Source of the DNA: a virus
IMG/VR virus record: IMGVR_UViG_3300020048_000017
Location: 1 to 64,000 of that record
DNA: 64,000 bases
Reading direction: 5' to 3' (one strand)
The translations under genes and the position numbers were made by a program. The notes under the pieces are model-generated. The model worked only from the letters and a program-made list of their open reading frames with translations. It made no database searches and was not told the DNA's origin. This document shows, in pieces, positions 1-64,000 of the stretch; positions within the stretch are counted from its first letter, which is position 1, and every line of letters begins with the position of its first letter.

Positions 1-139
1 CGCCAACGGAGAAGAAGTCTATGATGGAGACCTTCTTTACGATAAGTCCTCGATAATCAAGGTCGTCAGAGCTGGTCATGGAGGTTTTTGGCCTTTTACA
101 GAAACTTACGATTACCTTTACAATGGGGCTTATAAAGAC

Positions 140-445
140 ATGGTTCTATATAGAGGACCTAAACGGCGAGAATACATTTTAGGAAAAGCTTTTCAAGAAT
201 CTTCTAAAAACGGAAATGTCTTCATGGTGAGTCACAATGGGTATTCGGTCCTTGTGGACTTTGATCGAAATGAGGCTCGTTTGACTATAAATAAGAAAGA
301 GATTTTCTTGAGAAATATCGAAACAGAGGGTCTAGTAGAGAGGTTTGACGAAAGAATAATCGGAGAACTGATAGTTTTAACTGATTTAAACATAGTTCCT
401 CCAGATATTAAAATCTCTGGAGATTTAGAGTTTGAAGTCTTTTAA
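140..445 (+). CDS. hypothetical protein
   Basis: 101-aa ORF, stop overlaps next start (TAATG). Confidence 0.6.
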   Translation: MVLYRGPKRREYILGKAFQESSKNGNVFMVSHNGYSVLVDFDRNEARLTINKKEIFLRNIETEGLVERFDERIIGELIVLTDLNIVPPDIKISGDLEFEVF

Positions 446-1101
446 TGAGCAATTTCTATATTCAATCTGGCTACCAAGGTAAAGAAGTCGGCGCTTTACT
501 TTTCAATTACCCTAAAGAATCTCTTAGTTATTCAGCCCGAGATAAATGGGCGGGCCAAACGATAGCGGGTAGTGTTGAATTCATCGAGAAATACCTTTCT
601 CCAAAAACCCCAAACTATTATCCAGAATTTCTGGCTCCGTTCTTTAAAAGAAAAATCCGCTATATAAAGAATCTTCGTGAGATAGAAGACGAAGAGTGTT
701 TCTTTGCCAAGCCCGCTGATAAACACAAAAGGTTTGAAGCCCAAATGGTTTCTGGATACGATAATTACAAGGATGTTCTTTATTCATGGCAAACTGGTCC
801 GTATTGGATCTCGGATATCGTCTTTTTTAGAGAAGAGTGGCGCTATTACGTAGCTGACGGAGAGGTTTTGGCCGCTTATTGGTATTCAGGAGGGGAAGTA
901 GAAATCGATCCTCCTGAATTAAATATTGATTGGCCTAAAGATTTTTGCGGGGCTGTTGATTTTGGTTGTCTCTCTACTGGAGATATAGCGCTCGTAGAAA
1001 ACAATCTCCCGTATGCGTGCGGGTGGTATGGACCTTACTCAGAGGGTAAGGTTTATGGAGAGTGGTTAGAAAAAGGATTTAGATACCTGATGAATGAATA
1101 G
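445..1101 (+). CDS. ATP-grasp domain protein (DUF4343/R2K-like)
   Basis: FAKPADKHKRF...EWRYYVADGEV...AVDFG...LVENN...GWYG pattern; ends in TAG. Confidence 0.65.
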   Translation: MSNFYIQSGYQGKEVGALLFNYPKESLSYSARDKWAGQTIAGSVEFIEKYLSPKTPNYYPEFLAPFFKRKIRYIKNLREIEDEECFFAKPADKHKRFEAQMVSGYDNYKDVLYSWQTGPYWISDIVFFREEWRYYVADGEVLAAYWYSGGEVEIDPPELNIDWPKDFCGAVDFGCLSTGDIALVENNLPYACGWYGPYSEGKVYGEWLEKGFRYLMNE

Positions 1102-1121
1102 GTTCACCGTGCAAGTTTTTC

Positions 1122-1150
1122 TTGACAAATGGAGAGATGTAGACTACACT
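1122..1150 (+). promoter_or_regulatory. sigma70-type promoter
   Basis: TTGACA-17 nt-TACACT. Confidence 0.7.
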
Positions 1151-1229
1151 CTCTCCTTTGAGGACGCTTTAATTTTGGCGTCGGTGCAAGCCGATCAAAT
1201 CGGCGAAAACAATGTAAGAATTTTACAAA

Positions 1230-1490
1230 ATGTATGTGACTCTTTCGGAATGGAGCAATCCAAAATTTTATAAACTGAATTTTATCGGAACTTTCGGAGG
1301 AGAGTCTCGGCTAACGGACGATTTCGAATTAAGAGATTATGGAATTCAGTTAGGAGACTTAACTTTATCAGACCTCTCGCCAGAGGAAATCAAAGATTTG
1401 GCAATAATAATCATTAACCATCTGGGGGTTTGTGGACATAGGTTCGAATTAGGATTTCATCAAGATGGTCAATATATAAAAGCGATATGA
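1230..1490 (+). CDS. hypothetical protein
   Basis: 86-aa ORF downstream of promoter, ATGA overlap with next gene. Confidence 0.6.
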   Translation: MYVTLSEWSNPKFYKLNFIGTFGGESRLTDDFELRDYGIQLGDLTLSDLSPEEIKDLAIIIINHLGVCGHRFELGFHQDGQYIKAI

Positions 1491-1846
1491 GGGAATTGAA
1501 ATTTAGATCGTGGGACGGAAATAGCTTCGAATACTCTAATAATTTATCAACCTTGGAATCTTTTTTTGGAGTCAACGAGTATCTAGGTTATAGAGACAAG
1601 ACCGTTTATATCCAACAATTCATAGGCGTAAAAGATAAAAGCGGCCAAGATATTTACGAAGGGGACTTGGTTAAATACCAATGGCAAGCTCATGATAAGG
1701 AATTCGAAACAAGTGTTGGAGAAGTCTTTTTTGAAGAAGGTATTTTTTATTTTGGAAGAACTGCCCTTTTTGCGACAAATGACTCAAACTTTCTAACGGA
1801 CACCTTGGAGGTTGTCGGCAATATTTTCGAAGATGGAAGAGTTTAA
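1487..1846 (+). CDS. YopX family protein
   Basis: MRELKFRSWD...QFIGVKDKSGQDIYEGDLV...LEVVGNIFE signature. Confidence 0.85.
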   Translation: MRELKFRSWDGNSFEYSNNLSTLESFFGVNEYLGYRDKTVYIQQFIGVKDKSGQDIYEGDLVKYQWQAHDKEFETSVGEVFFEEGIFYFGRTALFATNDSNFLTDTLEVVGNIFEDGRV

Positions 1847-2366
1847 TAAAAAAGCCGCCCTTTTTATTGGCGAATCGGTTATTAAATATCGATCCAAACT
1901 GATAGAATTTCACCCTTCGAAACGCCTTGGGTCCAAAGGTTTGGAATATACTGGTTGCGCTTCAAAAGATCTTTTGCAGATAGCCACAGGTTATCATTTT
2001 GATACATGGTTCGAAATTTTTGTCCACGAAACTTCTCACTTAGATCAACAGAAAGAGCGGCCAAAATGGTTCAGCCACAGACTCTCCAAAGTATTTAAAT
2101 TTAACGAGTTTCTCTTAAAAAGGGACTCTATCGAATGGAAAGATGTTTTTCAAATTTTAGAACTTGAACACGACTGCGAATTAAGGTCATTAGATAAATT
2201 GGTTAGTTACGAGCTACCTATAAATTACGTCCATTATTCTCAACGAGCCAACGCTTATTTACTTACTTACGTAAAAGCTTTTAAAACCGGCAAATGGTCT
2301 AATGGAAAATGGGACGCTTGGAAAGCAATGCCTAAAACAATTATACCCTTAAAAGAATTAATATGA
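1833..2366 (+). CDS. hypothetical protein with HEXXH metallopeptidase-like motif
   Basis: FVHETSH plus downstream ELEHDCE; ATG at 1833 preferred over track start. Confidence 0.45.
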   Translation: MEEFNKKAALFIGESVIKYRSKLIEFHPSKRLGSKGLEYTGCASKDLLQIATGYHFDTWFEIFVHETSHLDQQKERPKWFSHRLSKVFKFNEFLLKRDSIEWKDVFQILELEHDCELRSLDKLVSYELPINYVHYSQRANAYLLTYVKAFKTGKWSNGKWDAWKAMPKTIIPLKELI

Positions 2367-2536
2367 ATCAAGATCAAAAAGACGCAGCTAAACTAGAAGA
2401 TGATATTCTCAACCTTCTATCAACTTTCGAGCAAACTCACCCTCACTTACAAGTGAGCTACGTGACTCTAGAAAGAATCCCTATTCGGGGACTCACTAAT
2501 TTGCAAGATGTTGAAGTAGAAATTATTCTAAAATGA
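2363..2536 (+). CDS. hypothetical protein (57 aa, below ORF-track cutoff)
   Basis: MNQDQKDAAKLEDD...IILK*, ATGA overlaps at both ends. Confidence 0.6.
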   Translation: MNQDQKDAAKLEDDILNLLSTFEQTHPHLQVSYVTLERIPIRGLTNLQDVEVEIILK

Positions 2537-2790
2537 AACCAGAAACTCTCGTAGCAATTAATACGGAACTTACCAAAGCTCGAACTAAATTCCCAAGCCC
2601 TAATAAAAACTTTATAGCCCTAGTGGAAGAAGTTGGCGAATTAGCTAAAGACCTTTTAGAAGACAAAGCTTCTTTTAAACAAGAGGCTATTCAGGTCGCC
2701 GTTATGGCTATTAGGGTTCTAGAAGAAGGGGATTCAGATTTTGCTTTTACTCAAATTTGCACACCTATTACTAAAATTTCTTGCGAATGA
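2533..2790 (+). CDS. MazG-like nucleotide pyrophosphohydrolase
   Basis: ALVEEVGELAKDLL...QEAIQVAVMAIR (EExGEL...E motif). Confidence 0.7.
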   Translation: MKPETLVAINTELTKARTKFPSPNKNFIALVEEVGELAKDLLEDKASFKQEAIQVAVMAIRVLEEGDSDFAFTQICTPITKISCE

Positions 2791-3236
2791 ATTATTACGC
2801 TTATTCTTTTCATGACGACTTAGGCCTGTTAGTATTCCCAACTTTAGAAGCTCTTGTAAAAAGGCTTTTAGAGGATCTTCCTGACACTTTTGTAAAAAAG
2901 ATCAGACCGTGTTTTGCGCATAGCTATGAAAACGAAATTCTATCTCTTTGGGAAGTAGGTTTGTCGCCTGATGACTTTTATAAAGAGGTTAATATCGGTT
3001 ATCAAAAAGTTTGCGACCTAATAGAAACAGCTAAAGAACGGTTCGACACAGATATAGAAAATAAAAAGCTTTTCGAAGAACTGAAAAAGAAGACTCCATC
3101 TTTAGTTTTCACCGTTCAAGAACCTTGTTATAACGCAATTTTAGAAGACCTCATCAACGAAACGAGAGAAAAAATCTCTTTTGACGAATTTAAATTCGAC
3201 AAGATCGTTTGTAAATTCTTGCGAAACCTATTATGA
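2787..3236 (+). CDS. hypothetical protein
   Basis: ORF in coupled operon. Confidence 0.6.
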   Translation: MNYYAYSFHDDLGLLVFPTLEALVKRLLEDLPDTFVKKIRPCFAHSYENEILSLWEVGLSPDDFYKEVNIGYQKVCDLIETAKERFDTDIENKKLFEELKKKTPSLVFTVQEPCYNAILEDLINETREKISFDEFKFDKIVCKFLRNLL

Positions 3237-3670
3237 AAGATCGCTTTATCCCAGTATACGCTAATATCACTAAAGAGTTTGCGTCCTTATCTAGAGCCCG
3301 TAGGTTAAAAGTCGGGGCTATCATAGTTAAGGATGATAAAATCATTAGCTGCGGTTTTAACGGAACCCCGACAGGTTGGAACAATAATTGTGAAGATACA
3401 CTAATTTCTTATAAGGATAACTTCAAAGAAGGAACTCTCGTCACAAAACCCGAGGTGATCCACGCAGAACATAATGCACTTTATAAATTAGCGAAATCTA
3501 ATGAAAGTGGTTTAGGAGCTACTATGTTTTGCACTCACTCCCCTTGTATAGAATGCGCTAAAGGTATTTATATGAGCGGAATTAAAAGGCTCTATTACGG
3601 AGAGGACTATCGCTCACTCTCGGGGCCGGAACTTTTAGAAAAAAGTGGTGTAGAGGTAAAAAAGTGGTAA
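3233..3670 (+). CDS. dCMP deaminase
   Basis: KVGAIIVKD...GFNGTP...HAEHNAL...THSPCIECAKGI zinc motifs. Confidence 0.92.
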   Translation: MKDRFIPVYANITKEFASLSRARRLKVGAIIVKDDKIISCGFNGTPTGWNNNCEDTLISYKDNFKEGTLVTKPEVIHAEHNALYKLAKSNESGLGATMFCTHSPCIECAKGIYMSGIKRLYYGEDYRSLSGPELLEKSGVEVKKW

Positions 3671-3720
3671 CTAGTTAAAAATTTCCGATAGCGTAGTTCA
3701 AAAATCTACGTAAGTCAATC

Positions 3721-3966
3721 ATGAAAAGCGAAACCGAACAAGAAAGTGATGGTTGGGAGAACTCTTACCCTTTAGACGGCGAACAATGTCCAGAATGCCT
3801 CCACGGGTTAATAGAAACTCAGGAATTCGGAAGAGGTAAGTCTGAAGAAATTGTAGCTTGGTGTGCGGGACTAAACGGAATCAAGCGAGAGGACGCCGAA
3901 GAATCTGAATGGTGCGATTGTGGCTGCGGATGGGAAGGAATGTATTACCCTAACGAAACAAATTAA
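3721..3966 (+). CDS. hypothetical acidic Cys-containing protein
   Basis: CPEC and CDCGC motifs. Confidence 0.5.
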   Translation: MKSETEQESDGWENSYPLDGEQCPECLHGLIETQEFGRGKSEEIVAWCAGLNGIKREDAEESEWCDCGCGWEGMYYPNETN

Positions 3967-3970
3967 TAAT

Positions 3971-4378
3971 ATGGACTTACAATCTTTAAATTACGCGCTT
4001 GTCAGATGGTCGGTAGTGTGCGACAAATGGGGAGAACTCTCTAACAGCGCTCCAGACTTGAAAGCATTTTTGGCAGGCTGGCTTTGCAATAGTATACAAG
4101 CATCTCTTCTTGAAGAGCTTCCTATTTTTCGCGACTCTTTTAATAAAGGTTGGTCAGAATGTGAAAACGCAAAATTCTTACAAGAGGAGTCTGAAAAAGA
4201 TGCCCTAATTAAAGTCTGGAAAGTATTTGGAGAAGGTCCCACTTTTTATAGTGACGATTATTCAATCGCAATTAGTGCTCATTCCGAAAGACTTCATTAT
4301 GGAGAGTCATCTACGATTAACCCTTTATTAATGAGGGTGAGAGACTACGAAGCTCTCCCAGAATTTACCGGATACTAA
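3971..4378 (+). CDS. hypothetical protein
   Basis: ORF from ATG 3971. Confidence 0.55.
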   Translation: MDLQSLNYALVRWSVVCDKWGELSNSAPDLKAFLAGWLCNSIQASLLEELPIFRDSFNKGWSECENAKFLQEESEKDALIKVWKVFGEGPTFYSDDYSIAISAHSERLHYGESSTINPLLMRVRDYEALPEFTGY

Positions 4379-4385
4379 AAATCGC

Positions 4386-4413
4386 TTGACTCCCTCAGAT
4401 CATGTGCTACATT
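4386..4413 (+). promoter_or_regulatory. sigma70-type promoter, leaderless start
   Basis: TTGACT-16 nt-TACATT-6 nt-ATG(4420). Confidence 0.7.
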
Positions 4414-4419
4414 AAGCCA

Positions 4420-4689
4420 ATGAAAAACATCATCCCAGTAATCGTAGCGCTTCTGGCGCTTCTCACAGTAATTCTGATTTCCAGTTGCGCTAGGAGCGCA
4501 AAGGGTATTGCCAGAACCGATAACCCAGACATTGACGTCGAACTTCTTTTTGAAAAAGATGGAATTAAAGTCTATCGTTTTTATGATTACGGTAGTGCTA
4601 GGTATTTTACAGACGCAAGAGGTAGCGTCGAATGGAGAGAACAACAAGGAAAAACAAGTGTCCGCGAATCAATCGAAACCGTTGAATAA
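4420..4689 (+). CDS. putative lipoprotein (DUF4884-like)
   Basis: signal peptide with ISSC lipobox; VELLFEKDGIKVYRFYDYGSARYFT. Confidence 0.6.
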   Translation: MKNIIPVIVALLALLTVILISSCARSAKGIARTDNPDIDVELLFEKDGIKVYRFYDYGSARYFTDARGSVEWREQQGKTSVRESIETVE

Positions 4690-4691
4690 TT

Positions 4692-4907
4692 ATGATTATT
4701 GAATTTATTAAAACTCAGCCAGCCTTATTTGTAATTCTTTGTATCGCTACAAACCTGTTAGGATCTTTTAATCTATATATAAATTTAAAAAAACTGAATA
4801 AAAATCAAGCAAAACCTCTTGACAAAGAATTGTTTCACAAGATTTATTTAGTCGGCTCAATTGTCACTATGATCATTTTTGGCTTTGTTGTGATCGAAAA
4901 TCTTTAA
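4692..4907 (+). CDS. small membrane protein
   Basis: two hydrophobic segments. Confidence 0.55.
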   Translation: MIIEFIKTQPALFVILCIATNLLGSFNLYINLKKLNKNQAKPLDKELFHKIYLVGSIVTMIIFGFVVIENL

Positions 4908-5034
4908 AACATGATATCAAACGAAGAACTTAAAAAGTTAAAGAATTATTTAAAAAATATTAAAAACTTCTCCGAAAAAGAGGACTGGGAGGAATATTAT
5001 GCCCAAGAATTAATAATGGACGGAGGTCTTTTAT

Positions 5035-5292
5035 ATGACGAGATCTTTAACGATGACTTCGATGGAAATCAAACCTAAATGGCGCAGCACTCTCGATCTT
5101 CCCATTACAAACGATATAGAAGACGAATGGGACGAAAGGTGTGTGGTAGTTTGGCTAGACGCTGAGAACCCTCCCGACCAAGGTGTAGAAATTACAACTC
5201 TTGGAGCTATTCGCGATGGCGACTACGAAGACCCCAGATATGAAAACCCCGTATGGCGCACGGTTATGGACGCGCCTATTTTTAATCAATGA
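5035..5292 (+). CDS. hypothetical protein
   Basis: 85-aa ORF, GGAGG upstream. Confidence 0.55.
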   Translation: MTRSLTMTSMEIKPKWRSTLDLPITNDIEDEWDERCVVVWLDAENPPDQGVEITTLGAIRDGDYEDPRYENPVWRTVMDAPIFNQ

Positions 5293-5678
5293 ACTTACTT
5301 ATAGCAACAACATTATTCTCGTTTTTTACTTCTTCACCAAATAAATTAGCGCCCGCTGCTGAATCTTGGGAAGGTAAACATTTTAAACAAGGTCAAACCG
5401 CTCGGTGCGCCGATTTCGTTGGAACGGTGGTGAAGTCGGTCGGTAAGCAGCCTCCTTCCGGTTATCAAAAATGCACTAGCTGGTTGGGTTGGGGGAGTAA
5501 AATTTCGCTTGACAAGATTCAAAAAGGTGATATTGTGATTTACTCCAAGTCGGGCGGCTATAACCATATCGGTATTTATGTAGGAGATGGTCAGATTATC
5601 CACAGACCTACCCGCTCTAAAACCGTTCGAAAGATTAATTACAAATATCGATCTATTATTGGGGTGAGGCGGGCTTGA
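5289..5678 (+). CDS. NlpC/P60 family peptidase (secreted)
   Basis: signal peptide; CADFV, GDIVIY, HIGIYVGDGQIIH (Cys-His-His). Confidence 0.85.
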   Translation: MNLLIATTLFSFFTSSPNKLAPAAESWEGKHFKQGQTARCADFVGTVVKSVGKQPPSGYQKCTSWLGWGSKISLDKIQKGDIVIYSKSGGYNHIGIYVGDGQIIHRPTRSKTVRKINYKYRSIIGVRRA

Positions 5679-5975
5679 AAATAAAAACTTTGAAATAAAA
5701 TAAATCGAATACTGTTTGTTACCACTCTTGCGGGGAAATGATAACTCCAAAAAAACTTCAAGAACAGTAATGCGCCATCAAGACCGTTATGCCTATGGGC
5801 AGTTTTCTCTGTTTGTGGACGATTGGCAATGCCCCAAATGTGGAGAAAAAAGTTTGCCAAAGAACTCATACAAATTTGTGTAATTCGGGGCGAAATGTTT
5901 TTTAAAAGAGTTTAGGGTCTTTTGACTGTCCCGACCCTCAAAAATAATTCAAACGCGCCACAGCTAATAGCTTTC

Positions 5976-6170
5976 ATGGAGAATAAACAATCTAGCCCCG
6001 ATATTAGAGCCCATTGTAGATTTTGCTCAGGGCTCCCCACATGGAAAAAGGGTAGAACTAAGCGTGGCTGGCTGAAGCACGAATGCGCAGACTATAGCTA
6101 TATGGCTTACGGTGAGTTAGGTCAGTGTTGCGAAAATTGGAATACAGAGAACTTCTTCAAGAAATTATAA
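5976..6170 (+). CDS. hypothetical Cys-rich protein
   Basis: CRFC...HEC...CENWN. Confidence 0.45.
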   Translation: MENKQSSPDIRAHCRFCSGLPTWKKGRTKRGWLKHECADYSYMAYGELGQCCENWNTENFFKKL

Positions 6171-6346
6171 TATGACAGCCGCCCTTTTACTCGGTTACCT
6201 TTTTGTGGGTCTTATGCTCGCTCCGTATTTTAAGCGGCGATTTTTCGTTTCTGACGCGGAGGCTTGGGTTTTTTGGCCAATTTATTTAATAATAGCACTA
6301 TGGAAATCATAATCATATTTTTGATCGTCTACTTACTCTTGTGTAA

Positions 6347-6661
6347 ATGAATCTACCTTTTAAAAACTTAAAAAACAGTAAGCCGCCAAATGGCTCCGAA
6401 ATTTGGTTTATTCATCCTGATAGTGTTTTAGATTCGGGTGGGTTTGAATTTGCGAAAGTTTGCTATTTGTGGGACTCTCATGCGGGAGGCACCATTCCTT
6501 TCGATGGATACCCTGATCCCGAACCTTATAAAGTTAGCTACGAAATCGGGGAGTTTATTTTAGAGGGGTTTGAAGACTTCTGGTGGATCGGGGCTGAAAA
6601 AGTTGATAGGATTTTGAAAGAGTGTTCTTTTGATTCAGATCCTTATTTACAAACAAGGTAA
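6347..6661 (+). CDS. hypothetical protein
   Basis: 104-aa ORF. Confidence 0.55.
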   Translation: MNLPFKNLKNSKPPNGSEIWFIHPDSVLDSGGFEFAKVCYLWDSHAGGTIPFDGYPDPEPYKVSYEIGEFILEGFEDFWWIGAEKVDRILKECSFDSDPYLQTR

Positions 6662-6949
6662 TTATGCAAGAGGTGAATTGCGGCGAAGGAATTTGTCCAG
6701 ATGCTGAGGTTACTTATTCAGACGAGTATCTAGGTTTCTATGAGTGTAAAATTTGTGGAAGGAAATGGAAAAAAGTCTGTTATATAACTGAGATAGTTGA
6801 CGACCACATTGAATGAAACCGTGTTCCAAAATAGAGGCTTGTTGGAAGTATTGGAGGGAAGCAGGTCGAGACGACAAACCTGATCGCTTTAGAAGCTGGG
6901 CCAAACATCAAATGGTCAAAGCTAGAAGAAGGTTTAGCAAAAAGGTAGT

Positions 6950-7600
6950 GCGGGATGAATTAGATAGCCACGTAGATTTTTGAATCATTTCCAGCTTCCG
7001 GCCCGCCAGTAAAAATTAAAGTTTGCTTTAAGAGGGTTAAGAGAAAGTATAGTTTGCTTATGGAGGATTGAGGAGGGTTCAGGAATAAAGGGAATTGAAG
7101 AGGGTTTGGGGAAGTTGACGTTCGGAGGGTTCTGGGAGAGCGTTCGGATGAGGAGGGATTTTTGAAAAGTTTTGAAGGGAGGAGGGTTGGTAGAGAAGTT
7201 GGTCCCCCCATGCCCGCCATAGCCACCATAATCTTCATATTTTCCGTAAATACCCCTACCCCTTATAATTTCCATAACTTTAGTAATTGTCACAAAAAAG
7301 GAGCGCTTGCGCGCCCCTTTTATGGTATTTATGGAGACTATGGTTAATCCTCCAATCCCGTCGTGCGGGGGATATACTGTTCAAAAAGACAGGCGTCTTC
7401 GATCTCGGCGTTCTCCATCTCAAAAGAGGTGTTCAAAAGAAACCTGTTCATCTGGGCAGCAGAGCGGCGCTCGATGGCGGACTCGGTAGTGTTCATTTCG
7501 ACAGTGTTCGAGAGAGTAGTGGTCATATTCTTTAGCTTTCTTTATTGTTTGGTTAGTGGAGGTTTTCTCCCCTAGTCGCTCACTCCGTAGCGAGCGACAC
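6950..7600. other. non-coding junction between convergent gene blocks; GGAGGG repeats and degenerate boxes
   Basis: strand switch; G-rich then C-rich + strand; TGTTC half-sites at 7378, 7430, 7445, 7490, 7505. Confidence 0.6.
7576..7600 (-). terminator. hairpin downstream of LexA-like gene
   Basis: GTCGCTC...GAGCGAC inverted repeat just after the stop. Confidence 0.5.
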
Positions 7601-7614
7601 GGGGAAAAGACTGT

Positions 7615-8094
7615 TCACTTGGCCATCTTTTTGGTCTTCTTTTTCGTCACCGAATAGCCTAGCTTGCGAAGATACGCGATTGCGTCCCTTTCTTTATTGT
7701 CATCTAAGAATTCCGACATAGGAACGGCGGCGCGCGCCATACAATTTCCCATATTTCGCACTAGCAAACCGGCCTTTTCCAGCGATTTGAGGCAATTCAT
7801 AGCGCTTGTCTGGGAGGGAAAGCCCATAAATTTCTGAATATCCCTTGTGGACGGGGATACGCTATGCTTTGCACGGTGACAGGTAATATAATCGAGCACT
7901 GCCCTATCATTATTAGAAACGCTACCGTTTCCAGCGACTATCGTGACGGATTTTGCCGGTGCGGTACGAATCGCATCTGCCGTGATTGAAACGCTACCGT
8001 TTGAGCGTGTCATCTTGACACGGCCATTTTGAGACGTGCCGTGAATTTTGGCGATTTTCACCGCCGTGCTTTTCTTAACTGAATTTTTTCTCAT
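7615..8094 (-). CDS. LexA-type winged-helix DNA-binding domain protein lacking the S24 autocleavage domain
   Basis: residues ~60-125 NNDRAVLDYITCHRAKHSVSPSTRDIQKFMGFPSQTSAMNCLKSLEKAGLL match the LexA NTD pattern; ends ~35 aa later with no peptidase domain. Confidence 0.85.
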   Translation of the reverse strand: MRKNSVKKSTAVKIAKIHGTSQNGRVKMTRSNGSVSITADAIRTAPAKSVTIVAGNGSVSNNDRAVLDYITCHRAKHSVSPSTRDIQKFMGFPSQTSAMNCLKSLEKAGLLVRNMGNCMARAAVPMSEFLDDNKERDAIAYLRKLGYSVTKKKTKKMAK

Positions 8095-8132
8095 ATGAAC
8101 AAATCGGGTAAACTGGCGTCATTGCCAAGTAA

Positions 8133-8160
8133 AATATACCATACGCAAAAACGGTGTCAA
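8133..8160 (-). promoter_or_regulatory. promoter of LexA-like gene
   Basis: TTGACA-16 nt-TATATT on - strand. Confidence 0.75.
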
Positions 8161-8194
8161 ATTAATAATGTAACATTTTTTCATTTATTTTTCG

Positions 8195-8653
8195 TGCCCT
8201 TATGAACATGTATGTATGAACACTGGGTTGCGTGCGTCCCCGTGCGTGCGTGCGTCCCCGTGCGTCGTTGTTCATTTGAACACCTATCGGGGCTTTGTTC
8301 ATTAGAACAAAATTCGTATGCTCGTTTGAACACTACTCTCCTGAGCACTGTGCGTATGCACACCCTTGTTCATTTGAACACTGTGTATATGAACACTACT
8401 CATGTGGTCACTGTGCATTTGAACAACTGTCTAAAAAGGCTATGTTCAAGAAAACACTGTTCAAACGGGCACTGTTCAGAAAGGCATAGGGGAAATGTTC
8501 AAATGGACAAACTCCAAAAATGTTCAATCGAACACTACTTGGAAAAACCGTTCGAAAACGCGCGAGGGCTAAAACGCCGCAATTTATTAAAAAGGATTTT
8601 TGTTCAAAAGAACATATCGAAAATAATAACATTCATATTTGTTCAAATGAACA
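8195..8653. promoter_or_regulatory. dense cluster of ~14 TGTTC-N4-GAACA (SOS-type) boxes
   Basis: perfect at 8269, 8296, 8367, 8521, 8601, 8640; about 8 degenerate copies between them. Confidence 0.9.
8229..8266. repeat. (TGCG)n-CCCC tandem repeat
   Basis: TGCGTGCGTCCCCGTGCGTGCGTGCGTCCCCGTGCGTC. Confidence 0.8.
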
Positions 8654-8666
8654 TATTCCAGATACG

Positions 8667-8690
8667 AAAAAACCCCGCTTTCGCGGGGCT
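8667..8690 (-). terminator. intrinsic terminator, shared family CCCCGCGAAAGCGGGG-U tract
   Basis: identical 16-mer (+ strand CCCCGCTTTCGCGGGG) at 8673, 9174, 9446, 10135, 12165, 23205. Confidence 0.9.
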
Positions 8691-8702
8691 CTCGGTTTTC
8701 AA

Positions 8703-8951
8703 TTACTCAACCCATGACCGCCCGCCTTGCGTGACGAGCGTCTCCCATGATTTCATCCCTGCCATGATTTCCCATGATCCCTCATGGTTTTCCTGATACG
8801 ACGGGCGGGGCTTGGATGCCCGAATAGCGGAATCGCGTTTAGCGATTTCCACTTTGCGAATACGCTCCGCTTCATCGCGGGCGAAATTGGCGGCGGCGAT
8901 TTCCTCGCGCTTAGCGCGGGCTGACTCGATGATGGCTTGACGGTCTCTCAT
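8703..8951 (-). CDS. hypothetical protein (array unit)
   Basis: ORF between own promoter and terminator. Confidence 0.65.
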   Translation of the reverse strand: MRDRQAIIESARAKREEIAAANFARDEAERIRKVEIAKRDSAIRASKPRPSYQENHEGSWEIMAGMKSWETLVTQGGRSWVE

Positions 8952-9012
8952 GGTAAAACCAGCTTAAACCACTTATTCAAAATAAGCAAGTAATTATTTA
9001 GCCCAATTTTCA

Positions 9013-9025
9013 TATAATTTCCATA
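9013..9025. promoter_or_regulatory. TATAATTTCCATA motif in the promoter-proximal slot
   Basis: copies at 9013, 12501, 14792, variant 20613, partial 19194, each 23 nt upstream of a -35 hexamer; a further copy at 7264. Confidence 0.75.
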
Positions 9026-9042
9026 GCCCCATTTCCCCTCGG

Positions 9043-9154
9043 TGTTCAAACGAACATGTATGTGGTTTCTCTTAATGTGTTTCTTATTGGGTTGTTCAAA
9101 TGAACATTAACGAATCGGGCGGCTTAGTGAATTTCGAGAATGTTCAAACGAACA
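9043..9154. promoter_or_regulatory. three SOS-type boxes
   Basis: perfect at 9043, 9093, 9141. Confidence 0.9.
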
Positions 9155-9199
9155 AAAAGGGTCGAAAGAAAAACCCCGCTTTCGCGGGGCGTTCGGTTT

Positions 9200-9343
9200 T
9201 CAAATAGCCCGAGTGAGGGCGATGCGGCTCTCGTTGCGAGCGAGGCGACGGACGAAATCCGCAACTTGCGCGTCTTCGATTTTTTCAGACGCAACGAGGC
9301 GGGCGGTGAGAGAGGAGAGGATAAGGGAGACGATTTCTTTCAT
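9200..9343 (-). CDS. 47-aa peptide, paralog of 13071-13214
   Basis: MKEIVSLILSSLTARLVASEKIEDAQVADFVRRLARNESRIALTRAI; leaderless start. Confidence 0.75.
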   Translation of the reverse strand: MKEIVSLILSSLTARLVASEKIEDAQVADFVRRLARNESRIALTRAI

Positions 9344-9473
9344 GGATCTAATCTATTCCACTTATTTAAAAAAGCAAGTATTAATTTGTCCAATTTTTCA
9401 TAGCAACTTCGCTGTTCAAACGAACAAAAAGGAGCCAAGGAAAAACCCCGCTTTCGCGGGGCCTCGGTTAGGG

Positions 9474-9794
9474 TTAAAGGGATTCAACGATATACTTGGC
9501 AGCGGCGAGCCCGATATCCGACCCGTGATGCGCGGGAAAAGCATGGGGGAATTTACGTCTGAGATAAGCCACGGCTTTCTCGTCATGATTGAAAGCCCCG
9601 CGAACCATTCTGATTGCGGGAATTTTCATATTCGCGTCCCTGTAGACGATGCGGGCTCCGTCGATGACCGCGTCAACCCGCCCTCGAAGGTAAGGATCTA
9701 CGGGCTCCACCGAGGCGGCGAGAAGGAGGTTAGCGTCCCTCTCGCGGAGAGCGGGGGATTCGATGAGGGCGGCGATGATCAGGTTTTTGTCCAT
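9474..9794 (-). CDS. hypothetical protein with ribosomal bL12 CTD-like motifs
   Basis: starts MDKNLIIAAL; KIPAIRMVR...IGLAAAKYIVES; paralog of 15695-16027. Confidence 0.55.
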   Translation of the reverse strand: MDKNLIIAALIESPALRERDANLLLAASVEPVDPYLRGRVDAVIDGARIVYRDANMKIPAIRMVRGAFNHDEKAVAYLRRKFPHAFPAHHGSDIGLAAAKYIVESL

Positions 9795-9799
9795 GCAAG

Positions 9800-9828
9800 A
9801 CAGTAGCACAGGTCTTTTTATTTGTCAA
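9800..9828 (-). promoter_or_regulatory. array promoter (representative)
   Basis: TTGACA-17 nt-TACTGT-5 nt-ATG. Confidence 0.8.
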
Positions 9829-9864
9829 ACGCTTTTTTACAATGTTTAGATTTTATTTCAGGGC

Positions 9865-10115
9865 TGTTCTTATGAACAATGTTTTTGATTTTAGTTTGAT
9901 TTGAAATGTTCAAACGAACAATGTTTTGATTTCATTCTATAAACTGTTTTGAGTCCATGTTCAAATGAACACCAATGATTTGATTTGGGTAATAATTTGA
10001 TTTCATGTTTAAACGAACAATTGTTTTGAATACGCAAACTGTTTTGAGCTGGCTGTTCAAATGAACATGTGTTTTGATTTGAATAAGTGATTTGAATGGT
10101 GTGTTCAAATGAACA
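9865..10115. promoter_or_regulatory. six SOS-type boxes with ~48-nt period
   Basis: 9865, 9907, 9958, 10006 (1 mismatch), 10054, 10102. Confidence 0.9.
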
Positions 10116-10157
10116 ACTACGTAGGCCGAAAAAACCCCGCTTTCGCGGGGCTTTCTG

Positions 10158-10331
10158 TTACGATGGAAAATAATAATTGATCTTACCAAAAAAACCGTTA
10201 GGGATCACACAAAGCCCGCTCCGAGTTCCGCCCTTTCCATTTACCCATTTACAGGGCTTGTATCGACTCCCGTCGAGAATGATTTCCGCCAAGGTCCAAC
10301 TGACTCCGTCAACAATTAAGGTTTCGTTCAT
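10158..10331 (-). CDS. hypothetical protein
   Basis: leaderless ATG 10331 behind TTGACA-17-TATCGT. Confidence 0.6.
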   Translation of the reverse strand: MNETLIVDGVSWTLAEIILDGSRYKPCKWVNGKGGTRSGLCVIPNGFFGKINYYFPS

Positions 10332-10401
10332 TCCCAACGATATCACATAGGTTTCCAATTGTCAACAAGTATTTTACTACTTCAAAATTATTTAGCCCTG
10401 C

Positions 10402-10492
10402 TTTTCATTTGAACACCCTTCCTTAAACTCCCGTGCCATTGTTCATTTGAACATGGTTGTTTCTGTATGTGGATAGGATGTTCATTTGAACA
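10402..10492. promoter_or_regulatory. three SOS-type boxes, 38-39-nt period
   Basis: 10402 (1 mismatch), 10440, 10479. Confidence 0.9.
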
Positions 10493-10543
10493 AATCGTAG
10501 GCAAAGAAAAACCCCGCATAAGGCGGGGTTCTCTCGTTTGTGA

Positions 10544-10717
10544 TTAGCTGAGGTCCCAGCTAGTGAGTCTTTTCAGGTGAGGCGTGAAATCTTCCCCCAT
10601 AGAACGAAGTCGCGAGTTATTGGCGTGACGGTTTCGGCGGCGAGCGCTCTTTTTGATCGGTGAGAAATTACCGCCCACCCAACGGCGAGCCAGTTTGATG
10701 TCAAGAGTTGAGTCCAT
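10544..10717 (-). CDS. 57-aa basic peptide
   Basis: MDSTLDIKLARRWVGG...KKSARRRNRH...TSWDLS*, followed by terminator. Confidence 0.6.
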   Translation of the reverse strand: MDSTLDIKLARRWVGGNFSPIKKSARRRNRHANNSRLRSMGEDFTPHLKRLTSWDLS

Positions 10718-10755
10718 TTTTTAAGATAGTCGCGGCTTTCTAATTTGTCAAACGA

Positions 10756-10947
10756 TTATTTCCAGCTCTTTCTGATGAGGTATTTTTCACCGATCAGAGC
10801 GGAACCCGTAAGGAACCCGCCCGACATGATCAGGGCGGTGAAAAGGTTAGGCTCTTTCGTCATCACAAATACCGGCATTGCGATTGCGATTAGAACGAGT
10901 CCAAAAAGGAGGATTATACAGAGAAGGATATCAAAAACGATTTTCAT
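10756..10947 (-). CDS. small two-TM membrane protein
   Basis: leaderless start behind TTGACA-17-TATAGT. Confidence 0.6.
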   Translation of the reverse strand: MKIVFDILLCIILLFGLVLIAIAMPVFVMTKEPNLFTALIMSGGFLTGSALIGEKYLIRKSWK

Positions 10948-11007
10948 TACTGGACTATAATACACTTTTTTCTAATTGTCAAATGCTTTTTAATAATCTT
11001 TTTCGAT

Positions 11008-11123
11008 TGTTCAAATGAACAATTGCTGCTTATGATTTCAGGCGAATGTTCAAACGAACAAATACCTTGTTGTTCATTTAAACAATGGTATTGGCTATGT
11101 GGTTTACGTTGTTCATTTGAACA
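11008..11123. promoter_or_regulatory. four SOS-type boxes
   Basis: 11008, 11047, 11110 perfect; 11072 one mismatch. Confidence 0.9.
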
Positions 11124-11166
11124 TTCCGATAATCGAGAAAAGCTCGCGCTAGGCGAGCCGTTCAGT

Positions 11167-11484
11167 TTAAGCAACAAATCCGTTGCAACCAATAACATTG
11201 CCCTTGTCATCGCGGATTAGTTCCGCAGGTGAAAGAAGGTCTTTCCGATCAGGCATGGCACTTTTCACCATTGCGGAAACGATGAGAAGTTTGCCCGCCT
11301 CCCGCTCTGGAAGGTTTTCAACCTCGCCGAAATAGCGGGAGAAAACTGGGATACCTCCCGCAGCCGTTCCGGTTCGAGAGAGGATTTGAGAAACCCTTGC
11401 GACAATGCCGCAAGGTGGAAACACGACGTGGTGAGTTTCATCAAGGATGACAACGATTTCATGGGGGGTGAGGTTTTCGACCAT
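11167..11484 (-). CDS. conserved hypothetical protein (NLTPH family)
   Basis: NLTPHEIV...PPCGIVARV...LIVSAMV...RKDLLSP...RDDKGNVIGC. Confidence 0.7.
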   Translation of the reverse strand: MVENLTPHEIVVILDETHHVVFPPCGIVARVSQILSRTGTAAGGIPVFSRYFGEVENLPEREAGKLLIVSAMVKSAMPDRKDLLSPAELIRDDKGNVIGCNGFVA

Positions 11485-11543
11485 GAGAGACTTTAAACTA
11501 GAAAGTCTAATTTGTCAAACTCTTTTTTCAATTAGATTTCATT

Positions 11544-11673
11544 TGTTCATTTGAACGTGGTTCTACTCTATGTGTGTAATGTGTTCGTTTGAACACCCCC
11601 CCCATATCCTTATCGTTGTATTGTTCATTTGAACCTATGTGTTTCTATGGTGGTATTTTCGTTCATTTGAACA
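11544..11673. promoter_or_regulatory. four SOS-type boxes, 38-40-nt period
   Basis: 11544, 11582, 11622, 11660. Confidence 0.88.
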
Positions 11674-11714
11674 TTTTCTTAAACGAGAAAACCCCGCTTT
11701 CGCAGGGCTCTCTT

Positions 11715-12032
11715 TTACATGACGAAAACGAGATTGTGCATAGAGAGTTTTTGATATGTCGCTTTCACGATCTCACAAAATTCCTGAGTGTAGATTGAGG
11801 GCCTTTCGCTTTCGCCTGTCACGTAGCTTTCCAGATTATCAAACCAACGAGAGGCGAGAAACGAACCGATTTCATTGTGGCGGTTGAGAAGTTGACGGGC
11901 ACGACACCCCATTCGATATTCACGGGACCATTGCCCCGTATGGTAATGAGCGCTCCACAGCATGATTCCGATGAGTGATGCGATACGATTGTAATCTTTA
12001 ATTTTGAGTGGGTGCGTATAATAGGTTTTCAT
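11715..12032 (-). CDS. hypothetical protein
   Basis: array unit. Confidence 0.65.
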   Translation of the reverse strand: MKTYYTHPLKIKDYNRIASLIGIMLWSAHYHTGQWSREYRMGCRARQLLNRHNEIGSFLASRWFDNLESYVTGESERPSIYTQEFCEIVKATYQKLSMHNLVFVM

Positions 12033-12093
12033 GGTATTTTAATCTATGCGCGTTTTGAAATAAGTCAACAATTATTTTACCCTATCTTTCGAT

Positions 12094-12146
12094 TGTTCAT
12101 TTGAACATGTTTCTAATTCTCTTTTTATGCTTTGTTCATTTGAACA
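12094..12146. promoter_or_regulatory. two SOS-type boxes
   Basis: 12094 and 12133, both TGTTCATTTGAACA. Confidence 0.9.
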
Positions 12147-12188
12147 TTTCAACCACCGAAAAAACCCCGCTTTCGCGGGGCGTTCGGA

Positions 12189-12443
12189 TTAGAGGATGTA
12201 ACAGGTCAGCTCATAGGTGCCGCTGCTCATGCGGTAGATCGTGATATGGAAATACTTTTTAGTAGCTTTTCCTTTCAGCTCGACGATGGAAAGATGAGCT
12301 TGCTTCGTTTCCTCATATTTCAGGCCTTCGCTGAATTGTTCGTGGACTTCGCTCTGCGCAATAGAGGCGCGGGAATTGGCCGCGTGATTGATCGCGGCAT
12401 CAAGAGCTTGTGAGAGGGTGGCGTGGTAGATGGGGTATTCCAT
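12189..12443 (-). CDS. conserved phage hypothetical protein
   Basis: YHATLSQAL...HITIYRMSSGTYEL pattern. Confidence 0.65.
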   Translation of the reverse strand: MEYPIYHATLSQALDAAINHAANSRASIAQSEVHEQFSEGLKYEETKQAHLSIVELKGKATKKYFHITIYRMSSGTYELTCYIL

Positions 12444-12526
12444 TCCAGACAGTAAACCAGTTATTTCTAATTGTCAAACGGTTATTTCATCATTTTGAAT
12501 TATAATTTCCATAACGAACGAGGGGT

Positions 12527-12616
12527 TGTTCAAATGAACATGGCGGCTCTATTATTTAGGAGTATGTTCAAATGAACATTTTGAATAAGTCGTTCTAGCG
12601 TTTGTTCTAACGAACA
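12527..12616. promoter_or_regulatory. three SOS-type boxes, 38-nt period
   Basis: 12527, 12565, 12603. Confidence 0.9.
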
Positions 12617-12658
12617 TATTTATGGCAAAAAGAAAACCGCCCCGAAGGGCGGCTTCGA

Positions 12659-12898
12659 TCACTCGACAATTGTCACCGTAGCGTCCCCCCGAAGGATATC
12701 CAAATTTTCGAGAGTGTAGGGAACCCCGAGGAGATCCTTTTTACAGTTATCCTCCTCATCCCAGTATTCGCCATAGACTTCGAACATGCCCTCTCCGCAG
12801 TTGAGGATAAATCCCTCATGGCTTTTGAAGTCCACGAAAATGATGAAGCGCCCTTTTTCGGCGGTGACGATTGAGATGAAGTAATGGGTGTTTTCCAT
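12659..12898 (-). CDS. hypothetical protein
   Basis: array unit. Confidence 0.65.
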   Translation of the reverse strand: MENTHYFISIVTAEKGRFIIFVDFKSHEGFILNCGEGMFEVYGEYWDEEDNCKKDLLGVPYTLENLDILRGDATVTIVE

Positions 12899-13070
12899 AG
12901 AACACAGTAATCTAGTCTTTTCTAATTGTCAACAACTATTTTACTACTGTTTTCATTTTGTTCGTTTGAACATTTTCGTAGGGTGATTTGATTTTGTTCT
13001 AATGGACAACCCGCGAACAAAAGAGAGGGCGCAACGTATTGAGCCCCCTCCCACCATGTTTACCCAAAAA

Positions 13071-13214
13071 TTAGATTGCCCGCCCAAGGGCGAGACGGCT
13101 CTCGTTTCGAGCGAGACGCTTCGCGAAATCAGCCACGGCGGGGTCTTCGATTTTGGCAGCAGCCGCAAGACGATTCGAGAGAGAGTTTAAAATGATGTGC
13201 AAGGTTTCTTTCAT
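13071..13214 (-). CDS. 47-aa peptide, paralog of 9200-9343
   Basis: MKETLHIILNSLSNRLAAAAKIEDPAVADFAKRLARNESRLALGRAI. Confidence 0.75.
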   Translation of the reverse strand: MKETLHIILNSLSNRLAAAAKIEDPAVADFAKRLARNESRLALGRAI

Positions 13215-13370
13215 GTAATCAATATAGCAGGGTTTTAAAATAAGTCAACAATTGAATTGTATTATTTTCACCCCCAATCGCGCCATGTTAATTTGAACAC
13301 TATTAATTACACTGGATGTTCATTTGAACATTTTACGGATAAAGAGAAACCCGCGCAAGGCGGGCGGCTC

Positions 13371-13538
13371 TTATTCTGAAAGTGGGTTAGCTTGCAACCT
13401 ACGGTTTAGCCTTATATAACCAGCATACATAGCGAGCAACTCGCGGGACCAGCGGCGATGAGCCACGTTTTCGTGGTGGCGATCCCTGAAAGCTTTCCTG
13501 ACGATCACCATACACCGCTCTTGATAATTGAAGTTCAT
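13371..13538 (-). CDS. hypothetical protein
   Basis: leaderless ATG 13538. Confidence 0.55.
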   Translation of the reverse strand: MNFNYQERCMVIVRKAFRDRHHENVAHRRWSRELLAMYAGYIRLNRRLQANPLSE

Positions 13539-13652
13539 AAGTGACAATAGACGGCTTTTTAAATATGTCAACATTTGTTTTATCAAGGATTTATTTTGTT
13601 CAAATGGACATTTTATTGATAAGGGAAAACCCGCTCAAAGCGGGCTGTCCTT

Positions 13653-13874
13653 TTAGAGAGGAGTTCTCATCATTTTGGCGATCTGAGCCGTATTCATTGC
13701 GATACATCCGAAAGGTCTAGAGGTCGAAGGGTCATGCACGTATTGCCCCGCTCGGCGCTTAGCTTTGTTCCCATTGCCGCGAGCGCTTGCGGATTCCAAG
13801 TTCATTTTAATAATGCACCGAATCATTTTTGGATAGCGTGACGTAGGGTGAAGAGAGTTAAGTAATATCATCAT
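13653..13874 (-). CDS. hypothetical protein
   Basis: array unit. Confidence 0.5.
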   Translation of the reverse strand: MMILLNSLHPTSRYPKMIRCIIKMNLESASARGNGNKAKRRAGQYVHDPSTSRPFGCIAMNTAQIAKMMRTPL

Positions 13875-14030
13875 TTACATTGTATATTAGATTTTAGAAT
13901 TGTCAAGCGTTATTTTACTAATTAGGAGCGATGTTCAAACGAACATCTCGTTTCTTCGTAGTGTATGGGGTTATGTTCAAATGAACTTTTAGTAGACACA
14001 AAGAGACCCGCGCAAGGCGGGCCTAGTTGG

Positions 14031-14312
14031 TTAAAGTTTCGCAATCCTTCCGACGATTTCCATCACTTCGTTGGCGGGGATGTATCCCAGAACGTCTGGA
14101 GTGATCGGGGTTGAGTAGTCCAGAGAACCATCTTTCATAACCGCGATTTCCCAGAGTCCTTCCTCGCCACCGTAGGAATAAGGATTCTGGACGATTGAAG
14201 CAGAGTAGCCGTTAGGCAGATCCACAACGAAGCGGTGACCCCCAGCGTGAGCTTGATAATGCACGTTCGCAAAATTTAGATCGGCAGGTTTGGTAAAAAA
14301 GGTGATTTCCAT
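14031..14312 (-). CDS. conserved phage hypothetical protein
   Basis: LPNGYSASIV...SYGGEEGLWEIAV...YSTPITPDVLGY widespread phage pattern. Confidence 0.7.
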   Translation of the reverse strand: MEITFFTKPADLNFANVHYQAHAGGHRFVVDLPNGYSASIVQNPYSYGGEEGLWEIAVMKDGSLDYSTPITPDVLGYIPANEVMEIVGRIAKL

Positions 14313-14462
14313 TTTTAAATCTATCACACAATAAATTAAATGCAAGTTCTTTTTATCAATTATTTTCAACGTGTTCAAATGAACAACTTAAGCGATTTGT
14401 TCTAATGAACATTTTATTGATAAGAGAAAACCCTCCCCGAGGGGAGGGCTCTCGCCCTTATC

Positions 14463-14714
14463 TCAATCGTAAGCCATCAGGGTTCCGTTGTCGTAGGGTT
14501 CGCAAAAGAAACCGAACTTGGCCAAGGTGTCAACTAGCTCAGGATGAAATTGCTCCGCAGAGTATGGACTGAAGTAACGTCGCCCGTCAGGGTGACATTC
14601 TCCCTCCATGCGAAACCAAACCCCTCCTTCTTGACCGTCCCACTCGACAGTGGAAACGGCATTGATATTCGGAAATTTCTTGTTCAGCGTGTCAATCAGT
14701 TTTTGGATTTTCAT
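14463..14714 (-). CDS. conserved phage hypothetical protein
   Basis: GGVWFRMEGE...HPELVDTLAKFGFFCEPYDNGTLMAY. Confidence 0.65.
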   Translation of the reverse strand: MKIQKLIDTLNKKFPNINAVSTVEWDGQEGGVWFRMEGECHPDGRRYFSPYSAEQFHPELVDTLAKFGFFCEPYDNGTLMAYD

Positions 14715-14917
14715 AGGTGGTGCGGCTTTGCCGTGAGGTAAGGTATCACAGTTCTTTTTAAAAGTCAAACGGTTTTTAATTCATTTTTAATTATAATTTC
14801 CATAATGTTCAATCGAACAACGTTTTGAATTGTTCAAATTTTTAATATGTTCGTTTGAACCAATGTTCTTATGAACAAGTTCTAGGCAAAAGAAAACCCG
14901 CTTGCGCGGGCTTAGCT

Positions 14918-15190
14918 TTAAAGAAGCCTGTCGGGGGATATGTAGTTAACCCCTAAGTGACTGTCAAAGTAGTGATTCTTTTCCCCGATAGTGATTCGTA
15001 GAGTCTGGTAAGCCCCGCAACATTCGCAGTCACCCATGCCGCCCTCAGCCGTTGCCTTGCGAAGTTTTTTACCTCGCCCTTTTCTGATGCTCAAAACAAA
15101 CTTTTCATCGAAGGAAATATCCTTTTCGTTAAGTAGATTGTTAAATTCCCAAACGCCTAGCCCGTCTTTTGGTATGGTGATAAATTTCAT
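14918..15190 (-). CDS. hypothetical protein
   Basis: array unit, CECC motif. Confidence 0.6.
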   Translation of the reverse strand: MKFITIPKDGLGVWEFNNLLNEKDISFDEKFVLSIRKGRGKKLRKATAEGGMGDCECCGAYQTLRITIGEKNHYFDSHLGVNYISPDRLL

Positions 15191-15318
15191 GGTAAAGCAA
15201 TATAGCGCAGCTTTCTAATTTGTCAACACTTATTTTATCAGGTATTTGATTTTGTTCAAATGAACTTACGCAGATAGGGAAAAGGGGCTGGCACTCGCCA
15301 GCCCCTACCATGACCACC

Positions 15319-15555
15319 TTAAATTTTCACGAAGACAGGAAAGCCGAAGTGTTTCATTGCTTCGAATGGGTTAGTGAAAGCGTTGGATTTGTAACCAACG
15401 TAATAAGAGCTTTTCTTACCCATTTCAACCACAGTTCCGGTCATGAGACCTTTCCCGTTTTTGATCCTCTCATATTCTCCATCTGGGAGTTCGAGGATAA
15501 ATTGTTCATTTTTCGGACAAGGTCCGACGTTTCCGATGTAAAGCATTCTGGTCAT
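15319..15555 (-). CDS. hypothetical protein
   Basis: array unit. Confidence 0.6.
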   Translation of the reverse strand: MTRMLYIGNVGPCPKNEQFILELPDGEYERIKNGKGLMTGTVVEMGKKSSYYVGYKSNAFTNPFEAMKHFGFPVFVKI

Positions 15556-15694
15556 AAATTAATATAACACACTATTTTAAATTGTCAAACGCTTTTTGTA
15601 TATATTTTTCGATTGTTCAAATGAACGCAAGTATAGACAATGTTCAAATGAACAAACTCTAGGCAAAAGAAAAGCCCCTTGCGGGGCATGACCC

Positions 15695-16027
15695 TTAGAG
15701 GTCTTTCGCGATATCCTCGACGATAGCTTTCGAGAAAGCCAGCCCGAGGGTGTTTCTGCCGTCGTAATAGTTCGTGAGAATCGCCATGTCGGGCATCAGG
15801 AGGAGACCGAACGCCTTGGTGAAATACGCAGAAACGTCAGATTGATAAGCCAACTGGCGGAGGAGTTTAATGGCGGCGATTTTGCCCTCGCTCACAAAAC
15901 GATCACCGATCATTTAGATTTCTGGGCGAACGAAGACGGGGGACATTTTTTCCGCAAGGAAATCTGCTGCGTAATTGCGGAAAGAAGGAGATTCGGCGAG
16001 GATGGCTATGATAAGGTTTTTGTCCAT
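15695..16027 (-). pseudogene. split paralog of 9474-9794 (37 aa, in-frame TAA, then ATG and 72 aa)
   Basis: MDKNLIIAILAESP...RPEI*MIGDRFVSEGKIAAIKLLR...LGLAFSKAIVED; TAA at 15914-15916. Confidence 0.6.
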
Positions 16028-16181
16028 GGGTAACCATATCACATGTTGAATCATTGTCAAATGGTTTTATTGCCTATTTTGAAATTGTTCATTTGAACTA
16101 AAGTCGAAGCATTGTTCATTTGAACACGCCAACGTAAAAAAATGGGGGCGAGCACTCGCCCGCCCCCGCTCCATGACCACC

Positions 16182-16409
16182 TTAAAAATATTGCACGCCC
16201 GCCATCGTCGCGGCTCTGTAATTCTGTTGTGCCTCAAGATCTTCGAAATCGTATTCGTCGGTAAAGTTAGGATCGAGGAACGAGCGAAGGGATTCACAGT
16301 ATTCCTGATCCGTCCCCTTAAAGTGAATGATTCGAGTGATTTTCTTTCCTTCGCAGATCGCTTTGCCGACTTCGCTACGAGTTACTTTTGAGAGAGAGGT
16401 GATGTGCAT
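16182..16409 (-). CDS. hypothetical protein
   Basis: array unit. Confidence 0.6.
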   Translation of the reverse strand: MHITSLSKVTRSEVGKAICEGKKITRIIHFKGTDQEYCESLRSFLDPNFTDEYDFEDLEAQQNYRAATMAGVQYF

Positions 16410-16540
16410 GAATCAATATAGCATAGGTTTTAAATAAGTCAAGCGTTTTTTTATTACTTCTTCAAAATATATTAGCTCTGTTCATTTGAACGGCCGCTAT
16501 CTGATTATGTTCATTTGAACCGTGTATAAGGGTTTCCCCT

Positions 16541-16978
16541 TTAGCAGATTAGGTTTTCAATTCTTGTAAATTCTCCAACGCAAGCGGAAAGGGCTATTTC
16601 CATGTCTTCGATACATTCGCCATCGAAAGCCCCGCACAAGTGAACCTCTGAGCCTTTAAGGCCCTTTATCCATTCTGGAGTATGGACCACCTCCGAATGA
16701 CTCCCACCTTCCACATATTCGTTTTCGTTTAGGAACATGTCAGGTTCCCACCCATACCCGTAATCGTGCCACTCGCTAACGTAATCGGCGAGACCCGTTT
16801 CGATATGAACATCTTGAGCTTTCCAGTCCTCAAACTGAGTTAAGATGACTTTATCGAATCCGTTCTCTTCGATGTGATCGCGAACGTTTAAACACCATTC
16901 GAAGCAGTCTTTACCGCTCAGCTTAATTAGTGAAGCTTCCCACATTGGCTCTAGGTGATGGACGATCAAAACTTTCAT
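16541..16978 (-). CDS. hypothetical protein, possible cysteine-hydrolase (isochorismatase-like) fold
   Basis: KVLIVHH...VHLCGAFDGECIED. Confidence 0.35.
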   Translation of the reverse strand: MKVLIVHHLEPMWEASLIKLSGKDCFEWCLNVRDHIEENGFDKVILTQFEDWKAQDVHIETGLADYVSEWHDYGYGWEPDMFLNENEYVEGGSHSEVVHTPEWIKGLKGSEVHLCGAFDGECIEDMEIALSACVGEFTRIENLIC

Positions 16979-17066
16979 AAATAACAATAGCGCGGATTTA
17001 TTATTTGTCAAGAGCTTTTTATTTAAATGTCAAAAATGTTCATTTGAACCCTATGGGGGTTTCCCC

Positions 17067-17633
17067 TCACATGGAGAGGATTTCGTTTTTGTTAGAGGGT
17101 TCCATTTCGATGTGTTCCCCGTAGTAAAATTCCACCTTGCTTTTTGAGATAGCTTCCGCCGCGTCTCTCAGGCCTTGAGGCACTTCAGGCTCGTTTCTCA
17201 TGTGGCTATCCCATGACATTGTATTGGCGAGCATGAACGGTTTGAAATAGGTAACGTCATTACTGAGCCAAATCTTTTCAATTGCACTCGCGGGAATAGG
17301 TTCGCGAGAGACTACCGCCCCGTGCATGTTTTCACATGAATCGTCAGGCTCGTAATTCACCGCCGACGCTTTGACTTGGAAAATCACAAGGTGAGAGCAA
17401 TTGTTTTGAATCACGGAATTTTCGGCGGCATCTTTTGCGTATTCGATACAGAGATTGTCGGAATATTTCGCTTCTTCTCCATTACTTTTAGCTACGTCTT
17501 TCAGAGACCAAAAATAATTGTATCCCGCTGAAACGTTCCAGATTTGTTCCCCCTCGTTTCCATCGAAACCGTTTTCGAGGATCGCTTGAGCGTTTTTTAG
17601 ACAGGTGCCGTGAAAGAGGTAGTTTGCGGTCAT
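17067..17633 (-). CDS. putative ADP-ribosyltransferase-fold protein
   Basis: LFHGTCLKNAQAILENGF...YNYFW...LVIFQV...IPASAIEKIW. Confidence 0.45.
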   Translation of the reverse strand: MTANYLFHGTCLKNAQAILENGFDGNEGEQIWNVSAGYNYFWSLKDVAKSNGEEAKYSDNLCIEYAKDAAENSVIQNNCSHLVIFQVKASAVNYEPDDSCENMHGAVVSREPIPASAIEKIWLSNDVTYFKPFMLANTMSWDSHMRNEPEVPQGLRDAAEAISKSKVEFYYGEHIEMEPSNKNEILSM

Positions 17634-17867
17634 GGTTAAGCATAACACGACTTATTAATTTGTCAACTCTTTTAATTCTATTATTTCACTTTGTTCAAAT
17701 GAACGCGAACGCATGTATTTTGCTTTTGTATGCGATCACATGTTCAAATGAACATTTGGGGCATAAAAAAAAACGAGAGAGGATTGGAGCCCCTCCCGCC
17801 TTTTCGTATCTTCTCTCACCGCGCATGGCGGATTTTTGCCGTAAGGTCAAGCCCTACGGTATGGGAG

Positions 17868-18065
17868 TTAATAAGAATACAAAAGATCTTCAACCCCTTC
17901 CCCGTCAATCCCGTAATGGTTCATAATATCCATGGGATCTTCGAACTTTCCCTTTCCTTCGATCAGTTTGTCGAAGTGTTTCTTGATAGCTTTTTTCGTG
18001 GATTCGATTTGCTTAGGGGTTTTGCCCTGCCCTTCGAGACATTTGGTAATACAATCTTTGGCCAT
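17868..18065 (-). CDS. hypothetical protein
   Basis: array unit. Confidence 0.6.
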   Translation of the reverse strand: MAKDCITKCLEGQGKTPKQIESTKKAIKKHFDKLIEGKGKFEDPMDIMNHYGIDGEGVEDLLYSY

Positions 18066-18217
18066 GTTCTACAATACCACAGATAAAATTAAAGTCAAGC
18101 GCTTTTTATTACTACTTTGAAAATGTTCGTTTGAACAGTCTCTACAGCTTTGTTCATTTGAACATCCGTTCGTAAAAAAATGGGGCGAGCACTCGCCCGC
18201 CCCAAGGTATGACCACC

Positions 18218-18394
18218 TCAAAAAGTTCTGTCGTCCCGAATTTCTACGGTAGCCCCATCCCCGTAGTATTTGATCAGCTTAACGATGATCTTGAGCCGTT
18301 CGGTGTCATCCTTTGCGGGGTCTTGCCCGTAGGTTTCGGGGTCGCGAAAGGAAACGTGAGTATCGGAGATAGTAATGAAGAGGTGCTTTTCCAT
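18218..18394 (-). CDS. 58-aa hypothetical protein
   Basis: MEKHLFITISD...RDDRTF*, own leaderless promoter and terminator. Confidence 0.6.
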   Translation of the reverse strand: MEKHLFITISDTHVSFRDPETYGQDPAKDDTERLKIIVKLIKYYGDGATVEIRDDRTF

Positions 18395-18416
18395 TCTTCA
18401 CTATACCACACGTTTT

Positions 18417-18731
18417 TCATTTGTCAAATCTTTTTATTTCCGCAAAGTTCAAAATATAAATAGGCCCCAATTCGTGAATTGTATCCCGCTCCACAACGTA
18501 GTCCATAAGGTCCATTGAAGAGTCTCCCGTAACGTCGCTAGGGTCTAACTGCGTCCAGTAGTTGAAATACTCACCCTCTTCCATGGCTTGTTCGTAACCT
18601 AAGACGTTGCGCACACACTTGTTAAGTTTGCGCTTTATCTCTCTGTGGCCTTTCACCCCTTGAGGGGCGCAGCACGAACAACGGAGACCACCGACACCGA
18701 TAAGCTTGTTTGAGATTTTCTTGTGGATCAT
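18417..18731 (-). CDS. hypothetical protein
   Basis: GGLRCSCC motif. Confidence 0.55.
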   Translation of the reverse strand: MIHKKISNKLIGVGGLRCSCCAPQGVKGHREIKRKLNKCVRNVLGYEQAMEEGEYFNYWTQLDPSDVTGDSSMDLMDYVVERDTIHELGPIYILNFAEIKRFDK

Positions 18732-18870
18732 GTATTATACTACACGGGTTTTTAAACAAGTCAAGCGAATTTTAGTATATTTGAAAATGTTCAAATGAAC
18801 AACCGTTTAGCGAATGTTCAAATGAACTTACCTCGCAAAAGAAAAAGGCGGGGTTTCCCCCGCCCGTCCC

Positions 18871-19113
18871 TTACTCCCCGAAACCGTAGGCGTAACGCTC
18901 GCCCCACTGGTTGTCAAATTGATCGTCCTCATCCTCGTAATCGTCGGCGAGGTCTTCGCTACCGAATTCTTCGAATTCGTAATCCTCTTCTTCTTCGCGA
19001 CTCCCGAAGTGGGGCATATTCATTTCCTCGAAATCGGCTTCGTGAACGTCCCGACCATGGTAAAGTTCTTCCATGGTATCGGCTCCGCAATCATCTTCAT
19101 CGTAGGTATTCAT
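18871..19113 (-). CDS. highly acidic 80-aa protein (DNA-mimic candidate)
   Basis: 32 of 80 residues D/E, no Lys. Confidence 0.6.
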   Translation of the reverse strand: MNTYDEDDCGADTMEELYHGRDVHEADFEEMNMPHFGSREEEEDYEFEEFGSEDLADDYEDEDDQFDNQWGERYAYGFGE

Positions 19114-19399
19114 ATTTAGGTGACGCTCTTTTGGCGTGAATTAACTTAACACACTATTTCTAATTGTCAAATGCTTTTTATCCTTTTTCGAAATATAATT
19201 TCTAGAATGTTCAAATGAACAAACCCCCAAACGAAAAATCGCCTGCCTTTCGGCAAGCGTTTTTCGAATTCTTTTTCTTGCGGTCGGGGACCACTTTGGT
19301 TCCCATACCTAACACGAACGCGGCCCCACGTTTCGGGGCGTATGGTTTGATCGGTTTCTTCATGAGATATTATTACACCAATTTGAAGGTTGTCAACTA

Positions 19400-19618
19400 T
19401 TAATTTGCGGGCAGGGAAACGTCCCTCACATAGTCAAGATCTGCTTTAGCTACCATCTTGATCATATCGTCAAGATTTTGCACGGGGCAGAGAAAGCGCC
19501 CGTTACCCATGCGGACAAGAACAAGTTGAAGTCTGTCCTCTTCGATAAGGGCAAGAGTATCTTCTGGGCTGGTGAGAAAGCCTAGCGTTTCTTTGCGGAT
19601 TCTTTGAGATGCGGTCAT
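19400..19618 (-). CDS. hypothetical protein
   Basis: leaderless ATG 19618. Confidence 0.6.
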   Translation of the reverse strand: MTASQRIRKETLGFLTSPEDTLALIEEDRLQLVLVRMGNGRFLCPVQNLDDMIKMVAKADLDYVRDVSLPAN

Positions 19619-19647
19619 AAAGAAATATAACACTCTTTTTAATAATG

Positions 19648-19875
19648 TCAAGCGGAAATTCTACCACCGAAACAACGAGAGAATTGATCTTGTGAGGATT
19701 CTCTTTTCGAGGTAGGGGTCCAGTCCGCCCAAAACATAGATACTTGCCAACGTGGATATTGATCCTTAACTTTCTGAGAAGCTTCTGGCGACGATTGAGC
19801 AGTCACTGAAATTTTCTTCGTGCGGGGAATCCGACGCATTACGGCATCTTCGACAAGGTGGAATGTATAAGTCAT
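19648..19875 (-). CDS. hypothetical protein
   Basis: array unit. Confidence 0.55.
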   Translation of the reverse strand: MTYTFHLVEDAVMRRIPRTKKISVTAQSSPEASQKVKDQYPRWQVSMFWADWTPTSKRESSQDQFSRCFGGRISA

Positions 19876-20022
19876 AAAGAACTATAGCACCCTTTTTAAT
19901 ATTGTCAACCATTAATTGTCTATTTCGAAAATGTTCATAAGAACAACCTGTTTCTAATTTGTTCAAAAGAACATGACGACGAACGAATAAAGGGGAGGGT
20001 TTCCCCTCCCCCGTTAGGGTTT

Positions 20023-20556
20023 TCACCCTTCGATTTTGTAATGTGTCCCGTTCACCGTGATTCCAGTAATTGATTCCAGCTTGTAGTTGCGCGGGACCAC
20101 TTCGCGCTCCACTCCGAAGTCCGCTTGACGGCTTGAGCTTGACTTTTCAGGCTCAAAGGACTTGATTTCCGCGAGGACTTCATCCGTCACACGCTCCCCG
20201 TCGCAAGTGTAATACACTTCAGAGGGCTTCATGTGAGGGTTGCAAGTCACGCGGATTTGCAGCTCGCCCTTGTGTTCGATAATCTTGTGAGGGACCAGCC
20301 AGCTACCATAGGCGAGTTTTTCCGCTTTGAACTCTCCCGCCTCTTCGACGCCCTCGCGGCCCGCTTGACGGTTAACGCCGTTTTCGTAGTTGGCTCCGAT
20401 AGAGACGTTCAGCCCCTTGGAGATTTTCCGGATACGCCCCACGTAGGGATTGCCGGTTTTCCGCATGGCGGGTTCCGTAGAGGTTTCCAACGTGGCGAAC
20501 GTGGTCCCTTTAACGGCTTTGATCGTGGCAACGAGCTGGTCTTTGGTTAACTTCAT
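20023..20556 (-). CDS. conserved phage hypothetical protein
   Basis: leaderless ATG 20556; MRKTGNPY...YENGVNRQ pattern. Confidence 0.7.
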   Translation of the reverse strand: MKLTKDQLVATIKAVKGTTFATLETSTEPAMRKTGNPYVGRIRKISKGLNVSIGANYENGVNRQAGREGVEEAGEFKAEKLAYGSWLVPHKIIEHKGELQIRVTCNPHMKPSEVYYTCDGERVTDEVLAEIKSFEPEKSSSSRQADFGVEREVVPRNYKLESITGITVNGTHYKIEG

Positions 20557-20737
20557 GTAGCAATATATCACAGGTTTTAAAGAATGCAAGCGCTTTTTTC
20601 ATTTAATTTCATTATAATTTTCATAAGGTTACAATTCAGGAATTGTTCCTTTGAACATCGTGAGGTTCTATGCGTTCGTTTGAACAATTTCCGCAATCTT
20701 GATTTTGTTCATTTGAACCATTAGGAAGGCTTTCGCC

Positions 20738-20932
20738 TCATTGGTAAAAAGTTATGTTCAGATTATTCAGAGCGCCGAAGTCAAGTTTCTTTTCGCCGAA
20801 CCCTTGTTCTGTAACCCTGTATAGAACCCCGTCCCGAATCCGAAGGGTGTAAGACCATACTTGATTGTTGTAAGTCCACATTGCGACAAACTGACCAGAG
20901 TCCGGCATGATTTTTGATGAGGTGATTTGCAT
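20738..20932 (-). CDS. hypothetical protein
   Basis: array unit. Confidence 0.6.
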   Translation of the reverse strand: MQITSSKIMPDSGQFVAMWTYNNQVWSYTLRIRDGVLYRVTEQGFGEKKLDFGALNNLNITFYQ

Positions 20933-20973
20933 GATTTGAATATAACAGACTTTTAGAATTTGTCAAGCGTTTT

Positions 20974-21204
20974 TTAAAGAACCCCTTCGCAATTCATTTG
21001 GTGCATAAGGCAAAGCCCTAGCGACTCAGCAGCCTCCGAGTAGTCAAAAGGCCCATTAACCTCTAGCCCGTAGACTACGTGAAAAACTTCTTTGTGAGTC
21101 CTTACTAGAAATACAGCCCCGCTTTCGAAAACGACCTTTCCTTCAGGCCACTTGATTTTTTCGAGGATTCCTTGATAGTTTAGATAGTGAGTAGGTTTAG
21201 CCAT
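20974..21204 (-). CDS. hypothetical protein
   Basis: array unit. Confidence 0.6.
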   Translation of the reverse strand: MAKPTHYLNYQGILEKIKWPEGKVVFESGAVFLVRTHKEVFHVVYGLEVNGPFDYSEAAESLGLCLMHQMNCEGVL

Positions 21205-21309
21205 AAGTCACTATAGACTAGTTTTAAATAATGTCAAGCGATTTCTTTAGCGCCAGTTTTCCGAATGTTCAAATGAACCTCTATAGAGTTTGGGGCCGAA
21301 GCCCTCCCC

Positions 21310-21747
21310 TTACTTCTTTCTTGGTTTGCGATTCATTGCGGCAACTTCTTTCTTTTCGAGTAGCACGGAGGAACCCGAAGAGAATGCGTTGATTAGGACT
21401 AGGAAAAGCCCCGCAATGATCTTGAGCGTGAGGATAGGCGCGAGAACCATGCAACCCTCTAGCAAGACCACAAACCCCGCAGCTTTCACCCTGTCGTTCG
21501 CGAAAGCTGCGCGGGACCACTGGTAAACGGATTTTGCGGAAAACACGCAACCCCCGATAATCAGGCCCATAAGCCACGGGTATTCCTTACACCCCATAAC
21601 GAGGTCATGAGAGACGCCCATTGTGTATTGAGTGAGACAGAAGATAGCCACGGGAACGAAAGCCCCCATTGCGGCACCGATCCCGAAGGGGAGACGGTTG
21701 TTTTTCTTGAAGGCTCGGCGAATTTGTTCGGTGATGGATATTGTCAT
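21310..21747 (-). CDS. multi-pass membrane protein
   Basis: about four hydrophobic segments. Confidence 0.65.
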   Translation of the reverse strand: MTISITEQIRRAFKKNNRLPFGIGAAMGAFVPVAIFCLTQYTMGVSHDLVMGCKEYPWLMGLIIGGCVFSAKSVYQWSRAAFANDRVKAAGFVVLLEGCMVLAPILTLKIIAGLFLVLINAFSSGSSVLLEKKEVAAMNRKPRKK

Positions 21748-21857
21748 CCCTAAGTATAGCATAGGATTTTTAATTGTCAAATGCTTTTTTAATTAATTCT
21801 CGCATGTTCATTTGAACAGATTCGGTACGCAGAAAAAGGGCCGAAGCCCTTTCCCTT

Positions 21858-22175
21858 TTAAACATACATTCCCTGTTGCATCTTTTCGAGATATTCAAGC
21901 AAAGTTTTGTCCCCGCTCCAGTGCAAATCCCTTTCGATGCCGAGACCGAAACGGAGTTTGATGCTTTCGAGTTCCGATAACGAAACGGTCCCCAATTCGG
22001 GGCATCCCATTCCAAGATCGCACAGCCCAAACAGGGTGTCCCCGTCCTCTTCGATTTCAGAGATCAGCCACGTTCCAGAACCGCACGGGTTGAAAAACTT
22101 AACGACGGGTTTTTGATTCTCTTTACCCCGATTAGCGATAAGAGCCGACATGATAGATTTGGTGATCAGTTTCAT
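21858..22175 (-). CDS. DUF2958 family protein
   Basis: PVVKFFNPCGSGTWLISE...LFGLCDLGMGCPELGTVSLSELES...IERDLHW. Confidence 0.85.
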   Translation of the reverse strand: MKLITKSIMSALIANRGKENQKPVVKFFNPCGSGTWLISEIEEDGDTLFGLCDLGMGCPELGTVSLSELESIKLRFGLGIERDLHWSGDKTLLEYLEKMQQGMYV

Positions 22176-22382
22176 GTAGTAACATATCACAGGTTTTTAA
22201 TAAGTCAAGTAATTAATAGGCCAAATTTAGATTGTTCGTTTGAACATTGTTACGAGCGTTATAATCCTATGGTATTAATATGTTCGTATGAACAAGGTGA
22301 TTACAAAAAAAACGGAGGGTGCGTGAAGACCCCTCCGTTTTTTGTATGTCAGACCGCATCACTGGTCAAATTTAAATTAGGT

Positions 22383-22454
22383 GTTTACAGATGGGATTCG
22401 AACCCATATTCAGCGGCTTCCCGCCCCTTGTCCTACCGTTAGACGACTGTAAAC
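22383..22454 (-). tRNA. tRNA-like element with degenerate anticodon arm
   Basis: GTTTACAG/CTGTAAAC acceptor, TCGTCTAACGGTAGGAC D arm, ATGGG-TTCGAAT-CCCAT T arm; loop CGGGAAG lacks U33, stem has a mismatch. Confidence 0.6.
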
Positions 22455-22611
22455 ATTGGCAGGCTCTGATTCGGCTTTAATTTAAACTAATCTAGTAAAA
22501 GAATCTATCCATTCACTAAATTTTGGGAGGTCGCAATCTCCTGTTATACCCCTCAGAGCCCCCTTACGTTATCCCCCGCTTTTGGAGCGAGGTTCCCACA
22601 TCAGTTTGCCT
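22455..22611 (-). ncRNA. structured non-coding leader upstream of the tRNA-like element
   Basis: own promoter (-10 at 22617-22622), no ORF >15 aa, GGCTCTGA/TCAGAGCC long-range stem plus hairpins. Confidence 0.4.
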
Positions 22612-22726
22612 TAGGAACTATACCACAGATTTTTCGATTGTCAAGTGATTTTATTATCAATACCGTTTTGTTCAAATGAACCTTTGTTCAAATGAACCTA
22701 GTGGGTAAAGGCCGAAGCCCCCACCC

Positions 22727-23065
22727 TTAGCGGGTGATTTCTTTCGTCGGGACGTTCTTGCCTTCCCACTTACTTGAGAATTCTTCAGCCGCCTTTTCCA
22801 GTAGCGGATTGACCGTATGATCGCAGATCGTTTCTTCGGGGCTATTACCCAGAACGATATAGACCCAGAGCCTTTTACCCTCAGGGGTTAGCAGATAGAC
22901 CGAGGCCTCATCGACCGCGCAAACGGCTTTAGCCGCCTCATTGACGTTATCGGTAAGGGTGTCTTCTTCCCCGTCGTCCACTTTCTGAATCGTGAGGCCA
23001 TTGGCCACACAGAGTTTAAGGAAGGATTTTACTACGGGGAGCCAGTTGTTGATGGTTTTTGTCAT
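22727..23065 (-). CDS. conserved hypothetical protein
   Basis: array unit. Confidence 0.65.
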   Translation of the reverse strand: MTKTINNWLPVVKSFLKLCVANGLTIQKVDDGEEDTLTDNVNEAAKAVCAVDEASVYLLTPEGKRLWVYIVLGNSPEETICDHTVNPLLEKAAEEFSSKWEGKNVPTKEITR

Positions 23066-23235
23066 GTCCTAATATACCACACTATTTTTAATTGTCAAAC
23101 GCTTTTTGTAATAAAAATCGGGGCTGTCTATTTGAACAGTATTTTGAAATAGCTTTGTTCATTAGAACATCCGGTTCATTTGAACAATTCGTAGACCTGA
23201 AAAACCCCGCTTTCGCGGGGAGTCCCAGATGACTT

Positions 23236-23478
23236 TCACTCGAAAAGATGTTCCTTGCGGAAAGCTGAATCGTAACCAACCGGATTCACTCGCGGCCCGA
23301 TATCGTCGCGATAGTGGGAAAGCCCTGCCATCAGTTCTTCATCGCTGGTTTCGTGCCACTCCATCAGGGCGGCTAAAGTGTTTTGAAGATACTGGGTTTC
23401 CTCTTTATCAGTAGGCCAACAAAAGTAGCCTTCAATGAGGTGCATCAGATCGTTTGTATCAAGGGTGTCAATGTCCAT
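23236..23478 (-). CDS. hypothetical protein
   Basis: array unit. Confidence 0.6.
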   Translation of the reverse strand: MDIDTLDTNDLMHLIEGYFCWPTDKEETQYLQNTLAALMEWHETSDEELMAGLSHYRDDIGPRVNPVGYDSAFRKEHLFE

Positions 23479-23631
23479 GGGATACTATAACACAGCTTTT
23501 TTAATTGTCAAGCGGTTTCTTTATCTTTTTCGAGGCTCTCTGAATGCTCTTCTGCTTCCCGTTCTTTTTCTTCATCCCTGCGACGATCAGCGTAATCTAT
23601 CGCCCGTTCCCATTGGTCGGGATCTTTGTAA

Positions 23632-23856
23632 TCAAAATCTGAATGTGCCATCTTTAGAAATGAGTTGAGCTTTGAATTGTTTACACTTAGATCGAACGTA
23701 GCTTAGTTCGCCCGCAATATAATCGGGGTTGTAACGCTTGTCAAATGCTTTTATTATTTTGTCAGATTTGTAAAGCTGGTCAAGGTGGTCCGCATAAAAA
23801 GAGAATTGAACGGGAGTTCCGTCCTTACTGATTGCGTCAAGATAAGCTAATGTCAT
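23632..23856 (-). CDS. hypothetical protein
   Basis: coupled to 23853-24068. Confidence 0.55.
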   Translation of the reverse strand: MTLAYLDAISKDGTPVQFSFYADHLDQLYKSDKIIKAFDKRYNPDYIAGELSYVRSKCKQFKAQLISKDGTFRF

Positions 23857-24068
23857 AAGATTTCAAAAGGCTCTTCTAGTCCTAAAGCGTCCTTAACAAG
23901 TTCTCTTAGTTCGCTCTGTTCGTAGTTGTCGATGTATCCGAAAGCGAGCCTTTCAAAGCTTTCGAGGAACATACCGTTTTCATCGCAAAGATCGGCTTCG
24001 ATCCAACAGTCATAGCAACAACCGTCCCCGCACTGCCAACTTTTATTGTTAAGGAAAACTTTTTTCAT
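23853..24068 (-). CDS. hypothetical protein
   Basis: leaderless ATG 24068; CGDGCCYDC. Confidence 0.6.
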   Translation of the reverse strand: MKKVFLNNKSWQCGDGCCYDCWIEADLCDENGMFLESFERLAFGYIDNYEQSELRELVKDALGLEEPFEIL

Positions 24069-24165
24069 TTCTAATACTACTTCAAATATTCTAAATGTCA
24101 AGCGGAAAATTTGGGGCCATCTGATTTGTTCATTTGAACCTCTTTTTCCCTTTCGGGATTTTGCA

Positions 24166-24372
24166 TTAATCTTGATCGTATTCGTATGCTTCGGGGTGAG
24201 ACTGCTTAGCGTAATGAACTGGACACTCATGCCAAGAATCGAAGGGCGAAAGAATCCAACCGTTGCAGCACTGGCACTCTTTACCGTCGTGAAGAGCTGC
24301 GAAAGCTACTTGAGCAGGGTAAGCTTGAACTAGATCGTGAAGGGTGGGAATGTATTCGTAAAGTTCGGTCAT
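24166..24372 (-). CDS. hypothetical Cys/His-rich protein
   Basis: CQCC...HECPVH. Confidence 0.6.
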   Translation of the reverse strand: MTELYEYIPTLHDLVQAYPAQVAFAALHDGKECQCCNGWILSPFDSWHECPVHYAKQSHPEAYEYDQD

Positions 24373-24459
24373 AAATTAATATAGCATAAGGATTTTAATT
24401 GTCAAGCGGAAATTTCGGGGCTATCTAATTTGTTCAAATGAACATTTCTACTTAATAAA

Positions 24460-24676
24460 AAATCCTAGTCTTAATCCCTTGCGATCTTATTACGACCGTA
24501 GGTAAATTTAAAACTAGGATCATGCGGGCGGATTCGACTCCGCTTTGAGATTCCTCGCCTTTCAGCTCTCCCCTATCCGTTACGTATCTTTACAGGTTCG
24601 ACCCTGCCGATTGCGCCGCTAAAGGGTGTCGTCCTCTTTATCATTCTCCGAATCGTTACAAGCGACCCGAACCGCA
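24460..24676 (-). ncRNA. candidate non-coding RNA unit
   Basis: promoter TTGACA-16-TATATT, no ORF >23 aa, several hairpins, long ATCCTAGT...ACTAGGAT stem plus U tract. Confidence 0.45.
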
Positions 24677-24926
24677 AAGCAATATAACACATAAGTAACT
24701 ATTGTCAACAATCTTTTAATCAATTCGACCAATTGTTCAAATGAACACACCTAGATAAAAGAAAAGCCCCTCGCGGGGCTGATCGGTTTAAAGGTTTCCG
24801 AGAATCATTTCCTTACCCTCTTCGAAAGTTCTTTCGAGAAGTTCTTTCAACGCCTCCTTTTTTTCGGAATTGGTCGCATCGCTAAGGATGAGTTCTTCGA
24901 GTTGTTCTTTAGATAGATGATCCATA

Positions 24927-25181
24927 TTATAAAGTTTTGATTTTGTTAGAGTAAACGCGATTGAATTTTTTATCAAAGTAAAATGAATTTTTATTTCCCA
25001 TCTTTACGGGCCTCTTTCTATAAAGTTCGTGTATATCCGAAACGGTCCCTTGAGCGGTTACATACTTACGCACTCCAAAATTGGCCATAGTATCCCCCGC
25101 GAACTTCATATTGTTGCGAGAGAAAAATAAGCTATCGGGATTGGCTTGTTCGTGGCGGGCTTTGAGTTCTGATGCTGTCAT
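24927..25181 (-). CDS. conserved phage hypothetical protein
   Basis: LFFSRNNMKFAGDTMANF pattern. Confidence 0.65.
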   Translation of the reverse strand: MTASELKARHEQANPDSLFFSRNNMKFAGDTMANFGVRKYVTAQGTVSDIHELYRKRPVKMGNKNSFYFDKKFNRVYSNKIKTL

Positions 25182-25281
25182 AATTAACTATAACACTCTT
25201 TTAAAATAAGTCAAGTATTATTTGCGCCGATTTTCCAGAATGTTCAAATGAACCAAGGGAAAGACCCCTTTCGGGGTAGTA

Positions 25282-25644
25282 TTATTTGAGGCGATTAATA
25301 AGGGTGATCAGTTTTTCACAAGGGTCGGAGCTATTCACAAAGTGATTTGTAGCGCCAGTGTAATCCTTTCTACCTTGGCAGGATCTTACAAGAAATTGAA
25401 AATCGCTAGGACCATAAGAGGGTTGATAAAGTTGAACATAGACCGTATCCCCGTGCATAGTGATCTCCCCACTAACCGCAATCCCGCCCTTGTTACTACG
25501 GAAATCTGCTTCGATGCCGCAATCCTTAGCAAGTGATTTAAGCAACTTCATTCCATCACGGTGAAACGCATTCTTTTCCTCTACCGTATAGGCTACGGAA
25601 CGGGTGAACTTGGCGGCGAATTTATTGTATAGGTTTTCTGTCAT
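25282..25644 (-). CDS. conserved mobile-element hypothetical protein
   Basis: RSNKGGIAVSGEITMH...YVQL...RSCQGRKDYTGATNHF. Confidence 0.7.
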   Translation of the reverse strand: MTENLYNKFAAKFTRSVAYTVEEKNAFHRDGMKLLKSLAKDCGIEADFRSNKGGIAVSGEITMHGDTVYVQLYQPSYGPSDFQFLVRSCQGRKDYTGATNHFVNSSDPCEKLITLINRLK

Positions 25645-25662
25645 GTTTTACTATAGCACGGT

Positions 25663-25887
25663 TTATTTATTTGTCAAATCCTTTTTAAACCTTTCCGCAC
25701 GGATCATCATAAGACCCTGTTTGGCTCTATGTAAAATCGTAAGCAAAGATTGTCTACCACTTTCTCCCAGTCCCTCTCTTGGACCTTCGAGATTTAGTTC
25801 AGAAATCTTTTCCTCTATCTTTGCGAGTTCTTTAGTTAATTCGCTAACAGAGAGTTTTCGTTCATTATGTTTCCAAAACATTTTCAT
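25663..25887 (-). CDS. hypothetical coiled-coil protein
   Basis: 74-aa ORF. Confidence 0.5.
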   Translation of the reverse strand: MKMFWKHNERKLSVSELTKELAKIEEKISELNLEGPREGLGESGRQSLLTILHRAKQGLMMIRAERFKKDLTNK

Positions 25888-26197
25888 AACTTTTAATCGT
25901 GTCGCTTCATGATATAGGTTCGATTCTTAACGTATCGCATAGGAGTCACGTTAGCTATCAGAGTCCTCTTAAGCTTGCGGGTAATGTAACCCCCGCTAGT
26001 CTCGCCCGCTTCATTAGTGTAACGGTAACCGTATCTGTATTGCCCTCTAAACATGTCCCACTATATCCCCTTATTTCTAATTGTCAAATGATTTTAATAC
26101 AGAAAGCCCCGTTGTTCAAATGAACATATCCCTACCCTTTGTTCAAAAGAACATACTGTGCTAAAGAAAAAGAGCGGGGAGAATCCCCGCCCTCCCC

Positions 26198-26866
26198 TTA
26201 TGCAATTTTCAAATCGACCTTTTTCTTAGCGATTCCGTGCGCAGGGAATCCGACGATTGCGTTTCGTTGCTTTTGACAGAGTCCACAAGAGGCGCAAGTG
26301 ACGTCATCCCGAATCACGGCGGGACAAACAACCACTTTATGACCGTCAGGGGTGATCGTGTTTTTGGTTTGATCGCTTGGCAGAACGACGACGACAGGCC
26401 CCACGTTTAAAGCTTTTAATTCGTCAGCGTGGCGCAAGTTATTGGCGGACAGATTCACGGTAAACCCGTTTTCGTTTGCGTGCCTCACCGCCTCCATATT
26501 TTCCGCCGTCATGGGTTTATGCGTATAGGTGAAACCCTTCCGCCCACGATTGGCACTTACTAGAGCTTTAAGCGCTTTCGTGTCGATAACGTTATTATCA
26601 CCCGCCAAGTCGCCCGCCTGATTATGCCGCCAGAGTTGACCGCGACGAATCTTTTTAACCGCCGCAAGGAAACCCTCGAAATCGGTCCCGCGTTCCCCGC
26701 TAGTGATTTTATTCCAGTGAATGTTCAGCGGTCCGCCTTGAGCGTAGCAACCGCCAGACTTGAACGGGCAAGCGTCAGGGCAAGTCGCCTTAGAAGAAGT
26801 CGAAACCGGAATTGGTCCGGTTTTCATATTGTGCGAAATCGGGGTGAGAGAAAGGTTATTTGTCAT
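26198..26866 (-). CDS. Cys-rich putative Fe-S (Gp88/radical-SAM-like) protein
   Basis: CPDACPFKSGGCYA; LWRHNQAGDL; FTYTH; CPA...CASCGLC. Confidence 0.55.
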   Translation of the reverse strand: MTNNLSLTPISHNMKTGPIPVSTSSKATCPDACPFKSGGCYAQGGPLNIHWNKITSGERGTDFEGFLAAVKKIRRGQLWRHNQAGDLAGDNNVIDTKALKALVSANRGRKGFTYTHKPMTAENMEAVRHANENGFTVNLSANNLRHADELKALNVGPVVVVLPSDQTKNTITPDGHKVVVCPAVIRDDVTCASCGLCQKQRNAIVGFPAHGIAKKKVDLKIA

Positions 26867-27060
26867 GCCGCACTATAACACAGGATTTGTAATAGTCAAG
26901 CGCTTTTTTAAATGATTTTCAATTATTTTTTTGGTGTCGATTTGAACAGTGTTCGCGTGAACAGTGTTCGGGTATCGACGGATGTTCTTATGAACATTCT
27001 GATTCTTTGTTCGTTTGAACAAAACTGCTGCAAGAAAAAGAGCCCCGAAGGGCTCTCTTA

Positions 27061-27258
27061 TTATGGAATCCTTACAAAGCTTTCTTCAGTGAATTCAAAG
27101 AATTGAAGACTCTCACCTTTATCGGGCTCTAAGTCGCAACCGAATTCAGAAGCAAGGTCTACTAGATCCTCCTCAGGGGTAATAACAAGGTTTCTGTCGG
27201 ATTCTACGTAATAGGTAGAATCTCCGTATCTATGTGTATGGACACCAATGAATTTCAT
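27061..27258 (-). CDS. hypothetical protein
   Basis: array unit. Confidence 0.6.
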   Translation of the reverse strand: MKFIGVHTHRYGDSTYYVESDRNLVITPEEDLVDLASEFGCDLEPDKGESLQFFEFTEESFVRIP

Positions 27259-27734
27259 AATTATTTTATTAGAGTTGAACTAGAGTTGCTTTTCCTGATA
27301 CGATATGAGTTTTTCTCATACAGGGTTTACCGTCCTTTTCCATCAGGGTTGTGTAACGGAATCCGTCACGGATGATTTTTACATTTACGGGTTTCGTCCC
27401 TTTTGAGACCTGTTCTTGAACGGCTTGGAGTAGTGACATAATTGACTATACCACATTAATTAGAAATGTCAAGCGAATTTTTGCCGTTCTCTTTCGTAAC
27501 GATCTTCGTTAAAATCTCCATAGTAAGAGACCTCGCAGAAAAAACTGCCATCCTGTTCTTGGAAGTCTCGAACCCTCACGGAATCAAAATCGCCATAACA
27601 GCACTGCAAGAAAAGATGTAGATTGATAACTAGAATACGTTTTTCCATAAAAGCACCTTATCACAGTTTCTAATAAAGTCAAGCGACTATTTCAAAATAT
27701 ATAGATGTTCAAATGAACAGCCGCCCTATACAGA

Positions 27735-28076
27735 AAAACCCCGCACACTTAACCAGTTATTCGGTTAAAGTGGCGGGGCTATCTAGTTGATCAACTCTTA
27801 AGTGTGCTTCTTCTTTATCTCCCCCATACGGGTTAACAAATTCTGCCCTTCTCTTATTAAACCCGAACCCTTAAGTTTCCGAGAGTGTTCTATCTCTATC
27901 TTAAGTGACATGTGGAAGAACTTTCACACGCACCCAAAGTTGAAAAGATTTGTTGTATTATCAGGGATCAAAGGTGGCCCTCCCCCCGTATAATCTATCT
28001 TGTATCTAGTGACTAGCTAGACTGTCGCTCAGCGGACCTTGGGGAGTCACCCTTTAGGCGGACCTTGCTTCAACAA
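27735..28076 (-). ncRNA. candidate non-coding or long-leader RNA unit
   Basis: promoter TTGACT-16-TATAGT; first ~165 nt without ORF, CAAGGTCCGC twice, hairpins; only a 37-aa ORF before an extended terminator. Confidence 0.35.
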
Positions 28077-28237
28077 GGTTACTATACCACACCTTTTGTG
28101 GAAGTCAAGAGCTTTTTGCATTAAATTTTGAAATGTTCAAGAGAACAAAATGCCCCAAAAACAAAGCCCCGCTTTCGCGAGGCCCGTTTCACCTATTTGC
28201 AGTAGGATTTTTACCTGTCAGCAATGTGCTCCCTAAA

Positions 28238-28558
28238 TTAATCACCCCCACCGCATGAGCCCGAATCACTAGACCCAGAGTCATAGCTTCCCGAATCGTG
28301 GGAGCTTGAACCGTAGTCGTAGCTAGGAGTGGGGTCGTGCCTAGAAGGCTCCGAATGGGTATCATGAGCCCTTACTTCCTGAGCCCTTACTTCCTGATCG
28401 TGAGCGATACGATTAAATTCATTGGTTAGAATTACCGTATTAGTCACCGCTTCAACCAGTTCATCAACGTCCGGTCCACCATAATAGCCGCGAGGAGATC
28501 GGGGCATTCTGGATTGAGGTTTTTCTTTCTTTCCGAAGATTCGTTTTAATATCGTCAT
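28238..28558 (-). CDS. hypothetical protein with Ser/Asp/Gly low-complexity tail
   Basis: SSSHDSGSYDSGSSDSGSCGGGD. Confidence 0.65.
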   Translation of the reverse strand: MTILKRIFGKKEKPQSRMPRSPRGYYGGPDVDELVEAVTNTVILTNEFNRIAHDQEVRAQEVRAHDTHSEPSRHDPTPSYDYGSSSHDSGSYDSGSSDSGSCGGGD

Positions 28559-28587
28559 AGGGAACTATACTACAGATTTTGATTTTG

Positions 28588-28968
28588 TCAAGAGAAAGTT
28601 CTTTCAACAGCTCCTTCTACCACACCTTTATGTCTGGGCAGAATCGTGAAATCGGGGGCCTTTAAATCCAAATTAAAAACCTCCTTAATCTCTTTTGCAC
28701 TGAGGAAGTGGAGAGACGAGAGAACAGCTCTGATAAAAGGCTCGTATTTTGAATCAGTCTCTTCTATATTTCTTTGAATATTAAGGAGGAAAACTCGGCA
28801 GCGAAAAGGTTTGCTTTCAATCAGCCTTTCGATAATTCCCGATAGAATAGAGAAGATATCGCTAATGTTTGCGGGCTCGTAGCCGTCAGCCCTAAGGATC
28901 TTGTGGAGGTCTTCAATAAGGTCACCCTCTTTATACCAACGTTTCGAATAAAGAAATAGATTGTTCAT
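28588..28968 (-). CDS. hypothetical protein
   Basis: leaderless promoter unit. Confidence 0.6.
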   Translation of the reverse strand: MNNLFLYSKRWYKEGDLIEDLHKILRADGYEPANISDIFSILSGIIERLIESKPFRCRVFLLNIQRNIEETDSKYEPFIRAVLSSLHFLSAKEIKEVFNLDLKAPDFTILPRHKGVVEGAVERTFS

Positions 28969-29069
28969 TCCGCACTATACAAGATGTTTTGAATTTGTCA
29001 AGGACTTTTGTTTTGAATTGTTCATAAGAACATTGGCCGCCACGAAAAAAGCCCCGAAGGGCTTTAGTC

Positions 29070-29615
29070 TTAAACGAATGGATAGTTATCCTTTCTAGGG
29101 ACTGCCGGTTTCTCACCGAACTTGATTGTAGTCTTACACCGGAGGTACCTTCTGCTCGACCCTTTCTGAATCTTGTTGTGCATCGCCATCGTGATATCGT
29201 GAGAGCGGCAGGAGCAATGATAGGTAACCCTTGAGGTAGTTCGTGCTTTGGGTAGCGCAACCGAATGGCACCTTTGAGCCTTCACTTCGAAGTCCCGCAT
29301 GATACGCTTCCAGTATTGACCGTGGGGAGGGTTTCTCTTGCGATCCCTTGGATACGTAGGGTGATTGTATTGCACAAGGTGGGCAACTTCGTGAGGGACG
29401 GTGTGGTCGAATAAGTGGTCCCATCCACCCTCGACTTGAAGAGCCGTCAGGTTGAAACGCAATTCATTTGTGTGTGAGTTCGCGGTCCCCATCGTGGTTC
29501 CTTTAAGATCGAAACGAATCGTGGGGTTAAGTCTAACCCCGTGGATTTCCTCCGCTTTCTGGAGGTAGATTTTAACACGGGTGAGGATTTGGTTTTTGGC
29601 GTCAGTTATTGTCAT
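29070..29615 (-). CDS. sprT: SprT-like zinc metalloprotease
   Basis: HTVPHEVAHL, PHGQYWKRIM, YHCSC. Confidence 0.88.
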   Translation of the reverse strand: MTITDAKNQILTRVKIYLQKAEEIHGVRLNPTIRFDLKGTTMGTANSHTNELRFNLTALQVEGGWDHLFDHTVPHEVAHLVQYNHPTYPRDRKRNPPHGQYWKRIMRDFEVKAQRCHSVALPKARTTSRVTYHCSCRSHDITMAMHNKIQKGSSRRYLRCKTTIKFGEKPAVPRKDNYPFV

Positions 29616-29620
29616 GCCGA

Positions 29621-29648
29621 ACTATAACACAGTGTTTTTAATTGTCAA
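29621..29648 (-). promoter_or_regulatory. array promoter (sprT)
   Basis: TTGACA-16 nt-TATAGT-5 nt-ATG; box 25 nt upstream at 29674. Confidence 0.8.
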
Positions 29649-30080
29649 GAGGTTTTTTGATTTGAATTCAAAATGTTCATAAGAACAAATCGGCCACATG
29701 AAAAAAGACCGAACGAATCGGCCTTTCTCCTGAGGAATCTTACCCCGTCGTCCTTATAGGTTTTGGCTTTCACCTTCCCAGTGATTTCTGGGAGTCGGTT
29801 TCCACTTCCTACAACTCTTTCTCGCATTAGGGCTAAAAGCTTTAGGTTCGCTTTCTGTCGTTCACCCTTGATTACTTCCATGGGCTAATCATACCAGCCA
29901 GCTTTTTTTAGGTCGCTCGGTTGACCGTCATCGTGTAAAGCCCGACTAAACTTCTATTTAAGCACTAGATACTGATTTACTTACCTACTCTTTGACTAGA
30001 GTGTAGCAACAAATTCTAAGTCGCATCTCCGTTTCCTCTCTCACCAATAATTGGCCACTTATAATGAGAGTCTAGAAAGT

Positions 30081-30362
30081 TTAAAGATTATTTAGCAGAT
30101 GGCTGATAGTAGTTTCTACCCCTTGTGCATACTCGTAAGACCCAATTGCAATTCCCGCACAAGCATGAGCGAGAATAAGTGATTCGATTCCGTCAATAGC
30201 GCGGTTGAAAGCTACATCTTCTTCATCCATTTCCAAAACCCTAAGGTTTGAAGAGATCGAACCCGAAGGTCCGTCAGGAGTGCTTTTAACGAAGACTTGG
30301 ATTCCGTGGGGCAGGTTGAATGATTTCATTTGTGAATGTAACACAGGATTTGGTTTTGTCAA
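30081..30362 (-). CDS. hypothetical protein
   Basis: ORF; true start may be ~30347. Confidence 0.55.
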   Translation of the reverse strand: MTKPNPVLHSQMKSFNLPHGIQVFVKSTPDGPSGSISSNLRVLEMDEEDVAFNRAIDGIESLILAHACAGIAIGSYEYAQGVETTISHLLNNL

Positions 30363-30368
30363 GAGATT

Positions 30369-30578
30369 TTATCCAATAAAGTTTCCATACTCGTCAACGA
30401 TTGGAAAGTCTTCGAAAAGAGGAAATCCGTTAGAATAATTTTTTCCCGTAGCCATAGACACGTTAACCCTAGCCTCTACCCCGTGCAAGTCACTACCTAA
30501 AAGCTCGACTTCTATGGTAGCGCTGTATTTCTCTAGCAGGGACTTTAGCTCTTCGTTAAACTCGTTGAATTTTTCCAT
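30369..30578 (-). CDS. hypothetical protein
   Basis: leaderless ATG 30578. Confidence 0.6.
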   Translation of the reverse strand: MEKFNEFNEELKSLLEKYSATIEVELLGSDLHGVEARVNVSMATGKNYSNGFPLFEDFPIVDEYGNFIG

Positions 30579-30790
30579 GTTATTACTATAGCACAATGAT
30601 TTTAATTGTCAAGCTCTTTTTTCTTCGGGCGAAAAGATAATTCTTTTCGGTTCAAATGAACATCCTCGGTATATTAAAAATCCGCTGGAGAGAATGCACC
30701 CGATTAATGCACTCCTACAACGGACTTCTAACGGCTATTCAATGAGAGGGAACCGTTCGACACGACCTCTGCCGATATCTCTATTCGGAT

Positions 30791-31000
30791 CTAGCTGCCA
30801 AATTCTTCAAGGGATTCTACTACGTCCCAAGGCCAAAGACCAAAATGCCCTTTTGCGTCTTCAAATCTATCATCGTCGTGACAACCTGAAAATCCCGCTC
30901 CTAAAGGGCTATCTCCCAATACCAAGTCTTTGACTATCATGTCAACCCCATCTTCTGTAACGACGTATCGGGTATTAGGTTTGATTTCAATTGGTTCCAT
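30791..31000 (-). CDS. hypothetical protein
   Basis: 69-aa ORF. Confidence 0.55.
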   Translation of the reverse strand: MEPIEIKPNTRYVVTEDGVDMIVKDLVLGDSPLGAGFSGCHDDDRFEDAKGHFGLWPWDVVESLEEFGS

Positions 31001-31081
31001 CGGTCACTTAAGGTCTCTGAGTTTTTGATTGTAATCTGTTTTTACTTTTCTCCAAGATGTTTCCAAAGCTTCCCTTTGTGA

Positions 31082-31198
31082 TTTGACAGAATCAAGGGCG
31101 ACTCTTACTTAAAAGAATTAGATAAATGTGACTTACTTTGTATGAATTGTCACATGGAAGAACACTATCTCCACTTAGATAAGCCCGACAGGAATTGA
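31082..31198 (+). pseudogene. HNH endonuclease C-terminal remnant
   Basis: startless frame reading ...KELDKCDLLCMNCHMEEH, directly after a TGA, next to the tRNA cluster. Confidence 0.5.
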
Positions 31199-31252
31199 AC
31201 CTGCAACCCTTCGATTATGAGTCGAGCGCACTAACCCTTGTGCTACAGGCTC
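31180..31252 (-). tRNA. tRNA-Ile2/Met (CAT)
   Basis: full cloverleaf; CGACTCATAATCG anticodon arm typical of lysidine tRNA-Ile2. Confidence 0.85.
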
Positions 31253-31262
31253 TTATAAAAAA

Positions 31263-31350
31263 TGGTCCCTTGAGCGGGACTCGAACCCGCACGGTCGCAA
31301 TGACCAGCGGATTTTAAGTCCGCAGCGTCTACCAATTCCGCCACCAAGGG
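31263..31350 (-). tRNA. tRNA-Leu (TAA)
   Basis: cloverleaf with long variable arm, CTTAAAA loop, encoded CCA. Confidence 0.92.
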
Positions 31351-31354
31351 AAAA

Positions 31355-31428
31355 CGAGACGCGAGGGATTCGAACCCGTCAACCTACGGATTAGAAATCC
31401 GTTGCTCATCCATTTGAGCTTCCGCCTC
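31355..31428 (-). tRNA. tRNA-Arg (TCT)
   Basis: ACGGA-TTTCTAA-TCCGT arm; slightly imperfect acceptor and T stems. Confidence 0.82.
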
Positions 31429-31452
31429 AAAAATTGTTACACCACTAAAGGC

Positions 31453-31746
31453 TTATTCGGAAAGCCATTGCGCCATTTCGAGGAACGTGTCGAATTCGCA
31501 GACTTTGAAACCCCTGTTATCAAGATCTGCTAGGGCGTCCGATAAGTGAATTTTTGTCCCATACCAACTATTACCATTAGTCATGTTACTTAATAAATAA
31601 GGAATGTAAACTGTGTGTCCGTCAGCACACTTACCTTTCATCACAAACCCCGATCCTTCCCCATGTTTAATTCCGTAGAATTTGCGGACATCAGCTTCTG
31701 AAGGTCTGAATTCGTCAGATGCTTTGTTTAGGACTAAATTTCTCAT
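31453..31746 (-). CDS. hypothetical protein, KFYG paralog family
   Basis: KFYG...GF...TNGNSW...EFDTFLEMAQWLSE. Confidence 0.7.
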   Translation of the reverse strand: MRNLVLNKASDEFRPSEADVRKFYGIKHGEGSGFVMKGKCADGHTVYIPYLLSNMTNGNSWYGTKIHLSDALADLDNRGFKVCEFDTFLEMAQWLSE

Positions 31747-31775
31747 AAGTAATTATAATCTATAAATGGGATTTG

Positions 31776-32081
31776 TCAAGCTTTATCTTCGATGAGCCAT
31801 CGGCCTAACTCTTTAAAAGTTTCGAATTCAAAGATCTCGAAATTGCCGTCAATTTTCTGGAAAAGACCTTCGAGGGTGGGCGAATGGAATTGATCCCAAC
31901 AGTTGCCCTTAGTCAAAGCTTCGGTGATCAAGGCTTTGTAATCGCCATCTTGATGGGAGGTCCTTGTAACGAAACCCTTATCGTTAAAAGTTGTATGTCT
32001 AACTCCGTAAAATTTTTCTTCATCCGCCTCATTAGATGTGAAAACGAGAGCTTCGGGCTTTTGTTGAACGAGTTTTTTCAT
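31776..32081 (-). CDS. hypothetical protein, KFYG paralog family
   Basis: KFYG...KGF...LTKGNCW...EFETFKELGRWLIE. Confidence 0.7.
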   Translation of the reverse strand: MKKLVQQKPEALVFTSNEADEEKFYGVRHTTFNDKGFVTRTSHQDGDYKALITEALTKGNCWDQFHSPTLEGLFQKIDGNFEIFEFETFKELGRWLIEDKA

Positions 32082-32602
32082 AATTGATTATAGCGCAGAT
32101 TTTAGATTTGTCAAGGACTATTCTGCGAGCCAGAGAAAAAGTTCTTTATAAGTATCGAACTGAAAGATTTCGAAATCCACCCCAGCCTTTCGAATCAATT
32201 CTTTTAAAGACTTGTCTGCAAAGCCGTAAGAGTCGCCCTTGTGAAATGTATTTGCAGGGACAATTTTGTAAATACCATCGAAAAGCTTCTCTTTTAAAAT
32301 TGTGCCTTTCCGCCCGTCTTCTCGAAGAGTTCCGTAAAAAGACCGTTCGGAAACTTCGTCGAGAGAAAATGTATTCTGATCAATTGCTGGTTGGTATCAT
32401 TTCATACAGCTACTATATCACAGCTTCAAGAAATGTTAAGCCGAAATTTTCCAAAGAGTTTTTGTTCAAATGAACTCAGCGAGGGCTTTAGCCTTTAAGA
32501 ATGAACGATTTCGTGATAGTCATTAATAGAACAAGAATCAGATTTCATCCATTCGATAATTGCCTGAGCCGCCACTTCTGAAGGAAATCCTTTAAGGACT
32601 TC

Positions 32603-32881
32603 TCAGAGAGTATCATGGTCAGTTTTGAAAGGGTTTTCGGTTTGAACCCAGATTCCTTCCTTTACGGATTCTTTAAAAAAATCCATATCGGTAAAATCCT
32701 GAACATTTTCTCCGCTCTCATCAAGAAACGTGACTGACCCATCTTCCAACTTGAGACAATATCTCTCGCCGTAACCTTGCTCTGAGGGACCCTCTTTCCT
32801 TACACGCCTCGGAAAGGGTCCGTCTTTATGGATATAGAATTTAGCGGGGCTCATAAATTGATCTAGTTCTGGTTCTTTCAT
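32603..32881 (-). CDS. hypothetical protein
   Basis: coupled ORF. Confidence 0.55.
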   Translation of the reverse strand: MKEPELDQFMSPAKFYIHKDGPFPRRVRKEGPSEQGYGERYCLKLEDGSVTFLDESGENVQDFTDMDFFKESVKEGIWVQTENPFKTDHDTL

Positions 32882-33171
32882 AGGATATTTTTCAGCTCTT
32901 TCTTAAACTCGTCAAAGGTGACGAATAGCATGGTGTTTGAGTCGATGATTCGCCACTTCTGGCTAATTGTGTTGAAGATCTCTTTGAGTTTTTCGTCTGG
33001 ATCTGGGGCCGCGTTTACTAAAGTAAGTTCGTGACGATAGTGGACTCCCACCCCTCCTGACAAAACGTATTCCCACTTGCCATAACTAGCGTGAGAACTT
33101 GGAACTATGTTTTCAACGGTGAAGATTTCCTGACCGTAAAAGCTGCTTTTAACTTTGTCCCCAATTTTCAT
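32878..33171 (-). CDS. hypothetical protein
   Basis: leaderless promoter unit. Confidence 0.6.
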   Translation of the reverse strand: MKIGDKVKSSFYGQEIFTVENIVPSSHASYGKWEYVLSGGVGVHYRHELTLVNAAPDPDEKLKEIFNTISQKWRIIDSNTMLFVTFDEFKKELKNIL

Positions 33172-33276
33172 ACCGAACTATAACACCTCTTCAAGAAAAG
33201 TCAAGTAGTTTTTATTTGGCCGCTAGTTTGTTCAGTAGAACATTTTGTTCATTTGAACCAGCCGCCCCTTTCGGGA

Positions 33277-33471
33277 TTATTCAATTTCGATTCCGTTGCG
33301 CTCTAGGAGATAGTGTCTATAAAAGTCCCTGTCCAAATATTGTAAATTGGGAATCTCTTCTGTGACCCTATACAATTCCCATTCCAGAGATGCTACGATC
33401 ATTACATGAGTGAGTTCTTCATCGTCCCAAATTTCGTAATAGTTATCGGATTCTTTTTTCGCCATTTGCAT
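33277..33471 (-). CDS. hypothetical protein
   Basis: leaderless promoter unit. Confidence 0.55.
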   Translation of the reverse strand: MQMAKKESDNYYEIWDDEELTHVMIVASLEWELYRVTEEIPNLQYLDRDFYRHYLLERNGIEIE

Positions 33472-33500
33472 AACGCACTATACCTCACTATTTAATTTTG

Positions 33501-33818
33501 TCAAGGAAAAATATTACCGATTGGAAATTCGAACAACTGACCTGAAAGTTCTGGAACGTAACTTTTCCTCCCCCTGTTGTGATTGCACTTTCTGCAAGCG
33601 ACTCCTAAATTGGATAAATCCAGACAGCTCCCTTTTGCGCCACCTTCCGCAAGCGGGACGATATGTTCTAGGGTAGGGTATCTTTCGTTACCTTCGTTGT
33701 GGTCTGAGGTGTCGTCTAGTTCTACCCCGCACCACATACAGGTCCAATCAACCTGCTTTTTTAATGCCCTCATGATCCGTCTTCTTTTTTCGGAGGTGGG
33801 TCGTTTGTGACTGCTCAT
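33501..33818 (-). CDS. HNH endonuclease
   Basis: CMWCG...TLEHIVPLAEGG...NLGVACRKCNHNRG. Confidence 0.88.
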   Translation of the reverse strand: MSSHKRPTSEKRRRIMRALKKQVDWTCMWCGVELDDTSDHNEGNERYPTLEHIVPLAEGGAKGSCLDLSNLGVACRKCNHNRGRKSYVPELSGQLFEFPIGNIFP

Positions 33819-34040
33819 TCAAGAATATCTCACACTATTAAAAATAGTCAAGTTCTTTTTCAACCTCTTTTTTAAAACACTTAGTCGCCTTTTCCCAGTA
33901 TGGTTCTTTACCATCGGGCCAAATGAAAATTTCATCGGGCTTTACGTTTATGACAGAGGTCTCTTCGAAATCATATCCCTTGTCAACAAATATAATGTCG
34001 CCTTGATTAAAATCTTCCTCACATAGATAGCCGCGCATTT

Positions 34041-34337
34041 TCATAGCTGGTTCAACTTATCACAAATCTCTTGCGCCATTTCTGGCATTGTCAACACAAA
34101 TCTTTCTCCATCGGAGTGTCTGATTCTGACTAGGCCCATTACATGCTCACCTAGTTGCCAAGGAACTTCTCTTACTCTTTCGTATAGGTAGAAAAGGTTT
34201 CTTCCCGCGCAACCCTCTTGGCCTTGAACGTCTACTTTCAAACCCCTTGGTGCAAAGCTTTTAACTGTGGCATAGCAGCCTTTATATTCTCCCCATGTCA
34301 CTTGCACGGTTTGTCCTGTTTTGAATTTGGGGCTCAT
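34041..34337 (-). CDS. hypothetical protein (KOW-like N terminus)
   Basis: FKTGQTVQVTWGEYKG. Confidence 0.5.
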   Translation of the reverse strand: MSPKFKTGQTVQVTWGEYKGCYATVKSFAPRGLKVDVQGQEGCAGRNLFYLYERVREVPWQLGEHVMGLVRIRHSDGERFVLTMPEMAQEICDKLNQL

Positions 34338-34408
34338 AGAATTGAAATAATTAGAAAGGAAAGCAAGAGTATCAAAAACAGAATGAAAGTTTGAAACTTA
34401 TTCATTAG

Positions 34409-34511
34409 TATAGTGGTAAAAGTAGACCGAAAAACGGGGCTAAATGTATAACTAGTTTATTTTGAAGCAGTTAACTTTTTAGAGATTTGTCTTCCCTATA
34501 GTGGTAAAAGT
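34409..34511. repeat. 15-bp direct repeat TATAGTGGTAAAAGT x2
   Basis: 34409-34423 and 34497-34511 in an intergenic gap. Confidence 0.75.
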
Positions 34512-34513
34512 TA

Positions 34514-34735
34514 CTAAAGGTCGCGGGAATTACTTTCTTTTTGCAAGCAATGACAATCAGGATCGTGGACTGCTACTGACGATCGACCGCTACCAAACTG
34601 TAAATAAGAATGCCCATTATAAGTAAATGGATAAACGCTTCTTGAGATTTCTCCTGTTGTAACTCCCTCTCGTTCAACGCATGACGACAAAATACTAACC
34701 GTAAACAATAGAATAAGCGCGAGAAGTGATTTCAT
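34514..34735 (-). CDS. putative lipoprotein
   Basis: LSSC lipobox; ends TAG followed immediately by TAA. Confidence 0.6.
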   Translation of the reverse strand: MKSLLALILLFTVSILSSCVEREGVTTGEISRSVYPFTYNGHSYLQFGSGRSSVAVHDPDCHCLQKESNSRDL

Positions 34736-35142
34736 TTTAATTGCAATTTGAAAGTGTTTTTAGATAGATGTGTTAATAATTTGGCGTGCCCCATTCATAC
34801 CCCCACCTTCCCCTTTTGTCAACTCTTTTCTTCTTATATCTCTTTAGTATGGTCTGGTGGTAGAGATAGAGAGTCTTATGCTTTTTCGTTATAGATCGTT
34901 CGTTTTAAACCATTTTCGGCATAATCTAACGTCTTCAAAATTAAGCACTTATGACTTTATCCGTTTCTTGCTACAATAGATCGTTTCTGAGAGGGTTTTG
35001 TCCTCTAGGGTGTCGAGATACCCTTTTGCCTTTCAAACGTCTCAGGGCTCAAATGGTAGAGAGCAAACGCTATTCACTGATTCCCCTTGGATTCACCGCC
35101 AATCAGGGTTTAGTTCCCCGTCAATGGTTATTAAAAACATCT

Positions 35143-36000
35143 TCAATCAGATAGCCCCGATTCTTCCCATGCTAGTTCTAATCTTTGAACAAGAAAGCTC
35201 TTGAGGCATTCTGGGTTGTCTTCTGTAAACTCTTCTCTTGAGGCTTTGCATAACTCTTTTAGAAAGTCACTGATTGCAAATTTGTGATTGCCCTGTTTGA
35301 CGATTTTTCGGCAAGCCCAAGGTAGTATGAATTTATTAAAGATTTTCATGAATTTAATTGTTCGATTCTAGATGTATTTAACGCCCCTGACTGACGCCAT
35401 GTAGTATTTTTCCTTAATGATCTTTTCGGCTTTGTTGTGGTTGCCTTTTTCATTGACTCCGTGTTCGACCTTTACAAAAACCGTTTCCTCTCGCGTTACC
35501 CAGAAACCTGTTTCCTCATTAAAGAAATCAAATTTTACTAGATAGCCTTCATCAAAAGTTTTCATAGAAATGTCGGTAGGCTTTTAATAACCTTGAGGTT
35601 GTCGGATTGAACGTATTCTTGGTAAAGGTTCCACCACTTGAGGTCTGTTTTAGAAACGATTAAAGACAATTCGTTCCTCTTTTCGAAAAGATCATCAAAC
35701 CAAATGTTGTTAGGGCTGTAGCCAAAATTGTTGTCGATTTCTTCCTGTAGTTTGATTTCAAACCTTTTTAATTGTAGTCGTCTTTTTAGGGTTTCCATAA
35801 CTCTTCAAAATGTTCTACTTCTTTTTGAAGCGACCACATTCTATCTAAATAACCCTGATAGATTGCCTTGATAACAATGTAAACTTCTGGATAAGTGTCT
35901 GATTCGCAATCGGCGATAATTTCCACTAATTCCTCTTCGCTACAGCCAGCGGCGATTATACGAAATTCGTCTAGCCCATCAGGATTTTCCATGTTTTAAT
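35143..36000 (-). CDS. four short hypothetical ORFs (35143-35349, 35368-35565, 35562-35798, 35786-35992)
   Basis: contiguous or overlapping ORFs. Confidence 0.55.
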
Positions 36001-36021
36001 AAACCACAGTTTTTTGATTTG

Positions 36022-36363
36022 TCAAACGTTTTCTGGAATGAATTTTTGTGCCCATTCTTGTTTTTTAAGATGTTCTTGAACCTCTGTGTAAGTAATTTCA
36101 GACGCTTTATTTGGGGCAAAATTTAGGAAAGACCTTCCCCATTCGTTTTCGTCTTTGATTTTCCAAAGGGTTCTTTCATTCACGCACTCTATAACGGTTA
36201 CCATACGACAGGTGAATAACTGGTCGGCAAAATTTGCTCTAGTGTATTGAGCCGCTAAACAACCGCATTCGTAAGACGAATGAAATTCGCCCATGTTAAC
36301 CTTTTTGTCTAAAGGTTGGGCAAAAATAAATTCAATAAACTCTTGAGTAGTTACAATTCTCAT
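36022..36363 (-). CDS. hypothetical protein, paralog of 36630-36977
   Basis: FIFAQP...MGE...CGCL...TYTEVQEHLKKQEWA. Confidence 0.7.
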   Translation of the reverse strand: MRIVTTQEFIEFIFAQPLDKKVNMGEFHSSYECGCLAAQYTRANFADQLFTCRMVTVIECVNERTLWKIKDENEWGRSFLNFAPNKASEITYTEVQEHLKKQEWAQKFIPENV

Positions 36364-36608
36364 TCGTCGAGATTTTTAGACTCCCAGTATTCTCGAAAAC
36401 TCCTAAGTTCCGCGAGTTCGTCGATCAGTTTGATAAGACCTCCGATAGCATTGCTAAGTCTCGCTTTATCAGAAACCTCAGGACCGATGAGTGAAAGGTA
36501 ATTAAAAACCGCCGTGACGCCCATGCAGCAAAAGCATTCGATATGACAACCTACGGCGCTTTCCTCGCAAGATTTTCCGTCTTTGTGATCAGGATGTTCG
36601 CACTTCAT
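36360..36608 (-). CDS. hypothetical Cys-rich protein
   Basis: CEHPDH...GCHIECFCC. Confidence 0.55.
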   Translation of the reverse strand: MKCEHPDHKDGKSCEESAVGCHIECFCCMGVTAVFNYLSLIGPEVSDKARLSNAIGGLIKLIDELAELRSFREYWESKNLDE

Positions 36609-36629
36609 AATTAACTATAGCACCTCTTT

Positions 36630-36977
36630 TTAATTTGTCAAGTTTTTTTTTGGAATAAAAGATTTTGCCCACCCTTGAGTTTTAAGAAACTCCTGAATCT
36701 CCCCGTAAGTCCTGACGCTAGAAAGATTTCCGGAAGGGACGAAGTCGAAAAAACTCTCTCCTTCCAGAGTCATCAAAGTTTCACCTTTTGAGTTTTCCAC
36801 TACATTCATTCCGCACCCTAAGGCTATTTTAGCTACTTGGAAAAGTTTCTCGCGGACATATTGAACCCCGATACACCCGCACTTATCGGAAAAGTAATTC
36901 TCTCCCATTTTCACTTCTTTTTCGGCGGGTTGGTTGAAGATGAATGAAATAAGATCTTGTTTTGTAATTTTTCTCAT
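36630..36977 (-). CDS. hypothetical protein, paralog of 36022-36363
   Basis: FIFNQP...MGE...CGCI...TYGEIQEFLKTQGWA. Confidence 0.7.
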   Translation of the reverse strand: MRKITKQDLISFIFNQPAEKEVKMGENYFSDKCGCIGVQYVREKLFQVAKIALGCGMNVVENSKGETLMTLEGESFFDFVPSGNLSSVRTYGEIQEFLKTQGWAKSFIPKKNLTN

Positions 36978-37014
36978 GACTGATTATACTTCGGTTTCTG
37001 GATTTGACAAGGGT

Positions 37015-37368
37015 TTAATCTACCCATTTTCCAATGGTTCTCAAGAATGCCTCTGCCCGTTGTTTGGCGGTTGCGCGGATGTAGCTATCTTTTCCCATGT
37101 CGCCGGAAACTAGGCGGTTCAGAAGGTCGGCGTAGTCCCAAAAACGCCACGTGCAGAAAACCTCTTCGGCCACGTGCATCGCGTTCAGGTCGTTGCAATA
37201 GTTGGGGATCGCTTCGAATATTTGCCGCTCAATACATTCAGGATTATTTGGAATGCCTACAAAATAACGAGTATTAGGCCCGTCCCAATTTAGCCACTCC
37301 TCTTTAATTTGTGTCCATCCCAGAATTTCCGCAATGGCAATATCAATATCAATATCTTGGTTTTCCAT
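37015..37368 (-). CDS. phage ABA-sandwich-like domain protein
   Basis: IAIAEILGW...PNYCNDLNAMH.AEE...ATAKQRAEAFL. Confidence 0.55.
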   Translation of the reverse strand: MENQDIDIDIAIAEILGWTQIKEEWLNWDGPNTRYFVGIPNNPECIERQIFEAIPNYCNDLNAMHVAEEVFCTWRFWDYADLLNRLVSGDMGKDSYIRATAKQRAEAFLRTIGKWVD

Positions 37369-37804
37369 GCAGCACTATAACCCTCTTTTTTAATTTGTCA
37401 AATTGTTTTTATCCAAGAGCTTTTGATATCTTTCGCGCCGTTTTACCACAACAAGAGTCTGGTCAAGCAATGCTATAGAACACTTTATACCTCCTATAAT
37501 ATCGCTCCAAGGAAGATCTGGATGAGCTTCGCGTTTACTGGGCCTATTAAGTTCCCCAGCAGTTGTATGAAGTTCGTGCAAAGACCTTTGAAGCTGTTCG
37601 GAGATTTTCATTTCGTTTCTCCAGACCCTTGAAAAATGTTGCGAAACGCCGCGTTTACGTTGCTCTCAGGAAGTCCCGAAAGTTTGGCCATATCTTCGAT
37701 AGAAATGTTGCTAAGAAGAGCTCTAGCGGCATATACGGCGGTTTTTAATTCAATTGCCGTAAGGTGACTAACAGGGGTTTCGTTTTCGTTTTTAAATGTC
37801 ATAA

Positions 37805-38056
37805 CTAATTTGATCTTTTGTTCCAAAGTTTTATTGCCGCTCTTTTGGCGCGATTGATATATTTCTCCCCGTATCGGAAATTTCTAAACCCGTCAACAAC
37901 CCTTTCCTCTATCGTCATTAGATCGCATATCTGGACGCTAGATATCGCCATGCCACAGCCACATTCTATTTCGTATTGAGACCCTGTTCCTTCGGGGAAC
38001 TCTGGGACTTCTCCACAAAAGGGGCACGGTTTTAGAGTGTCAAAGTTTTTACTCAT
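37805..38056 (-). CDS. Lar-like restriction alleviation family protein
   Basis: LKPCPFCGE...IECGCG...AAIKLWNKR. Confidence 0.65.
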   Translation of the reverse strand: MSKNFDTLKPCPFCGEVPEFPEGTGSQYEIECGCGMAISSVQICDLMTIEERVVDGFRNFRYGEKYINRAKRAAIKLWNKRSN

Positions 38057-38262
38057 GTTTTACTATACCCCTTGTTCTCTATCTGTCAAATTGTAAATAA
38101 TATTCCAGACCTTAGTTTGGTCTACTTCGTAAAAAAGTTCTGGGAAAGGGTGAGGTAATTGTTTGTGGAAATGGATATAAAAAGCTTGCCCCAATCTCAT
38201 ATCAGGGAATTCACACTTATTCCACTTTTTTATAAACTCTTCTACTTCACTTCTTTTCATAA

Positions 38263-38649
38263 TTAAACAGTCTCCCTTTTAATGTTGCGAAGGTCTGAGT
38301 AATCGTGAGCGGTCCCCGTTACTCTTCCTGCGTCCGACTTAGAGTCGCTTCTATCGTAACGATGGACTCCATTTTGGTCAATCACGGTTTCGTAACCTTT
38401 AGTTTCCATGCTTCGCGCTACGATTTGGATGATTTCGCCACCCTGAGTTACGTAAGTCTTACCTACTAGGAAGCTAAAAGAGTGCCCTTCCAAATGTTCA
38501 AAGCACAAAAACTTTCCAGTCTCGCGACGAGCCCTAACGTTTTTCTTCCCGCATACCTCGCAGTTGCCGTTAGAATAACCCGAGCCTCCAAAAAAAGACC
38601 CTCCACCCATCATCATTGACATTGCTAAAAGTTGGTTTAATTTGTTCAT
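38263..38649 (-). CDS. hypothetical protein with Zn-ribbon
   Basis: CEVCG...LCFEH. Confidence 0.55.
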   Translation of the reverse strand: MNKLNQLLAMSMMMGGGSFFGGSGYSNGNCEVCGKKNVRARRETGKFLCFEHLEGHSFSFLVGKTYVTQGGEIIQIVARSMETKGYETVIDQNGVHRYDRSDSKSDAGRVTGTAHDYSDLRNIKRETV

Positions 38650-39016
38650 GTCTTACTATAACACAACTTTTGAATTTGTCAATACTTAAATAGGAAATAA
38701 AAGAATCCTAAAAAACAAGCTCCACAAATGAGCGCGCAACTCACGTTTTGAAAAGCTTCCGGCCAAGATATTTCTGCTAGTATCATCGTTTTTTCTTGAG
38801 AGTTAACATTGATTCAATTCCCGCATAAGGGAAAGGCCCATTTTTCTTTTCTCCAAACTCAGCGTTAGGAAGGATTTCGCGATACTCCCCTGAGATAGAA
38901 TCGGACCCTTTAGGACCTCTTGTGTAATTCGACACAATGTAAGTGTGTCCCGACTTCATGACTACAATAACAGCTTTCATGAAAGAATATGGCCCCTTTC
39001 GTGGCATTGTCAAGTG

Positions 39017-39976
39017 TTAAAGGCTTTCGAGGTAATCTTTTCCTTCGTGAGAGATAAACCTCTTGCCGTCTACTTTCATAAGACCCCTGCGGAGAAGGTA
39101 TTGCTCCATGTCCCGCACTACAAGCGCAGCTTGTGCTACGTGGTTCGCAACGTCGAGAAGTCGAGAACCTGACGGATTTGCACGAAGGAATTCAAGCACC
39201 CTCACTTCTTCCGAAGTAAGACCTAGAGGCAGAATATTCATTACTTCGAACAATTCTTTAGCGTCATCTACTGTAAACTCATCGGAGTCGTAAGCAGAGA
39301 GAAAGGTGTTGACGTTCTCGCCCATCTTGATAGCCGAGCGACCGTTCATGCGAAGGCGAGACACTAGCTCTACCACTGCTTCTGTGGTAACGTTAGCCTC
39401 AGAATTGCACTGGGAGAGGATGATCATTCCCAGCTCAACGTTGTCCAGAGGTTGAAGAGCTACCTCCGTAAGACGGTCCATAAGAGGTTTGAACATCTTG
39501 TCTTTTTCGGTGGTCGCAAAGATGAACGTAGCCATCGTAAAGTCAACGTCCATTCGCTCTTCGGAGTCGCCCGAACCGATTGCAAAGAAACCCTTATTAG
39601 TGTTGGAGGGTTCCAGCATAGAGAGTAGTCGATTGGTCACCTTGTCGCTGAGACCGTGAGCCTCATCAATAAGAACCGTGATCGGAGTGTCCAAAACAGT
39701 TTCAAACATGAAAGCACCGAAATCTTTGATGCTAGTGAATTGGCCCGCATTAATGTGAGCGAACTTACGACGCTCTCCAGTTCTAACTTCCTGAATATTG
39801 CTGGTTGCGATTGCGATCTGCTTAGAGATGAAGCTTTTGCCCCCGCCCGCTTCAGCGGACAGGAACATGTGAGGCATCAGACCGGTGTTCTCCATACCTG
39901 CGAGGAGGAAGTTGAGCTTACGCTTAACTTGAGCTTGACCGATAACGTTAGGGAGTCTGTCTTGGAATTTCTTCAT
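39017..39976 (-). CDS. ruvB: RuvB-like Holliday junction branch-migration AAA+ ATPase
   Basis: VIGQAQVK; PHMFLS-AEAGGGKS; VLIDEAH; IFATTE; PLMDR; C-terminal wHTH LGL...MEQYLLRRGL. Confidence 0.82.
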   Translation of the reverse strand: MKKFQDRLPNVIGQAQVKRKLNFLLAGMENTGLMPHMFLSAEAGGGKSFISKQIAIATSNIQEVRTGERRKFAHINAGQFTSIKDFGAFMFETVLDTPITVLIDEAHGLSDKVTNRLLSMLEPSNTNKGFFAIGSGDSEERMDVDFTMATFIFATTEKDKMFKPLMDRLTEVALQPLDNVELGMIILSQCNSEANVTTEAVVELVSRLRMNGRSAIKMGENVNTFLSAYDSDEFTVDDAKELFEVMNILPLGLTSEEVRVLEFLRANPSGSRLLDVANHVAQAALVVRDMEQYLLRRGLMKVDGKRFISHEGKDYLESL

Positions 39977-39981
39977 TCTGC

Positions 39982-40009
39982 ACTATAACACGCTTTCTAG
40001 ATATGTCAA
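39982..40009 (-). promoter_or_regulatory. box-less leaderless promoter (ruvB)
   Basis: TTGACA-16 nt-TATAGT-5 nt-ATG, no TGTTC-N4-GAACA upstream. Confidence 0.8.
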
Positions 40010-40111
40010 CTTCTTTTTTACTAAAATCTGCTTATTAATAACTTTTATCCTTGGACACGAAAAAGGGATCGGTTTCCCGATCCCTTTTTATCACACGCAG
40101 GTTGTCTTAAA

Positions 40112-40477
40112 TTAAACGATCTCGGCAGCGACCTTGCTGGCTTTGACTGGCGCTTCGACTTCGTCAAACGTAACGGCGTCAGCAGCCCAGCTTGAGGAGA
40201 CCTTAACCTTCGCAGAGAAGGCAGTTTCTGCTTTCGCTTCTTTCGCAGCCGCCTTCATTGCTGTGGCGAACTTCCTACCACCGACATGCTGGAGGAGTGC
40301 GAAGAGAGACATTTCGGAGAGAACCGGAGAACCCTCTTTACGACCACGCTTGATCACTTCGCCATCTTCACCAACTACGCGCCACTGCTCTTTGTCGCCA
40401 GTTGCGGTTGCACAAAGGCGAACGGTTTCACCTTTAGCATTTTGACGCTCATCACCGATTTTGAATGTAGTTTTCAT
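40112..40477 (-). CDS. hypothetical Ala/Lys-rich protein
   Basis: biased codon usage, terminator downstream. Confidence 0.65.
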   Translation of the reverse strand: MKTTFKIGDERQNAKGETVRLCATATGDKEQWRVVGEDGEVIKRGRKEGSPVLSEMSLFALLQHVGGRKFATAMKAAAKEAKAETAFSAKVKVSSSWAADAVTFDEVEAPVKASKVAAEIV

Positions 40478-40556
40478 ATTCTTGTTTTCTTTTTTTTGTT
40501 TTGTTGTTATTGTTAAAGCACTATAACATGCTTTTATATTTTGTCAAGAGGTTTCT

Positions 40557-40919
40557 TTAATTAATTTTCAGAGCCTCTTCGCTTTCTAATTCTTTTACGC
40601 AGTTCTCTAAGTATTCCAAAGCGTCTTCTACTTCCGAATACTCGCAAGGGAAAAATATTGCGTCTGATGCAAACTCTGCGTCTGAGCCTTCCACGATGGT
40701 ATAAAACCTAATTCCTACCACGAAATGTCCTGCCCAAATATTAGGGAGGTCTCTAGTGATGCCGTGATGGTCATCATGTGCAAAAACTGAATCTTTTGTC
40801 GTGAGATATTCGGTGCTTACTCCACACTCCGTTTTGTCGTAAAAATGACGACCCAACGCTCTTAGGGATTCGCAATCCAAATGTTCCGCTAGTCGAGAAA
40901 TGCTGCTTATTTGTTTCAT
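40557..40919 (-). CDS. hypothetical protein
   Basis: leaderless promoter unit. Confidence 0.6.
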   Translation of the reverse strand: MKQISSISRLAEHLDCESLRALGRHFYDKTECGVSTEYLTTKDSVFAHDDHHGITRDLPNIWAGHFVVGIRFYTIVEGSDAEFASDAIFFPCEYSEVEDALEYLENCVKELESEEALKIN

Positions 40920-40960
40920 GTCTTTACTCTAACACACTTTGAGCTATTGTCAAGAGATTT

Positions 40961-41254
40961 TTATTCAGCAAGCCAACTCATTAATTCTTGAGCGGTTTCG
41001 AATTCAAAGACTTTAGTGTTAGGACTTTCGACAAGTTTTTTGACAAACTTCCCCAAATTAGCTTCGCCGTGAATCGAAAAACAGTTCCCTATTGTTAATT
41101 TGTGCAGACTCCGAGCTTGGTAGTCCCCATGGTTGTAATAAGGTCGGGTAATAAAACCTTTGGTATCCCAGCGTTCGACCCCATAGAATTTATCGGGATC
41201 GACTTCCTGAAATGAAATCGTTGGTTGTTGACTAACTGTTACTACTTCTTTCAT
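40961..41254 (-). CDS. hypothetical protein, KFYG paralog family
   Basis: KFYG...KGF...LTIGNCF...FEFETAQELMSWLAE. Confidence 0.7.
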   Translation of the reverse strand: MKEVVTVSQQPTISFQEVDPDKFYGVERWDTKGFITRPYYNHGDYQARSLHKLTIGNCFSIHGEANLGKFVKKLVESPNTKVFEFETAQELMSWLAE

Positions 41255-41603
41255 CTTATCAGATCTCTAAATTCTTTTTTAATACTTTCGCGTCAAGTTG
41301 TTTTTATGTATGATTATTAAATAAATCTCACGAAGTCAAACTGCCTTTGAACTTTCATTGGTAAGCAAATAAAAGCCATTTCTCGCCAATCATCGCCAGT
41401 CTCGGTATAGCAAGAGTTTTCCCAGTTATCGCCTAGACAGTATGAGACATAATCTCCGCGACAGTCAATTCTCCAAGAAAGTAGAAATTTCTGCCCTTCA
41501 AAATTGATGTAAATCGTGTTCTTGTCAATTAATTTAATTTCTTTCATGAGCCAATATATCATGCTGTAAAAATAAGTCAAGTTCTTTTTTTATAGCACCC
41601 GAT

Positions 41604-41631
41604 TGTTCATAAGAACATGTTCATTAGAACT
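41604..41631. promoter_or_regulatory. outlying tandem SOS-type boxes
   Basis: TGTTCATAAGAACA + TGTTCATTAGAACT, 23 nt upstream of -35 at 41575-41580. Confidence 0.85.
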
Positions 41632-41652
41632 GCTTGGGCTTTCGCCCGAAAT

Positions 41653-42418
41653 TCATTCATTCTTCTTTCGGTGCTTCTCGATCTGATCAAAGGGTTTCCA
41701 CTTTGTAATTGCTTCAACTTTGTCGAGCCATTGATCGTGAGCTTCCCCCCATGGGCGACAAGCCTTGTGCTTCATTGCGAAGAACACGTATGCATCTTCC
41801 AGTAACGCTTTTAGTTCGCCAAGTTCCTCCTCAGGCTCAAGCGCTACATTCCCGTGTAAAATTGCCTTGGTTTTCCACTCGTCGCGCTCCCGCTCTAGGT
41901 AGCGTGCGTGCCCCATTAAATTTGGTCGATGATCATCTCTATAGAGAGCGTCCGTCTCTGGTGTGTCGCTCATGCTTCTCCTTTCGCTTTTTTGATTGCG
42001 CGCCCTGCTTGCTCGCGAAGTTCAGTTAGAATGGCGCTCTCCGATGACATGATGGACTGCAAAGCGGCGAGCAAGTGGTTGCGCTCCCGCTCAAGACGGC
42101 GGGCGAATTTGGCAGGGACGAAATCACCGGTGAAAATCGCGCCTGTCGATTCTTTCACGATACAGGGTGATGCGCACTCAAGGTAAAGGTCATCTTCTAG
42201 GTCTGTTTCTGGTGTATCGCTCATATTTCTCCTTTCGCTTTTGAGATTGCGGCAGCGCATTTTTCCCTAACGCCGTCTGGAAGTGGACCGTTCCAAGATT
42301 GATCTAGGGCGAGTTCAAGAGCGGCGAGCATGTCGTCGCGTTCCCGCTCAAGTCGGCGGGCGAATTTGGCAGGGACTACCTCGCCGCATAAAAGGTCTGT
42401 TTCTGGTGTGTCGCTCAT
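41653..42418 (-). CDS. three tandem MSDTPETD-family ORFs (41653-41973, 41970-42224, 42221-42418)
   Basis: shared N termini and ARRLERER motif, repeated at DNA level. Confidence 0.75.
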
Positions 42419-42420
42419 AA

Positions 42421-42756
42421 TTAATAATTGCCGCCTTTGTTATTTCTTATAAAGTGTTGAGAAGAGTTTCTTAAAGTCTCTGGTTTAAATAACTTTCGTT
42501 TTTGACTAACTAGGCTGGGATTGCAACCGATTTTTTCGGCAATGTCTTTATTTTTTAAAGTCCAATCTACCATGAACCAATCGACCTTGATTCTTTTTTT
42601 ACCTACATTTTGACCCAATGTTTCGGGAGCAAATTTAGCCCTTTGCCTTGAAATGTAACTAACTTGGGTTTCAAATAAGTCAGCTAATTCAAACGAAGAA
42701 AGGGACCAGTCCACAACGGACCAGTCCCTTTTCGGCGTTAGGCCTTTATTAAGCAT
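42421..42756 (-). CDS. protein with two HTH-like repeats
   Basis: VDWSLSSFELADLF.../VDWTLKNKDIAEKIGC... Confidence 0.6.
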   Translation of the reverse strand: MLNKGLTPKRDWSVVDWSLSSFELADLFETQVSYISRQRAKFAPETLGQNVGKKRIKVDWFMVDWTLKNKDIAEKIGCNPSLVSQKRKLFKPETLRNSSQHFIRNNKGGNY

Positions 42757-43715
42757 TAGTAACTTTTGCCCCGACGAATGATTTCACTGCGATCCGTCTG
42801 GTTAATGATCGCGTTCCAAGCTGCCTGCTTTTTGATAGCCGCCGTTCCGAATTCCGAAGAAACGTATTGCTTCCACTTGTTGTCTCCACCACTGCTTTCA
42901 TGGGTATAAAAGTCAGTGATAGCGCTGAAAACGTCAGCCCAGTCTTTCCCGTCATTACCTTGGCCATTGCGGAAAAGGTAGATGAGACGGTCAATAGAGT
43001 TTTGCGAGCGCTTGCTAACTTCGTCCGCGCCTTCAGGAGTTACAAAACCAGTAAACCAGTTGCGAGCGTCGTCCATAGACGCTTTTTGACCCATTAGTTC
43101 GGTAAACTTTTTTCCAAACTCACGTTGAACGTGAAGGGCCGCGCTAATGATTTCAGGCATGTTATCAATAGCGTTCATCGCATTTTTAGTGTGGCGAATT
43201 CGAACCTTGACGATTTTTCCGTTCGGGTCGCGAAGGTTTGCCCCGAAGGTATTCATACAAACCGTGCAAATGTTACTGACGTTCACCCAAAACGGAGTGC
43301 TTTGGTCAAAAGAATTCCCGAAGTTGAGAAATGCGTCGAACTTTCGGTGTTCGATTTCCAAGTCCCCTTCGTCGATTCCGAAAGAAAGGAAGACTTTGCT
43401 CCGATCCTGAAGGCTACCACAGCTTTCCAAAGGAAGGTCTGGAGCTGCCGAATAAACCATCCCGAGCATCGTTTCGTTGTTAATGACCGTATAGCTTTTA
43501 TCGTTATAAGGTTTCCCAACATTCAAGTCAGGGTTATCGGTTGCGGTGAGGATCTTGAAATCAGACTCCTTACCTCTCACTTCCATGACTTCGGGCACTA
43601 CGTCCCACGTAGCGAGCCAACAGTTGTCAAGGGAGAGATCCGGTTTAACATGGGTTTTGCCGTGCCAACCCATTTCCCGACCCTCTTGCTTATCGTGTTC
43701 TAGAATTCCGTCCAT
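42756..43715 (-). CDS. DUF932 (TIGR03299-like) phage/plasmid protein
   Basis: MGWHG; LESCGSLQDRSKVF; NICTVCMNT; IRHTKN; W..FSAITDFYTH. Confidence 0.82.
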   Translation of the reverse strand: MDGILEHDKQEGREMGWHGKTHVKPDLSLDNCWLATWDVVPEVMEVRGKESDFKILTATDNPDLNVGKPYNDKSYTVINNETMLGMVYSAAPDLPLESCGSLQDRSKVFLSFGIDEGDLEIEHRKFDAFLNFGNSFDQSTPFWVNVSNICTVCMNTFGANLRDPNGKIVKVRIRHTKNAMNAIDNMPEIISAALHVQREFGKKFTELMGQKASMDDARNWFTGFVTPEGADEVSKRSQNSIDRLIYLFRNGQGNDGKDWADVFSAITDFYTHESSGGDNKWKQYVSSEFGTAAIKKQAAWNAIINQTDRSEIIRRGKSY

Positions 43716-43789
43716 GTTCTTTTAATTGTTTTTTGTTAACTGAGATGCAAGATAACACACTTCGGGAGGAAGTCAAGGGATTTTTGAAT

Positions 43790-44406
43790 CTATTTTGTTT
43801 TGGCGAGCGCTGTCTTTGCTGACTCCCATTTCAAGTATTCACCCTTGTAGAATGTGTAATAAGCTCGCTCAAAGGTGGCATCATCGCTCACGAATCTGTC
43901 CCATAGCTTAGCGAGAGGCTTCAAAACACCCTCCAACTCCCCAACCCGTTCGCGCAGTTCGTCGCGCTCCTTCGTCAGCATCCCGACAAGCTCCATTGTC
44001 GGGTGATTCGATTCCGGCAGGGCGTCACAAAGAGCCTCCCGAACGTCGTAGAACTTGCGTTTCCATTCGTCGCGTTCGCGTTCAATCGCCTCCAGTTCGC
44101 GCTTTTGGCGAATGTGAAACGACGCCCATGTCTCAGTGATAAGGCGGGTCATCGCGTGTTTAGTGTCGGGAGTATCGCTCATTTGGCCTCCTTTGTTTTA
44201 GCAATAGCCGCTTCTTTTTTGTCAAGCCACCATCCGCTGTGATAAATGCCATCCGAAGTTTCAAGCACATCAATCAATTCCGCGACCCGCTCGCGAAGTC
44301 CTTCGACCTCTCTTTCTAGCCCCTGAGCAAAAACAAGGCTACACCCCGCTTCGTGGGCGCGGTTCCACTCAAGGGAATTTTGATCTGACCTAGGAGTATT
44401 GCTCAT
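43790..44406 (-). CDS. two further MS(D/N)TP-family ORFs (43790-44182, 44179-44406)
   Basis: MSDTPDT, MSNTPRSD; ERERDE/LERE motifs. Confidence 0.65.
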
Positions 44407-44608
44407 TCTACGTGTTCCCTTTTTGCAAGTTCTTCTTTAAGAACCCTCATCTGTCTTTTTAATTGTGCCGCAGATTTTCTTTTTTCGTCCCCAATAAACT
44501 CTCCGCAACAAGAACACCTTAGGCTATAAAGAATAGCCCTTTTCTTCTTTAAGAAAGAGAGTAATCGTTTCGTATCTATTTTGGGCAGGTTATCTAAAAC
44601 AAAATTAC

Positions 44609-44875
44609 TCATGATGGATTAAAGATAAATATTTTATGTTTTAATTTACCTATTGTAAATTCATTGAAGCCCTTAGGAATCTCTAAAACGTGTTTCCAGT
44701 TCTGGTCCTTTCGGGCTTGAGATTTGCTAGGGAATAGTTTAAGATGAGCTAATAAATCCCACATATCAAAATTAGCGGGGATTATTTGAAAGTTTTCGGG
44801 CTCAGCCTCTGCGAAAAATAATTCTACGTCACCTTCTAAAACGTTGTCGTTATTAATTAGTAGGTTGTGTTCCAT
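44609..44875 (-). CDS. small protein with S4-like motif
   Basis: DLLAHLKLFPSKSQARK. Confidence 0.45.
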   Translation of the reverse strand: MEHNLLINNDNVLEGDVELFFAEAEPENFQIIPANFDMWDLLAHLKLFPSKSQARKDQNWKHVLEIPKGFNEFTIGKLKHKIFIFNPS

Positions 44876-45401
44876 TTTTAAACCAATCTGGTTGAGTTCG
44901 GCCTTTATTCCACGTAACGAAGGGTTTATCCCAAATATAAAATTGACGATATTGTTCGCACACCGAAAAAGAATCAAAGTTTGGTAATTGTCGGCACCTT
45001 TTATCTTTATTAATGGCTACCGCAAACTCGGTAAGCCCCCCATCTGGAACTTCCGCGTCTTCAATATTATCAATAATCCAATCTAAGAAATCGTGTGAAA
45101 AGTGTCGCTTTTTATTTCGAAATATGAATTCTTCAAATTGAGCCTGAGCGTGCAGAATCAACCACTCCATATTAGTCTTAGTTTTGATGGCCCATTTTGA
45201 ACATGGGTGATGAGGGTAAGAATGCTTGCGAGAGTGCCCCTTTTGAGTTTTGGGGCAATCTGTAGCCGACAACCTCTCAATAGAAAAACAGTTCGAAAGA
45301 ATCTGAATTGTTTCTTTAGATTGAGAAGTAATATGGGTGTCGCATTGCATTTTTGCCGACTCTTCGGGGCAATATGTATTTGACAGGATGAATATGTTCA
45401 T
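44853..45401 (-). CDS. pyrimidine dimer DNA glycosylase (endonuclease V-like family)
   Basis: MNIFILS...AKMQCDTH...QILS...HHPCSKWA...YRQFYIWDK...W.KGR..PDWF. Confidence 0.8.
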   Translation of the reverse strand: MNIFILSNTYCPEESAKMQCDTHITSQSKETIQILSNCFSIERLSATDCPKTQKGHSRKHSYPHHPCSKWAIKTKTNMEWLILHAQAQFEEFIFRNKKRHFSHDFLDWIIDNIEDAEVPDGGLTEFAVAINKDKRCRQLPNFDSFSVCEQYRQFYIWDKPFVTWNKGRTQPDWFKNGTQPTN

Positions 45402-45431
45402 GTCGTCACTATAAACCCGATTTCACAAATG

Positions 45432-46010
45432 TCAAGCTTTGATTTTATCAACTGCCGCCCGAAGTTCTTCGAAAGCTTCCATCGAAAAGGTTTGACAACC
45501 GACAACAATTTTATCAGGATGAACCCCTGCGGTGTAAGAACTGTTGAGTTTTACTTCAATAGGTTTTGATTTCGGGAAAAGATCCCTTGTGTAAAGATCG
45601 TTGAGAGTAATTTCCTCATCACCGTAACCTTTGTCCAAGTAGATGTTCCCATTCCTGAGATACATTGTGGTTTCTTTAATTAGGACTTTTTGGCCCGATA
45701 AGACCCACCCAATACCAAGTTCAAAAAGCCTCTCTTGAATAACTTTTGAATGTTCGGGGCTAACTGCTTTGATTACGTATTTCATTATATTTTTAGGAAA
45801 GAGTTCGTCGAATTTAGATTGTTTTAAATAGTAATTAACCGAAGGTGAGTCTCCTGTCAACGAACCGAAAGAAGGCATACCTAAGTCTGAGGATTTTATA
45901 CCAAGTTGATCTACCAAGCATTTCTTGTTGTCTCCTTCTCCGATACAAACAAGATCTGGGAATTGCTTGCCATTTTTACCCCTGTCAATCCAATATTGTC
46001 TATCTTTCAT
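45432..46010 (-). CDS. hypothetical protein
   Basis: 192-aa ORF. Confidence 0.55.
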   Translation of the reverse strand: MKDRQYWIDRGKNGKQFPDLVCIGEGDNKKCLVDQLGIKSSDLGMPSFGSLTGDSPSVNYYLKQSKFDELFPKNIMKYVIKAVSPEHSKVIQERLFELGIGWVLSGQKVLIKETTMYLRNGNIYLDKGYGDEEITLNDLYTRDLFPKSKPIEVKLNSSYTAGVHPDKIVVGCQTFSMEAFEELRAAVDKIKA

Positions 46011-46499
46011 ATAATTTCCAATTCTCTTGCACGTTTTTCAATATAAACTCTTTCTTCGGCTTTTCTTTTTTCTAGAGCGTCTTTTACGGCTTGAATTTCT
46101 TCTTTGGTTTCCTCGCGATCTGCAACAAGGTAGTAACTCTCTCGGTCTGAGTAATTGTGAGAATCGTTTTCAAACCTATAATTCGAAAATTTAGGATCTT
46201 TCTGAACCCCTTTGAGTTCTTCTATTAGGTCTTCCAAACCCATTTCAAAATCAAAATACTCGATTATTACTTTTTTCATATCTTATTAAAACACCTGCCG
46301 TTATATTCGTAAAGGTTATCGTTAATTGAAATGCGGTCCATTATTTTCAAGGGTCGGACCCCAATATCTTCGCAAATTGATTTGTTATTTAAATCACTAA
46401 CCACCCTCATTAAGACTATTCCCTCGTTGGTTTCGTCATCCATTAGGATTTCTCGGTAGTCTGTAACTTTACCTTTGTTAAAATAGTAAACAAGAATGT

Positions 46500-46988
46500 T
46501 CATCGAACTTTCAAAGGACCCAGCCTGTCAAAATTTCCGCTCTTAATTTTTTGAACCCGATCATAAGCAAGAATGCTTCCTACCACTGCCACATTAAGAC
46601 AGTGGATTGCGTCGGGAATTTCCACGATATAATCGCACTTTCTTTGAACTTCTTCGGGCAACCCTGAGTCCTCCGCTCCGAGTAGATAAACCGCCCTGAG
46701 AGGGTGTTTAAATGTATTAAGCGGTTTTGATCTTTTTGAAATTTCAATTCCAATTAAAGCAGCCCCTTTGGGAAAACAGCTAATAAATTGATCAAAGTCT
46801 TCGTATTGAAATAGCGGGATGGATTGCCAAGCTCTCCGAGTGTCGGTCATCCTACGTTGGTAACGCTCTCCGATAGTAAAGATGTGATTTGCACCGAACG
46901 CTTGAGCAGACCTCCAGATCGTGCCTGTGTTTTCAGGAAACTTTGCACCGTAAGTGCCGATTGAGAACCAAGAGTCGTTATTTAGCAT
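46500..46988 (-). CDS. TrmH/SpoU (SPOUT) RNA methyltransferase
   Basis: NTGTIWRSAQAFG; LLGAEDSGL; IVEIP...LNVAVVGSILAYDR. Confidence 0.88.
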   Translation of the reverse strand: MLNNDSWFSIGTYGAKFPENTGTIWRSAQAFGANHIFTIGERYQRRMTDTRRAWQSIPLFQYEDFDQFISCFPKGAALIGIEISKRSKPLNTFKHPLRAVYLLGAEDSGLPEEVQRKCDYIVEIPDAIHCLNVAVVGSILAYDRVQKIKSGNFDRLGPLKVR

Positions 46989-47018
46989 GTTTCGATTATA
47001 ACACACCTTTTCCTGTTG

Positions 47019-48390
47019 TCAAGAGCTTTCTTCGTTAATTTCTTGATACTCCCAGAAACCCTCTTCTTTGACTTTTCCCCAGATTTTGGTTCTTTGAGTT
47101 ACTACAAACCTGCGCCTATTTAATTTAGTAGGGATCGGTTTAAAATATACCCAATAATTATCACTGTCAACTTTGTAATTACGAGTTAAACAATGCGGAC
47201 AGGATCTCGACGCTACTAATGGTTCTCCCACTTCAGTTTTCTTAAAAGTCCTAGGGTTTGATATACTTTTGTGATCTTTGGGAATCTCCATTTCGCACTT
47301 AGCACACAAAATAATAACCTCCCATTCTTTGACTTCGACGATTAATTCAAACTTGTCTTTCCAAAAATTAAGCCGCGCCTCATCCAGCGGAGAGGTGTAT
47401 TTCTGCGTAAACTTTTCAGTCATAGTGCCTTTTTAATAAAGTATAGTATGTAGTGCCTTTATAAACAAGAACCGCTTCCGTCTCATCCGTCATACTTTCA
47501 CGCCAGTCTGGGTTTTCAGAACAGTCTAATAACTCAAAGTATTCATTTTCCAGCCCACAATTTAAAAACATCATGTGCATCCCGAGTTCGGATTTTAATC
47601 CTTCGGGTAGTTCTTCTAAACTGTTCATTTTAAATAATCCTGTAGTTTTGATTTAGCCTTTTCCTTAAGGTTCTCAACCTGTTGATCCACAGCTTTGTTC
47701 GCCGCTTGTTCGATAATCCTTTGTGGGTTGAGGATCGTTAGGTAAAGAATTACAACCAAAAGCGCCGATGCTCCGATTCCTGCTAAAATTCCTAAAAAGA
47801 ATGGTTTGTTCATTTTCCGCACTTTGGGCAAATAGCCCTGCCAGTTGAGGTATAGTTTACCATTGAGAAACATTTCGGGCAAAACCCAAACGACTTAATA
47901 ATTCTGTTGATCCAATAATTACTACGCAATTTTAATTTTATCAAGAATATTTTCATTTAAAAGAGTTTTTTATCTAGCCAGCCGCGATGATCTGCTTCGC
48001 AATAAATAATAACTGGAACAAGAATGACCCAAAGTAAAGAGTGAGGTATCAATTCTAAAAGGTCACGACCTGTTACCCCCCCGTCTATCACTTTAGTAAG
48101 CGCGATGAGTAAAGCCCACCCCACCAACCAGTAGATAAAGATATATGTTAAGATTTCTGCCATTGTTTTATCCCTTTTCTAAAGTTCGCACCGTATTCGC
48201 CCTCTTCTTTCCAAGGGTTTCCTTCTAAAGTTTCTAGTATGTTTTTGAAAATATCTAAGCCGTGAGTTGTTGAAAAAATCAGCCTTTTAAAAAACTTATT
48301 ATGAAGCTCTTCCCTGAGCCTTACGAATTTTTCGGCATCAAAGATCCGAAGTTCTTCTATAGAATTTTCGCAAAAGGTTTTTAAATTCAT
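47019..48390 (-). CDS. five short hypothetical or membrane ORFs
   Basis: 47019-47423, 47416-47628, 47625-47882, 47957-48163, 48148-48390. Confidence 0.5.
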
Positions 48391-48992
48391 TTCCGGTGTC
48401 TAAAAGAGGTTCTTAGATCGAACCCATGAGAAACCACTTTTTCTTTATCGGTTTGTTTATCTGGAATGGGCGGATTATCTACGCACCAGCTAAGGAAATT
48501 CGAGATTTCGACGTAGACTTCATGAGGAGTCATAACAGATCCAAAATTAAATTGGTTTAAAGTTAAAGGCTCCGTGAGATCGCATTTGTTAGGATCTTCG
48601 CTCTTGGATATCAAAACGGGTTTCCAAAGAAGTCTATTAAAGTTTTCTGGATACCAGTTTTCCTCCAATCTTTGAGCCCGTCTTACAAGCTTTTTATCCT
48701 GTGCATAATAGAAAAGAAAATCTAAGTCGCTAGACCAACAATCTTTACGAGTTGATTTTACTTTTAAAAATTCCTCTAAAACTTTAAGAATGTTTTCTGC
48801 CCCGTATCTGAACCTCCCATCGTAGAAGGTTGTAAAATAACGAAACCCATTAATAAAAATGAAATAAGAATCACCGTTACGAACGTCTCCTATTCCAAGG
48901 CCTGATCGTCGATCATAAACAATTTTCTCATCGGTCCCATAGACCCCTTGGAGGTAGTCGTAGTAATCTTTCGTCTTTGCGATTATTTTCAT
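48387..48992 (-). CDS. conserved phage hypothetical protein
   Basis: MKIIAKTKDYYDYLQGVYG.D...YDRR...SHGFDLRTSFRHRK. Confidence 0.7.
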   Translation of the reverse strand: MKIIAKTKDYYDYLQGVYGTDEKIVYDRRSGLGIGDVRNGDSYFIFINGFRYFTTFYDGRFRYGAENILKVLEEFLKVKSTRKDCWSSDLDFLFYYAQDKKLVRRAQRLEENWYPENFNRLLWKPVLISKSEDPNKCDLTEPLTLNQFNFGSVMTPHEVYVEISNFLSWCVDNPPIPDKQTDKEKVVSHGFDLRTSFRHRK

Positions 48993-49389
48993 TCCGCACC
49001 ATAACACCCTTTTGGGGGTTTGTCAAGAAGTTTTATCTAAATTTAGACCTAATAAATGAAGAGACTTCATCCACGATTGTTAATATCCAAACAAATATAA
49101 TAATGCAGGAAAATAGCAAAATATTGACGATCTGTTTCAAAATATTGTAACTAATGTGTCGGTTTTTGTATCGTAGATGATTTCATAAGAATGGGCTTCT
49201 ACTTTTAGTTCGTAACCCTTGCGGTCGCCTATTCTTGTGCATTTTAATTTACCAGATCTTAATTTAAACATAATGTTTTGATAAATTGGTTCAATACATC
49301 TTACGCCAACCCTTTCAAAATACCTTGTCTTAAAGTGGGTTTTTTGATTAATACTTAATTCAGACTTACTTTTTGTTTTCCCGATAAAA

Positions 49390-49857
49390 TTATAAACTGC
49401 CCTGACTTTCATTTTTAAAAAGTGATTGAACCTGACGTTTCTTAACGTCCGCTAAGCAGCAAACGCACCATTTTTCTCTCCCCTCTAAAGTAAATGAGTG
49501 TGGCAATTTATCATCAAAATAAATTACATCGCCTTTTTCAATCGTGTATGCAGAAACCTTTTTGTTTCTATAATCTTTAAGGTTTTTAAAGTAAGAAAAT
49601 ACTCCTCCACCTTGAAGGACTCCAATTACCACTCCGTAATTTTTTGATGACGTTGAGTCTATGTGCATACCTACGTTCTGAAATGCGTAGATAGCGGACT
49701 CTTCAACCTCCAAACCCCGTTGGTTTAGAACTTCTCTAAATTCAGCACATGGAGTTAGTGGAGTCACCTCTCCCGTGTAAACTTTTAAGTTTTTAATATT
49801 CGGAACCCTACCCCTGAGGGCTTTTAGTTGTTTTCCTGTCAAATTAAAAAGTCTCAT
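49390..49857 (-). CDS. putative 2OG-Fe(II) oxygenase/cupin-fold protein
   Basis: VGMHIDS (HxD)...GDVIYFDDKLPHS. Confidence 0.5.
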   Translation of the reverse strand: MRLFNLTGKQLKALRGRVPNIKNLKVYTGEVTPLTPCAEFREVLNQRGLEVEESAIYAFQNVGMHIDSTSSKNYGVVIGVLQGGGVFSYFKNLKDYRNKKVSAYTIEKGDVIYFDDKLPHSFTLEGREKWCVCCLADVKKRQVQSLFKNESQGSL

Positions 49858-50301
49858 TCTTTTTGTTTTTTAGAAATCATTTGCGCCGCTTCTTGTGGTG
49901 TCTCACCTTTTCCTTTTTCTTAGGTCGGGTAATTTTGCTCAGAACGTATCTAATTATCTCAAGGTGACGTTTGTTTTCCTTGTCGAATTTTTCAAGTTCT
50001 TCTTTACTAGACCCGAATGAAAGAGAAGTATAGTCAGGAAGGGGTTCTCCCGAAGTGTCGTATTTGTTATTAGAGTCTGAAGTCATAAGTTATAATATTG
50101 TCCGCAAGTATTTCAAACCTGCGAAGGTCGCCCTCTAGTTTAAGAGGGGCTTGGTTTATTTGAAAAGTGTCTCCCGATAATTTGTCAAAGATTTTAAAAC
50201 CTTGTAAATATTGAGATATCACCACCAGAATGTCTTGATAAACGTCTATTCCGACTTGGAGAGAAATTACCTGTTGTTCTAGATTTTCAACGTATTCTTT
50301 A

Positions 50302-51384
50302 TCAATTGTCATGATCGGTTTCGTCACCCCAGAAGTTATCATCATAATCTTCCTCTTCTTTGTAAGGATTGAAGTCTTCGCCATATTCACCGATCTCCAA
50401 GAGGAAGTTAAAGGCATAGAGTTTAAAAATGCCCTCGAAACACTTTACGTCTTGGTGATCTTTTTCGAGAAAATACCTCTTAACGATAAAATCCGCGACT
50501 CCGAGGAATGAAGCGATATAAGCATAATTATGAACACCCACACTCATTTTAGCAAGATATGCGTCGAGTTTTTCGAGATCAGATTTTTCGATTTCAGCAC
50601 CTTCGATCCCGTCAGAAACCGGCTGTTCGATTTTCTTAACTTCGTGTTTTACCACAAGGTATTTACAACAACGAAGCTTTTGACCATTGTAGTCTGTAGG
50701 GACCGAGACAACGTCAATAGGGTTAATCTTGATTGTTGCAAGAATCGGGCCGTAAGAAAGCGCAAAGCTATGAGACCCAACGTGGAGACCTTGTGAGCAA
50801 GTTTCGTCAGGGTTGCAATTAACTTGATTGCGGCGGATTTCAATAACGTGACCTTCCTCATTAAGAATGTGCCCCCTTTCATTTCTCACCCCTTGTAAAA
50901 GTTGAACCTCAAGGTTGCCGTGGTGGCTATATTTGTCAGCACGGATGCCCTTATAAGCGATGAAACAGCCATCCTCTGTGATCGGAAGCTCTTCGTAATC
51001 AAGAAACCTGACTAGCTGAGATATAACTTGGCTGGAGACGTTGTTATACAGGTTGTCCAGAAAGTTAATAAGCGGCTGAAGGCTCATTTCATACTTGAGC
51101 AACGAAACCAGTTTCGTTTTAGTTGGACCCTCAAGCTTCCAAATACCCCTGTAGAAAATTTCTCCATCGCGTTTTTCGAACAGTTCATGTTCAAACCCGT
51201 CAAGATCTGGCTCTGGGATAGGTTCTGGCGCTACGTCCGCTAGAAGGGTTTCAAAAAGAATCTGGTCGCCATCTGAGACTGCTTTGCAGATCTTATCAAA
51301 GTTCCTGTGGGAAGTTTCGATTTTGTGAGTCTTATCGTTATTGTCAATAACTGTTAGCCGATTGGTTGTTAGGATATGTTTCAT
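50302..51384 (-). CDS. rIIB: rIIB-like protector from prophage-induced early lysis
   Basis: LPITEDGCFIAYKGI; CSQGLHVGS; KINPIDVVSVPTDYNGQKLRCCKY. Confidence 0.9.
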   Translation of the reverse strand: MKHILTTNRLTVIDNNDKTHKIETSHRNFDKICKAVSDGDQILFETLLADVAPEPIPEPDLDGFEHELFEKRDGEIFYRGIWKLEGPTKTKLVSLLKYEMSLQPLINFLDNLYNNVSSQVISQLVRFLDYEELPITEDGCFIAYKGIRADKYSHHGNLEVQLLQGVRNERGHILNEEGHVIEIRRNQVNCNPDETCSQGLHVGSHSFALSYGPILATIKINPIDVVSVPTDYNGQKLRCCKYLVVKHEVKKIEQPVSDGIEGAEIEKSDLEKLDAYLAKMSVGVHNYAYIASFLGVADFIVKRYFLEKDHQDVKCFEGIFKLYAFNFLLEIGEYGEDFNPYKEEEDYDDNFWGDETDHDN

Positions 51385-53270
51385 GATAGAATTTTGCTTT
51401 TTGCGAGTTGATATTCGTTTTCTGAGAGTTCACCCAGAGCCATTACGGCTCTGAACTGCCAAGTGTCTGTTTTTGTTTTGATTTTCTTAATAACATTAGA
51501 AGCGATTTCTAAAACCTCTTTCCTTTCTGGGACTAGGGGAAGCAGTTTAACATCTGTTTGAGTGATAGGTCGAGGGATCTCCAAGGGGTTTTTACGGCCC
51601 TTAAACTTGAAGTATTTCCTTACAAGATGGCTTTTATCGTAATCGCTCGCAAGTTCATGCTTCACAAAATCTGCCATATTATCGCGCACTTTTTGCGAAA
51701 GGTCAAGTAGTTTTTGTTCAATAATTGAGTCCGCTGAAACCCAAGTGTCTGAAATCTGGCTTACTAGATACCTCGGGACAATAGTGATATTATAACCCCT
51801 GTAAAGTTCTTCTGGGTATTTAAGATTAAGAGACTTTTTAAAAGACTCTACGTAAATAACATCTTCTTCTTCCGGATCAAAATTTTGCAAACTTCCTTTT
51901 GAATTAATTCCTTCATAATGGTAAATTTTGCGGACCCTCGGATTCCTAGCATAGGACGTTTTCGGAAACGTCACCTGCTCAGCCCATGCGTATTTATTCG
52001 CAGGAATTCCAAGGTCACTTGCCCATTTGTCGCCATCGACTTTTGAGGGAAATTCTACAAAAGTTACTCGGGCATTTTCGGCCCCGACTAAGTTTGCATG
52101 ATACAAAGAAAAGTATTGCTTTTTAATTCCCGAAAGTTTCCCAACATAAAATAGGTAAGATCTTTTGTAAAAAGAAGCAACCAAATAGTTTGTGCCCAGA
52201 TTCTCGATATTGCAATACTTTCTAGAATAAGGGTCGAATGCGCTAACAGATCCAACTTTATCAGAAAGCAACAATACTTCGGCCTCTGCTGCTGCGCCGT
52301 CAAGTTTTAGAGAATACGTGTTTCTGATCTCAAAGCGCTCATAGTGAGAGGCTGCGTTGTCATAGATCTCTTGCAAGTGCTCTGTGAGCTTGTCTTTAAA
52401 ATCCTCAATCCGTCCGTCGATAAACGCTGATGTTCTATCATCCATTTTGACGGACTCGCGAGAAGGCGGAAGAGCACAATCGTTAACGCTATCCGCGAGA
52501 ATGATGAGATCCAAATCGGGCAATCCTTTTACATAAATGCCTTTGCTGGATTTGTAAACAATATCTCCAAGGCGAACACTTACGTTCTGGTTTCCTTTCT
52601 TGCGGCAGAAAATATATTTGTCGAAAGCCTCCCACCCCTCGGGAATTTTACCTCCCACAAGATCACCATTAAACAAAAAGGAGTTTTTAGAAAACTTCGC
52701 AATCTGTTTAATTTTAGTTTCGAAAGTAAATTCATCCAAAGAATTCTTTAAGGGGATTTCTACCTCAATACCAGTTTCGGAGCTGGGTTCCGAACCGAGA
52801 ATATTAATCATTCCGTCAGGGTGAATTCCTCCGTTGTCTTCGAGAACTCCTGCGTAAGTGGTCTTTAACCCTTCGAAATGAGAAGTTACATAAAAAATAT
52901 CCGAATAAGCATGTCCAGCCTTCGCTCCAATACCAAATCCACCATGTTCTTCCCCTTTTTTAGTTGAAGAGAGGTATTGAAAAAAGATTCCAAGAACGTC
53001 ATCGTTACTGAGACCTTTTGCAAAATCTCGGAACTTCATCGACGATTCGTCGAGAGTAACCTCTACAGGCCTTGAGACCTTGTGAGTCTGGTGTTCGTCA
53101 ATGGCGTTGCAAAGATATTCCCTCACTACTGCCATCTTTGCGTCGGAATAAATCTGATCGCGAAACATGTGAGCAACCATGGAAAGGTTACTAACGTCAA
53201 TTCCCATCAAGACTTTTTGAATGCCCTGACTTGAAACTGTGTTTACTTTTACTTCTGTGGTTACTTGCAT
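51381..53270 (-). CDS. rIIA: rIIA-like protein (GHKL ATPase N terminus)
   Basis: IYSD..MAVVREYLCNAID; FRDFAKGL; GGFGIGAK; directly upstream of rIIB; leaderless ATG 53270. Confidence 0.88.
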   Translation of the reverse strand: MQVTTEVKVNTVSSQGIQKVLMGIDVSNLSMVAHMFRDQIYSDAKMAVVREYLCNAIDEHQTHKVSRPVEVTLDESSMKFRDFAKGLSNDDVLGIFFQYLSSTKKGEEHGGFGIGAKAGHAYSDIFYVTSHFEGLKTTYAGVLEDNGGIHPDGMINILGSEPSSETGIEVEIPLKNSLDEFTFETKIKQIAKFSKNSFLFNGDLVGGKIPEGWEAFDKYIFCRKKGNQNVSVRLGDIVYKSSKGIYVKGLPDLDLIILADSVNDCALPPSRESVKMDDRTSAFIDGRIEDFKDKLTEHLQEIYDNAASHYERFEIRNTYSLKLDGAAAEAEVLLLSDKVGSVSAFDPYSRKYCNIENLGTNYLVASFYKRSYLFYVGKLSGIKKQYFSLYHANLVGAENARVTFVEFPSKVDGDKWASDLGIPANKYAWAEQVTFPKTSYARNPRVRKIYHYEGINSKGSLQNFDPEEEDVIYVESFKKSLNLKYPEELYRGYNITIVPRYLVSQISDTWVSADSIIEQKLLDLSQKVRDNMADFVKHELASDYDKSHLVRKYFKFKGRKNPLEIPRPITQTDVKLLPLVPERKEVLEIASNVIKKIKTKTDTWQFRAVMALGELSENEYQLAKSKILS

Positions 53271-53299
53271 GACGGAATATAACACACTCTCAACATAAG

Positions 53300-54088
53300 T
53301 CAAGCGTAATTTTTAACTGCTTCAATAAAAGCTTCTCTTACTGGTCTCATTAATGGATCTCCTTCCATAGTGCAATTTGATCTGGGAGCTATCAATTCTG
53401 GAAAATCAATTTCCGTAAGGTTTTTAGAAAGTTCGGGCTGGAATTCTTTCAAAATATTTAAAACCTCTCCAAAAGGTAAGTGCCCCGCGTTCGTCATATT
53501 GAAAATGCGGGGAGGTTGTTCTAGCGAGTTTATACAAGCTTTTACGAAGTCCCCTAAATGAGACAGGGAGTTTGGGGCTCCGAAGACATTGTCGTAAGTA
53601 AGGAGTTTTGTAATGTAATTTCTTGAACTTTTAAATTCATCAAAAGGGATTCTCAGTCTCCAAATATGAACTCCCTTATTTTTAATAAGCTCCTCCCCAA
53701 AGGCTTTAGTCTTGGAATAAAAGCTGCCGGTTTTAATGAAGTTTGGGTCATCCCAAATATTAAACCACTCGTCACCAGTATAAATACAGCCTGAAGAAAC
53801 GTGGCCAAATTTAATACCTAGTTCTTTACAAGCGTTGGCTAAATTAAGTGGAATCTTTACGTTACCGTCCAAACACTTGACGGAAACCTCGGGAATCTCA
53901 CATTGGTCTACATTGGGTTTTCCAGTAAACCCAGCACAATTAATAACTAGGTCGGGTTTGTGAAGCTCTAACGCAAATCTTACGTTATCGTAATTAGTGA
54001 GGTCCACAGGAAGGCAAATAGCGTCGGGGAGGGCTTCTTTAAACTTCCCTCCCACGTATCCTGTCGATCCAAATAAAATTGTTTTCAT
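53300..54088 (-). CDS. NAD-dependent NDP-sugar epimerase/reductase (RmlD or NRS/ER-like)
   Basis: GSTGYVG; NCAGFTGKPNVDQCE; SSGCIY; FYSKTK; LRIP. Confidence 0.85.
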   Translation of the reverse strand: MKTILFGSTGYVGGKFKEALPDAICLPVDLTNYDNVRFALELHKPDLVINCAGFTGKPNVDQCEIPEVSVKCLDGNVKIPLNLANACKELGIKFGHVSSGCIYTGDEWFNIWDDPNFIKTGSFYSKTKAFGEELIKNKGVHIWRLRIPFDEFKSSRNYITKLLTYDNVFGAPNSLSHLGDFVKACINSLEQPPRIFNMTNAGHLPFGEVLNILKEFQPELSKNLTEIDFPELIAPRSNCTMEGDPLMRPVREAFIEAVKNYA

Positions 54089-54278
54089 AAATTCGCTTCA
54101 AGACTTTCTACGTTTAACCCGTTAAAAAGGTAATCCCAAAGCCAATTTGCTTTTTGAGATTCTTCGTCGATTTTTAGATAGTGACAGGTATCTTTAAATA
54201 ATTCTGTCTGTTCTGAGGATAATTTTTCGACTGCCTCTCTAATCCATCCCAATTCTTCTCTTTGTTCTTCTGTTAGTT

Positions 54279-54665
54279 TCATCTTGGTCTTTTCACAGTT
54301 TTCTTGCCCCAGTTTTTGTCATACTTTCCTACCGTAATATGTGGCTCGTATTTTAGATTACGATTTAAACCATTCTCTAGTCTGAATTCATGAAGACGTT
54401 CGCACTGAGTTGTTAGCCAATAGTAATGCCCATCCGTGAGGATATCCGAATAGGTAAACTCTACGATTTCGGGTTGAATATCGTAACTGGGAAGTTGTTC
54501 GTATTTGCCTGCTACTACAGTAATATGAGGATCTTCAAAAGGTCTGACGGGAGCGACTAGCCAATTCAAAACAGCGCAATAGTAATCTCGGATAGACTTA
54601 TCTACTTCGATAAATACCCAAGAACCATCGTGCCACATTCTGCCGGTGCTAGTATAGGTGGTCAT
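54279..54665 (-). CDS. 2H phosphoesterase family protein
   Basis: two HxT motifs, PHITVV and PHITVG, ~60 aa apart. Confidence 0.75.
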   Translation of the reverse strand: MTTYTSTGRMWHDGSWVFIEVDKSIRDYYCAVLNWLVAPVRPFEDPHITVVAGKYEQLPSYDIQPEIVEFTYSDILTDGHYYWLTTQCERLHEFRLENGLNRNLKYEPHITVGKYDKNWGKKTVKRPR

Positions 54666-55282
54666 CTAATCTGCCCGCTTTCTCTGCATCTACAAAAACT
54701 TTCGCTAAGTAATGGTTAAGCATAAAGCTTTCCTTCGTATCTAGAAATTCATTTATTTCGTATGGTTTAGTCACCTCGCCCTTTGGGATATCTAAAGTGG
54801 CTAGGTAATCAGAAATTTCTTTCAATTCTGAATTGCCATATCTGACCAGTTCGCAATTTTCACAAAACCTCTGTTTGTCGAACCAGTAGTTGAAAATCCA
54901 TCCTACCCCATCAAATGGTAACCATACGTCCGGCATACGGCTATTTCTTCCGGTGGATCTATAGAAACCCTGTCTAAGATCTCCCTTCTCTACCCAGATA
55001 ATATCGCGACCTCCGAACCTTTTAACTTTGGGACTTGTAAAAATATTTAACATAAATTTTTGTGATGATATCGAAAAAATGATCTGCGGCAACGTCGGCG
55101 CTTTCTGACACTCCGGACCAAATCCATTGTGCTACCTTTTTAATGAACTCGCAAATATACATCATGAGCATAAACGGAGATAGAATAAGTAAACAACATA
55201 GTCCTAGTAAAAACATAAGCCCCAAAAATAGGTAACCGATCACTAGCTTAACCCCTTTTAATTCTTTCATGCAAATTCGCAC
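54649..55282 (-). CDS. two hypothetical ORFs (54649-~55054; 55022-55282 membrane)
   Basis: ORF track. Confidence 0.5.
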
Positions 55283-55818
55283 AAAATTTCTCTGCGGAAC
55301 CCCTCTGTAGAAAGCCCCTCCCTAAAGGTGACCATTTCCGCTCTGGTTATTAATGGCATTTTTCCATTCACGGACAGGGACTCTGTAGGAAAATTCATCA
55401 CATTAAATTCCCCAGACCCAATCATAGCCTTTAGAGAAATCTCGTTATATTCTGTTATCGAAGTAAATACATTAATTCGACTATAAGGTTCTCCAGACTT
55501 CAATGTCTTCGTATTTGGGTAAAACGGGAGAGTCAAATTATCTACCAAAATGGTTTTCTTCCCACTTTCGTCTTTTCCATAAAGCCTATTCACCAACCAA
55601 TCTCCTCCATCAATTTCGTAAAAACGGTTGAAAAGAAAAGTCTTCCCAGCTCCTCTAGGAAGGATGAAGAGATTGTAATCGTGCTTGTTATAAGCCTCCC
55701 AAATTTTCTTCTGAAAAGGTGTCAAAGTGCATTCTAGCGGCCAAGGGTATTCCTCAGCTTGAACGAACGGCGCGAATCCCAAAAGAGGGATAGATTTAAT
55801 AAGATTTCTTCTGTTCAT
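55267..55818 (-). CDS. small P-loop protein resembling a truncated terminase ATPase, with twin-Arg-like N terminus
   Basis: MNRRNLIKS; LTPFQ...LPRGAGKT; FRREILCEF. Confidence 0.45.
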   Translation of the reverse strand: MNRRNLIKSIPLLGFAPFVQAEEYPWPLECTLTPFQKKIWEAYNKHDYNLFILPRGAGKTFLFNRFYEIDGGDWLVNRLYGKDESGKKTILVDNLTLPFYPNTKTLKSGEPYSRINVFTSITEYNEISLKAMIGSGEFNVMNFPTESLSVNGKMPLITRAEMVTFREGLSTEGFRREILCEFA

Positions 55819-56014
55819 GTAAAAGTATTTCCAATTTTCATCGCTTCTCCAAGAGTTTTATATTCTCCGTAAAACTGCTCTTCTCCTCCATATTTAGGGA
55901 TTTCGAAAAGTTCTATTTTACCACAGGGGTAACAGTAGATACTTGGTCCGCCCCCTTTCATTCTCCAATAAACCTCCACGGTTCCTTCAGGTTTAATAAG
56001 TTCGGCTTTATAAT

Positions 56015-56698
56015 TCATAGCATAACCATTTCATTAATATTCAAACAGCGGAATTTTGAACCCTCGACATACTCAGTCTTAGTTACATGGAAATGCCCGT
56101 AGTAGTAACTCTTGATACTATTATTTTCTTTCAGTTTGTTCCAAACCTGAGTCATGTAGTCTCTTTCGAAAATAAGTTCACTCTTTAGTGGGGAATCTTT
56201 ATCTAGCGCCCATTGGATATTTGAAAAACTTTTGGGTGCGGGGCTAAGAAAATCTGGACACGTATGAGTAATCAATACGTCTACACCTTCGATTCCGTCC
56301 AATTTAGACATATCGTAATCTACGACCTCGTCTTTCCAATAGTCTTCCCCCTCTTTTCTCCAAGCTCTGTCAATTGAAATTGCCCCGCCTATGAAAAGAT
56401 ACTTCTTCCCGTTAATTGTTTGGGTAGTATAGTCCTGAATTAGCTCAAGGTTATCTCCATATACCCCTCCTTTGGCGAATGGATAAGGCGAGTCGTGATT
56501 CCCCCTAATAGCTTTAATGAAAACTCCCTTTTTCTTGGCTTCAAAGCCCAGATCATCCAAAAGCCAATCTTTAACGAACCCTACCCCGAAGTCTCCAACC
56601 TGAATCAGGGTATCCCCAGTTTTCGCGTGATCTTCCAGCCATCCGTAAAGGACGTTAAATTGACCGTGAATATCTCCAAGAATATAAGTATCTGCCAT
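56015..56698 (-). CDS. calcineurin-like metallophosphoesterase
   Basis: GDIHG, QVGDFG, RGNHD, ITHTCP, YGHFH. Confidence 0.88.
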   Translation of the reverse strand: MADTYILGDIHGQFNVLYGWLEDHAKTGDTLIQVGDFGVGFVKDWLLDDLGFEAKKKGVFIKAIRGNHDSPYPFAKGGVYGDNLELIQDYTTQTINGKKYLFIGGAISIDRAWRKEGEDYWKDEVVDYDMSKLDGIEGVDVLITHTCPDFLSPAPKSFSNIQWALDKDSPLKSELIFERDYMTQVWNKLKENNSIKSYYYGHFHVTKTEYVEGSKFRCLNINEMVML

Positions 56699-56727
56699 GC
56701 GCTAATATAACACCTTTTTGGACTTAG

Positions 56728-57659
56728 TCAAGCTGTTTTGTAACCTTTTCCCTTAAGCCTCCCGAAATCGTCAGGTTCACACTCAAGATGCCTATCATAA
56801 GACCTTACTCCTCTTTCGAAGAATTCGACCCTTGCGGGTCTAGACTTTGGGTATTTATGGTAAGAAAACGAGTCTAACATTTCGACTGCATCTTTTCTGT
56901 CCACGCCCCTAAGAAAAAACTCTCGGGCCAAAAATATGGCTGTATGTGCATCGTATTGCATTAAAAAACTTTCTTGTATTTTAAAAGTTTGTAAAATCCG
57001 TAATAAAATACAACAGCGGGCCAAAACCAACAGGTTAACATGGAGAGGATGACCCCCATCATGAACTCCGAAAAAGCTTTCGAATAAAAATCTTTAATCC
57101 AAAAAACCGGAAAAACCAGCATATAAATTAAAACCCCAATTAAATAAATTCCTTCAATAATACTCATTTTTCTCTACGGTTTCAGCTAAATCTCTATTAA
57201 TAGACATTTTAAATCTTTGTCCGTTATTATCTGTAACCCAAACGCAATTAGATTTGGGAAAGATGTTTCTTTTTCTGAGATAATCTTTGTTTCCTCTATG
57301 ATTGGTAATGATTTTACCACGGTATTCAATTACATAGCTCATAAGCTTTTTGCAAATTTAATTGCCCTGTGTAGATTCTTTACGTCTGGTCTAAACCTAG
57401 CGATAGGACCTCCTTTTTCCTGAAAATGGGGATCTAACTCTTTAACGTTTTTATCAAATTTTCCTTCGTAAACCATTATTTTTCGGCCTTCAAAGTTCGT
57501 GCAATCTAGATACCTCACTTTTAAAATGTATGCGTTTTTAAATTGCAAATATCCCATAAGCTCCCATCTTACGGGATTCGGATTTGGTGCAGGAGCGAAA
57601 AAGGAAAGCTTTGGGCTTTCTGGGTAAACACCGCAATTTTTAAGAAGTGATAGTCCCAT
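56728..57659 (-). CDS. four short hypothetical ORFs
   Basis: 56728-56961, 56961-57167, 57154-57342, 57339-57659. Confidence 0.5.
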
Positions 57660-57966
57660 ACAAAATTAGATAGTGAATTAATTGATCCGCCCCGACTATA
57701 TTCCAGAACTGTTTTTTATCTTCTTTTTGCCAAGCTTTTGCCGACATTTTAGAACTAATGAAATCTACCCCGAAATGTGCAATGCCATTGAATAGCGCCC
57801 ATCCTATAGTAAGTTCTGAAAAAATAGCCAACAAGATCAATCCCGCCGTATATATCAAAACGTGAAGCGTTAAAGCGTCTAAACGTTTCGATTTATTTTC
57901 GGCAATAAACCTACTTTGAAAAACCCAATCAAAAAGATAATGGGTTATTAAAATTGCAAAAATCAT
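57640..57966 (-). CDS. DUF3307 family membrane protein
   Basis: HYLFDWVFQ...K...LHVLIY...HFGVD...GADQLIH. Confidence 0.8.
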   Translation of the reverse strand: MIFAILITHYLFDWVFQSRFIAENKSKRLDALTLHVLIYTAGLILLAIFSELTIGWALFNGIAHFGVDFISSKMSAKAWQKEDKKQFWNIVGADQLIHYLILYGTITS

Positions 57967-58349
57967 AACCTAATTTGAAACCGGCGCTTTTGTTTTTCGA
58001 GAACGTCGCTAGGGACTCCGTGAACGTTGGTTCCTCCGTGGCGATTTTCAACGATCACCACAAAGACCCTATATCCATGAGATTCTGCGAAGTTCTTATA
58101 CCCGATAAACTCCCACTCTTGAGTGTTAGTGTTGGCGAGAACGATTTTGGGTTCCCCGTTCAAAACCGCTTGGTCGAACTTCTCCCTGCAAGCTTCGTGA
58201 GCCTGTTTAAGTTTAGTCGCGTCAAAACGATACTCGCCATCGACCATAAAATAATCGTCAGCGCAACAAATCACACCCCCGATAAATTCTGCGAAAGTTG
58301 ACTTTCCGCTTCCACTGCCTCCACGGCAAATTATTAAATCACGATTCAT
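57963..58349 (-). CDS. P-loop kinase (AAA_33/polynucleotide kinase-like)
   Basis: GGSGSGKST; ADDYF; ANTNTQEWE; HGVP. Confidence 0.82.
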   Translation of the reverse strand: MNRDLIICRGGSGSGKSTFAEFIGGVICCADDYFMVDGEYRFDATKLKQAHEACREKFDQAVLNGEPKIVLANTNTQEWEFIGYKNFAESHGYRVFVVIVENRHGGTNVHGVPSDVLEKQKRRFQIRL

Positions 58350-58350
58350 A

Positions 58351-58983
58351 TTAACTTTGATGATGGTCTAGAATTTTGTTCTCCTTGTTTTTGAATATAG
58401 CCTCAAGTTCTTCGAAAGTAAAGAAGAATTTTCCACTATGTTCCATGGCGTTTTCGACGCCAACATCTAGACACTTTCCAGAAGAATTTCTAAGATTTCG
58501 ACCCTCGTCATTACCATGTGAGTGTCCGCTTACGTGTCTAGCCCCGTGAGCCATTTTGTCCCAGACCCTTTGTGGAAAATGGGACATTTCGTAATGTTTG
58601 CCGTTAATGTTCGCAGTAAGGTTTTTCCCTACAAACTCCACATTATTAGCCCTCACTGGGTAGACTTCCATCCCCATCGATTCACGATTGTAAACCCGTT
58701 TAGCTCCCGAAATATGATTTCCCCAAAGGTAATATTGAATTTTGCAAGGCCAAGTCGAAAAATCCTCAAAGGCCTTACCTTCGGGATCTCCAAAATGCGA
58801 GTCTCCGAGGTTGAAAACGGTAGTTTCCTCATCGATAAGTTCAAACCACTGCTCTCGAATGAATCGAGAGTGATCTTCTACGCAGCTAAATCCGCGTCTT
58901 CCCCACAAAAACTCACGATTGTGAGCCATGTGGAGGTCCGAAAGAATGACTACCTTTCCGGTAGCTTTGACTGTTTTAAGCAT
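58351..58983 (-). CDS. calcineurin-like metallophosphoesterase
   Basis: SDLHMAH, NLGD, GNH, SHFP, GHSHG, DVGVE. Confidence 0.85.
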   Translation of the reverse strand: MLKTVKATGKVVILSDLHMAHNREFLWGRRGFSCVEDHSRFIREQWFELIDEETTVFNLGDSHFGDPEGKAFEDFSTWPCKIQYYLWGNHISGAKRVYNRESMGMEVYPVRANNVEFVGKNLTANINGKHYEMSHFPQRVWDKMAHGARHVSGHSHGNDEGRNLRNSSGKCLDVGVENAMEHSGKFFFTFEELEAIFKNKENKILDHHQS

Positions 58984-58989
58984 TAGGGA

Positions 58990-59876
58990 TTATACCCCAG
59001 TTTTCGGCTTTGTCAACAGTTTTTTCGTAAGAAGGTAGTATTTTACAGCTAATGCTAAAAAAGCGAAATGTTTCAAAATATCCAAAAAAGAAGCGGGGTC
59101 ATGTTCAAATCTATCTAATATTTTAAAACCCATTATAACCATTAAAAGAAAGGCTAAAGACCAAGCGCTCACCTCTCCTAAAAAAGTCTTTGCCTTTATT
59201 GATTCTAGATTTGCTTGAAATAAAGCAAAATGCAATATTGCCAACATTATTAAACTATCAATTATTGAAATTATCATTTGACTGCCTTTGCTTCTTGAAG
59301 AATTGTTATCACCTTCCCACAGCTAGACCTTACGTTATCTAAATATGTGCTATCTATTAATCTATGGTCTTTAAATGAAATAATTAAATAATAAATAGAA
59401 TCCTGATTTGCCCCTAAATACCTCATGTCAGCTTGAACAATTCCCCTTGACGCATGGACGTCTTTTAATATAGACTCTTGGAGTTCTTCAGTTATTAGGG
59501 TTATTTTTTTTGAATCAACAATTTGTTCCAAAAGTTTTAAATAATCCATATCTAAGGGTTGAGATTGCCAGTCATTAAATATCTGGTTTATATCATCTCC
59601 CAAAACTTCCGCAACTATAGATGATTTGTTCGGAATTGGTCCTCCTGAGTCATGAGCCCTCAAAAGAGAAATGTGATCGGCTAAAACCTCTTTTTTTAAG
59701 TCGTAAAGTTCACTGTATATACTTGCCGCAGACCTAAGGTTGTGAACCGCAACGGGTTGTTTAGCTTTGGTCTCGTAAATCTTTGTGAATAAGCCAAAAG
59801 ATGCGGGAATAATTCCGCCCGCTATTATAGCCAAAATAATGGCCACAAAATGGCTTTGTTTAGGAGTTCTCGACAT
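58990..59876 (-). CDS. two membrane-associated hypothetical proteins (58990-59277, 59274-59876)
   Basis: hydrophobic segments; the second resembles a GAF-like extracytoplasmic domain after one TM. Confidence 0.5.
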
Positions 59877-59945
59877 GTATATAAATACACTTAAAAACCT
59901 CTCTAATAAGTAGAGATAATTAATTCTTTAGATTTTTTAGATTTT

Positions 59946-60383
59946 TTAAAGACATTCCCATATTTTCTCAGAAACTGGGTTAATCCAAAAAAAGGGCTTC
60001 TTGTTTTCAATAAGTTGTTGAATAACATTGTGAGTGCCGCCTTTGTTACCGTCCCAAACCACGATACCAACATCTGACTTTTCGAGCATTGCAGAATTCC
60101 TTATTCTCCAAACCTGAGAGGCTTGGTCTATCAGTTTCAGCCTTTCCTCTTTTTCAAATTCCTCTACCAAGTCTTGTTGTTCTTCGAAAGGAATACAAGC
60201 GGCGTAAGGTATTTTAAGCTCTGAGCAAATTTGGCAAAACCAAAGATCAACTCCACTCGCCATTCCGGACAAGCCATAAGAGGGACAGAGGCCTGCTAAG
60301 GACTCTTTAATCGCGAATTTAATCCAGTCTATTGAATACTGCTCTAATTTAAAAAACCTATGTCCAGAGATTAAACACCTCAT
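59946..60383 (-). CDS. SLOG (YspA/DUF1273-like) family protein
   Basis: ISGHR; SGMASGVDLW; AACIPF; RNSAML; VWDG.KGGT. Confidence 0.8.
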   Translation of the reverse strand: MRCLISGHRFFKLEQYSIDWIKFAIKESLAGLCPSYGLSGMASGVDLWFCQICSELKIPYAACIPFEEQQDLVEEFEKEERLKLIDQASQVWRIRNSAMLEKSDVGIVVWDGNKGGTHNVIQQLIENKKPFFWINPVSEKIWECL

Positions 60384-60395
60384 TTTCTCAGCTCG

Positions 60396-60998
60396 TTAAT
60401 AATTCATTGATCCCGCCGTTTCTCTGGGAACAATTTCTCCAGACGGAAGAATAGCGGTATTTCCGCTTTCGATTAACCTAGCCTTTTCGGTTAACCTCGC
60501 CAACTTGTCGAAATAATTAGTAACCGCAGTCCAGTCAGGAAACTCTTCGGTTCCAAAGTGAATATGCTTTCCCTTGTAGTCACCGACTCCGTTAGCAATA
60601 CGGTCATCAATTAGATAGTCGCCAGCGAACAAACCCTTGTCTGAAGTAAGTATGAGTTTCTTTTTTCCGATTTTTGGAAAGTGTTCTGAGACCCATTGTT
60701 TCTTTTCAGTCCAACAGAGGTCGTTCGTCCACATTGCTGTCGAAACAAAATAAATTTCAAAATGTTTATCTAAAAACTCGACACCTTCTTTGGCTCCTTT
60801 AATTAAGGGAAGGTTTCTAAATAAACCTACATCTTTATGAACGTCGTCTCTGTGGCGACCTTTTGCCATTTCAGTAAGAGAATATGACGCAAAGTCCGCA
60901 ATGACATCGTCAAGATCGATACCTACCACGGGTCCCTTTTTTGGAATTGAAGCCCTTAAGTATTTAGGGAGGGTTTTTAAAAATTCGGCGCTATACAT
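60396..60998 (-). CDS. 5'(3')-deoxyribonucleotidase (NT5C, HAD)
   Basis: IDLDDVIAD; K.QWV.EHFP; DYLIDDR; IHFG. Confidence 0.88.
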   Translation of the reverse strand: MYSAEFLKTLPKYLRASIPKKGPVVGIDLDDVIADFASYSLTEMAKGRHRDDVHKDVGLFRNLPLIKGAKEGVEFLDKHFEIYFVSTAMWTNDLCWTEKKQWVSEHFPKIGKKKLILTSDKGLFAGDYLIDDRIANGVGDYKGKHIHFGTEEFPDWTAVTNYFDKLARLTEKARLIESGNTAILPSGEIVPRETAGSMNY

Positions 60999-61703
60999 TA
61001 TTTAATAGTTTCTACTAATTCAAGATTTGAGTCGTAAATTTCTACATTATCCCAATTTTCACAACACTCTTGAGCTGACTCCCTAGCTTCCTTCATATCC
61101 GAACACTTATCTTTAATGTTCCTTAGTCCACCTGATGGATAATATTGATCCCAAGCTACTATAAAATATCTCATTTGTGAATTCTCCTTACTTGCTCTAA
61201 AGCTTCCTTAAGAGTAACTTGTCTTTTTTGTTTCTGAACCGCTCGTTGAATTTTTTCTCGAACCCCTCTAAATGACTCTATAACACTTTCAGGAATTTTC
61301 CTTATGTGTTTATTGTAACTCATTGAAACAAACTAAAAGTTTTTCAGGTTGATCTAAAGGGCAGGTCAATATAACCTAGTTTTAGTTTTTGTCAAGGAAT
61401 CTTCTCTGAAATTTTTCTTCCGCCATTCGAATTATCTTATTTTGTTCAGATTTCGTCAGGTAGTATTTTTTGAGAGCTTTCCTTGCTTGGTAATAAGAGG
61501 CGCAGTTTTTAATTATGTTTACGGCAGTTTCGTGTGGATTAAAGCCCATATTGCTACCTCTACGTATGCTGAATTAATAAATGCTAATACCAAAGATCCT
61601 TTCCAAAAAGGTTTGCAACCTTTCATAATGGAGAACTGATGAAAAAGGACTGCTGGGGCGTTTAAAATAATCGCAGATAAAAGCATTAAATTATCGTTTA
61701 TTA

Positions 61704-62222
61704 TTAAAATTCTAGTGTAAATGCTACGTCTGAGACGATTCGGCCTTCGTAAAATTCGACCCACCCATTATGAGTGTTTCCAGTCTCGATAATTAAAAGT
61801 TCGTCGTTATCTAAAAGCGATTGAGTTGAGTATTCCGCAACGTAGCAGTTAAATTCTCCGTCATGAGAAACCTCAGGTAAGGCTTTTCTTACATAGACTG
61901 CGTCGTCTCCTTCGATAGCTTCCGCGAATTTCTTGTCTTCAAAGAGCCACGGGTTTGAAACTTCGTGGTCCTCCCGACTACCTTCTTTAAAAAATCCCAT
62001 GTAATTATAGATTTTCCAATCGTAAAATTCTTCGAAAGATTTTCTCGCAAGAATTACTTTGAAGCTCTCGTCATTTTGGAGTTCGTAAAGCTCAAGCTTC
62101 GAACTGTCTTCGAAAGACAGCTTTCTGATCCTCTTGACTTTGAATTGAAAATCCTTAGTTTCTGAGATTGTTTTTTCATCGTCCAGAAAAATTCTAGAGC
62201 CCACTTTAATTTCTTCTGTCAT
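61704..62222 (-). CDS. hypothetical protein
   Basis: 172-aa ORF coupled to pth2. Confidence 0.6.
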   Translation of the reverse strand: MTEEIKVGSRIFLDDEKTISETKDFQFKVKRIRKLSFEDSSKLELYELQNDESFKVILARKSFEEFYDWKIYNYMGFFKEGSREDHEVSNPWLFEDKKFAEAIEGDDAVYVRKALPEVSHDGEFNCYVAEYSTQSLLDNDELLIIETGNTHNGWVEFYEGRIVSDVAFTLEF

Positions 62223-62521
62223 TTAATGAGTTGGTATTTTCTGAAGTGATTTCTTCCTTCCCCGACTATAGCCTCTGTTGCCACTGCTGTCAACTGATTT
62301 TCCATGTTTGGTTCGCGAAATTCCATTAAGCGATAGGGGCAATTTTTAATAAACTTCTCTAAGGCTTTTTCATTGTTCATATTCAAAACAATGACAGATG
62401 GGTGCTCATGATCCCTATCTACGAAGTTTCTAGCTGCTTCAATAGCTGCGTGAGAGGCCTGAACGATTTGTTGTGGTCTTGATAGGTCGGACCTGACCGC
62501 TATGTAAATATAAGGCTTCAT
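62219..62521 (-). CDS. peptidyl-tRNA hydrolase PTH2 family
   Basis: YIAVRSDLS...QIVQASHA...VIVL...FREP...TAVA. Confidence 0.8.
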   Translation of the reverse strand: MKPYIYIAVRSDLSRPQQIVQASHAAIEAARNFVDRDHEHPSVIVLNMNNEKALEKFIKNCPYRLMEFREPNMENQLTAVATEAIVGEGRNHFRKYQLIK

Positions 62522-62665
62522 TTCAAAAGCTCCCTTACAAGCATCTGGCCCCGTTTGTCAATAGTTTTCCACTTAATCTTAAACGACACACTGTCGATAC
62601 CTACCGAAATTCCATTTTGTCGTTTTTCTGTTCCATGTTAAAATAATACACCGTTTTTAAAGAAA

Positions 62666-62737
62666 TGCGCTACCTCGGGATCGAACCGAGTATCTTGGGA
62701 TTTAGAATCCCCTGCTTAACCATTAGGCCTGTAGCGC
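62666..62737 (-). tRNA. amber suppressor-type tRNA (anticodon CTA)
   Basis: GCGCTAC/GTAGCGC acceptor, GGGA-TTCTAAA-TCCC arm, CTCGG-TTCGATC-CCGAG T arm. Confidence 0.85.
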
Positions 62738-62745
62738 TTTTTGAA

Positions 62746-63441
62746 TTAGTCAAAGAGATTCGAAATAATCGCAGCTATGATAAAGACGAAGATGATTACG
62801 AAAACCCAAATTATCCAAGAATTAGAATTTTGAGATTGCGGGTTGGTTACTGTCGGTTGGGAAGCTTGATATGGAGATCCGTGGTAATAACCGTGGTTAT
62901 TCATGAGAGAACTCATTACCACTGCGTCTGTCATTGCGTCGAACATCATAAAGGTTCCAAGGTTATTCATATATCCATAGCCGCCGCGATCCTGATTATA
63001 AGAAACGTTATAGTCCCGACCTCCCACGTTTGTAGTTTGGGGAATATAAGTAGGGCGAGTTACGGGTTCTTTGGGGAACGTTGAGGTATATTTCGCGCCA
63101 TGGTTAGTTTTAAAGCTACTTACGGCTTCGTCCTTAGTTTTGAAAGCCGTTCCGCTTTTGACCGCTTTTTCATAAACGACTTTATCAGTAGATGACTTGT
63201 ATTTCTGGGTTGCTACGTTGCTCTTTGAGGAGGGTTTTGTTGCAGTAGGGGTAGAAGTTGACGACGTTGTCACTGCCGAGGGCTTTGAACTCGGTTTCGA
63301 GGTAGAGACCTTTGGGGTGGATTTAAAACTTGAAGAACTACTTCGAGAAAAACTCGAACGGCTCCCCGACGATCCTTTTGAGAACAATGGTTCACAAAAT
63401 GTGAACATTGCTACGACTGCGATTAGAATATACGATTTCAT
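62746..63441 (-). CDS. exported or membrane protein with Ser/Thr/Lys-rich linker
   Basis: signal peptide, low-complexity region, C-terminal TM. Confidence 0.65.
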   Translation of the reverse strand: MKSYILIAVVAMFTFCEPLFSKGSSGSRSSFSRSSSSSFKSTPKVSTSKPSSKPSAVTTSSTSTPTATKPSSKSNVATQKYKSSTDKVVYEKAVKSGTAFKTKDEAVSSFKTNHGAKYTSTFPKEPVTRPTYIPQTTNVGGRDYNVSYNQDRGGYGYMNNLGTFMMFDAMTDAVVMSSLMNNHGYYHGSPYQASQPTVTNPQSQNSNSWIIWVFVIIFVFIIAAIISNLFD

Positions 63442-63473
63442 TTTTTCTTACTATATTTTGTTTTTTGTTATTG

Positions 63474-64000
63474 TCAAGAGTTTTCTTCGTCTGAACTCAG
63501 CTCCTCTTGGTAAGCCGCTCCAATGATTCCGATAGATGCCGCCGCAATCATGATGGCGGGGCCATATAAAATAAAAATCGTAATTAACCTACCTAAAGGT
63601 GTAACCGTTACGTATTCTCCGAAACCACACGTAGTTGCCGTGGTTAAGCAATAATAGATGCAATTTCCTATATTGTCAAATTTATCGGGCTGTGCTTGAC
63701 CCTCTGCTTGTAATAAAAGAGCTGAAGCAAATAAAACTACTGTCGTCATACATACTAGGGCTCCTTTTAGGGCCTTTCTTGCTCTTACAAATGCTCTACA
63801 GAGGTCTCTAATGCCTTTGCTATACCAGTAAAGCTTAAGTAGTCTTAGCACCCTTAAGGTTCGAATCCAACCTAACCATTCGGCAGGCACAAAAAACCCT
63901 ACATAAAAAGGAACTACTGCAAGCATATCTACCCAAAATCTTGCTGTATTTAGATAGGGCTTATCTCCAAAAAATCGTCCAATCATATAATAGTAAGAAA
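63474..64000 (-). CDS. potassium-channel-like ion transporter (5' end outside window)
   Basis: S4-like RTLRVLRLLK; pore YYCLTTATTCGFGEY; frame open to the window edge. Confidence 0.8.
   Translation of the reverse strand, partial: SYYYMIGRFFGDKPYLNTARFWVDMLAVVPFYVGFFVPAEWLGWIRTLRVLRLLKLYWYSKGIRDLCRAFVRARKALKGALVCMTTVVLFASALLLQAEGQAQPDKFDNIGNCIYYCLTTATTCGFGEYVTVTPLGRLITIFILYGPAIMIAAASIGIIGAAYQEELSSDEENS

Follow-up and report, generated by a model that had tools for sequence, protein, structure and literature searches.

The window (the whole stretch of DNA analysed, 64,000 nt) belongs to a virus record of 179,178 bp, a complete phage genome, and contains a long array of small minus-strand genes, with short palindromes of the form TGTTC-N4-GAACA (boxes) in the spacers between them. 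At one end of the array lies a gene for a protein related to the DNA-binding domain (DBD) of LexA. The features needed below are as follows.

7615–8094, minus strand: gene for a LexA-DBD-only protein of 159 aa, assigned by Pfam PF01726, fold search and an AlphaFold model
8088–8101, minus strand: degenerate box with two mismatches over the start codon of the LexA-DBD gene, read directly in the sequence
8133–8160, minus strand: TTGACA-N16-TG-TATATT, the promoter of the LexA-DBD gene, with a leader of ~38 nt after it
8269–8653, no strand: densest cluster, 10 boxes (≤1 mismatch) and degenerate half-sites in ~400 bp, apparently without genes, upstream of the LexA-DBD gene
9043–33259, no strand: main array, 84 boxes (≤1 mismatch) in the spacers between about 50–65 small minus-strand genes
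15553–15654, minus strand: example unit, with boxes at 15641–15654 and 15614–15627, a 25-bp gap that includes an A-tract, and the gene at 15319–15555
15583–15588 (-35) and 15561–15566 (-10), minus strand: promoter of the example unit, with the ATG (15553–15555) 5 nt past the -10, i.e. leaderless
33479–40953, minus strand: boxless sigma-70-like promoters of equal strength, compact and without a spacer, each lying in the end of the gene before it
41604–41631, no strand: outlying pair of boxes, with a TTGACT-N16-TG-TATATT promoter 23 bp downstream

The window holds 60 perfect palindromes against 0.09 expected from shuffled sequence, and 96 if one mismatch is allowed (60 perfect and 36 one-mismatch) against 2.5 expected. 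These numbers agree closely with the preliminary description, which had counted about 60 perfect and 30–40 near-perfect copies and put the chance expectation well below 1. A scan of the whole record, which had been proposed as a check, returned the same 60 perfect boxes and none in the remaining 137 kb. All boxes fall within 8269–33259 except for the pair at 41604–41631; the first is at 8269 and positions 1–8268 are entirely free of them, a tract that takes in the 1–6.9 kb block already described as boxless. The reported preference for spacers survived a test of intergenic enrichment, with 74 of 94 boxes (~79%) in non-coding DNA, which makes up 32% of the region (binomial p = 3e-20, on crude gene calls). 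Most of the 'coding' boxes are within doubtful ORFs of the 8.2–8.7 kb cluster. Box density drops with distance from the LexA-DBD gene: counts of boxes with at most one mismatch per 2.5 kb, starting from 8.2 kb, are about 23, 16, 13, 9, 8, 8, 4, 7, 3 and 3, the first bin taking in the dense 8269–8653 cluster. The motif first proposed proved too short: the phage consensus is mostly TGTTCA-WW-TGAACA in both orientations, favouring A and T at positions 6 and 9, respectively.

The spacers follow a common order, in which a terminator hairpin is followed by 1–6 boxes, a near-consensus sigma-70 promoter and a leaderless gene. In 22 of the 27 boxed strong promoters the proximal box ends 23–26 bp before the -35 element (mode 25), and in 4 boxed promoters it ends 36–37 bp before it, which is one more helical turn. 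This places the box at about -72 to -59 relative to the promoter, upstream of the UP region. Box-to-box spacings peak at 16–17, 27, 38–39 and 48 bp, with a period of ~11 bp and a phase of about 0.45 turn (p = 0.0002), such that spacings of 27, 38 and 48 bp put successive boxes on alternating faces of the helix. Outside the box and the promoter hexamers the cassette sequence is not conserved and the flanks are almost information-free, which argues that position has been kept, rather than sequence copied by duplication. MITE-like or recently duplicated cassettes were ruled out for the same want of information in the flanks, and Bacteroidota-type promoters were ruled out because the promoters are of the classical TTGACA-N16-TATAnT form. 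Boxed promoters, most of which have an extended -10 and an A-tract, score 10.5 of 12 as compared to 10.9 for unboxed ones. The box is not required for promoter structure, since equally strong promoters at 33479–40953 have none. The genes behind the boxes are without recognised function.

The protein encoded at 7615–8094 scores 27.3 bits against Pfam LexA_DNA_bind (PF01726; curated cut-off 23.7), and its gene is the only one of this type in the genome. A PDB sequence search gave a weak LexA DBD match alone; the fold search was clearer, the top PDB matches of the AlphaFold model in Foldseek being the LexA DNA-binding domains 3JSO, 1LEA and 3K2Z. The chain comprises an N-terminal small beta domain (residues about 25–53), a LexA-type winged helix (61–125) and a C-terminal helix and basic tail, and it stops about 35 residues past the wing. 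An ESM Atlas search with the N-terminal 58 residues gave no usable match. The S24 peptidase (PF00717) has no match in the protein or anywhere in the 179-kb genome and, because it is without the S24 peptidase/dimerisation domain, whose Ser-Lys dyad permits RecA-stimulated self-cleavage, the phage protein is not LexA proper; the array thus ends, as had been stated, at a LexA-DBD-only gene. Domain identity to verrucomicrobial LexA reaches about 45%, and the recognition helix (PSQTSAMNCLK) is a near match to that of verrucomicrobial LexA (ASQTAA(V/M)NHLR). The nearest box to the promoter of this gene is 108 bp upstream, leaving it without a phased proximal box, and the degenerate box at 8088–8101 is, judged from the sequence, a candidate autoregulatory site. 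The array and the LexA-DBD gene look like a single system.

Full-length homologues with 30–40% identity are present in other phages and were recovered by exhaustive search, a word-based search returning the phage protein alone. A box cluster lies upstream of the homologue gene in four of five distant homologues (L034, L030, L117 and L118); the contig of the fifth has just 164 bp of visible upstream DNA, so that every homologue with enough upstream DNA has a cluster. The half-site sequence shifts where the recognition helix shifts (four loci, three of them <1.3 kb), a covariation that covers only the clusters adjoining the regulator gene, not whole arrays. The cluster in L034 contains four perfect copies of TGTTCAAATGAACA, L030 combines the helix GNTVAQRAI with boxes that are mostly TGTT(T/C)A-NN-T(A/G)AACA, and L117 and L118 (helix SQS(S/R)AQQ) have CTACTCA-NN-TGAGTAG mixed with TGTTCA half-sites, hybrids included. 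Metagenome scans with the P0011/P0044 alignment and a conserved upstream 22-mer found no match, and viral scans with the second motif plus TTGAC, or with paired TACTCA-NN-TGAGTA sites, returned unrelated contigs only. Box-rich fragments of related phages (G001 and others), all 6–51% complete, showed no homologue; neither PF01726 nor the family profile matched in ten box-bearing IMG/VR records, which says little because all but one of these are incomplete (6–51%). Clustered boxes, 10 in number and identical, are also present in a complete 80-kb phage (G002) that is unrelated and has no homologue of the phage protein, implying that the 14-mer can serve another reader, possibly host LexA.

TGTTC-N4-GAACA is the LexA operator of Verrucomicrobia (Erill et al. 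2016, as cited in PMC8565304), as the preliminary description had stated. The host motif derived here from 74 verrucomicrobial lexA loci bears this out: a box is located 16–51 bp before the start codon at 44 of the 74 and in none of 74 coding controls, with the same 10 specified bases as the phage boxes. At verrucomicrobial lexA genes the sites occur singly or in pairs, lie across the -10/start region and vary freely in the N4 spacer, whereas the phage sites prefer A6 and T9, are found at -72 to -59 and form phased arrays. Five verrucomicrobial genomes (3–5.6 Mb) contain only 1–6 perfect boxes each, compared to 60 in the phage. We infer that the phage host belongs to the Verrucomicrobiota. The DNA sequencing runs that contain phage sequence are aquatic metagenomes, and the run search listed no RNA data set with it.

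On balance, we consider it probable that about 45 early units are controlled, via the boxes, by a regulator of the phage itself, a captured and uncleavable LexA DBD. The DNA-binding domain would have been taken from a verrucomicrobial host, losing the self-cleaving S24 domain and gaining new N- and C-terminal modules, while retaining the host half-site specificity (GTTC/GAAC) sharpened to TGTTCA-N2-TGAACA. The protein, whose gene has a strong promoter of its own where the array ends, is predicted from sequence to bind the boxes, presumably as a dimer on the box that each of about 45 early units has centred near -65. It would also occupy further boxes about 27, 38 or 48 bp apart, building a phased nucleoprotein array in every terminator-to-promoter spacer and placing the entire host-takeover gene array under one factor immune to RecA inactivation. 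Three roles had been proposed for the boxes, and reading by the phage protein is now the one with most support, because clusters accompany four of five homologues, half-sites change with the helix and the sites are helically phased. With 1–6 perfect boxes in a host genome and 60 in the phage, titration of host LexA makes physical sense, but it leaves the constant distance to the -35 unexplained. The third role, host LexA as a ready-made factor for the early region, fits less well with boxes at about -72 to -59, which are not over the promoter as in host lexA.

The sign of regulation is finely poised. We lean slightly towards delayed shut-off or attenuation over activation, because the boxed promoters are near-consensus and no weaker than the unboxed ones, and because the regulator's promoter has no proximal box. 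Against the regulator reading, no homologue of the protein was found in G002 or in the incomplete box-rich fragments of related phages, -65 is an unusual site for repression, and the 25-bp peak could arise partly from tight packing against the UP-like A-tract rather than from RNA polymerase contact. Host LexA should recognise the phage boxes too, and competition with it, or its titration, is a probable side effect or second function. Indeed, the boxes match the host operator perfectly, so that host LexA may be what mainly occupies them, above all when infection begins.

A tentative alternative is that the phage LexA-DBD protein is a class-I-type activator, as is GIL01 gp6 at P3, and that the boxed units are delayed-early genes boosted as the protein accumulates; gp6 provides the precedent of an activating LexA homologue (PMC6182141). 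Placement on one helix face near -65, plus a second group of boxes one turn farther out, suits an activator, and activators that repress their own gene often combine, as here, a promoter without a proximal box and a degenerate box over the start codon. Promoters that depend on an activator, however, usually show a weak -35; the boxed promoters here are as strong as the unboxed ones. Moreover, gp6 binds over the -35, not at -65 (PMC6182141).

It is unlikely that host LexA is the main reader, with the 96 boxes acting either as a LexA sponge that induces SOS without damage or to make early expression dependent on the SOS state, and with the phage protein either standing in for LexA, in uncleavable form, chiefly at host SOS promoters, or competing with it. 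This would accommodate the perfect match to the operator upstream of 44 of 74 verrucomicrobial lexA genes, the excess of boxes over those in the five verrucomicrobial genomes, the clustered 14-mers of G002 in a phage without the regulator, and the presence of host LexA, but not of the phage protein, at time zero. A sponge, however, requires neither a fixed 25 bp to the -35 nor 11-bp phasing; positions 6 and 9 are constrained in the phage but free in host sites; and the half-sites of relatives drift along with the helix of the phage protein. Classical LexA repression is itself unlikely because the boxes do not overlap the core promoter, and the assignment to a Verrucomicrobiota host is indirect. 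A distinctly improbable combination would be a takeover of the SOS switch, in which incoming and replicating phage DNA draws off host LexA and the uncleavable mimic fills phage and host operators, uncoupling the damage response from RecA, while occupancy of the array times the shut-off of about 45 early genes.

LexA-controlled lysogeny of a temperate phage, as in GIL01 or CTX, is unlikely because neither an integrase nor an S24 repressor was found in the phage genome. Finally, it is very improbable that the boxes serve mobile terminator-promoter cassettes (PeSL-like) as structural or recombinational elements, or replication or partition as iteron- or centromere-like sites: the spacers do resemble the T4-type PeSL cassettes between small ORFs (PMC4122927), the genome has rIIA/rIIB and the densest cluster sits where two transcription blocks converge, but the unconserved sequence outside box and hexamers offers little homology for recombination, palindromes fit a DNA-binding protein encoded alongside, and the sites are promoter-phased across 25 kb rather than in an origin-like cluster.

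If the phage protein reads the boxes, they would form, to our knowledge, the largest single-regulator operator set in a phage, and a phage would have taken the DBD of a host global repressor, made it blind to its signal and put it in master control of host-takeover genes. This would be a simple, testable system (one protein, one 14-bp site, about 45 natural promoters, graded site numbers and fixed geometry) bearing on the control of consensus promoters from -65, on phage interference with or use of SOS, and on protein-operator co-evolution. It would also provide a Verrucomicrobiota host assignment for a clade of large phages from water and soil with no cultured member.

The preliminary description knew of no phage with LexA-type operators at this scale, a claim to be set against two precedents, since a LexA-DBD-only regulator is known from GIL01 and many-copy phage operators are known from L5. 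In GIL01, a Bacillus thuringiensis tectivirus, gp6 is a truncated LexA homologue that serves as a phage transcription factor beside host LexA, shares about 44% identity with the DBD of the host's LexA and has no cleavable domain (PMC6182141). The 7615–8094 protein is likewise a phage-encoded LexA DBD only, similar to that of the host. The same paper describes gp6 as acting at one late promoter, from a site over the -35, in a small temperate phage that uses LexA and gp7 for lysogeny (PMC6182141), whereas the 7615–8094 protein has extra N- and C-terminal modules, and its 96 putative sites, in a genome of 179 kb, lie near -65 at about 45 early promoters and end 23–26 bp upstream of the -35 instead of over it. 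In T4-type phages, PeSL cassettes combine a terminator with an early sigma-70 promoter and separate the numerous small and little-conserved early genes of a plastic region (PMC4122927, PMC2839356). The same composite lies between small variable ORFs in this phage, although here the slot between terminator and promoter is filled by 1–6 boxes. We know of no operator described at that position in a PeSL.

The stoperators read by L5 gp71 in Cluster A mycobacteriophages are tens of operators dispersed in short intergenic spaces and served by one phage regulator, which controls a large share of the genome. They are asymmetric 13-mers, oriented with transcription and located inside transcribed DNA, where they block elongation in lysogeny. 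The likeness is in the many dispersed copies (96 here) and the putative phage-encoded reader; the boxes differ in being palindromes, promoter-phased, present in both spacer orientations within non-transcribed terminator-promoter spacers and about three times as numerous, in a phage that is probably virulent. Protein p4 of phi29 binds upstream of the -35, contacts RNA polymerase, represses strong promoters and activates weak ones. Although p4 is unrelated to the 7615–8094 protein and has few sites, and RNA polymerase contact is a p4 feature, it suggests one way in which consensus promoters might be shut off from -65.

The window holds 60 perfect TGTTC-N4-GAACA boxes against 0.09 expected from shuffling, in agreement with the roughly 60 counted in the preliminary description, and 96 boxes when up to one mismatch is allowed, against 2.5 expected. 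It is the opening 64 kb of a virus record that is complete at 179,178 bp and, with its ends overlapping by 55 bp, looks like a circular assembly. The whole-genome motif scan proposed in that description returned the same 60 perfect boxes, with 58 in 8269–33242 and one at 41604. The boxes were also said to sit in spacers and, by crude gene calls, 74 of 94 do fall within the non-coding 32% of the region (p = 3e-20), while the remainder lie mostly within doubtful ORFs of the 8.2–8.7 kb cluster. The box is longer than first described, with a majority sequence of TGTTCA-AA/TT-TGAACA in both orientations and G at position 6 as the most frequent variant. Box density declines steadily away from the gene at 7615–8094 (minus strand), from about 23 to about 3 per 2.5 kb.

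The 159-residue product of this gene matches LexA_DNA_bind above the curated cut-off. Its predicted model has a winged helix between a small beta domain and a C-terminal helix, and the structures that it matches best are those of LexA DNA-binding domains (3JSO, 1LEA and 3K2Z, the last at 1.1 Å). No S24 peptidase domain, second LexA-like gene or tyrosine integrase was found in the whole genome. Unlike the array genes, the LexA-DBD gene has its own consensus promoter (8133–8160) followed by a leader. The nearest box lies 108 bp upstream of this promoter, the densest cluster of boxes occupies the 400 bp upstream of the gene, and a degenerate box overlaps the start codon.

Units of the array share a common order on the minus strand: a terminator made of a G+C-rich hairpin and a T run, one to six boxes, a promoter and a small gene. 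Their promoters follow the classical pattern TTGACA-N16-(TG)-TATAnT, are strong, and carry an A-tract around −45 to −40. Of 52 strong promoters (window 8000–45000, minus strand), 37 have the ATG exactly 5 nt past the −10 hexamer, leaving no space for a Shine-Dalgarno sequence, and on this basis the early mRNAs should be leaderless. Of 27 boxed strong promoters, 22 have the proximal box ending 23–26 bp upstream of the −35 hexamer (at 25 bp in 14) and four have it ending 36–37 bp upstream, which is one extra helical turn; with the ATG as +1, this box lies at about −72 to −59. Aligned cassettes carry almost no information beyond the box, the hexamers and the A-tract, and the geometry is therefore maintained by selection rather than recent duplication. 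Box-to-box spacings cluster at 16–17, 27, 38–39 and 48 bp, giving a period of about 11 bp with a phase near a half turn (vector strength 0.49; p = 0.0002 with the scan over periods taken into account). A further 25 promoters in 7–45 kb are unboxed but equally strong (mean score 10.9, versus 10.5 for boxed promoters), being compact, without a spacer and embedded in the end of the gene before them. It follows that the box is a component of the spacers downstream of terminators rather than of the promoter. Intergenic gaps of exactly 29 bp recur in 19619–31775 (for example 19619–19647, 23479–23507, 28559–28587 and 31747–31775), because the compact promoters start within the preceding gene.

Another motif, TATGGAAATTATA, is also conserved; in a few units it sits between the boxes and the promoter, and at the loci of two distant homologues (L117 and L118) it sits directly upstream of the LexA-DBD gene promoter. 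At up to two mismatches it has 11 matches in the window against 3.2 expected.

Positions of the second conserved motif, TATGGAAATTATA.
Window: 7264–7276, 9013–9025, 12501–12513 and 14792–14804
Locus L117: 173–185
Locus L118: 514–526

Most array genes have no family, and the only family matches among them are the first two genes listed below. The phage also encodes a DNA polymerase and a distant large terminase, and no cultured relative was found. Outside the window, an ORF at 156886–158259 (plus strand) of the whole phage genome aligns over 59 residues, at 63% identity, with the truncated end of a gene at homologue locus L030; since the complete product of this gene (399 aa) carries the annotation WGR/PARP_reg/PARP, the ORF is a possible ADP-ribosyltransferase.

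Window genes with family matches.
26198–26866, minus strand: DUF7227 gene (E = 3e-97), with a homologue in the related record G001
29070–29615, minus strand: SprT-like metallopeptidase gene (family match), with a homologue in G001
50302–53303, minus strand: rIIA-like and rIIB-like genes (PHROGs, E = 1e-45)

An exhaustive search with the phage protein yielded 66 relatives, among which the traceable full-length LexA proteins come from Verrucomicrobiota, one cluster being named Chthoniobacterales LexA. A genome scan using another relative gave 80 loci, 79 of them titled Verrucomicrobiota or its classes or orders. The Verrucomicrobia LexA motif named in the preliminary description (2016 paper, cited in PMC8565304) is borne out here: a box with at most one mismatch lies 16–51 bp ahead of the start codon at 44 of 74 verrucomicrobial lexA loci, while a coding control gave 0 of 74. 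The N4 spacer of these host boxes is unconstrained and their position overlaps the −10/start region. In the 80 bp ahead of the start codon at L035–L114, many host lexA promoters carry an extra TGTTCA half-site directly after the box, reaching the ATG, and occasionally the box itself terminates in the start codon. The recognition helices of the phage protein (PSQTSAMNCLK) and verrucomicrobial LexA (ASQTAA(V/M)NHLR) are nearly alike, with domain identity of up to 45%, and the host is therefore probably a verrucomicrobium. The samples appear to be aquatic.

The three-part architecture recurs in five full-length homologues (30–40% identity), and at least two of them are located in related phages, as judged by synteny and shared genes. 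An upstream box cluster is present at every homologue locus for which enough upstream DNA is available.

Recognition helices of homologues and the sites upstream of their genes.
L034 (P0002): helix PSQNSTMLALK; four perfect TGTTCAAATGAACA
L030 (P0022): helix GNTVAQRAI; about 16 sites, mostly TGTT(T/C)A-NN-T(A/G)AACA
L117 and L118 (P0011 and P0044): helix SQS(S/R)AQQ; CTACTCA-NN-TGAGTAG interleaved with TGTTCA half-sites, including hybrids

The half-site shifts along with the helix, in a small sample confined to clusters beside the regulator gene, and the case for the phage protein as the reader of the boxes rests mainly on this shift. We consider it moderately likely that the protein is a LexA DNA-binding domain that was captured and is now signal-blind, and that by binding to the boxes it governs the early array as a single regulon. 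The constant helical face that the boxes present to the −35, together with their phasing in multi-box spacers, points to a defined nucleoprotein structure that would communicate with RNA polymerase. As to the sign of regulation, we lean towards delayed shut-off or attenuation, because the boxed promoters lie close to the consensus and are not weaker than the unboxed ones, and because the regulator's promoter lacks a proximal box. The phi29 protein p4 represses strong promoters from an upstream site and is a possible model. Close behind is activation of the boxed promoters by the same protein, for which GIL01 gp6 offers a precedent.

Reading of the boxes by host LexA or another factor also stays in play, because G002 (IMG/VR 2565956680_000001), a complete 80 kb genome of an unrelated phage, carries ten identical TGTTCAAATGAACA boxes in three clusters (L018 and L029), flanked by additional AATGAACAA half-sites, and no LexA-like gene or homologue was detected in it. 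Related IMG/VR fragments, whose terminase and structural proteins are 27–45% identical to those of this phage, are likewise box-rich; they are 6–51% complete and no homologue of the LexA-DBD protein was found in them. One, G001 (3300006867_000048; L115/L116, about 4–19.4 kb), has 25 perfect boxes in 30 kb, mostly TGTTCA-GA-TGAACA with the palindrome extended to CTAC...GTAG. They precede a different conserved cassette about 50 bp away, containing a CGTGATCACG-like palindrome and TATTTGC, with no TTGACA-type promoter present, which suggests that they work with another promoter type or factor. Host LexA should bind the same DNA in our phage. Each phage genome brings 60 perfect sites, against only 1–6 in each of five verrucomicrobial genomes (3–5.6 Mb), and it seems difficult for the phage not to titrate some LexA. 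Purely passive decoys are a poor fit to the fixed face and phasing.

The preliminary description knew of no phage with LexA-type operators at this scale; the individual parts have precedents. The stoperators of phage L5 are likewise operators present in many copies in one phage. GIL01 gp6 is a phage regulator consisting of a LexA DBD only (PMC6182141), and in the PeSLs, as here, terminator-promoter cassettes separate small early genes (PMC4122927). As to the whole, our literature searches found no similar system. The combination of components appears to be undescribed, as do its scale, with 96 sites and about 45 promoters, and the strictness of the upstream geometry.

Follow-up and report, generated by a model that had tools for sequence, protein, structure and literature searches.

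Stand-alone LexA heads are common in phages, and the only one studied is gp6 of GIL01, a tectivirus of Bacillus thuringiensis, at one promoter and with a site of its own. This LexA-head-only protein activates transcription, binds the palindrome GaCACAC-GTGTGaC, which does not resemble the LexA box, and acts at a single late promoter, from position -43.5, overlapping the -35 element (class II; PMC6182141). It works beside the host LexA and, because it has no S24 domain, is insensitive to RecA*. Other short phage proteins made of a LexA DNA-binding domain (PHROG 24920, 3502 and 362) and BFVD entries from Mycobacterium phage Wildcat, Tectiviridae and uncultured phages are likewise stand-alone LexA-type winged helices; the literature searched reports no matching box array for such short heads. 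A single small regulator served by many copies of one short site is known from mycobacteriophage L5, whose repressor gp71 blocks elongation at about 30 dispersed, asymmetric 'stoperator' sites inside transcription units.

We analysed a LexA-head gene in the first 64 kb (hereafter the window) of the record IMGVR_UViG_3300020048_000017, a complete genome of 179,178 bp with direct terminal repeats. Its product resembles GIL01 gp6 in architecture, both being phage-encoded LexA DNA-binding domains with no S24 domain, as the first-pass annotation of this DNA had pointed out when it correctly described gp6 as a homolog of the LexA N-terminal domain only that activates transcription. However, gp6 carries only a short C-terminal extension, whereas the protein described here is extended by a conserved 58-aa module at the N-terminus and by a helix and basic tail at the C-terminus, and the phage of gp6 is temperate with a genome of 15 kb, compared with 179 kb here. 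The candidate sites also differ from those of gp6: they follow the host operator consensus, number about 100 copies, lie about 30 bp further upstream and occur at at least 36 promoters. With L5 gp71 the system shares the principle of one small phage regulator and dozens of copies of one short intergenic site, but gp71 is not LexA-like, and the present sites are palindromic and lie between a terminator and the next promoter. In the literature searched we found no paper that describes a LexA-head regulator with such a box arrangement, and none that contains TGTTC-N4-GAACA. From sequence comparisons, we lean towards the view that the protein is the phage's own RecA-insensitive reader of TGTTC(A)-N2-(T)GAACA boxes.

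Table 1. Features of the regulator gene, its flanks and the box array (positions in the window).
Feature	Position	Strand	Details
Acidic ORF of 60 aa, syntenic, last gene of the minus-strand block	7344..7526	-	homologous ORFs in L002 and L003
Stable hairpin directly past the stop codon, no U tract	7565..7608	-	dG -35.9 kcal/mol, z -5.9
CDS of the putative LexA-head-only regulator	7615..8094 (including stop)	-	159 aa; full-length relatives P0002, P0005, P0011, P0022, P0044
Conserved helix (..LRKLGYSVTK) and Lys-rich tail, residues 126-159	7615..7719	-	no S24 domain
LexA-type winged helix-turn-helix, residues 59-125	7720..7920	-	recognition helix SQTSAMNCLKSL; wing RNMGNCMARAAVP
Basic start and conserved N-terminal module (SQxGR ... 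IRxA), residues 1-58	7921..8094	-	six-member alignment
Out-of-frame uORF of 15 codons, overlapping the main start	8075..8122	-	ATG 8122; begins ATGACGCC
8/10 box TTCTC-ATAT-GAACA over the start codon	8088..8101	.	one perfect half-site
Leader	8095..8132	-	predicted RNA of about 31 nt; no Shine-Dalgarno; holds the uORF start
Predicted sigma70-type promoter of the gene	8133..8160	-	TTGACA(8160-8155)-16-TATATT(8138-8133); no full box in the array-type slot
Promoter-proximal half-box element TGTTCATAAGGGCnCGnAAAATAAATGAAA	8178..8208	-	33-34 nt before the -35; kept in the two closest relatives
ORF-free, box-dense stretch	8209..8660	.	perfect boxes at 8269, 8296, 8367, 8521, 8601 and 8640, and many half-sites
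Box array, candidate sites of the protein	8269..41617	.	60 perfect and about 36 9/10 TGTTC-N4-GAACA; nearly all in 8.2-30 kb

The LexA-type reading head and its extensions

The ORF called in the first pass is real, and its start ATG at 8094 is backed by the N-termini of the three closest family members (MRKN, MKNQ and MNKV). The product matches the Pfam family LexA_DNA_bind (PF01726) over residues 62-116 with 27.3 bits against a cut-off of 23.7, and a genome profile scan (28.9 bits) showed that it is the sole LexA_DNA_bind gene in the complete 179-kb genome. Other winged-helix families in Pfam gave sub-threshold matches only (HTH_27, 17.8 versus 22.2 bits; MarR_2, 13.9 versus 27 bits). A sequence search of the PDB returned a single weak match, E. 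coli LexA at an E value of 0.58.

Structure prediction was performed with AlphaFold2. Using a 56-row alignment, residues 61-125 were modelled as three helices and a two-strand wing with a pLDDT of 89-97; the single-sequence model was unusable (pLDDT 42). Foldseek ranks 1-9 were all occupied by LexA N-domains (E. coli 3jso, 1lea and 1jhf; Thermotoga 3k2z), with an rmsd of 0.8-2.2 over 68-72 columns and a TM score of 0.83 to the isolated domain 1lea. VIA-align, an independent all-against-all comparison, gave LexA Z scores of 12.2 (3k2z) and 11.8 (1leb), compared with at most 9.6 for the next family and at most 9.1 for the MarR and HTH_27 winged helices. LexA is thus ahead of every other winged helix-turn-helix family in both the profile and the structure searches, in agreement with the LexA-like fold that had been read from the letters alone.

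Compared with LexA, the protein retains the reading head and wing, has lost the linker and the S24 self-cleavage domain, and has gained the conserved N-terminal module and the C-terminal helix with its basic tail. Peptidase_S24 (PF00717) had no match in the ORF and none across the whole 179,178-bp genome, and the LexA profile TIGR00498 scored 25.3 bits against a cut-off of 110.95, its match being confined to profile positions 5-62. Only 34 residues follow the wing; the alignment to full-length LexA stops there, the tail aligns nowhere in LexA, and the Ala-Gly self-cleavage linker is absent. Because these two defining features (S24 domain and Ala-Gly linker) fail, the protein is not a LexA proper. 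These data confirm the earlier observation that there is no Ser-Lys peptidase domain, and they support the reading of the product as a LexA N-terminal domain only, which would be incapable of RecA*-stimulated self-cleavage, as had been proposed on the same grounds. With only the DNA-reading head of LexA retained, DNA damage would be unable to turn the regulator off.

The 58 residues that precede the winged helix had been described as a Lys/Arg/Ser-rich arm. The extension exists, but the term 'basic N-terminal arm' undersells it, because the module is conserved across relatives: Q22, G24 and R25 (SQxGR), and R43 and A45 (IRxA), are invariant in the six family members. AlphaFold2 predicts, at low confidence (pLDDT 54-68), three strands at residues 26-31, 34-39 and 48-53. 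No match to the module was obtained in Pfam or NCBIfam, and an atlas search with residues 1-60 gave no usable match; this conserved part of the protein is new, and the stand-alone heads of PHROG and BFVD, mostly 65-100 aa long, do not have it. The tail announced in the first pass as about 30 aa exists and measures about 34 aa. A C-terminal helix ending in LGYSV(T/R)K and followed by a Lys-rich tail is common to the three closest family members, and the wing motif GNSxAR to the full-length members.

The family is small. An unfiltered, profile-free HMMER search of 1.84 billion representatives yielded 66 matches, among which five metagenomic proteins of 146-172 aa align over their full length (Table 1), so that the family numbers six representatives in this set; the other matches were mostly LexA N-terminal pieces or whole LexA. 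A word-based search of 5.8 billion proteins returned nothing beyond the protein itself, 50,697 phage records queried by tblastn contained no match to the protein at an E value of 1e-3, and scans of viral_contigs with P0001, P0022 and the conserved 30-nt promoter element found nothing.

The box array and the operator of the host LexA

The window contains 60 perfect copies of TGTTC-N4-GAACA, where 0.09 would be expected. These are all the perfect boxes of the 179-kb genome, and 58 of them lie in 8.2-30 kb; the same interval holds 32 of the 36 9/10 boxes found in 8.2-45 kb. TACTC-N4-GAGTA, a second type of box met in relatives, is not enriched in the window (3 one-mismatch matches versus 1.3 expected). 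Together, about 100 boxes flank some 40-50 small phage genes, with the regulator gene at the edge of the block and the nearest perfect box beginning 175 nt from it.

The array is built of regular units. On the minus strand, a terminator hairpin is followed by one to three boxes, an A-rich linker, a TTGAC(A/T)-16-TAnnnT promoter and an ATG about 5 nt past the -10, most array genes being leaderless (start 3-8 nt past the -10). Most units have two or three boxes at regular spacing, and box clusters flank units of 300-500 bp. For the proximal box, the distance to the -35 has one peak at 23-26 nt (26 boxes) and a second at 36-37 nt (8 boxes), which places the box centres near -65 or, one helical turn farther upstream, near -77, taking the leaderless ATG as the start. 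Core promoters are overlapped by 1 of 99 boxes. Across the genome, 119 promoters match the search pattern TTGAC-N16/17-TAnnnT, and 36 have a box within 40 nt upstream, all but four of them at 23-26 or 36-37 nt. The 36 boxed and 79 unboxed promoters have the same -35, spacer and -10 preferences and similar A-tracts; the box therefore marks one class among like promoters.

This geometry bears on a reading of the protein as an iteron-binding replication initiator, with the box-dense region at 8.2-8.66 kb as the origin. A winged-helix gene that adjoins a dense repeat cluster would fit such a role, as would weak matches to PHROG 270, 428, 678 and 12838 (E 0.03-0.2). However, these matches fall short of clear significance, LexA is the clear best match, and the boxes extend over 22 kb, at set distances from promoters; we rejected this reading as very improbable.

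To whom the box consensus belongs was apparent from host genomes. By tblastn, the LexA-type HMMER matches are 50-100% identical to Verrucomicrobiota lexA loci (for instance P0003, 100% to a Prosthecobacter MAG; P0012, 97% to Akkermansia muciniphila; P0010, 92% to Chthoniobacter), which supports Verrucomicrobia as the host of the phage, the phylum guessed in the first pass. We also scanned 185,579 species genomes with the domain alignment and confirmed 591 loci, the best 80 of which were analysed. Their labels (77 Verrucomicrobiota, one Flavobacteriaceae and two unlabelled) reflect a scan that is biased by its peptide pattern, for which the tblastn of the HMMER matches provides an unbiased check. 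A perfect TGTTC-N4-GAACA stands within about 70 nt upstream of lexA at 55 of these best 80 of 591 loci, and the remainder of the 80 loci (about 240 kb) contains only 9 box matches of at least 9/10. The phage boxes share the consensus of the operator at verrucomicrobial lexA promoters and, because the same box is found directly upstream of lexA at these 55 of 80 loci, they are of the host operator type; their earlier identification as verrucomicrobial LexA operators is true at lexA promoters. A 2016 paper by Erill et al. on the LexA motif of Verrucomicrobia reportedly agrees with this operator, judging by its title and citations. The lexA loci that have no N4 box carry TGTTC in other arrangements, such as GTGTTCATGAACAC in Opitutaceae and a direct repeat in some Akkermansiaceae. 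Position 6 of the box favours a purine, A in 87 of 120 phage half-sites and G in 66 of 110 host half-sites, a difference that fits the G+C contents of 40% (phage) and 58% (host) and one recognition mode.

Outside its own family, the DNA-binding domain closest to that of the phage protein is that of verrucomicrobial LexA, with 37-47% identity over about 60-80 residues and the same S-Q-T head and wing; the host protein has a linker, an Ala-Gly site and a Ser-Lys peptidase/dimerisation domain, none of which is found in the phage protein. Among the best 80 of 591 loci, the host reading head has the consensus SQTAAM(S/N)HL(R/K)AL, with S-Q-T invariant in 80 of 80. The comparison of recognition helices suggested in the first pass shows that the two are nearly equal (SQTSAMNCL in the phage versus SQTAAM(S/N)HL), S-Q-T being kept. 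Because the helix is nearly that of the host LexA, the protein may reasonably be expected to bind both the phage boxes and the host SOS operators. Host LexA should bind these boxes as well and might be their sole reader.

The relatives allowed us to examine gene and boxes together. In all relatives with upstream DNA, a box cluster borders the gene (on its upstream side in L002, L086, L087 and L088), and at every locus boxes are confined to that side, with 4.6 kb and 10 kb of downstream sequence being box-free. The contigs are short, save the 80-kb one of P0022, which ends 1.25 kb upstream of the gene. P0002, with the helix SQNSTMLAL, is accompanied by four tandem copies of TGTTCAAATGAACA; P0022 (GNTVAQRAI) by TGTT(T/C)A-NN-T(A/G)AACA, the T/A form being predominant; and P0011 and P0044 (SQSSAQQFL and SQSRAQQYF) by TACTCA-NN-TGAGTA, TGTTC-type boxes and hybrids such as TGTTCATTTGAGTA. 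The Pfam LexA score drops along the same series as helix and box depart (27.3, 24.4, 18.8, none). A complete 191-kb relative, whose terminase is 37% identical, has neither the gene nor a single box. In these sequences, which represent four lineages on mostly short contigs, gene and boxes co-occur and are absent together, and they apparently co-vary. This pattern is expected if the phage protein, and not host LexA alone, partners the phage boxes, although the box variation among relatives could instead track the LexA of their hosts. The protein is probably a box-binding regulator of the array. What counts against a box-reader is that the boxes are palindromic, yet the protein has no recognisable dimerisation domain. 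A two-copy homodimer prediction with the family alignment, at a score of 0.30 against a mark of 0.42, speaks neither for nor against a dimer.

A further point against a box-reader, the several changes in the P0002 helix while its box is unchanged, also favours a GIL01-like division of labour. Here host LexA alone would read the boxes and gate the small-gene block by SOS state, which we consider improbable; the phage protein would bind another site (the 8178-8208 element or the TATGGAAATTATA motif) and regulate few promoters, which we judge similarly improbable. Such an arrangement would agree with the choice of gp6, whose palindrome is not a LexA box, with the boxes being perfect host-type operators, and with the further conserved motifs near the gene in relatives. 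Yet the phage reading head is almost identical to that of the host LexA, so that the same half-site is expected; the half-sites TGTTT and TACTC accompany diverged phage helices and were seen at none of the 80 host lexA promoters (best 80 of 591 loci); and the boxes avoid the position at which LexA operates as a repressor.

Possible action at the boxed promoters

If the phage protein is the box-reader that we favour, the boxes it would read keep set distances, in phase with the helix, ahead of the -35 at about 36 or more promoters of the small-gene block (8-30 kb), which are otherwise ordinary sigma70-type promoters and mostly leaderless. Since a box almost never overlaps a core promoter, the protein would be expected to touch RNA polymerase or to form higher-order assemblies rather than simply occlude the promoter; lacking a cleavage domain, it would act regardless of RecA*. 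Host LexA would be its competitor for the phage boxes, and host SOS operators are further sites that it could occupy. Given box binding, we put a positive role (recruiting or maintaining transcription when LexA is cleaved) at somewhat under an even chance; shut-off of the small-gene block is possible, at a lower probability, and some other action is the least probable of the three.

As an activator, the protein would be a RecA-proof stand-in that sustains LexA-site-dependent transcription after infection has set off the cleavage of LexA. The boxes stay clear of the position that the operator of host LexA occupies, though the 14-bp box fits between the -35 and the -10, their spacing steps by one helical turn, and gp6 offers a precedent. 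An activator is, however, not obviously needed, because boxed and unboxed promoters are equally consensus in their -35 and -10. This equality is also a point in favour of shut-off, since control specific to one class of equally consensus promoters would most simply be negative.

The protein would then be a non-cleavable repressor that binds the boxes, shuts off or silences the small-gene block and locks host SOS genes off, which we regard as rather unlikely; we hold the same view of the variants in which it bridges the box clusters that flank the 300-500-bp units or traps RNA polymerase at strong promoters. The two or three regularly spaced boxes of most units and the basic character of both protein termini are consistent with such action. 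Protein p4 of phi29 represses a strong promoter by holding RNA polymerase from an upstream site, and large virulent phages commonly close their small early or host-takeover genes, usually after a few minutes. Against shut-off, no box lies over a -35, a -10 or a start site, though the 14-bp box would fit; activators more typically show such one-turn phasing to the -35; and repression by occupancy would let host LexA silence the block on entry.

Whether activating or silencing, binding of the boxes would make this locus a compact case of a phage that re-uses the regulon code of its host and is immune to the host off-switch, a possible means of holding or subverting SOS in a phylum that has received little study, and a small family whose sites and reading heads change in concert. 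In a broader and more doubtful reading of the sequences, the phage lineage would have adopted the host SOS operator for its whole small early-gene block, to be read by a RecA-proof LexA head. If true, one protein would drive or close about 40-50 promoters of the phage and also rival LexA across the host SOS regulon, and in sister lineages operator and head would drift together (TGTTC to TGTTT to TACTC, with hybrids) as a natural co-evolution series.

Promoter, leader and flanks of the regulator gene

The perfect box closest to the promoter of the regulator gene is the one at 8269, 108 nt upstream. Autoregulation is unsupported, because this promoter has no full box in the array slot. The first-pass annotation had based it on the degenerate box over the ATG, which is present as an 8/10 match but, as a single site, is not beyond chance. 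The 134 kb of genome without boxes have 8/10 matches at a density of 0.48 per kb. In 7300-8200 the density is about 18-fold higher (8 matches), every one of these being a half-site match; they are scattered TGTTCA/TGAACA half-sites, five of which lie within the acidic ORF. At the start codon of the relatives a TGAACA/TGTTCA half-site recurs in differing registers, with no conserved full box. Autoregulation through the start-codon box is therefore weakly founded. The half-box element at 8178-8208, kept as TGTTCATAAGGGnnnnnAAAATAAATGAAA in the two closest relatives (L002 and L003), and the 450-bp box-dense stretch are better candidates for feedback.

The leader noted in the first pass is confirmed: 38 nt separate the -10 from the ATG, compared with 3-8 nt in most array genes, and this arrangement, unusual for the array, is shared with the two closest relatives. 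The out-of-frame uORF of 15 codons that begins at ATG 8122 is likewise present. P0022, P0011 and P0044 have a leaderless start (M..TP..) with which its ATGACGCC aligns, and the more distant family members are leaderless, starting 6 nt past the -10 with M(AM)TP.... Because ATGACGCC repeats the words of this leaderless start, the uORF is probably a relic of it, left when the N-terminus was remodelled. Short upstream ORFs that end in ATGA on the main ATG occur in L002 and L003, and coupled translation of uORF and main frame is possible but unsupported; the upstream ATG of L003 is 1 nt past the -10 and probably not transcribed. A programmed frameshift at the A6 run that would join the uORF to the main frame is unnecessary, as the three closest family members share the downstream ATG and the N-terminus.

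Downstream, the acidic ORF and the hairpin past the stop codon are both kept in the two closest relatives; the hairpin has compensatory changes in L003 and is replaced by a different one at the same place in L002. L086 has a 63-aa ORF in the position equivalent to the acidic ORF. Only the acidic ORF follows the regulator in the minus-strand block, and beyond it lies a convergent junction with plus-strand genes.

Elements flanking the regulator gene

Four elements accompany the gene of the regulator, the LexA-head-only protein, in the phage genome and have counterparts in metagenomic loci of relatives.

Features around the regulator gene (positions in the window unless a locus is named)
Feature	Position	Strand	Remarks
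Motif TATGGAAATTATA	7264 and array copies; L002 1145-1165; L003 1000-1015; L086 170-190; L088 500-520
Acidic ORF, 60 aa	7344-7526	(-)	downstream of regulator; syntenic in relatives
Stable hairpin	7565-7608	(-)	directly 3' of regulator stop codon; dG -35.9 kcal/mol, z -5.9
G+C-rich direct repeat, ACGCACGGGGACGCACGC-like	8225-8265	(-)	between last perfect box and regulator promoter

The hairpin, which lacks a U tract, separates the regulator from the acidic ORF and may serve in processing or stability. In the two closest relatives, it is kept through compensatory changes in L003 (GTCGCTCGC/GTGAGCGAC to GTCCCTCGC/GCGAGGGAC), and a different hairpin occupies the equivalent position in L002. Within the acidic ORF, repeated (M/L)NT codons spell TGAACA half-sites, and the ORF contains five 8/10 matches to the box (TGTTC-N4-GAACA). 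A diverged version of the G+C-rich repeat lies in the same place in two relatives (L003, 1-30; L087, 1125-1160). All relatives conserve motif TATGGAAATTATA close to the regulator gene. Its conservation exceeds that of the box itself, so a second factor may bind it.

Distribution of the box and of LexA-type heads

Among the host lexA loci examined, six from Opitutaceae/Opitutales (L016, L036, L038, L048, L066 and L085) have no N4 box at the promoter and carry instead GTGTTCATGAACAC, in which only 2 nt separate the same half-sites and which is placed just after a TTGACA promoter. The N4 box is also absent from four Akkermansiaceae lexA loci (L006, L012, L077 and L081), where we found the direct repeat ACTGTTCA-N9-ACTGTTC. 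These promoter sequences indicate that LexA site architecture differs within the phylum Verrucomicrobia.

A complete 191-kb relative (G001, IMGVR_UViG_3300042868_010004), whose terminase is 37% identical, encodes no LexA-like gene and has zero copies of TGTTC-N4-GAACA across its genome; it serves as a natural negative control for the regulator-box system.

Five metagenomic proteins (P0014, P0020, P0028, P0042 and P0064) have two or three LexA-type winged helices per chain and no S24 domain; they may represent LexA-head "dimers" built into a single chain.

Promoters and leaderless mRNAs

The pattern TTGAC-N16/17-TAnnnT occurs 119 times in the whole phage genome, and at about two thirds of these sites an ATG lies 3-8 nt past the -10 element. 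Phage expression appears to proceed largely via leaderless mRNAs from sigma70-type promoters.

Follow-up and report, generated by a model that had tools for sequence, protein, structure and literature searches.

The LexA-type boxes of this phage genome are located upstream of promoters at a fixed distance from the −35 hexamer that changes in steps of about one helical turn, and this spacing lock points to a bound protein that would work directly with RNA polymerase. The window is the whole stretch of DNA that was analysed, 64,000 nucleotides (positions 1 to 64,000 of IMG/VR record IMGVR_UViG_3300020048_000017). The box, wTGTTCAwwTGAACAw, is present in 85 exact copies in the 179-kb phage genome, where all 85 exact GTTC-N4-GAAC copies are confined to positions 8270–41619 of 179,178 bp, and a weight matrix gives 92–94 matches compared with 0–3 in shuffled sequence. 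The boxes cluster into 45 arrays, 44 of which lie upstream of a minus-strand promoter, and about 45 small self-contained gene units carry one to nine boxes apiece ahead of a strong promoter. The arrays are as follows.

8269–8653, no strand assigned: largest array, 9 scored boxes and degenerate copies, between the upstream terminator and the regulator gene.
9043–33259, no strand assigned: 43 box arrays of 1–6 boxes each, for which array coordinates, gaps and spacings were recorded.
41604–41631, no strand assigned: outlying box pair, 23 nt upstream of a promoter with its −35 at 41575–41580.

Each of the 43 arrays has the upstream unit's terminator on one side and, on the other, the UP-like tract and −35 with which the next minus-strand promoter begins. 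The promoters are of the type TTGACA-16-(TGn)TATAGT-5-ATG upstream of minus-strand genes and look leaderless, and the 16-nt spacer is itself conserved. As the original prediction had described, an AT-rich UP-like tract is present between box and promoter, namely AAAAA at 5–9 nt upstream of the −35 with 0.7–1.3 bits per position, which is the only conserved part of the linker from box to −35. A perfect TTGACA is found in 70% of the boxed promoters, usually with an extended −10 and the UP-like tract, a combination that is unlike typical class I targets. The layout is illustrated by the following two units.

15553–15687, minus strand: representative unit, with terminator stem 15687–15674 and T-run, then boxes 15641–15654 and 15614–15627, a 25-nt linker with AAAAA, −35 TTGACA 15583–15588, a 16-nt spacer with TGTGT, −10 TATATT 15561–15566, 5 nt and ATG 15553–15555.
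16415–16521, minus strand: example of the second gap class, with boxes 16479–16492 and 16508–16521 and a gap of 36 nt to −35 TTGACT 16437–16442.

The distance from the −35 hexamer to the 14-mer box was recomputed for every array, and the histogram over 44 arrays contains the two classes that had been proposed. The gap is 23–26 nt in 28 of the 44 arrays (exactly 25 in 15) and 35–37 nt in a further 8, while no gap of 29–34 or 38–48 nt was found among the 44. The probability of at least 28 of 44 arrays falling by chance in any 4-nt window of a 41-nt range is ~1.6e-16; for the second cluster (16 arrays remain once the main class is set aside, and 8 of them fall within 3 nt) it is ~8e-4. The recomputation reproduced 28 of the 30 gaps listed originally, the arrays at 11008 and 11544 giving 25 in place of 26, and the exception at 29019 (17 nt) is real. 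Additional gaps beyond that list are 25 (13597), 26 (14372), 23 (32463) and 28 (21266), together with 36–37 at 10402, 13286 and 14806; array 9413 has a gap of ~35 by eye from a weak TTGCTT −35, where the script picked another −35. Long gaps of 49/50 (12527, 26950), 54 (20644) and 57 nt (23156) also occur, and the arrays with gaps of 50 and 57 nt have a degenerate box at ~35 and ~26 nt, respectively. The box centres fall at about −65.5 and −76.5, counted from the A of ATG as the start, in agreement with the predicted −66 and −77. Promoters with a spacer of 17 in place of 16 still have a gap of 25 or 36, which indicates that the position of the box is fixed relative to the −35/UP side rather than the −10.

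Part of the 36–54 nt gap class is explained by an inserted second motif.

12501–12512, minus strand: second motif ATGGAAATTATA, ending exactly 23 nt from the −35.

Further copies of ATGGAAATTATA are present at 14792–14803, 19194–19205 and 20613–20624, and the copy at 9013–9024 is about one nt further out by eye. Because it ends 23 nt from the −35, the motif occupies the slot that a box would hold, and in promoters with ATGGAAATTATA the box is displaced further upstream.

The distances between neighbouring boxes are ~16, 27, 38 or 48 bp and repeat every ~11 bp (R 0.52, Rayleigh p ~1.5e-6). At this period the phase is ~0.46, that is, half-integral turns, and therefore adjacent boxes alternate between helix faces. 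Other phage fragments share the box and the leaderless promoter type; their gap is mostly 46–49 nt, roughly 25 plus two turns in fragments that are unrelated, and once 35 nt.

A candidate for the binding protein is encoded next to the largest array.

7615–8094, minus strand: gene of a 159-aa LexA DNA-binding-domain-only protein (P0001), PF01726 27–29 bits against a cut-off of 23.7.
8088–8160, minus strand: the regulator gene's own promoter, −35 TTGACA 8155–8160, −10 TATATT and a ~38-nt leader.

In P0001 a beta-rich N-terminal domain is followed by a LexA-type winged helix (about residues 60–125) and a short basic C-terminal tail; an S24 peptidase domain is absent. Its helix-turn-helix is LexA-like and resembles that of Verrucomicrobiales LexA, with which the protein shares 31% identity and 58% similarity across 89 aa (E 1e-13); the best Foldseek matches of its AF2 model are the LexA DNA-binding domains 1lea, 3jso and 1jhf. 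Five full-length relatives are 146–172 aa long, and TGTTC-type boxes lie just upstream of the homologous regulator genes of four relatives, clear in three and degenerate only in one. The prediction that boxes overlap neither −35 nor −10 holds throughout, and the sole near-overlap is a degenerate box at 8088–8101 (weight-matrix match at 8089), which overlaps the ATG of the regulator gene.

The box is the same 14-bp palindrome as in canonical SOS boxes, and 4 of 4 Verrucomicrobiales MAGs have one such box ~8 nt ahead of the ATG of lexA. The host probably belongs to the Verrucomicrobiota. The Verrucomicrobia-type LexA motif reportedly described by Erill et al. in 2016 is TGTTC-N4-GAACA. Canonical SOS boxes overlap the core promoter or the start site and repress, whereas 44 of the 45 arrays here are upstream of the −35 and the UP tract.

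We infer from this arrangement the binder, its contact and the sign of its effect as follows. The boxes would be operators for a LexA-type winged-helix dimer, either the phage protein, host LexA or both. The promoter-proximal box immediately precedes the UP-like A-tract of a leaderless promoter of sigma-70 type, at distances from the −35 that follow the series 25, 36, 47–50 nt; a dimer bound there would adjoin and touch the alpha C-terminal domain docked on the A-tract. The primary effect would be that polymerase is stabilised at the promoter, like the effect of Fis upstream of the UP element at rrn P1. The contact may raise the output of units with weaker cores; where the core is near consensus, it may have little effect or hold the polymerase back. 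A polymerase-coupled operator of either sign appears somewhat probable, while the full explanation, with a LexA-type operator stabilising polymerase through the alpha C-terminal domain, is tentative and falls a little short of an even chance. We know of no surface of the LexA DNA-binding domain for the alpha C-terminal domain, which counts against the contact. The original prediction had held that the protein contacts RNA polymerase, which would not be needed in a pure decoy; the fixed stepped spacing agrees with this, and the alpha C-terminal domain is the proposed point of contact.

The prediction of an activator geometry stands as regards the fixed upstream position and the steps of ~11 bp, and is weakened by the near-consensus cores, the non-CRP register and the nearly exclusive placement at terminator-promoter junctions. 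As in CRP class I promoters, the site is upstream of the −35 and its positions are stepped by about one helical turn. However, the distance from the site centre to the 5′ edge of the −35 is ~26, 37 or 47 bp for CRP class I and 32, 43 or 53–56 bp for the boxes, a register offset by ~6 bp or roughly half a turn, and the targets here have a consensus −35 and multiple sites that alternate faces. The promoters are similar to E. coli rrn P1 in the near-consensus core, the 16-bp spacer, the A/T-rich UP tract and several dimer sites just beyond it, although the putative binder here is from a different family and activation here is a proposal. The three Fis sites of rrnB P1 are on one helix face, whereas the boxes are half-integral turns apart. 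Activation of rrn P1 by Fis, bound at several sites beyond the UP element, goes through the alpha C-terminal domain and increases with the number of those sites (PMC4696680). Phage phi29 p4, which is not LexA-type and regulates a handful of promoters, also binds upstream of a strong early promoter, A2c, where it acts via the alpha C-terminal domain with a sign that depends on promoter strength, according to Monsalve 1996 and 1998 as cited in PMC11806353. By analogy, a contact with the alpha C-terminal domain could be compatible with activation (Fis at rrn P1, GIL01 gp6) or with repression (phi29 p4).

The sign of the effect can be considered against an internal comparison set within the window.

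33499–64000, minus strand: about 20 unboxed promoters of the same leaderless type, without boxes and without an upstream terminator.

They lie inside the 3′ end of the ORF before them. Compared with unboxed promoters, the boxed ones have weaker cores both across the genome (Mann-Whitney p 0.004) and within 8–34 kb (10.5 against 11.5 of 12, p 0.005), and the correlation between box number and core weakness vanishes when genome position is controlled (partial r −0.08).

The most serious alternative, although an unlikely one, is a shut-off operator. The phage LexA-domain protein would build up and, bound in the one slot left free, repress the early units, either because it traps or displaces the alpha C-terminal domain on the UP tract, much as phi29 p4 does at A2c, or because it spreads along the array. 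A factor that stabilises polymerase represses strong consensus cores, in the description that PMC11806353 gives with reference to Monsalve 1996 and 1998, and LexA-family proteins repress by default. The box over the start of the regulator gene is a typical autorepression layout, and multi-box arrays, with as many as 9 copies, would favour high occupancy. Since the leaderless units have no 5′ UTR and a conserved 16-nt spacer, the first free 14-bp operator slot would lie beyond the A-tract, and the fixed 25 nt would follow from this. However, the discrete 36 and 47–50 nt classes indicate that the box is not simply as close as possible, and repression from −65 without overlap is uncommon. Moreover, the boxed cores are the weaker and not the stronger ones, and twelve consensus promoters inside the 8–34 kb stretch have no boxes and would escape regulation.

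The boxes track terminator junctions as closely as promoters, and a strict terminator is found upstream of 19 of 34 boxed but only 1 of 37 unboxed promoters (Fisher p 4e-7). Bound immediately past each intrinsic terminator, the protein could accordingly be pictured as an insulator or roadblock: read-through polymerase would be halted at the U-tract and the next promoter protected from occlusion, and the −35 distance would reflect how tightly terminator, box, UP tract and core are packed. Among the 34 arrays, out of 45, for which a terminator T-run was found, 30 have it ending 8–15 nt short of the distal box; this distance is about the reach of the leading edge of an elongating polymerase. The largest array is anchored to a terminator yet its proximal scored box is 108 nt from the −35 of the regulator gene. 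We consider this reading improbable, as ~10 boxed promoters with no recognisable terminator still show a gap of 23–28 nt, and the proximal gap (23–26) is tighter than the terminator distance (8–15). Packing also predicts a lower bound with a tail and not empty intervals at 29–34 and 38–48 nt, and arrays of at least two boxes, where space is not limiting, keep 23–26 nt in ~16 of 26.

A LexA decoy or sponge, in which host LexA would be titrated, or the phage mimic buffered, by ~94 sites per genome that are intergenic only because nothing else is non-coding, is highly improbable. The high number of sites limited to non-coding junctions, the identity of the box with the motif at Verrucomicrobiales lexA genes and the non-cleavable phage LexA-like protein would suit it. 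However, a decoy needs neither the fixed −35 distance, the 11-bp stepping nor the conserved inter-box spacing, and the same placement series recurs in other phage lineages; a pure decoy is therefore unlikely, and a stereospecific link with promoter or polymerase is the better reading. The least probable reading, recombination cassettes in which terminator-box-promoter repeats are homology patches that shuffle small accessory genes, is compatible with a regulatory role and recalls the PeSLs, T4-type phage promoter and stem-loop cassettes with a proposed role in recombination (PMC2839356, PMC4122927), in that small ORFs have a conserved early promoter on one side and a terminator stem-loop on the other (a 16-nt core, CCCCGCTTTCGCGGGG, is common to six terminators), only 3 of 36 boxed ORFs have a Pfam match, as in hyperplastic regions, and the assemblies of relatives break at arrays, but PeSLs have no upstream operator arrays, homology patches need neither helical phasing nor a palindromic protein-type motif, and the inter-box linkers of the 38–39 and 48–49 classes are no more similar than shuffled sequence, so the modules are not being homogenised.

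For the polymerase-coupled operator, net activation by the boxes is at best as tentative as the full explanation. The near-consensus cores (70% TTGACA, extended −10, UP-like tract) should fire without help, which counts against activation. A close precedent is the truncated LexA homologue gp6 of phage GIL01, an activator that works at the late promoter P3 from one site centred at −43.5 and overlapping the −35 (class II position) at a single promoter, with a motif that differs from the host LexA box (PMC6182141). Both systems have a phage protein with a LexA-type DNA-binding domain only and a palindrome next to a sigma-A/70 promoter, binding being predicted here. In contrast to gp6, the sites here are at about −65.5, −76.5 or −89, beyond the UP-like tract, the box is present at ~44 promoters and matches the presumed host LexA motif, and P0001 has an extra N-terminal domain of ~55 aa. 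The weaker boxed cores and the gp6 precedent lend mild support to a positive role, gp6 showing that a protein with only the DNA-binding domain of LexA can activate.

The motif GTTC-N4-GAAC is present in 85 exact copies, all within 8270-41619, and has no copy in the remaining 145 kb of the genome. A weight matrix detected 92-94 sites in the genome compared with 0-3 in a shuffled genome, and the symmetrised consensus, wTGTTCAwwTGAACAw, fits the 14-bp operator palindrome of Verrucomicrobia-type LexA, TGTTC-N4-GAACA. The 94 boxes were grouped as 45 arrays of 1-9 boxes each. The overlap with the core promoter or start site through which a bound LexA operator blocks the polymerase was not found: as predicted, the boxes stand clear of the core promoter, 44 of the 45 arrays lying 17-57 nt upstream of the -35 hexamer, and a start is overlapped only by a degenerate box at 8088-8101. 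The orientation of the box centres showed no significant bias (28 versus 16). To obtain the gap between the -35 hexamer and the nearest box, each array was assigned the best promoter located downstream of it, and all promoters were aligned on the -35.

Distribution of the gap between the -35 hexamer and the nearest box; one scored array without a clear promoter assignment is left out
17 nt: 1 array
23-26 nt: 28 arrays (15 at exactly 25)
28 nt: 1 array
29-34 nt: 0 arrays
35-37 nt: 8 arrays
38-48 nt: 0 arrays
49, 50, 54 and 57 nt: 1 array each
108 nt: the regulator gene's own array, measured from its own -35

The original prediction had described a main class phase-locked at 23-26 nt, a second class one helical turn further out and an exception at 17 nt. 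All three reappear in the recomputed distribution, where the chance of the main cluster is ~1.6e-16 and that of the second ~8e-4; 28 of the 30 predicted gaps were reproduced, and the other two were off by one. The box centres are at approximately -65.5, -76.5 and -89/-90 (taking the A of ATG as +1), the first two in agreement with the predicted -66 and -77, and the upstream positions are restricted to steps of one helical turn (23-26, 35-37 and 49-50 nt). The arrays with gaps of 50 and 57 nt have a degenerate box at ~35 and ~26 nt, respectively. By a hand tally, about 16 of the 26 arrays with at least two boxes, where room is not limiting, still have a gap of 23-26 nt. Promoters with a 17-nt spacer still have a gap of 25 or 36 nt, which indicates that the position of the box is fixed relative to the -35/UP side. 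The 25-nt linker between box and -35 shows no conservation except for the expected A-rich tract, AAAAA, located 5-9 nt upstream of the -35, which we take to resemble the proximal UP-element subsite; the distal subsite is weak.

One promoter type, AAAAA-n4-TTGACA followed by a 16-nt spacer ending in TGTGn, TATAGT, 5 nt and ATG, occurs ~80 times in the genome compared with once in a shuffle. In 52 of 81 promoters, the ATG is located exactly 5 nt past the -10, which leaves no space for a Shine-Dalgarno sequence, and this layout is found on both strands and also in the tRNA-operon regions beyond the window. Examples are as follows.

15553-15588, leaderless-looking promoter
29615-29648, leaderless-looking promoter
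36608-36641, leaderless-looking promoter

At a distance of 5 nt, the first transcribed nucleotide would be expected to be the A of ATG or one beside it, and we infer from this layout that the promoters are leaderless.

Of 34 boxed promoters, 19 have a strict terminator upstream, against a single one among 37 unboxed promoters (Fisher p 4e-7). A T-run belonging to the terminator of the upstream unit was found for 34 of the 45 arrays, and in 30 of these it stops 8-15 nt ahead of the distal box. The unboxed promoters are placed inside the 3' end of the preceding ORF. These two features indicate a unit in the order of terminator, boxes, A-tract, core promoter and leaderless ORF. For approximately ten boxed promoters no clear terminator was seen, and their gap is still 23-28 nt. 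A function could be recognised for almost none of the 36 boxed ORFs, and the arrangement is similar to PeSL cassettes, in which a conserved early promoter and a stem-loop bracket small accessory ORFs. Six terminators (8673, 9174, 9446, 10135, 12165 and 23205) have a 16-nt stem-loop core, CCCCGCTTTCGCGGGG, in common, which provides repeated homology patches between units. One boxed promoter without an ORF drives a tRNA-like gene, and a tRNA cluster is also present.

22380-22454, minus strand, tRNA-like gene, tRNA-Ser(gga) by ARAGORN (Rfam tRNA, 40.5 bits)
22639-22644, -35 hexamer of its promoter
22669-22698, boxes of its promoter
31180-31428, tRNA cluster of two or three genes

Within the arrays, the centres of neighbouring boxes are 16-17, ~27, 38-39 or ~48 bp apart, with a best period of ~11 bp (R 0.52, Rayleigh p ~1.5e-6). 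The phase at the 11-bp period is ~0.46, and a value near one half indicates that neighbouring boxes lie on opposite faces of the helix. The identity of the linkers equals the shuffled expectation in the 38-39 class (0.300 versus 0.297) and the 48-49 class (0.269 versus 0.273); the conserved feature of these linkers is the length and not the sequence, and for both classes recent duplication is rejected as an explanation of the constant spacing. The neighbouring units at 24127-24140 and 24431-24444 are a paralogous copy, in which the linkers upstream of the promoter are 84% identical, pointing to a recent tandem duplication of the unit.

The slot beside the UP tract can also be occupied by a second motif, ATGGAAATTATA.

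12501-12512, ATGGAAATTATA, ends 23 nt from the -35
14792-14803, ATGGAAATTATA, ends 23 nt from the -35
19194-19205, ATGGAAATTATA, ends 23 nt from the -35
20613-20624, ATGGAAATTATA, ends 23 nt from the -35
9013-9024, ATGGAAATTATA, ~1 nt further from the -35, by eye

At these four or five promoters, the proximal box is displaced upstream to 37-54 nt, which suggests that the slot is a general docking position. A similar motif is also located upstream of the regulator gene in the relative L314.

The array region ends with a gene for a candidate binding protein.

7615-8094, minus strand, regulator gene, encoding the 159-aa protein P0001 with a LexA DNA-binding domain

The match of the domain to PF01726 scored 27-29 bits, above the cut-off of 23.7. 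P0001 shares the winged helix with LexA, but it gave no Peptidase_S24 match and extends only ~35 aa beyond the wing; it lacks the C-terminal S24 peptidase/dimerisation domain of LexA with the cleavage site. The AF2 model has four N-terminal beta strands, a winged helix with a pLDDT of 82-89 and low-confidence C-terminal helices, and its top Foldseek matches are LexA DNA-binding domains. P0001 is 31% identical and 58% similar to a Verrucomicrobiales LexA over 89 aa (E 1e-13), and the two are closest in the helix-turn-helix (PSTRDIQ..GFPSQTSAMNCLKSLEKAG versus PSTREIQ..GFASQTAAVSHLRALEKKG). In all four Verrucomicrobiales MAGs where lexA was located, a single TGTTC-N4-GAACA box lies ~8 nt ahead of its ATG. 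The boxes of the phage and of the lexA loci fit the Verrucomicrobia LexA motif reportedly published by Erill in 2016. A genome scan for tandem boxes gave an apparent enrichment in Verrucomicrobiota, Planctomycetota and Bacteroidales, judged by eye from record titles. Host LexA would probably recognise the same boxes, and P0001 and host LexA are both candidate binders.

A word-index protein search with P0001 returned no homologue besides itself, and five full-length relatives (P0002, P0005, P0011, P0022 and P0044) of 146-172 aa and 30-40% identity came from an exhaustive HMMER search. All six proteins have an N-terminal domain with QSGR...IRxA, followed by the winged helix and a basic tail. Residues 1-58 of P0001, with the four predicted strands, define a small family of LexA-domain-only proteins; this N-terminal domain of ~55 aa has no Pfam match and could be a dimerisation or effector module. 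Contigs of four relatives were inspected upstream of the regulator gene; three have clear TGTTC-type boxes there and the remaining one, L311, has degenerate boxes only, which indicates that regulator and box travel together. For this phage and its relatives (L021, L310-L314), the contigs assembled from short reads all break off at the array, 160-330 nt before the regulator gene on its upstream side, and box arrays are probably under-represented in assemblies.

The window is the opening 64 kb of a 179,178-bp genome whose IMG/VR record is rated complete. The 'terminal repeat' has a length of only 55 bp and resembles an overlap left by the assembly of a circular or permuted genome. Minus-strand genes occupy the stretch from ~64 kb down to 7.6 kb, the terminase is of the T4 type and at most 26% identical to that of any cultured phage, and the host probably belongs to the Verrucomicrobiota. 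A distant relative identified by its terminase (G001, 191 kb, L115-L124) has neither boxes nor leaderless promoters; it carries 22 copies of a 14-mer, AAGTTCTCACGTTG, unrelated to the box. Candidates based on DUF7227 were rejected as not being true relatives and have no arrays.

A tandem-box scan of viral contigs showed that the unrelated fragments G011-G014 and G015 combine boxes with leaderless promoters of the type TTGCGC-16-TATAGT-5/6-ATG, and a scan for a box plus a -35 gave single chance matches only. The proximal box in these fragments is 46-49 nt from the -35, and 35 nt once; 46-49 nt is close to what two 11-bp steps beyond 25 nt would give. As the promoters of this set are in part orthologues of each other, the support is suggestive rather than strong. 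A palindrome, ACGCAATCGCG, abuts the proximal box in this set. More widely, a second palindrome, ACGCAATCGCG or ACGCGATCACGT, adjoins a TGTTCA-N2-TGAACA box in L142, L148, L149 and L168 (G011-G014), L131 (G015), L310 and L315, and box and palindrome together may form a composite two-factor operator. The promoters of L315 (gap 37 by eye) scored too low to be counted. PF01726 had no match in G011-G015, which has no bearing on its absence as the fragments are only 12-42% complete.

Judged from the sequence, the best reading is that the bound protein probably works with RNA polymerase rather than the boxes acting as a free decoy. The original prediction had gone further, to an activator contacting the polymerase; the coupling and the stepped spacing are retained, whereas the register is off that of class I activators and the cores are near consensus. 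Activation of the boxed promoters is conceivable but somewhat doubtful. The stepped geometry speaks for it, and allowed upstream positions one helical turn apart are also a property of CRP class I promoters. However, the box centre is 32, 43 or 53-56 bp from the -35 edge, compared with ~26, 37 and 47 bp for CRP (sites at -61.5, -72.5 and -82.5), which is a difference of half a turn. The boxed cores are weaker than the unboxed ones, as would suit the sub-optimal core of a class I promoter, yet a perfect TTGACA is present in 70% of them and an extended -10 in 58%. The correlation of box number with core strength was dropped as independent evidence because it is confounded by genome position.

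Two precedents favour activation. The truncated phage LexA homologue gp6 of GIL01, which like P0001 is phage-encoded and has only the DNA-binding domain of LexA, is an activator (PMC6182141), although its site, centred at -43.5, overlaps the -35. In rrn P1, strong cores with UP elements are boosted further by multiple Fis sites beyond the UP element (PMC4696680), and here too an A-rich UP tract separates the -35 from the boxes. Other points are against activation or neutral. Neighbouring boxes alternate between helical faces, whereas the factor sites of the rrn P1 type share one face; where a unit is leaderless and its spacer constrained, -60 to -73 is the first slot for any operator; ATGGAAATTATA uses that slot and pushes the box upstream; strong promoters are repressed by a polymerase-stabilising factor (PMC11806353, which cites phi29 p4 at A2c); and the link to terminators favours an insulating role. 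Repression of the boxed promoters by the bound protein is less likely still than activation.

The most specific form of the activation reading is tentative and, taken as a whole, rather unlikely: a large-phage lineage, probably on Verrucomicrobiota, would have recast the host SOS-repressor code as a promoter-upstream activation code, in which either the LexA-domain-only protein of the phage or host LexA that has been captured, at helically phased boxes beyond the UP tract, co-activates ~44 insulated leaderless single-gene units via the alpha C-terminal domain of RNA polymerase.

If the boxes only repress or insulate, this is an ordinary, though unusually regular, operator system of phage early genes. 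If a LexA-type domain acts from ~-65 via polymerase contact at dozens of promoters, the repertoire of the LexA fold would be widened; gp6, acting from -43.5 at one promoter, is so far the only phage example found in the papers searched. Activation would give the LexA fold a Fis-like role on a regulon-wide scale and would couple early phage expression to host DNA-damage signalling, or deliberately uncouple it. With such polymerase contact, the 44 promoters, which cover three spacing classes and cores both strong and weak, would be a natural, highly repeated test bed of the way in which the sign of regulation depends on site position and promoter strength, and the system would provide a first look at transcription control in Verrucomicrobiota phages. 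For synthetic biology, the compact design of the leaderless terminator-operator-promoter unit is also of interest.
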